16,092 nt of DNA, from positions 1-16,092 of IMG/VR virus record IMGVR_UViG_3300044856_000082; one strand, given 5' to 3'. The translations under genes and the position numbers were made by a program. Below the pieces are notes generated by a model that was given only the letters and a program-made list of their open reading frames with translations, had not been told where the DNA came from and ran no database searches. This document shows positions 1 to 16,092 of the stretch, piece after piece (the first letter of the stretch is position 1; each line of letters begins with the position of its first letter). Source of the DNA: a virus.

Positions 1-127
1 CGTTCGGGGTCGTCCGCTCTGCGGACTGCCAGTTGGTTATCTGTGTAACTTTAGTGCTCGTGCAGTAACGATCGGTTGTCCGCCGATGACCGCCGGAGGC
101 GGTAGCTCTCCGGGTAACGGACAAAGG
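1..127. repeat. Left inverted terminal repeat (127 bp)
   Basis: A block-by-block manual reverse complement of 1-127 equals 15966-16092 with no mismatch. Identity breaks at position 128 (g) versus 15965 (t). My hand count gives 76/127 G+C (about 60%). Confidence 0.97.
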
Positions 128-163
128 GTGTAGGGTTTATGTGTGTAGGATTAGTGATATAAA

Positions 164-187
164 TTTTCTAGAAATTTTTCTAGAAAA
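164..187. promoter_or_regulatory. Two tandem palindromic boxes (TTTCTAGAAA at 165-174, TTTTCTAGAAAA at 176-187) abutting the early promoter
   Basis: Both boxes are perfect palindromes read directly from the sequence. Their centres are 12 bp apart, and the second box ends 3 bp before the -35 hexamer. They could be operator or activator sites, or an A/T-rich UP element. Confidence 0.5.
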
Positions 188-190
188 GTA

Positions 191-220
191 TTGACATATT
201 TCTATAAAAAGTGGTATTGT
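191..220 (+). promoter_or_regulatory. Sigma-A-type early promoter P1
   Basis: TTGACA (191-196), an 18-nt spacer, then TGgTATTGT (TG at 212-213, -10 hexamer at 215-220). It faces the first ORFs and sits in AT-rich DNA just inside the left ITR. Confidence 0.7.
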
Positions 221-323
221 AATATCAGAAACAAGGAAAACCAATAATACAAAAAATAGAAAACGCATACTAATAATTACTATTGCTGTCCTATCGGCAG
301 TACGGGGAGAAAGAGAGATAATA

Positions 324-512
324 ATGACAGTAGAAGAAATTAAAACCGTATTAAATGAAAGATGCAATGAATCGTGGGATATGCTTAAAATAATGGAAAA
401 CTATTATGGACAATCTAGCATGCAAGCACAGAAAGCATTGACTAGATGGGTTGCTTTTGATGACTTATACAGAGAGGTGTATAAGGAAGAACCGCTTTAT
501 AGTTTTGATTAA
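324..512 (+). CDS. Hypothetical early protein (62 aa, acidic)
   Basis: First ORF downstream of P1, with a purine-rich leader GGGGAGAAAGAGAG upstream. I recognise no family. Confidence 0.5.
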   Translation: MTVEEIKTVLNERCNESWDMLKIMENYYGQSSMQAQKALTRWVAFDDLYREVYKEEPLYSFD

Positions 513-558
513 TATATCTGCTGTGCTATCGGCGTAACGGGCAGAAAGGAAATTTGCT

Positions 559-909
559 ATGAAAACTTTAGATTTAGAAAAACTGTATACCGTACCAGCG
601 AAAATGGAGGATATCCCTTTATATGTAAAACAGGAAGATATTGCCGGTAATATCCATATTTACGTGTATGACCATGCGTCTCTTACGAATGGCTACGTTA
701 AGAAGAATGCATTATGTGTACCAGTTCCGTACAAAGGAAATTTTGGTGTGGGTTTTACCGTAAACTTGCATAACAAAAATTCTACACGTTACGCTTTAAA
801 AGCGTACTATGTAGAAGTTTCTCACAGCGTTATTTGTTCCGCGAACGATATTTGTACGTTGTGCCCTCTGTATTCGGCAGATGGAACAAATGAGGATTGC
901 TTATATTAA
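559..909 (+). CDS. Hypothetical early protein (116 aa) with a C-terminal Cys cluster
   Basis: SD-like GAAAGGA lies 8 nt upstream of the ATG. The C-terminus reads CSANDICTLCPLYSADGTNEDC (C-x5-C-x2-C-x11-C), a possible metal-binding site. I recognise no family. Confidence 0.55.
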   Translation: MKTLDLEKLYTVPAKMEDIPLYVKQEDIAGNIHIYVYDHASLTNGYVKKNALCVPVPYKGNFGVGFTVNLHNKNSTRYALKAYYVEVSHSVICSANDICTLCPLYSADGTNEDCLY

Positions 910-921
910 GGAGGAATAGCA

Positions 922-1152
922 ATGAGAGTGAAAGACTTTATTTTAATGTATAGCGGTATGGATCGCATAGAAGTCGAAATTTACGCCATTGTTACGGTGT
1001 TTAATAAAAAGTATCGCGTATTAGTTAGAAATTTTGCTATTGATTGTACAAAAGCATATACTACAAAAAAAGAAAATTATTTGTCAGAAGAAGTAATAGG
1101 TTTCGATATTATTGCTGATAAATTGCGAATCTTTATAAGGGGGTGTGAATAA
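922..1152 (+). CDS. Hypothetical early protein (76 aa)
   Basis: Strong SD AAGGAGG (908-914) lies 7 nt upstream of the ATG. The stop overlaps the next start (TAATG). Confidence 0.6.
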   Translation: MRVKDFILMYSGMDRIEVEIYAIVTVFNKKYRVLVRNFAIDCTKAYTTKKENYLSEEVIGFDIIADKLRIFIRGCE

Positions 1153-1730
1153 TGCCGCAGTCAAAGGACTATAGCATCTACCAGGAACTCGATCTCTCCA
1201 TCGACCAGATCAAACGCGAATTGCCTAAAGTGGCACAAGCGGCAAATAGCCGCCTTGCCAAACTGGAAAAAATTCACGCGCGCGACCAATGGGCGTATGG
1301 ACGCGTAAAAGAATTTTTTGCTTCACAAGGGCGTGAAAAAAATCGTTTCTTGAAAGGCGTTAAGCGTTCGGATGCATCCATTCGGCAGGAATGGGACACC
1401 ATGGTTGCTTTTTTGAACGCACCAGAAACTACAGTAAGTGGTTATAAAATCGCAGAATTTCAGCGGAGGTTTGATAAATCTAAGAAAAAAATTAATGCGG
1501 TTGTAACAGAAGATAACTATAAAGACTTGTATCATTTTCTGTCATCAAATTTATACAGAAAGAATCTTCGTAAAGAACTTGCGTCCAATCAAATTATAGA
1601 TGACTTTGTAGAAAAAATAGACGATCCTAAACTTGATTATAAGGATATTAAAAAAGATTATCAATTGTATCTCGATGGTTATATAACAAAAGAGGAATTG
1701 TTTGCGAAAAAACGAATAAAATTAAAGTAG
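1152..1730 (+). CDS. Putative terminal (priming) protein; function assigned by position only
   Basis: A 192-aa, highly charged, K/R-rich and helical-looking ORF. It is translationally coupled to the previous ORF (TAATG) and lies immediately upstream of the protein-primed DNA polymerase, as gene 3 precedes gene 2 in phi29. I see no clear sequence similarity to the phi29 terminal protein. The ORF itself is solid; the functional call is weak. Confidence 0.45.
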   Translation: MPQSKDYSIYQELDLSIDQIKRELPKVAQAANSRLAKLEKIHARDQWAYGRVKEFFASQGREKNRFLKGVKRSDASIRQEWDTMVAFLNAPETTVSGYKIAEFQRRFDKSKKKINAVVTEDNYKDLYHFLSSNLYRKNLRKELASNQIIDDFVEKIDDPKLDYKDIKKDYQLYLDGYITKEELFAKKRIKLK

Positions 1731-1740
1731 TGGAAAAAAT

Positions 1741-3900
1741 ATGTATGAATTGGAAGTACCGATACAAGTAAATGGAACAGAAACTACAGCAATAGAAACC
1801 GTGTATTCATGTAATGATTTTCCATTTTCTGATTTCCAAACTTTGCGTGAATGCCGAAAACGCGGAAGAAAGAAAAAACCTGTAGTGTACTATGATGTGG
1901 AAATGTCGTTCGATATTGAAACAACTACGTTAGAAAAACTCGATTACGAACGCTATAACAAAACAGGTGAAAAAGTGGTAAAAGGTACAGCGTATCTGTA
2001 TCAATGGCAGTTCTGTTTGAAAGATACGGTATGCTTTGGTCGCACATGGAACGAGTTTCTTACATTCTGCGAAAAACTGCATTTGTATTTGAAAACTTCT
2101 GATACGAAACGTGCTGTCGTATACGTTCATAATTTATCGTATGAATTTCAGTTTATGAAAGATTTCATAGCATTTGACGAAATTTTTGCGCGGGATGCTC
2201 ATAAAGTAATGAAATGTTATGCGTATCAATATGGGATTGAGTTTCGATGTTCCTACTTTCTCAGTAACATGTCTCTTTTAAAATTCTGTGAAAATAGTGA
2301 GGGAGTGTCTCACTATAAACTTGTTGATACGTATGATTACAAAAAACTACGTACACCAACAACACCTCTCACGGACGTTGAACAGGGATATTGCTATAAT
2401 GATGTTCGCGGCTTGTGTGAATGCATCCGCGCCTTACGAAAAGAGGATAATCTAGCAGAAATCCCCCTTACCTCAACTGGCTACGTCCGCCGAGAATTCC
2501 GCCGTGCCATGCAGGCAGATAGAGGTTATTATCCGGGAGTATTTGCCGATCTGGCTTTGACGTTACCGCAGTACCAACTCTGCAAAGACGCGTTCCGAGG
2601 CGGCAACACGCACGCCAACCGCATCCACGCGGGGCACACGATCACCGCGAAAAAAGGGGAAAACGCAATCATAATGGGAAGCATGGATATTTCCAGTAGC
2701 TACCCCGCGCAGATAGCAATGGGTTACTATCCCATGAGTGCGTTTCGGGCGGTTGCGATTACATCGCAAGAACAGTTTGACAATTTGTGTGCTACACGTT
2801 GTGTTATCATGCGGGTACAATTTGACAACTTGCGTATAAAAGAAAATATCCCCATCCCGTATATCCCTTTGTCAAAGTGTCAGAAGCACGGGAAAGATTG
2901 TGTGATTGATAATGGACGCGTCTTGTCTATTGATTGCTGTGAAATAGCAATGACGGAAATTGACTTGTCGATCATAAAAAATCAATACGACTATGATTTC
3001 TTTACCGTCTCGGAGTGCTACGTAGCCGCGCGCGGAAAATTACCGGAAAGTATGCGTAAAACGATGATGTCATTTTTTATCGCAAAAAGCCAGTTGAAAG
3101 GAAATCCCGATAAAGTCTATGAATATATGAAATCTAAGAATAAACTAAACAGCACGTTCGGGATGTGTGTAACCGATCTTTTGCAGGACGAATGGGCAAT
3201 GGATGCTTTTACGGGAGAATGGCATCGGGAAAAAGCAGATGCGGAAAAAGCACTGAAAACGTACTATGATGGAAAAAACAGCTTTTTGCACTATCAATGG
3301 GGAATCTATGTTACCGCCCACGCAAGAAAGCAGTTACAAGATATGCTGGACGTGGTTGGAATGGATACCGTGTACTGCGACACCGATAGTATCAAGTTTT
3401 TACATCCGGAAGTACATCTACCAGAATTTGAAGACAAAAACAAATTACTTTCCAAACGTGCGATTGAAAACGATATTCCTGCTTTTTGCGATGTCGGCGA
3501 AAAACGCTACATTCTCGGCGTATGGGAACTGGATAATCTGTATGTTCAATTTAAAACCCTTGGGGCGAAAAAATATTGCGGCGTTGAATGGGATGAAAAA
3601 GCGGCAAAAACAGGTGCCGACCCTGTGCGCTTTACGTCTACGGTCGCCGGCATGAATAAGAAACTTGGAGCGGAAAACTTAAAGTGCTGTAATAATTTAC
3701 GTCTCCGCCGCCGGATGGAAAATGTCGGACGGACAATCAGTTGCTTTAACAACTCGAAACCCCATTACATCAAAGTCAACGGGGAAGAAATATTAACTGC
3801 AAGTAATATAGGAATCATTGATACCACTTATACCTTAGGTGTATCGAATGAATACTATGAAGTATTGGTAAACTCTCAAGACGGAGTGTTACCGGAATAG
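1741..3900 (+). CDS. Family-B DNA polymerase, protein-primed (phi29 gp2-like)
   Basis: All diagnostic motifs appear in the translation. They are ExoI FDIETTT, ExoII YVHNLSYEFQF, ExoIII YCYNDVRGL, motif A DISSSYPAQI (phi29 DVNSLYPAQM) and motif B KLNSTFGM (phi29 KLMLNSLYGKF). Motif C is VYCDTDSIKF (phi29 IYCDTDSIHL) and the KxY motif is GAKKY. Confidence 0.95.
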   Translation: MYELEVPIQVNGTETTAIETVYSCNDFPFSDFQTLRECRKRGRKKKPVVYYDVEMSFDIETTTLEKLDYERYNKTGEKVVKGTAYLYQWQFCLKDTVCFGRTWNEFLTFCEKLHLYLKTSDTKRAVVYVHNLSYEFQFMKDFIAFDEIFARDAHKVMKCYAYQYGIEFRCSYFLSNMSLLKFCENSEGVSHYKLVDTYDYKKLRTPTTPLTDVEQGYCYNDVRGLCECIRALRKEDNLAEIPLTSTGYVRREFRRAMQADRGYYPGVFADLALTLPQYQLCKDAFRGGNTHANRIHAGHTITAKKGENAIIMGSMDISSSYPAQIAMGYYPMSAFRAVAITSQEQFDNLCATRCVIMRVQFDNLRIKENIPIPYIPLSKCQKHGKDCVIDNGRVLSIDCCEIAMTEIDLSIIKNQYDYDFFTVSECYVAARGKLPESMRKTMMSFFIAKSQLKGNPDKVYEYMKSKNKLNSTFGMCVTDLLQDEWAMDAFTGEWHREKADAEKALKTYYDGKNSFLHYQWGIYVTAHARKQLQDMLDVVGMDTVYCDTDSIKFLHPEVHLPEFEDKNKLLSKRAIENDIPAFCDVGEKRYILGVWELDNLYVQFKTLGAKKYCGVEWDEKAAKTGADPVRFTSTVAGMNKKLGAENLKCCNNLRLRRRMENVGRTISCFNNSKPHYIKVNGEEILTASNIGIIDTTYTLGVSNEYYEVLVNSQDGVLPE

Positions 3901-3908
3901 GAGACGAT

Positions 3909-4031
3909 ATGAGATATTTTGTGTTTTTTATGTTTTTAGTATTATCAACGATCTGGGCGTTACATGAGGAAGAACTCGACCTTTCCATCCTGCTTTTATT
4001 TTTGGATATTTTCTTTATTTTCTTATTTTAA
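3909..4031 (+). CDS. Unlisted 40-aa hydrophobic small ORF (possible small membrane protein)
   Basis: Hand translation gives MRYFVFFMFLVLSTIWALHEEELDLSILLLFLDIFFIFLF followed by a stop. AGGAG (3899-3903) lies 5 nt upstream of the ATG and overlaps the polymerase stop codon. It is below the 60-aa cutoff of the ORF track. It has two hydrophobic stretches split by HEEELD. Confidence 0.4.
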   Translation: MRYFVFFMFLVLSTIWALHEEELDLSILLLFLDIFFIFLF

Positions 4032-4034
4032 CTA

Positions 4035-4063
4035 TTGACTTGTTTGGTAGGCAGTGCTATTAT
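4035..4063 (+). promoter_or_regulatory. Sigma-A-type promoter P2 (near consensus, extended -10)
   Basis: TTGACT (4035-4040), a 17-nt spacer, then TGcTATTAT (TG at 4055-4056, -10 hexamer at 4058-4063). A T-rich tract lies upstream. The layout matches P1. Confidence 0.75.
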
Positions 4064-4111
4064 ACTACTTGTAAGAACAAATAGCTACATAACGAAAGAA
4101 GAAAAAAAAAA

Positions 4112-4348
4112 ATGATTAGAACAAAAATCGAAACATTTATCTATTCTGTCATTGACAGAAACACGAAACAGGTGATCGGCTCTTTTGAGAGTACAGAAGA
4201 ACTGAAAGCGCAGAAAGCAAAAACCGACGCTGTTGCCGCCGCTGGTTTTCCGGAGGATTTCATCTGTGTACTAACCGATACCGTATCCGCCCGCTACGAG
4301 ATGCCGGACGAACAGTTCTTTGCCGAAGCAAAGAGACTGGACGATTAA
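4112..4348 (+). CDS. Hypothetical small acidic protein (78 aa)
   Basis: First ORF after P2, preceded by an A-rich leader (10 A before the ATG) instead of a clear SD. It lies next to the SSB-like gene, the position phi29 p6 occupies next to p5. That is a positional hint only. Confidence 0.5.
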   Translation: MIRTKIETFIYSVIDRNTKQVIGSFESTEELKAQKAKTDAVAAAGFPEDFICVLTDTVSARYEMPDEQFFAEAKRLDD

Positions 4349-4452
4349 TCAATGCACAACCTGCGGTCTGGAATCGTCCAGATAAGACGTAACCGATCAA
4401 AGCAACGCGCCGCAGTTCTGATAACAATTAAATCAAAAAGGAGAACGAAATC

Positions 4453-4872
4453 ATGAGCAAAGCTAAAATGAAATTAAACAACGTAACTGTTAAGTACGCA
4501 AAAGAGGAAGACGGAAAAAGTGTTCTTTCCGCGTCTATCTCTGCCGATCAGCAGAAAGCCATTTTTGAAAAAATCATCGAGGAGTTTGGGGAAGATGCCG
4601 CCGCAGAAGCGAAATGGATTCCTGCAAAGGAAACAACCGACGCTGATTTGTACGTGAAAGCACAGACCAATTACCGCGTTGACTTTTACGAGGACGGCGT
4701 AGAGAGCGACACCGTTTCCAGTGTTGACGAACTGGGAAAGGGAGCTGTCATTGACCTGTTCATTTCCATCGGAGAAAGCAAGTTCCGCCGCGACAAGGGA
4801 TTCACAGCTTACCTTTCTGCGGTAAACGTGCACAAATTCGGCGATACGGAAAAATTTAATCCGTTTGCTTAA
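4453..4872 (+). CDS. Putative single-stranded DNA-binding protein (DUF2815 / T7 gp2.5-like pattern)
   Basis: SD AAAGGAGA lies 8 nt upstream. The N-terminal KLNNVTVKYAK and C-terminal GAVIDLFISIGESKFRRDKGFTAYLSAVNVHKFGD resemble, from memory, the conserved ends of DUF2815-type phage SSBs. It sits in the replication module and is followed by a strong terminator. Confidence 0.45.
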   Translation: MSKAKMKLNNVTVKYAKEEDGKSVLSASISADQQKAIFEKIIEEFGEDAAAEAKWIPAKETTDADLYVKAQTNYRVDFYEDGVESDTVSSVDELGKGAVIDLFISIGESKFRRDKGFTAYLSAVNVHKFGDTEKFNPFA

Positions 4873-4913
4873 GTACCATGGTCTGGATACGCGCTCCGAC
4901 TGGTAAACGGTGA

Positions 4914-4948
4914 ATAGTTTATAGTTTATAGCTTATAGTTGATATCTT
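4914..4948. repeat. Five tandem 7-bp units: ATAGTTT ATAGTTT ATAGCTT ATAGTTG ATATCTT
   Basis: Read directly from the sequence. It lies in non-coding DNA between the SSB-like stop codon and the terminator. Confidence 0.9.
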
Positions 4949-4978
4949 GTGTGCGATAAAAAAAAACTCTATACGTGT

Positions 4979-5012
4979 AAAAGAGCTACGTTTTCCAGCG
5001 TAGCTCTTTTTT
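4979..5012 (+). terminator. Rho-independent terminator (bidirectional in appearance)
   Basis: AAAAGAGCTACG (4979-4990) pairs perfectly with CGTAGCTCTTTT (4999-5010) around the 8-nt loop TTTTCCAG. It ends in a run of 6 T, with an A-run on the 5' side. Confidence 0.85.
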
Positions 5013-5058
5013 ATACTCAGCGAATCTGCCATTCACCGCCGTCCATCCGCAGTCAAAA

Positions 5059-5120
5059 CGTGCGATCATCGTGCGATAAACGTGAGATTGTCTGCGGTTT
5101 TGCTGGCGGGGAACTGGCGG
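5059..5120. repeat. Helically phased direct repeats: CGTGCGAT / CGTGCGAT / CGTGAGAT (11-bp spacing) and CTGGCGG x2 (11-bp spacing)
   Basis: The first set is at 5059-5066, 5070-5077 and 5081-5088. The second set is at 5103-5109 and 5114-5120. GTGCGATAAA at 5071-5080 is identical to 4951-4960. Confidence 0.8.
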
Positions 5121-5127
5121 TTAACAT
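5100..5127 (+). promoter_or_regulatory. Candidate promoter P3 with a weak -35 (possibly factor-dependent)
   Basis: TTGCTG (5100-5105), a 16-nt spacer, then TAACAT (5122-5127). The -10 and its downstream sequence (TAACATGATTATGCGG) match promoter P4 (TAACATGAAAATACGG) at 13/16 positions. Phased repeats lie immediately upstream and over the -35. Confidence 0.45.
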
Positions 5128-5167
5128 GATTATGCGGAACGCGGTGCTGGGATGTGGAAAACGATAG

Positions 5168-5205
5168 AAAGGAGGATGTGAAACAAAAATGTTTCACGTG
5201 AAACA
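5168..5205 (+). promoter_or_regulatory. Unusual translation-initiation region of the ATPase gene (SD, hairpin or mini-ORF, then start)
   Basis: AAAGGAGGA lies at 5168-5176. GTGAAACA (5178-5185), AAAA, TGTTTCAC (5190-5197) form an 8-bp hairpin, followed by a third GTGAAACA (5198-5205) and the ATG at 5206. There is no SD within 30 nt of the start unless the hairpin folds. Confidence 0.5.
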
Positions 5206-6345
5206 ATGATTTTTTGGAACGATATTAAATGGGAAAAACTTTTCGCGGATTATCATGTAAAATTTGAAGGGGTAGATGATAAAGGAAATCCAATTCAGTA
5301 TTACAATCCAATCCGGTTGTTTTCCGAGCCAGACTTGGACGGTGATTTCGCTGGCGTGGCAATTACATGTTCCAACCGTAGCGCCGGAAAGACAAGTGCT
5401 TTTGCCGCGGCAAGCTGTATCTTGTGTAAAGAGTATGGCTTGCAGACAGGATGGATTTTCCGAACGAAAGGGGAGATGACGGGAGCGGCGGCAATGTACG
5501 AAGATATGCTAAGAATGTATCCTAAATTAGGAAGTGTGATTACCTATAAAAATCTGGACAAAAACGGAAATGTTGTGCGGTATTTTTTGGACGGTGTGCC
5601 ATTCGGATGCGCGTTTAGTTTTGGAAGTAAGATGGATAGTGTAAAAAAGCTGTCGCCGTATTTTCGGGATATCTACTTTTTGTTTTTTGATGAGTTTTCT
5701 ATGGAAAGTGGACAATACGTAAAAGGTGAATCTGAAAAACTGCAATCGTTATTATTGACGATCAGCCGTGGAAATGGAAGTCAGTCAAGATGGTTTAAAC
5801 TGATTATGGCATCCAATAATATTTCGTTGCTCAATCCCTATTTTGTATTTTTTGGTATACACAAGCGGTATCAGAAAGAAACCAAAATGATGCACGGAAG
5901 TGGTTTTGTATGTGAATTTACCCACAATGACAGCGCAAGTAAGGCGATGTGGGAAAACACCGCTTTGAAAGCTTTCCGCTGCGGTCACTATATGCAAAGC
6001 ATGAGCGTAGGCGATCAGATGTTGATTGATGATGCTGTATTTGTTCAGAAGCCGACCGGACGGTCGCGGTATCTGTTTACCATCGAACACAGCGGAAAAA
6101 GCTATGGAGTGTATGAATATTATGAAGAGGGGTTCATCTATATCACGCACAACTATAACCCGTCTTGTAATTTTGTCGCGGTATTTCGGGACGGGGATCA
6201 CACGCAAAACACGGTTATGTTGGAACACTACGATTATTTATTCGAAAATCTGGTTGACGCGTACCGGAAAGCCTATTTGCGATTTGACGATCTCGACAGC
6301 AAAAATATGGCGGTTGAGTTGCTGGGGATTGACCTTTATAAATAG
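5206..6345 (+). CDS. DNA encapsidation (packaging) ATPase, phi29 gp16-like
   Basis: Walker A is CSNRSAGKTS. Walker B and its surroundings read FLFFDEFSME...LIMASNNISLLNPYFVFFG (phi29 IVFDEFIRE...CLSNAVSVVNPYFLFFN). The C-terminal AYRKAYLRFDDL...AVELLG matches phi29 AFMNGYLRFDNQ...AYELF. Confidence 0.92.
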   Translation: MIFWNDIKWEKLFADYHVKFEGVDDKGNPIQYYNPIRLFSEPDLDGDFAGVAITCSNRSAGKTSAFAAASCILCKEYGLQTGWIFRTKGEMTGAAAMYEDMLRMYPKLGSVITYKNLDKNGNVVRYFLDGVPFGCAFSFGSKMDSVKKLSPYFRDIYFLFFDEFSMESGQYVKGESEKLQSLLLTISRGNGSQSRWFKLIMASNNISLLNPYFVFFGIHKRYQKETKMMHGSGFVCEFTHNDSASKAMWENTALKAFRCGHYMQSMSVGDQMLIDDAVFVQKPTGRSRYLFTIEHSGKSYGVYEYYEEGFIYITHNYNPSCNFVAVFRDGDHTQNTVMLEHYDYLFENLVDAYRKAYLRFDDLDSKNMAVELLGIDLYK

Positions 6346-6367
6346 TTGTGCGGAACGGACAAAGTAC

Positions 6368-6396
6368 TTGACAGACGGACAGAAAAGAAGTAACAT
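6368..6396 (+). promoter_or_regulatory. Promoter P4 for the lysis and structural (late) gene block
   Basis: TTGACA (6368-6373), a 17-nt spacer, then TAACAT (6391-6396). It lies in the 165-nt gap after the ATPase gene. Confidence 0.7.
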
Positions 6397-6402
6397 GAAA
6401 AT

Positions 6403-6510
6403 ACGGGGAAACCTTTTAAAAGGGGTTGCCACGGTTGAGTAAACCGCCCTGTCCTTGGCAGGTCAAAAGGTTTCCTTGTTTCCAATGGACAGGAAGAAAG
6501 GAGCAAAGAG
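6403..6510 (+). promoter_or_regulatory. Structured leader of about 105 nt for the late operon
   Basis: A 12-bp perfect palindrome CCTTTTAAAAGG lies at 6412-6423. CCTGTCCTTGG (6448-6458) pairs with CCAATGGACAGG (6482-6493), giving 11 bp with one bulged T. That stem encloses a small AAGG/CCTT hairpin and ends 3 nt before the SD AAAGGAG (6497-6503). Confidence 0.45.
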
Positions 6511-6801
6511 ATGGCAAGTATCGTTTTTAATATGATTGTAGGAATGATGAAAAAAGAAAATGCTTATCTTGCTTATACGGTCCGCTATAAAGGGGACGAA
6601 AAAGACACGTTGATCATTGTCCCGCATGAAAATTACGAGTCTCACATCCGGTATTTGTGGGATTTCTTTTTTATGGATGGCAACGCGTACAACAGTAAAT
6701 CGCCAGTCCGCTTCATTCATAATTTTATTATGTGTGATAAATTAAGTGAAATTGATGACTGGTTAAAATGGCAGGATAAGGAGGTGGACGGATGGATGTG
6801 A
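6511..6801 (+). CDS. Hypothetical protein (96 aa), first gene of the late block
   Basis: Good SD AAAGGAG lies 7 nt upstream. The stop overlaps the next gene. I recognise no family. Confidence 0.6.
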   Translation: MASIVFNMIVGMMKKENAYLAYTVRYKGDEKDTLIIVPHENYESHIRYLWDFFFMDGNAYNSKSPVRFIHNFIMCDKLSEIDDWLKWQDKEVDGWM

Positions 6802-7019
6802 CAGTAGTCCAGTCAATCACGCAGATGGTTGGAACACTCGGTTTCCCGATTGTATGTTGTGGCGCACTTTTTTGGGATCGAATCAAAGCAGAAGAACGCC
6901 GAGCAAAAGAAGCGGAATTACATCGGCAGGAAGTAGCAGAATTGCAGAAAGCAATCGAATCAAATACACTTGCTATTACCGCTTTATGCCAGCATTTAGG
7001 AGGTGGAAAGAATGAGTAA
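6792..7019 (+). CDS. Putative holin (YvrJ / BhlA-UviB-like single-pass membrane protein)
   Basis: SD AAGGAGG lies 7 nt upstream. The N-terminal hydrophobic segment MVGTLGFPIVCCGALFW is followed by a charged coiled-coil tail (RIKAEERRAKEAELHRQEVAELQKAIE). The G-x-x-GFPIV pattern matches my memory of YvrJ-family proteins. The gene lies directly upstream of, and overlaps, the endolysin gene. Confidence 0.55.
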   Translation: MDVTVVQSITQMVGTLGFPIVCCGALFWDRIKAEERRAKEAELHRQEVAELQKAIESNTLAITALCQHLGGGKNE

Positions 7020-7707
7020 AATCGAAAACGCAGTTGCATGGGCGGAACAAATCGCCGCCGATGATCGGCATGGGTACTCACAGGTACACCGGAACAGTCC
7101 CGATTATGATTGTTCGTCATTTGTCGGAACTGCACTTGCAAATGCTGGTTTTCCGATCAGCATTTACAGCACAACTAGAAATCTCGGTGAACAGTTGGAA
7201 AACGCTGGTTTTGTGAAATGCGGTAAACCGTGGAGACGCGGGGATATCCACCTTGCCGCTGGTCATCATGTCACGATGTCGGTTGACGCGAACCGCCTCG
7301 TCCACGCCAGCCAGTCGGAAAACGGCGGGATTGATGGTCAGACGGGCGATCAGACTGGAAAAGAAATCTGTGTCCGGTCTTATTACGATCTTCCGTATGA
7401 AAATACCGTTCATTATCGGTATGCAGGAGCCGTCGACGAAAAGCCGCATAACGTCATTGAAAGTTGCGTCAAGACAGAATCTGCACGTAGTTTTGACCGA
7501 AGAATCGCCGGAGCGTATCATACTAATGATCGCTATCATCTGCGCGTTGGCGCAGGAATGGATAAAACTGTCATTTTGACGTTGCCAACCGGAACAAGTG
7601 TTAGAAACTACGGGTATTATACCGGAGAATGGTATCTGGTGAAAGCCATAGTAAATGGCATCGTCTATACTGGTTACGTAGCTAAAGAGGGTTTAACCCG
7701 TGGCTGA
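7012..7707 (+). CDS. Endolysin: Amidase_5 (Dp-1 Pal-like, NlpC/P60-CHAP superfamily) catalytic domain plus a C-terminal SH3b-like domain
   Basis: The N-terminus reads AVAWAEQ...GYSQVHRNSPDYDCSSFV...PWRRGDIHLAAGHHV. The Pal amidase reads GVAWMQ...YSMDFRDGPDSYDCSS...PWDAKRGDIF...GHTG. The C-terminal YHLRVGAG...GEWYLVKAIVNGIVYTGYV looks like SH3b. I place the start at ATG 7012 (AGGAGG at 6998-7003, 8-nt spacing) instead of the track's GTG at 7003. Confidence 0.8.
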   Translation: MSKIENAVAWAEQIAADDRHGYSQVHRNSPDYDCSSFVGTALANAGFPISIYSTTRNLGEQLENAGFVKCGKPWRRGDIHLAAGHHVTMSVDANRLVHASQSENGGIDGQTGDQTGKEICVRSYYDLPYENTVHYRYAGAVDEKPHNVIESCVKTESARSFDRRIAGAYHTNDRYHLRVGAGMDKTVILTLPTGTSVRNYGYYTGEWYLVKAIVNGIVYTGYVAKEGLTRG

Positions 7708-8752
7708 TCTGACGCTTGCTTACAATACCTGTATCGAGATTTGTAATAATCCAAACGTTGGATATTCCCAAACGTATCGTGAGGGGCAGACCGTAGGAGG
7801 TATTACCTACTATGATTGTTCGTCCCTAATGAGTTATTGTTGTACGGTCGGCGGTTTTCTAGCAAGCAATCCATGGTTTACCACTCGGAGCATGGACGGG
7901 TATCTGCTCGGTGCAGGATTTCAAAAAGGTACCGCCAATCAGCCATGGAAGAAAGGTGATATCTTGTGGCGTTCCGGTCATACAGAAATGGTGTATGAAC
8001 CGGCAGACGGCGGCGGGTATACGATGGGAGCGCACACCGATAGTTACCCGCTCGAAAGACAGGTATCCATCAATACGTTTGTGCACCCATATCGTGCTTG
8101 GACGTATCTGTACCGCTATCCGGTTGCGGTACAAAGCGGTATCAGCCAGTATGTGATTTCCGCCATCTGCGGCAATTTTTGGCAGGAATCCACCGTAAAT
8201 CCTGGATTATGGGAGGGAACGATTGTAGGAGCACCCGGTTATGGTTTGGGACAGTGGACAGATAATTCAGCTACCGACCGCCGGACGCGGTTGTTCCAAT
8301 GGTTAGATTCCAACGGGTACAGCCGGGACGATGGAAACGCACAGTTAGAATATCTGCTATACGAGAATGTATGGTATTCGGTAGGCGCGGCAAGTACTTA
8401 CGAAAATCTGCAAGCGTTTTTACACAGTGACCATACCGATCTGGACGCACTAACCGCCGCCTATATGAAAGGATGGGAGGGAATTAGCGACGATGGAACA
8501 CTTAGCTTACGGCAGGAAAAAGCGCATGCATGCTTTACCTATATTTCCGAACACGCGAAAGATACTGCAATTACCGGATGGATAGCTGGGAATCGCTATC
8601 TATCCGATTCCGAACGTTTGAACAACGCGGTAATGGTATTTCGGTATCTGTCTACTGGACAACCCGAGCCGCCAGAGCCGCCGCATCCAACGAAACCAAA
8701 ACGGCATAAAATGCCGATCTGGTTATATCCCAATTTAAGAAGGAGGTTTTAA
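7700..8752 (+). CDS. Virion-associated peptidoglycan hydrolase: second Amidase_5-like domain plus a phage tail-tip lysozyme-like domain (functional analogue of phi29 gp13)
   Basis: The N-terminal GYSQTYRE...YYDCSSLM...PWKKGDILWRSGHTEMV is paralogous to the preceding gene. The central AICGNFWQESTVNPG...GYGLGQWT...R matches the phage tail lysozyme motif as I remember it. The tail is proline-rich and basic (PEPPEPPHPTKPKRHK). The start is a GTG with AAAGAGGG upstream, so the exact start is uncertain. Confidence 0.75.
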   Translation: MADLTLAYNTCIEICNNPNVGYSQTYREGQTVGGITYYDCSSLMSYCCTVGGFLASNPWFTTRSMDGYLLGAGFQKGTANQPWKKGDILWRSGHTEMVYEPADGGGYTMGAHTDSYPLERQVSINTFVHPYRAWTYLYRYPVAVQSGISQYVISAICGNFWQESTVNPGLWEGTIVGAPGYGLGQWTDNSATDRRTRLFQWLDSNGYSRDDGNAQLEYLLYENVWYSVGAASTYENLQAFLHSDHTDLDALTAAYMKGWEGISDDGTLSLRQEKAHACFTYISEHAKDTAITGWIAGNRYLSDSERLNNAVMVFRYLSTGQPEPPEPPHPTKPKRHKMPIWLYPNLRRRF

Positions 8753-8753
8753 T

Positions 8754-9101
8754 ATGACACTTGAAGAGTATTGGACAGAAATTGTAGCCGACATTGGAAA
8801 CATCGAAACACACGGTGATGCTATCGCCGCCATCAGCGAAAAAATCAAAACAGAAGATACCGACATTGGAGCACTGATGTCTGAGCGTGACGCACTGGTT
8901 GCGGAACGGGACGAACTGAAAGGAAAGTATGATGATGCAGTTGCCGAAATCAAAAGCCGATGGTCTGATCTTTCTCACGGAGGAAGTGTCACAAAAGTAA
9001 CAGAGTTTGGAGCAAAAAACGCGCCTACCCCGCCCGACACAGCATATAGTGTTGATGATCTTGATATGTCTCAGCTTATTTTAAGCGGAAAAGGAGAGTG
9101 A
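8754..9101 (+). CDS. Putative scaffolding protein (phi29 gp7-like by position and composition)
   Basis: A 115-aa acidic protein rich in coiled-coil sequence (ALMSERDALVAERDELKGKYDDAVAEIK). It lies immediately upstream of the capsid gene and has a strong AGGAGG SD. Confidence 0.6.
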   Translation: MTLEEYWTEIVADIGNIETHGDAIAAISEKIKTEDTDIGALMSERDALVAERDELKGKYDDAVAEIKSRWSDLSHGGSVTKVTEFGAKNAPTPPDTAYSVDDLDMSQLILSGKGE

Positions 9102-9105
9102 AACA

Positions 9106-10416
9106 ATGGCAGAAAAACTTGATATGACCAATATTAATATGCTGAACGCCGTGCGTCCGACCATGAGTGTTGTCTATCGTGACAGAGTACCAGTTGCAAC
9201 GAAAGATAATATTGCCGATATTGCGAAAACATTAACCGACCCTTACAATCCGATGGCAAGAAACGAACTAGTTCCTGCGCTGGTGAATCTGATTGCCAGT
9301 CAGTCGATCAGCACGGAAGCGTTTAGAAATCCTCTGCGTGTGCTGAACAGTAACGCCATGCCGTACGGAAACGGAGAACAGGAAGTTTACGTAAACTTTG
9401 CACAGGGTTATGCGCACGATGCGAATATCAGCATCGAAGATGCGACCGCCATTTATGACAGCTATATCATGGCACTGTACCATGTAATCAATTTCAACAA
9501 CGACTATCCGGTTACCATCTGGTTTGAAGATATGCGCGGCGCGTTTCTAGATGAATACGGACTTCGAAGTCTGGTACAGGCAAAAGTGGAGAGCGTTGTT
9601 TCCGCTTGCAACTGGGATGAGTTCACAACCGCGAAAGAACTGATTGCATCTGCAAAACGTGCGGGACAGATTTACCCGGTTCATGTTGACCCGGTGACAG
9701 ATCCGGCATCCGCGAACGCACTGGCAAAGCAAATTCAGTCCTATATTGACAAAATTCAGTTCCCGAACCCGCTGTACAATTTCGCAGGCGCGACCTCTGC
9801 CGCAAAAGAAGATACCATTCTTCTGTTTGTCGACCCGGACACAAAAGCGGCAATGAACGTTGACAGTTATGCCAGCGCTTACAATCTCGACCGCATGATT
9901 CCGAAAGCACAGCAGGTGTTAATCGACAACTTTAACGATGCAGAGGGTATTGTGGCGGTTCTGGTTGACAAGCGGTTCTTCAAAATCCGTGAACAGTACC
10001 GTATGATGGTACAAGATAATGTAAACCGGGGTCTGAGATGGAACAGCACGTACGCGGTAAAAGAGATGTTCTCATACTCTCTGTTTTATCCGGTCATCGT
10101 GTTCACGACCGAAACGGTTCTTGTTTCTTCCATTAATGCAAGTGACGTTGGACTGGTGAAAGCCGGAACAGATGTTGACTTCGGAGGAAGTTTTTCGGTT
10201 ACTTCTACTGGCGTAGCCGATAAAGCGATTGACGTAAAAGTAGTAGGTAACTCTTCCACTGATACGTTTGTTATTCCGGGAACAACCATTCTTAGAATCG
10301 CAAAAGATGAGAAGAATCTGAAACCGACAGAAAACAAAACAAAAAGTGTGTGTGTTGTGATTACAAGCCGATTCGACTCTTCCAAAACGGCAACGATTTA
10401 CTTTACGACCGATTAA
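9106..10416 (+). CDS. Major capsid protein (phi29 gp8-like) with a C-terminal Ig-like domain
   Basis: [27 protein letters not shown] matches phi29 [39 protein letters not shown]...NRGLRWN matches phi29 GLEAVLVDKDWF...PRGLYWN. The last approximately 100 aa are beta-rich and Ig-like, like the gp8 BIG2 domain. Confidence 0.9.
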   Translation: [436 protein letters not shown]

Positions 10417-10432
10417 GTAAGAGGGTGGAAAC

Positions 10433-11998
10433 ATGGATAATTTCATTCCGATGCCGCAGCAGACCGATGTGGAGGCAGTTTCCCCGCAGACCACGGTTAT
10501 TTTAGCAAGCGGGATTGAATGGGGAAACGATTATGAACACGTAAGATACTACGAAAACGGAAAAACAGGTTGTCTGGCACACGTAAGAGAAAAAGCAATC
10601 CATATTTTCCAGCAGTCCGCGCCCGTGAGATGGGGAGAATTGACGTATAAGGGAAAAGGAAATGAGAGTGAGTTTTTGAAATGCAATTACATTGCGTTTC
10701 AAAACAAGCCGTATACGGAAGAGTGGTATTTCGGCTTTGTGACGCGCGTAGAATGGTTGAGTGACGGAAGTTTCAAGATTTATTTCGAACCCGATCGGTT
10801 TCAAAATAGTTTTTATGATGTCGTGTTACAGCCGTGCTACGTAGAGCGCGAACATATTGCAAAAGCAGAGGATGCAGTAGGAGCGAATCTTGTACCAGAA
10901 AATCTGGAAACTGGGGAATACATTGTAAATAGTTCCGCTGGTATGGGTTTCGGAATGATGAACTATTGTCTTGTTGCCAGTGCAGACAAAAACGGCGTCG
11001 CTTTGGAACCAGAATTAAATCAGAAAATCATGTCCGGTTTGACTTATTTTAACACAACTGATTTTTCCGCTATGAAACAAAAAATACAGGATTATGCAAC
11101 AAGCGGAAATGCTGATGCTATTGTAGCTATTTTTCAAGCGCCGCAGTTGTGTTTCGAAAATTCCCCTAAGGAATTTCCAATGCTTTTTCCAAAAACACTG
11201 GCAGGATATACACCAAAAAATAAAAAATTATTCCAGTATCCTTTTTCGTATCTGCTAGTAGATGCACATGACGGTAGTCAATATATGTATCGTCTTGAAT
11301 ACTTTAAAGATCAAAAAATTTCTTTTTATGGACAGGGAGTAAAGTTAAACATTCCGTCTATTTATATCAGTCCGAAAAATTACAAAAACGAACCTACTAC
11401 TAACACACCGTATGGTTTCGTGTACAGTAATTTCCCGTCATGCGCGTGGACTAATGACGCTTATCAAGCGTGGCTTGCGCAGTCACAGCCTATCTGGGAC
11501 TACCAGACAAAACAGCAGTATATCGATACCGGAAAAAGTGTTATCTCAACCATTGCAAATGTCTTGAGTGGTAATTTTGGAAAAGCAGTTGAAAGCAGTA
11601 TCGGGCAGACTGTAAGCAATTTTATGTTTGGCGAAAATATTTCGGCGCAGATGGAACAGCACGATTTAATTCCGCCAACCGCAAAGGGAAGTGCTACAGG
11701 AAGTTATATTCAGACAGCGCTTTTTAGCAATACCATTGCACTAAAGACGATGTGTGTAACGCCGGAAATGGCGAAAGTAATTGACGATTATTTCACTATG
11801 TATGGTTATGCGACGCATAGAATCAAAGTGCCGAATATCACCGGGCGCGCAAACTGGAATTTTGTAAAAACGGTAAATTGCGGATTGCATGGCGCGTGCG
11901 TTACCGATGATATCAATTTTTTGCAGGCTATGTTTAATCGCGGCGTTACGTTCTGGCATACGGACGATGTTGGAAACTATGGTCTTTCCAATGATTAA
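10433..11998 (+). CDS. Tail knob / distal tube protein (phi29 gp9-like)
   Basis: YIAFQNKPYTEEWYFGFVTRVEW...YVEREHI matches phi29 YIMFQNADYGNKWFYAFVTELEF...IVREHV. The C-terminal YGYATHRIKVPNITGRANWNFVKT...GVTFWHTDDVGNY matches phi29 [24 protein letters not shown]...GITLWHTDNIGNY. Confidence 0.92.
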   Translation: MDNFIPMPQQTDVEAVSPQTTVILASGIEWGNDYEHVRYYENGKTGCLAHVREKAIHIFQQSAPVRWGELTYKGKGNESEFLKCNYIAFQNKPYTEEWYFGFVTRVEWLSDGSFKIYFEPDRFQNSFYDVVLQPCYVEREHIAKAEDAVGANLVPENLETGEYIVNSSAGMGFGMMNYCLVASADKNGVALEPELNQKIMSGLTYFNTTDFSAMKQKIQDYATSGNADAIVAIFQAPQLCFENSPKEFPMLFPKTLAGYTPKNKKLFQYPFSYLLVDAHDGSQYMYRLEYFKDQKISFYGQGVKLNIPSIYISPKNYKNEPTTNTPYGFVYSNFPSCAWTNDAYQAWLAQSQPIWDYQTKQQYIDTGKSVISTIANVLSGNFGKAVESSIGQTVSNFMFGENISAQMEQHDLIPPTAKGSATGSYIQTALFSNTIALKTMCVTPEMAKVIDDYFTMYGYATHRIKVPNITGRANWNFVKTVNCGLHGACVTDDINFLQAMFNRGVTFWHTDDVGNYGLSND

Positions 11999-12010
11999 GG
12001 AGGTGATAAT

Positions 12011-12970
12011 ATGTATGCTAACCCGTATCGGGTGAGTAACAAGGAAGTGTGGGGACACTGGGAAAACAATCCGAATACGTCACCGGAAGAAAAAATGTAT
12101 TTCCGGCACTTCTTTGACAAGTTTGTAAATCTGGCGTTATCTCGTTATGAGTATGACGGTTTACCGGATGAGATTCCGCCACGGATGATCAACTCTTATC
12201 TGTTATGGCAAGGAATGTGCCTGTTTAAAAAAGAGCCAATCACCGGACTTTTCGGCGTTTTTGGTGTTAATCTGGTAGGTGAGCCGGATATTTACGGTAT
12301 TCCTACTGATTGGATTGCGTATGCCATGAATGGACAGTATTATGAACAGACAGATAAGGAAGAAAGCGCACTGATTTTCGCCAGACCTTTTGCCGTGCCG
12401 GAAATTCTAAGCATTTTTCTGCATTCGCAGAGTCTTGCGGAGAAAAAAGCGTCAACAAGGGTAAACGTCATTCAGCAAAGGACGCCTGTAGTAATCAGTG
12501 GAGATTCTACACAGAAACTAAGTATTGACAATTTTATTCAAAAATGGGTAAAAAATATTCCGTTCATCAAAGCGAAAAACGATCTGCGAAAACAGATTCA
12601 AATTGATACCATTGACTTAAAAGTACAGCCGATTTTTAACGAACTTGACACCGCCGCACAGAGAGAAGTAGCAGAATGTCTGGCTGATCTCGGAATCGAA
12701 GCAAGTGGAGTTGAAAAACCGGAACGGCTGGTTTCCGCAGAAACGAGTTACAACGACGGAGAGATTGAGTTGACAAGAAACGGAAATCTGGCAACCATTC
12801 AGAGAGGACTTGACGCGATCAATGAAATGTATGGTTTGAATATCCATGTACGTTTTAACTCTAAAATGGTAACGCCGATTAACCGACCTGATGTATTTGA
12901 CACGACACATAACGAAAACGACACACCGGAAAACCACGAACAGAACACTACAGAAAGTGAGGTGGAATAA
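12011..12970 (+). CDS. Head-tail connector / portal (upper collar, phi29 gp10-like)
   Basis: ERLVSAETSYNDGEIE...AINEMYGLNIHVRFN matches phi29 ERMVTDEVSSNDEQIE...KINELYGLNVKVKFR. The size (319 aa versus 309) and the position after the knob gene also fit. Confidence 0.92.
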   Translation: MYANPYRVSNKEVWGHWENNPNTSPEEKMYFRHFFDKFVNLALSRYEYDGLPDEIPPRMINSYLLWQGMCLFKKEPITGLFGVFGVNLVGEPDIYGIPTDWIAYAMNGQYYEQTDKEESALIFARPFAVPEILSIFLHSQSLAEKKASTRVNVIQQRTPVVISGDSTQKLSIDNFIQKWVKNIPFIKAKNDLRKQIQIDTIDLKVQPIFNELDTAAQREVAECLADLGIEASGVEKPERLVSAETSYNDGEIELTRNGNLATIQRGLDAINEMYGLNIHVRFNSKMVTPINRPDVFDTTHNENDTPENHEQNTTESEVE

Positions 12971-13728
12971 TGTTTATTAGTTATAACTACGAAACGAAAA
13001 CATTGACAAATACCATTGAACAGTTGGTCATTTCCGATCATGTGATTTCCCCTCTTAAAAATCAGACCATTGATAATATGATTGAAGCAGCTGTGCCTTT
13101 AATCTTCAATTTTGACTTTCCTTTTTATGTCGATGCATCCGCCACAGAATATGCAACCGCAAAACTTGCGTTCGAAAAAACGTTCTGTTTACAGTATTTT
13201 CGGGAACAGATTGGACTGGAAACGATCGGAGAATTTCAGTATCATCTGAAAAGGATTCTAACACTCAATATGCCGTACTATGAACAGTTGTACCGGAGTA
13301 TTACTTTTGAGTATAACCCACTGATTACTCATAAGAGTACGCGAAAAGTAACAAGTACAAAAGACGATACACGAACTGGTGTGATCTCGGGAGACAGCAC
13401 AGCAAAAAACACAACGTCAACTGATACAAACAACGACACACAAAATATTCACTCGGACAATCCGCAGATTAATTTTGCGGGAAAGAATTACGCGTCTACT
13501 ATGGATCGGGGACAGAATACGATTCATAATAGCGCTGTGAGCAATGGAGAAAATACCACAAAAACGAACAGCAATGACACGTATCATGCAGATAACAATG
13601 ATATGATTGAAGCTGAAGGATTTAACGGAAGTTATTCGTTAGAAGTGCAGAGATTCCGCGATACCATCCTTAATCTTAACAAGCGTATCTGCGATGATTG
13701 CAGAGAATTGTTCTATCAATTTTATTAA
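12970..13728 (+). CDS. Lower collar protein (phi29 gp11-like)
   Basis: The start overlaps the portal stop (TAATG). Its 252 aa compare with about 290 in phi29. The FREQIGLETIGEFQYHLKRILTLNMPYYEQLY segment fits my recollection of the conserved gp11 core. The position is syntenic. Confidence 0.7.
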   Translation: MFISYNYETKTLTNTIEQLVISDHVISPLKNQTIDNMIEAAVPLIFNFDFPFYVDASATEYATAKLAFEKTFCLQYFREQIGLETIGEFQYHLKRILTLNMPYYEQLYRSITFEYNPLITHKSTRKVTSTKDDTRTGVISGDSTAKNTTSTDTNNDTQNIHSDNPQINFAGKNYASTMDRGQNTIHNSAVSNGENTTKTNSNDTYHADNNDMIEAEGFNGSYSLEVQRFRDTILNLNKRICDDCRELFYQFY

Positions 13729-13740
13729 GGAGGTATAACA

Positions 13741-15888
13741 ATGGCAGATAAACCAACGATTCCAGATTTTCCTACTTTGCCAGATTTCGGCAAGATAATT
13801 ACACAGGCTTGTGAGGTTGTAGCAAGTGTACGGGGGATTCCGTATGATTTCAATGGAACGCTGAGTCTGGAAAACAAATTTGTTGTACTGTTTAAGACAG
13901 TGAAAGAGATGTTTGACGCACAGGATGAACTTGTAAAAAGTTATAAAACGTTATATGATTTTATAAATCAGTTTTTTGATAATCTCGATTTACAGGCGGA
14001 AGTCAACAAGAAAATCGAAGAAATGAAAAACAGCGGAGAACTTCTGAATTTGTTGAAACCAACGGTAAACAACGAAATAACAGCATGGCTGACAGCTAAT
14101 ATCACGAATCCATCCAATCCACCGATTGATAAATCGTTGACTGTAGAAAATGCCGCTGCGGATGCAAAAGTGACGGGTGATAAAATTAATCTACTAAAGG
14201 AAGATTTATGTAATGCTTATAAAGGCGGTAGATTATTAAACGTGCGAGAGATAGTTTCATCCGAGTCTTTTAACGATTTTGAAAATATAGGAAGCATCCC
14301 AGTGCCAGAAAACAAATATTCGTATGAATTGAACGGAACTTCTATCGCGTGGACTGAAAGTGATTCATATTTGACTTATTCATTCGAAAAAGGAGATAAG
14401 GGTATTGTCAATTTTGGAAACATAAGCAATATATCAGAATTTATGTTCTTAGTCATTTTTGAATATGTCGGAACTACCTATCATATCTTAAAAAAAGACA
14501 GCAATTTATTTAAAGATAGCAACAAACCAACGGATTATTTAACACTTAATGGAACAAGATACAGATATATTTCAAATGGCGTTTTAGAATTTGAAGTAAC
14601 CGATGAAAACTGTAAACTTCATGTTACATTAAAAAAAGCTAATTTCGTTGATGGAACTGGATATGTTATTGGTGAAGAAAAAAAGATATATCCAAAATGG
14701 CTAATGAGAAGTAAAGATAGAATTTTCATCGCTTCTAATGAAGCTTCAGAAGAAGAAAAAATATATGCTGATTATGTGTGTGACGGTGTTAATGATGAAG
14801 TAGAGATTCAAAAAGCTATTGATTATTTAAACAAAGTAGGTGGAGGCTGTATAAAATTATCAGCTGGAAGATTCTTTCTACAGAATTTTACGTTATGTGA
14901 AGATGGTGTATATAGATGCCTAACAATTCCACAATCAAACGTAACTATTGAAATTGAGGGTGTAGGTTTCGGATTCTGGGAAAAAACAGGAAGCTACGAT
15001 AAAATAGTAGGAACAATACTGTATCTTTCGACTATTGCATATAACCAAATTACAAATGACAGGAAATACGAAATTATATCCGCACCAAATATAGAATATT
15101 CAAGACTAGGACTAAGACTAAAAAAGATAGGAATTAGAATTCCAAATAATCAAAAACCAATTATTTGCATAAACCTATTCAATGTCGGTAGACCGTATTT
15201 AGAATCTGTAATGCTTCATGGTTATGGGTTGGACAATGGCGGAATACCGCCAAAAGCGGTAGACGGATGTATTGGAATTAGAATGACTAACGGTTGGAAT
15301 CACGGCACAGAATGCATGTATAAAATGTGTGGCGCTAATGGATTTTATGAAGCGTTCCAAATTGGCGGTGAACACGTAATTATGTTAGATTGCTCAGGAA
15401 TATTTAATGTGTATTCATACACTTTCGGAAATTATGAATGTACTTATGGTGCGTTCTTGCATCCAATTACAATGATAAATTGCTGTGATGAACGTGGTGT
15501 AAATATGCCTTTATTCGTTAAAGCCGGTGTTAAATATAATGGTGTATATACCAAAGGAAAACAAAATATTAATATTATAGATTTTAACCTTGAACGTGGT
15601 GTAACAGAAAATATCCCCGGCGGTGTTGAAGGTAATGATGCAATAGTTATGGATGATGAATGTTTCGCCGGGACAATAACGTATACTAAGAAAATAGGTG
15701 TAAATGCAATCGGAAGTGATAGCACTTTTTTCCAAAAAGGAGGTAAGAATTTTAAAATCAGAAATGTTGCACAGCCATTATATGGAACAACAGAAGTCAG
15801 AAATTCTTTAGGTGCTAATAATGGACAAGAGTTTTTTGATACAGATTTAGGAAAAATGATGTACTTTTTCGAGGGGAGATGGATGTAA
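13741..15888 (+). CDS. Tail appendage / tailspike (phi29 gp12 position) with a right-handed beta-helix depolymerase-like domain
   Basis: It has a strong AAGGAGG SD. The N-terminal anchor region carries the fibre-type motif LTVENAAADAKVTGDKI. The central DGVNDEVEIQKAIDYLNKVGGGCIKLSAGRFFL is a typical pectate-lyase-like beta-helix cap. The C-terminus reads FFDTDLGKMMYFFEGRWM, a common tailspike C-terminal motif. Confidence 0.8.
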   Translation: MADKPTIPDFPTLPDFGKIITQACEVVASVRGIPYDFNGTLSLENKFVVLFKTVKEMFDAQDELVKSYKTLYDFINQFFDNLDLQAEVNKKIEEMKNSGELLNLLKPTVNNEITAWLTANITNPSNPPIDKSLTVENAAADAKVTGDKINLLKEDLCNAYKGGRLLNVREIVSSESFNDFENIGSIPVPENKYSYELNGTSIAWTESDSYLTYSFEKGDKGIVNFGNISNISEFMFLVIFEYVGTTYHILKKDSNLFKDSNKPTDYLTLNGTRYRYISNGVLEFEVTDENCKLHVTLKKANFVDGTGYVIGEEKKIYPKWLMRSKDRIFIASNEASEEEKIYADYVCDGVNDEVEIQKAIDYLNKVGGGCIKLSAGRFFLQNFTLCEDGVYRCLTIPQSNVTIEIEGVGFGFWEKTGSYDKIVGTILYLSTIAYNQITNDRKYEIISAPNIEYSRLGLRLKKIGIRIPNNQKPIICINLFNVGRPYLESVMLHGYGLDNGGIPPKAVDGCIGIRMTNGWNHGTECMYKMCGANGFYEAFQIGGEHVIMLDCSGIFNVYSYTFGNYECTYGAFLHPITMINCCDERGVNMPLFVKAGVKYNGVYTKGKQNINIIDFNLERGVTENIPGGVEGNDAIVMDDECFAGTITYTKKIGVNAIGSDSTFFQKGGKNFKIRNVAQPLYGTTEVRNSLGANNGQEFFDTDLGKMMYFFEGRWM

Positions 15889-15905
15889 CATAAATTTTTA
15901 ATGTT

Positions 15906-15948
15906 GTTAATTAAAGCAGACTTTAATTAACTAAGTAACAAAAGTTAC
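15906..15948 (+). terminator. Two consecutive hairpins after the last gene (putative end-of-operon structure with no U-tract)
   Basis: GTTAATTAAAG (15906-15916), loop CAGA, CTTTAATTAAC (15921-15931) form a perfect 11-bp stem. GTAAC AAAA GTTAC follows at 15935-15948. No T-run follows either hairpin, so terminator function is uncertain. Confidence 0.4.
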
Positions 15949-15965
15949 ACATATATCTACTTCTT

Positions 15966-16092
15966 CCTTTGTCCGTTACCCGGAGAGCTACCGCCTCCGG
16001 CGGTCATCGGCGGACAACCGATCGTTACTGCACGAGCACTAAAGTTACACAGATAACCAACTGGCAGTCCGCAGAGCGGACGACCCCGAACG
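15966..16092. repeat. Right inverted terminal repeat (127 bp)
   Basis: Exact reverse complement of 1-127, ending at the last base of the window. Confidence 0.97.

Follow-up and report, generated by a model that had tools for sequence, protein, structure and literature searches.

The DNA analysed here, called the window below, is the whole 16,092-nt stretch of the virus record IMGVR_UViG_3300044856_000082, and all its genes lie on one strand (Table 1). The phi29-like morphogenesis module pointed out in an earlier note on this sequence was confirmed by family searches, which assigned the ATPase, capsid, tail knob, connector and collar proteins (PF05894, PF25622, PF20934, PF05352, phrog_3225, phrog_5472). 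The tail spike or appendage protein had only weak family matches and no sequence match in PDB. The three small early ORFs gave no Pfam or PHROG match, and no significant family was found in the same two databases for the three small ORFs downstream of the polymerase gene, whose position suits, by analogy, DNA-binding replication proteins.

Table 1. Coordinates of genes and sequence features in the window (ITR, inverted terminal repeat; TP, terminal protein).
Feature	Position	Strand	Basis or remark
Left ITR copy	1–127	.	exact reverse complement of 15966–16092
Palindrome GTCCGC-TCT-GCGGAC	12–26	.	mirror copy at 16067–16081
Degenerate ITR continuation with TATGTGTGTAG motif	128–148	.	inverted repeat I21; motif positions
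Two operator-like TTCTAGAA palindromes, then early-promoter-like site	166–220	+	sequence; promoter scan
Three small early ORFs	324–512, 559–909, 922–1152	+	called as genes on related contigs
Candidate TP, 192 aa	1152–1730	+	position directly upstream of PolB
phi29-type PolB	1741–3900	+	phrog_1907; PF03175 in homologues; structure match to phi29 DNA polymerase
Small ORFs	3909–4031, 4112–4348, 4453–4872	+	ORF list
Intrinsic terminator hairpin at the end of the early (replication) block	4977–5016	+	fold; compensatory changes
gp16-like DNA packaging ATPase	5206–6345	+	PF05894 (E 7.6e-27); phrog_2150
Promoter-like site TTGACA-17-TAACAT	6368–6396	+	promoter scan; ahead of lysis/structural genes
ORF without assigned function	6511–6801	+	
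Holin	6792–7019	+	Pfam/PHROG family matches
Endolysin with NlpC/P60-like and SH3 domains	7003–7707	+	Pfam/PHROG family matches
Tail-associated lysozyme	7700–8752	+	Pfam/PHROG family matches
115-aa ORF, candidate scaffold	from 8754	+	position upstream of capsid gene only
phi29-type major capsid protein	9106–10416	+	PF25622 (E 3.8e-64); phrog_2006
Tail knob, gp9-like	10433–11998	+	Pfam/PHROG (block 10433–13728: PF20934, PF05352, phrog_2248, phrog_2038)
Connector/upper collar, gp10-like	12011–12970	+	Pfam/PHROG (families of the same block)
Lower collar/adaptor	12970–13728	+	Pfam/PHROG (block also with phrog_3225, phrog_5472)
Tail spike or appendage protein, 715 aa	13741–15888	+	weak matches to phrog_11699, phrog_20900
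AT-rich hairpin between last gene and right ITR	15895–15942	.	inverted repeat I20
Mirror of 128–148, carrying TATATGTGTAA	15945–15965		
Right ITR copy	15966–16092	.	same ITR fragment as 1–127

The protein-primed PolB proposed earlier proved to be of the phi29 type. A Pfam search with the window protein itself gave no match; its homologues at 45–52% identity bear PF03175, and the family profile matched a single protein in PDB, the phi29 DNA polymerase (E 1.2e-9). Moreover, the AF2 model (pLDDT 88.6) aligned in Foldseek over its full length with phi29 DNA polymerase (2ex3_A; E 1e-27, TM 0.76), compared to E 3e-9 for the next polymerase class. The 192-aa product encoded directly upstream is a candidate terminal protein, by analogy of position only, as the TP gene has the same place in phi29, Cp-1 and asccphi28. 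It is predicted to be all-helical (AF2 pLDDT 90), belongs to a family with 93 remote homologues in which N32, F87 and S145 are invariant, and is homologous to a 312-aa protein encoded upstream of PolB in Clostridium phage HM2 (hhalign E 1e-54). No similarity was found to the TPs of phi29, Cp-1 or asccphi28 (hhalign for the latter two), and searches against Pfam, PHROG and PDB profiles found no similar entry; none of these, nor Foldseek against PDB and BFVD, retrieved a known TP with significance. Terminal proteins are too divergent for similarity-based identification (PMC11476376).

The exact reverse complementarity of positions 1–127 and 15966–16092, on which the earlier note was built, was reproduced by direct comparison, and chance cannot explain an exact inverted match of 127 nt within 16 kb. 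A repeat-finding tool called 147 nt at 95% for the window ends, whereby the identity drops past position 127 (139/147, then 161/200), with 12/20 bases matching between the two ends beyond this point. The repeat has a G+C content of 60% vs 41% in the rest of the window, and a third copy of the TATGTGTGTAG-type motif lies inside it at 38–48. The window tip sequence, CGTTCGGGG, is without the terminal base reiteration that sliding-back needs.

The length of 127 nt has a technical counterpart. The window protein is recorded from JGI on a 16,092-bp contig, and the JGI workflow is metaSPAdes with k = 33, 55, 77, 99 and, at the largest, 127 (for this contig, assembler and k were deduced from its source label together with the workflow as published). 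A set of 29 related contigs bears terminal inverted repeats; in 14 of these, the exact repeat length was 55 (nine contigs), 77 (two), 99 (two) or 127 nt, and these 14 end at differing places within the ITR; in comparison, the 10 contigs with repeats of 377–816 bp all start within 5 nt of a common AAA end. De Bruijn simulation with full-length relatives returned a central unitig with an exact inverted repeat equal to k at every k from 33 to 127 in four of seven genomes and at k = 55–127 in a fifth, while in the remaining two a terminal inverted repeat did not arise at any k; for L086, the simulation at k = 127 produced a 16,192-bp contig. Since the two ITR copies collapse into one de Bruijn node, the contig of the unique region stops exactly k bases into the repeat, and the outer edges of the window sit at this very stop point, 127 bases outward from the inner repeat edge. 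The "127-bp terminal repeat" of the window is the k-mer overlap of the assembler with a much longer real repeat, and the inner edge (127/128 and 15965/15966) is its only biological one. Positions 1–127 are the innermost 127 bp of a longer ITR, whose outer edge here is an assembly break.

Indeed, relatives whose capsid protein is 92–97% identical reach past the window ends (L004 by 489 nt on the left), and their ITRs run some 450–525 bp outward of these ends to a common terminus, 5'-AAACATATATA. The ITR of the further-reaching relatives is about 0.42–0.82 kb long and consists of a conserved core of about 415 bp, placed outermost, and then 0–3 tandem GC-rich units of 119–163 bp, all of which carry a GTCCG-N-CGGAC palindrome and a TATGTGTGTAA motif. 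At its tip the core bears two palindromes; further in lie a hairpin with a T-run behind it (around 78–112 of the full ITR) and a perfectly conserved inward-facing promoter-like site (TTGACA-17-TAAAGT at 193–221). Window positions 1–127 align at about 450–650 of the ITRs of L046, L014, L004 and L111 and correspond to one unit of the tandem array, as seen in L086 and L001.

The termini of the relatives read AAACATATATA, AAATATATATA or AAAGATATATA and carry the reiterated 5'-AAA that permits sliding-back, which the window ends lack. Dozens of independent contigs end at the identical 5'-AAACATATATA, the kind of reiterated end to be expected where initiation uses sliding-back. Contig ends matched the ITR core 96 times: 20 of these ends stop precisely at AAA, 12 stop 1–4 nt short of it and seven bear 7–43 extra bases (Nextera adapter in two of these); none runs on into phage DNA. 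The terminal motif had 34 matches in IMG/VR, each at most 53 nt from a contig end, and 17 of them stop at the very same base. On this sequence evidence, the AAA terminus is the physical end. Several ITR pairs are imperfect (97.1% over 558 bp in L028, 98.6% over 623 bp in L039 and 93.5% over 414 bp in L090), which means that the two ends were assembled independently and that the ITR is real, with no fold-back. For relatives with 100% identical long ITRs, a collapsed copy was possibly placed at both ends, which makes their lengths less certain than in the case of the imperfect ITRs. The lineage has inverted terminal repeats at its physical ends, of which the window keeps the inner 127 bp only.

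An important question is whether the window strain itself has such an outer ITR. Its outer part might be shorter or different, e.g., without the 415-bp core, in which case a few tens of bases would be missing; the ITR length of the relatives indeed ranges from about 420 to 816 bp via the copy number of the inner units, and no part of the genome varies more than the inner ITR. However, all 96 related contig ends that reach the core have it, 85–96% conserved, and the first bases of the window match the ...GCCTGCCCGTTCGGGGTCGTCCGC... junction leading to the core in L031 and L054, which makes this explanation very improbable. Still less probable is the reading of the earlier note, a contig running from terminus to terminus with a phage ITR of 127 bp ending 5'-CGTTCGGGG. 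Although the exact inverted repeat falls right at the contig ends and related phages do have ITRs of 100–600 bp, 127 is the assembler k, with the same artefact at 55, 77 and 99 in relatives and in simulation; the homologous sequence in every extending relative runs 450–525 bp outward to the AAA end; and a CGTT... end without terminal reiteration is unlike the phi29-like termini described so far, which start with reiterated bases, AAA, or AA in one group (PMC6266182). A repeat that is wholly a fold-back chimera of a circular, concatemeric or hairpin-ended genome has the least to commend it, since, despite exact k-length end repeats being a typical assembler product and ITR artefacts having been noted (PMC9610469), dozens of independent assemblies show both unique/ITR junctions, several ITRs are imperfect, no contig folds back or continues past AAA into phage sequence, and the genome encodes a phi29-type PolB together with a phi29 gp16-type packaging ATPase.

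The window is, with high probability, the unique-region contig of a linear protein-primed phi29-like podophage of the human gut, containing all the genes and none of the ends, with a repeat as long as k. The earlier reading was right as to a linear, protein-primed, phi29-like podophage with real ITRs; it is not supported as to the terminus-to-terminus extent, given the 450–525 bp by which the homologous ITR of relatives goes outward to the shared AAA end, and as to an ITR of 127 bp, a length that is the metaSPAdes k set against ITRs of 0.42–0.82 kb in relatives. Since its 127 bp are the innermost part of the ITR, the window is coding-complete and not terminus to terminus. About 450–525 bp, including the true end, are probably absent from each side, and the real genome would measure about 17 kb. 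The missing length and sequence are extrapolated from relatives, as no same-strain contig was found and the ITRs of the closest relatives are 78–88% identical. Exact-protein look-ups with the tail spike, collar, connector and TP candidate gave no record, the first small ORF was the sole query that led to relatives, and the first 36 nt of the window ITR had no exact match in IMG/VR. The window formally passes the completeness criterion for metagenomic contigs, an identical terminal inverted repeat of at least 20 nt (PMC9610469), yet its repeat equals k and the relatives run 450–525 bp further. That ITR calls from metagenomes may be artefacts has been pointed out before (Gulyaeva et al., PMC9610469).

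The GTCCGC-N3-GCGGAC pattern has two matches in the window vs 0.06 expected by chance, and in full-length relatives GTCCG-N5-7-CGGAC palindromes occur at 3–6 sites per ITR and at 0–1 sites elsewhere in the genome. The early-promoter-like site next to the left ITR (TTGACA-18-TATTGT, with TG upstream) is kept in relatives, and their counterpart of the promoter-like site behind the ATPase gene is preceded by an ITR-type GTCCG..CGGAC palindrome. The terminator hairpin closing the replication block shows a compensatory GC<->AU change at pair 11/37 in 10 of 51 relatives and further compensatory pairs, and the AT-rich hairpin before the right ITR is possibly a bidirectional terminator. A search for pRNA in the window and four full-length relatives gave no Rfam match at E<=1, a result that a divergent pRNA could escape. 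RNAalifold predicted 43 pairs in the ITR core, with a compensatory change in none, and in the block upstream of the ATPase gene, despite a single-sequence fold with z = -2.7, the terminator hairpin alone covaries. With nothing in Rfam and no convincing covariation, a pRNA or other structured RNA was rejected as unsupported, which does not disprove it. Coding potential of the ITR core was also rejected, as its 76-aa ORF (163–393 in L039) should lose its frame through a run of extra A's that L045 shows in the alignment.

The window phage is an ordinary additional member of the phi29-like protein-primed podophages, i.e., the former Picovirinae sensu lato (Salasmaviridae, Madridviridae, Guelinviridae, Rountreeviridae and unclassified relatives), a group whose morphogenesis module includes a gp16 ATPase that lacks a nuclease function. 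A long ITR joined to a phi29-like module in a genome below 19 kb, presented earlier as a novelty, is already recorded for Cp-1, asccphi28 and HM2. Clostridium phage HM2 (LT600745.1, 17,470 bp, unclassified Caudoviricetes) is the closest cultured phage by PolB (44% amino acid identity, 99% of the length) and shares with the window the single-strand genes, the order TP-like protein, PolB, ATPase, capsid, tail knob, connector, collar and tail proteins, and a long ITR (about 170 bp at 98.8%). However, the HM2 ITR is shorter and unrelated in sequence, its G+C content is 29% vs 41% in the window, the 312-aa protein upstream of its PolB has a partly duplicated domain, and no nucleotide similarity was found between the two. 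In Lactococcus phage asccphi28 (NC_010363, 18,762 bp), the ITR is 577 bp long and contains promoters as well as, close to the tip, an annotated terminator, a layout resembling the full ITR of the window's relatives (hairpin with T-run, internal promoter-like site), and a TP (167 aa) is encoded directly upstream of the 722-aa PolB; in contrast, its structural genes lie on the opposite strand and it infects another host group. It was absent among the top matches listed for the window PolB and capsid. Streptococcus phage Cp-1 (NC_001825, 19,343 bp) likewise has the TP gene directly upstream of PolB and nearly all genes on one strand, but three right-end genes are on the other, and its 236-bp ITR with promoters is shorter than and unrelated to that of the lineage. 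Cp-1 replicates by protein priming and slides back on a 3'-TTT end. Bacillus phage phi29 (Salasvirus) shares the PolB fold over the full length and the gp16, capsid, gp9, gp10 and collar families, at low protein identity (PolB about 16% in the structural alignment). It differs in the 6-bp ITR, in its gene layout (divergent early genes at the two ends, late genes on the other strand), and in its pRNA gene, a prohead-RNA feature of Salasmaviridae sensu stricto without a match in the window. The phi29 terminus starts with 5'-AAA (PMC6266182; PMC11476376).

The real genome of the window phage would have ITRs of roughly 0.45–0.8 kb at both ends, each window end running on through GC-rich units and then the core of about 415 bp to 5'-AAACATATATA. 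On the model of phi29 and Cp-1, each 5' end would bear a covalently linked terminal protein, putatively the 192-aa product. PolB would start replication at both genome ends, where an internal T of the 3'-TTT template end would direct the formation of TP-dAMP before sliding back, and unit-length TP-DNA would be packaged by the gp16-like ATPase via the gp10-like connector. A more speculative and rather unlikely extension is that the two-part ITR is a functional module beyond the replication origin, combining iteron-like palindromes with a promoter for a non-coding RNA. The palindromes would bind a phage DNA-binding protein coupling origin activation with transcription, a coupling proposed because the same palindrome stands beside the post-ATPase promoter in relatives, and transcription from the ITR promoter would yield a two-copy non-coding RNA that might stand in for the missing pRNA.

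More than 130 contigs of the lineage were found, and it is common in human gut metagenomes. Its nearest isolates are remote (capsid identity at most 28%; PolB 44% to HM2), no near-identical cultured phage was present in the collection searched, and a capsid search together with a terminal-motif search of bacterial genome contigs found nothing that would point to the host. The published cluster member ctF653 (15,970 bp, 41.3% G+C; PMC11476376) may belong to this lineage. An exact terminal inverted repeat equal to an assembler k (55, 77, 99 or 127) is no evidence of completeness; about half of the ITR-bearing public contigs of this lineage are cut off at k and yet would pass the 20-nt test. Knowledge of the ITR layout and of the true ends, 5'-AAACATATATA, would be helpful for recovering, cloning or rebooting these phages or for using their polymerase/TP pair.

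The two terminal 127-base stretches of the window are exact reverse complements of each other, and this direct comparison confirmed the inverted repeat from which the earlier note had read a whole genome, terminus to terminus. A repeat finder extended the match to 147 nt at 95% identity, beyond which it dropped to 161/200. The G+C content is 60% in the repeat compared with 41% for the genome, and the repeat contains a GTCCGC-N3-GCGGAC palindrome (chance expectation 0.06 matches). The terminal inverted repeat is real and cannot have originated by chance. The note's interpretation as a whole is partly supported.

The ends of the window are not the genome ends. In relatives, first reached by an exact-protein look-up with the window's first small ORF, the sequence runs on outward of window position 1 (by 220 nt in contig L001 and 489 nt in contig L004), so the window is not a complete genome. 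Searches with the capsid protein returned about 130 contigs, nearly all from human gut metagenomes and mostly with 92–97% capsid identity. Among 29 contigs with terminal inverted repeats, 14 had repeat lengths that coincided exactly with SPAdes k values: nine of 55 bp, two of 77 bp, two of 99 bp and one (L119) of 127 bp. The ends of these 14 contigs are scattered at differing positions within the inverted terminal repeat (ITR). A second class of 10 contigs has repeats of 377–816 bp starting no more than 5 nt from a common 5'-AAACATATATA(C/T)AGTCCGTCCCACGCGGACA. Window positions 1–127 align to approximately 450–650 of the relatives' long repeats; therefore, about 450–525 bp are absent per end, and 127 bp is not the length of the ITR. 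A JGI contig of 16,092 bp is the recorded source of the window's proteins, and the JGI workflow uses metaSPAdes with k = 33, 55, 77, 99, 127. A de Bruijn graph was built from seven full-length relatives, and the unbranched path crossing the middle of the genome was examined. For four of the seven genomes, this path ended in exact inverted repeats of length k at all k from 33 to 127, and for a fifth at k = 55–127; in the remaining two, no k yielded a terminal inverted repeat. Contig L086, simulated at k = 127, produced a contig of 16,192 bp whose repeat measured 127 bp. In such a graph, the innermost k-mer of the repeat has two successors, one per unique flank, and because of this the contig stops at this vertex on either side.

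In several relatives the two ITR copies are not identical: 97.1% over 558 bp in L028, 98.6% over 623 bp in L039, 98.6% over 429 bp in L046 and 93.5% over 414 bp in L090. Since the two ends of these contigs were assembled independently and are slightly unlike, a fold-back chimera is excluded. Among 96 contig ends extending into the outer part of the repeat, 20 terminate precisely at AAA, 12 are short by 1–4 nt, 55 are cut further inside and 7 have 7–43 extra bases, which are Nextera adapter in two of the seven; none of the 96 continues past the AAA terminus into phage DNA. A scan of IMG/VR for the terminal motif gave 34 matches, none of them more than 53 nt from a contig end, and 17 stop at the same base. 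The stops at AAA and the scan thus give no indication that the ends are joined as circles, concatemers or hairpins. The ends of L069, L113 and L128 have Nextera adapter fused to the phage terminal region, untrimmed in the deposited assemblies. Twelve additional bases before the AAA terminus, ATCACAATCGTT, are common to L019 (positions 1–12) and the right end of L090; the terminal sequence folding back on itself does not account for them.

The feature map of the full ITR was drawn from relatives (see the table). Throughout the lineage, and at both ends, the outer ~415 bp hardly varies. Every inner unit combines a palindrome with a TATNTGTGTAA motif and a CCGCCGGAGGCGG hairpin, and the window's 127 bp corresponds roughly to a single inner unit. 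Tandem arrays of these units occupy L001 1–325 and L086 398–812, with 2–3 copies in some relatives, and ITR length varies from 420 to 816 bp because the copy number differs. The array is also a second cause of short-read assembly breaks there. A run of additional A's in one relative should put the only sizeable ITR ORF out of frame; as the absent part has no conserved ORF, the window would on that basis be coding-complete. The full genome is expected to be ~17 kb, and relatives with full ends have 16.4–17.6 kb.

Features of the window and of the full ITR (ITR coordinates are those of relative L039)
Feature	Position	Strand	Remark
Two tandem TTCTAGAA palindromes	166–186		AAATTTTCTAG repeated, period 11; directly upstream of early promoter
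Early promoter	191–220	+	just inside left repeat
Candidate terminal protein, 192 aa	1152–1730	+	directly upstream of PolB
Family B DNA polymerase (PolB)	1741–3900	+	phrog_1907; homologues at 45–52% identity with PF03175
Terminator closing replication block	4977–5016	+	covariation-supported
gp16-type packaging ATPase	5206–6345	+	
Promoter-like TTGACA-17-TAACAT	6368–6396	+	after ATPase gene
Holin, endolysin, tail lysozyme	6792–8752	+	
phi29-type capsid protein	9106–10416	+	
gp9-type tail knob	10433–11998	+	
gp10-type connector	12011–12970	+	
Lower collar	12970–13728	+	
ITR: AT-rich tip AAACATATATA	outermost		
ITR: two GTCCG-N7-CGGAC palindromes	first 61 nt		
ITR: GC hairpin	~78–112		flanking A and T runs
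ITR: AT-rich stretch	between GC hairpin and promoter-like site		
ITR: TTGACA-17-TAAAGT promoter-like site	193–221	inward-facing	invariant
ITR: more palindromes	~343–437		
ITR: inner part	inner		0–3 tandem units, 119–163 bp each; GC-rich, variable

The plausible genes, spanning 324–15888, are all on the + strand, and transcription appears to run in one direction only, beginning at the promoter just inside the left repeat (191–220). Against the PDB, the PolB family profile had phi29 DNA polymerase as its sole match (E 1.2e-9). The AlphaFold model (pLDDT 88.6) matched the phi29 polymerase in 2ex3, a structure of the polymerase–terminal-protein complex, at E 1e-27 and TM 0.76, compared with E 3e-9 for the top match among other polymerase classes. 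With 719 aa, PolB is ~145 aa longer than phi29's polymerase and near in size to those of asccphi28 (722 aa) and the C. perfringens podophages (727 aa; PMC3362512). The model also has an N-terminal beta-rich extension of ~50 residues. A phi29-type PolB and a phi29-type packaging and virion module are thus encoded, and the phage type given in the earlier note was correct, as matches for PolB, ATPase, capsid, connector, tail knob and collar make membership in the phi29-like protein-primed phages well supported.

From gene position, we infer that the protein encoded next to PolB is the terminal protein (TP). Its model is all-helical (pLDDT 90), serine 145 is invariant among 93 remote homologues, and the HM2 protein at the same position is homologous (E 1e-54). 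No similarity was found to the TPs of phi29, Cp-1 and asccphi28, nor to families and solved structures. In HM2 (Clostridium phage, L138), the protein upstream of PolB (1150–2088) has 312 aa with, by hhalign, an apparent partial internal duplication of a domain that is single in the window's protein; several remote homologues of ~280–310 aa have two matched stretches each.

Genomes of the lineage are linear, and their long ITRs share a 5'-AAA terminus. Sliding-back needs a reiterated terminus such as 5'-AAA; the window's own end, CGTTCGGGG, is without terminal reiteration. In the phi29-like phages so far studied the terminal bases are reiterated (PMC6266182). By analogy with phi29 and Cp-1, TP would be covalently attached to each 5' end, perhaps through its Ser145, and initiation at both ends would form TP-dAMP on the 3'-TTT template, followed by sliding-back and strand-displacement replication, and TP-DNA of unit length would be packaged.

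The TTCTAGAA palindrome pair, kept in relatives, looks like an operator. In many relatives, the GTCCG-N7-CGGAC palindrome that recurs throughout the ITRs also precedes the post-ATPase promoter-like site (L086 7220–7236), and the window counterpart in region 6346–6400 is degenerate (GTGCGGAACGGACA). This arrangement suggests that one DNA-binding protein may act at the genome ends and at the post-ATPase promoter. A 34-nt element (5174–5207), GTGAAACA-AAAA-TGTTTCACGTGAAACA, extends from just upstream of the ATPase gene over its start codon and is almost invariant among 51 relatives; in it, TGTTTCACGTGAAACA is a perfect 16-bp palindrome. An exact 34-nt match is intergenic in bajarodino virus 3, a 6.2-kb inovirus of rodent faeces that is not related to the phage, with an additional half-site nearby. 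The element may serve as a translational operator or as a shared site for a host regulator. Further upstream, the non-coding block that follows the early terminator (5030–5125) is highly conserved; it contains the direct repeats CGTGCGAT, CGTGCGAT and CGTGAGAT and has a predicted fold with z = -2.7; covariation among the 51 relatives is weak (one pair with 3 compensatory vs 6 broken). It could be a late-promoter regulator-binding region or a structured leader.

HM2 is the closest cultured phage, with a PolB 44% identical to the window's, the same one-strand gene order, an ITR of ~170 bp and a 17.5-kb genome. The ITR of asccphi28 has 577 bp with a terminator and promoters annotated within, and that of Cp-1 has 236 bp with promoters inside; the 18-kb Clostridium perfringens podophages have ITRs of 25–30 bp (PMC3362512). 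With HM2, asccphi28 and Cp-1 as precedents, the combination of a long ITR with a phi29-like virion module below 19 kb, pointed out in the earlier note, was therefore already established. Capsid identity to isolates does not exceed 28%, which makes the lineage a distinct group of uncultured phages within a known kind. Human-gut MAG clusters of this type are listed in a recent survey (PMC11476376), and one of them, of 15,970 bp and 41.3% G+C, may be the window's lineage. Overall, the k-length ITRs are a warning against the use of such repeats as a completeness signal, and as a by-product the true ends and the ITR layout are provided for a common gut phage lineage.
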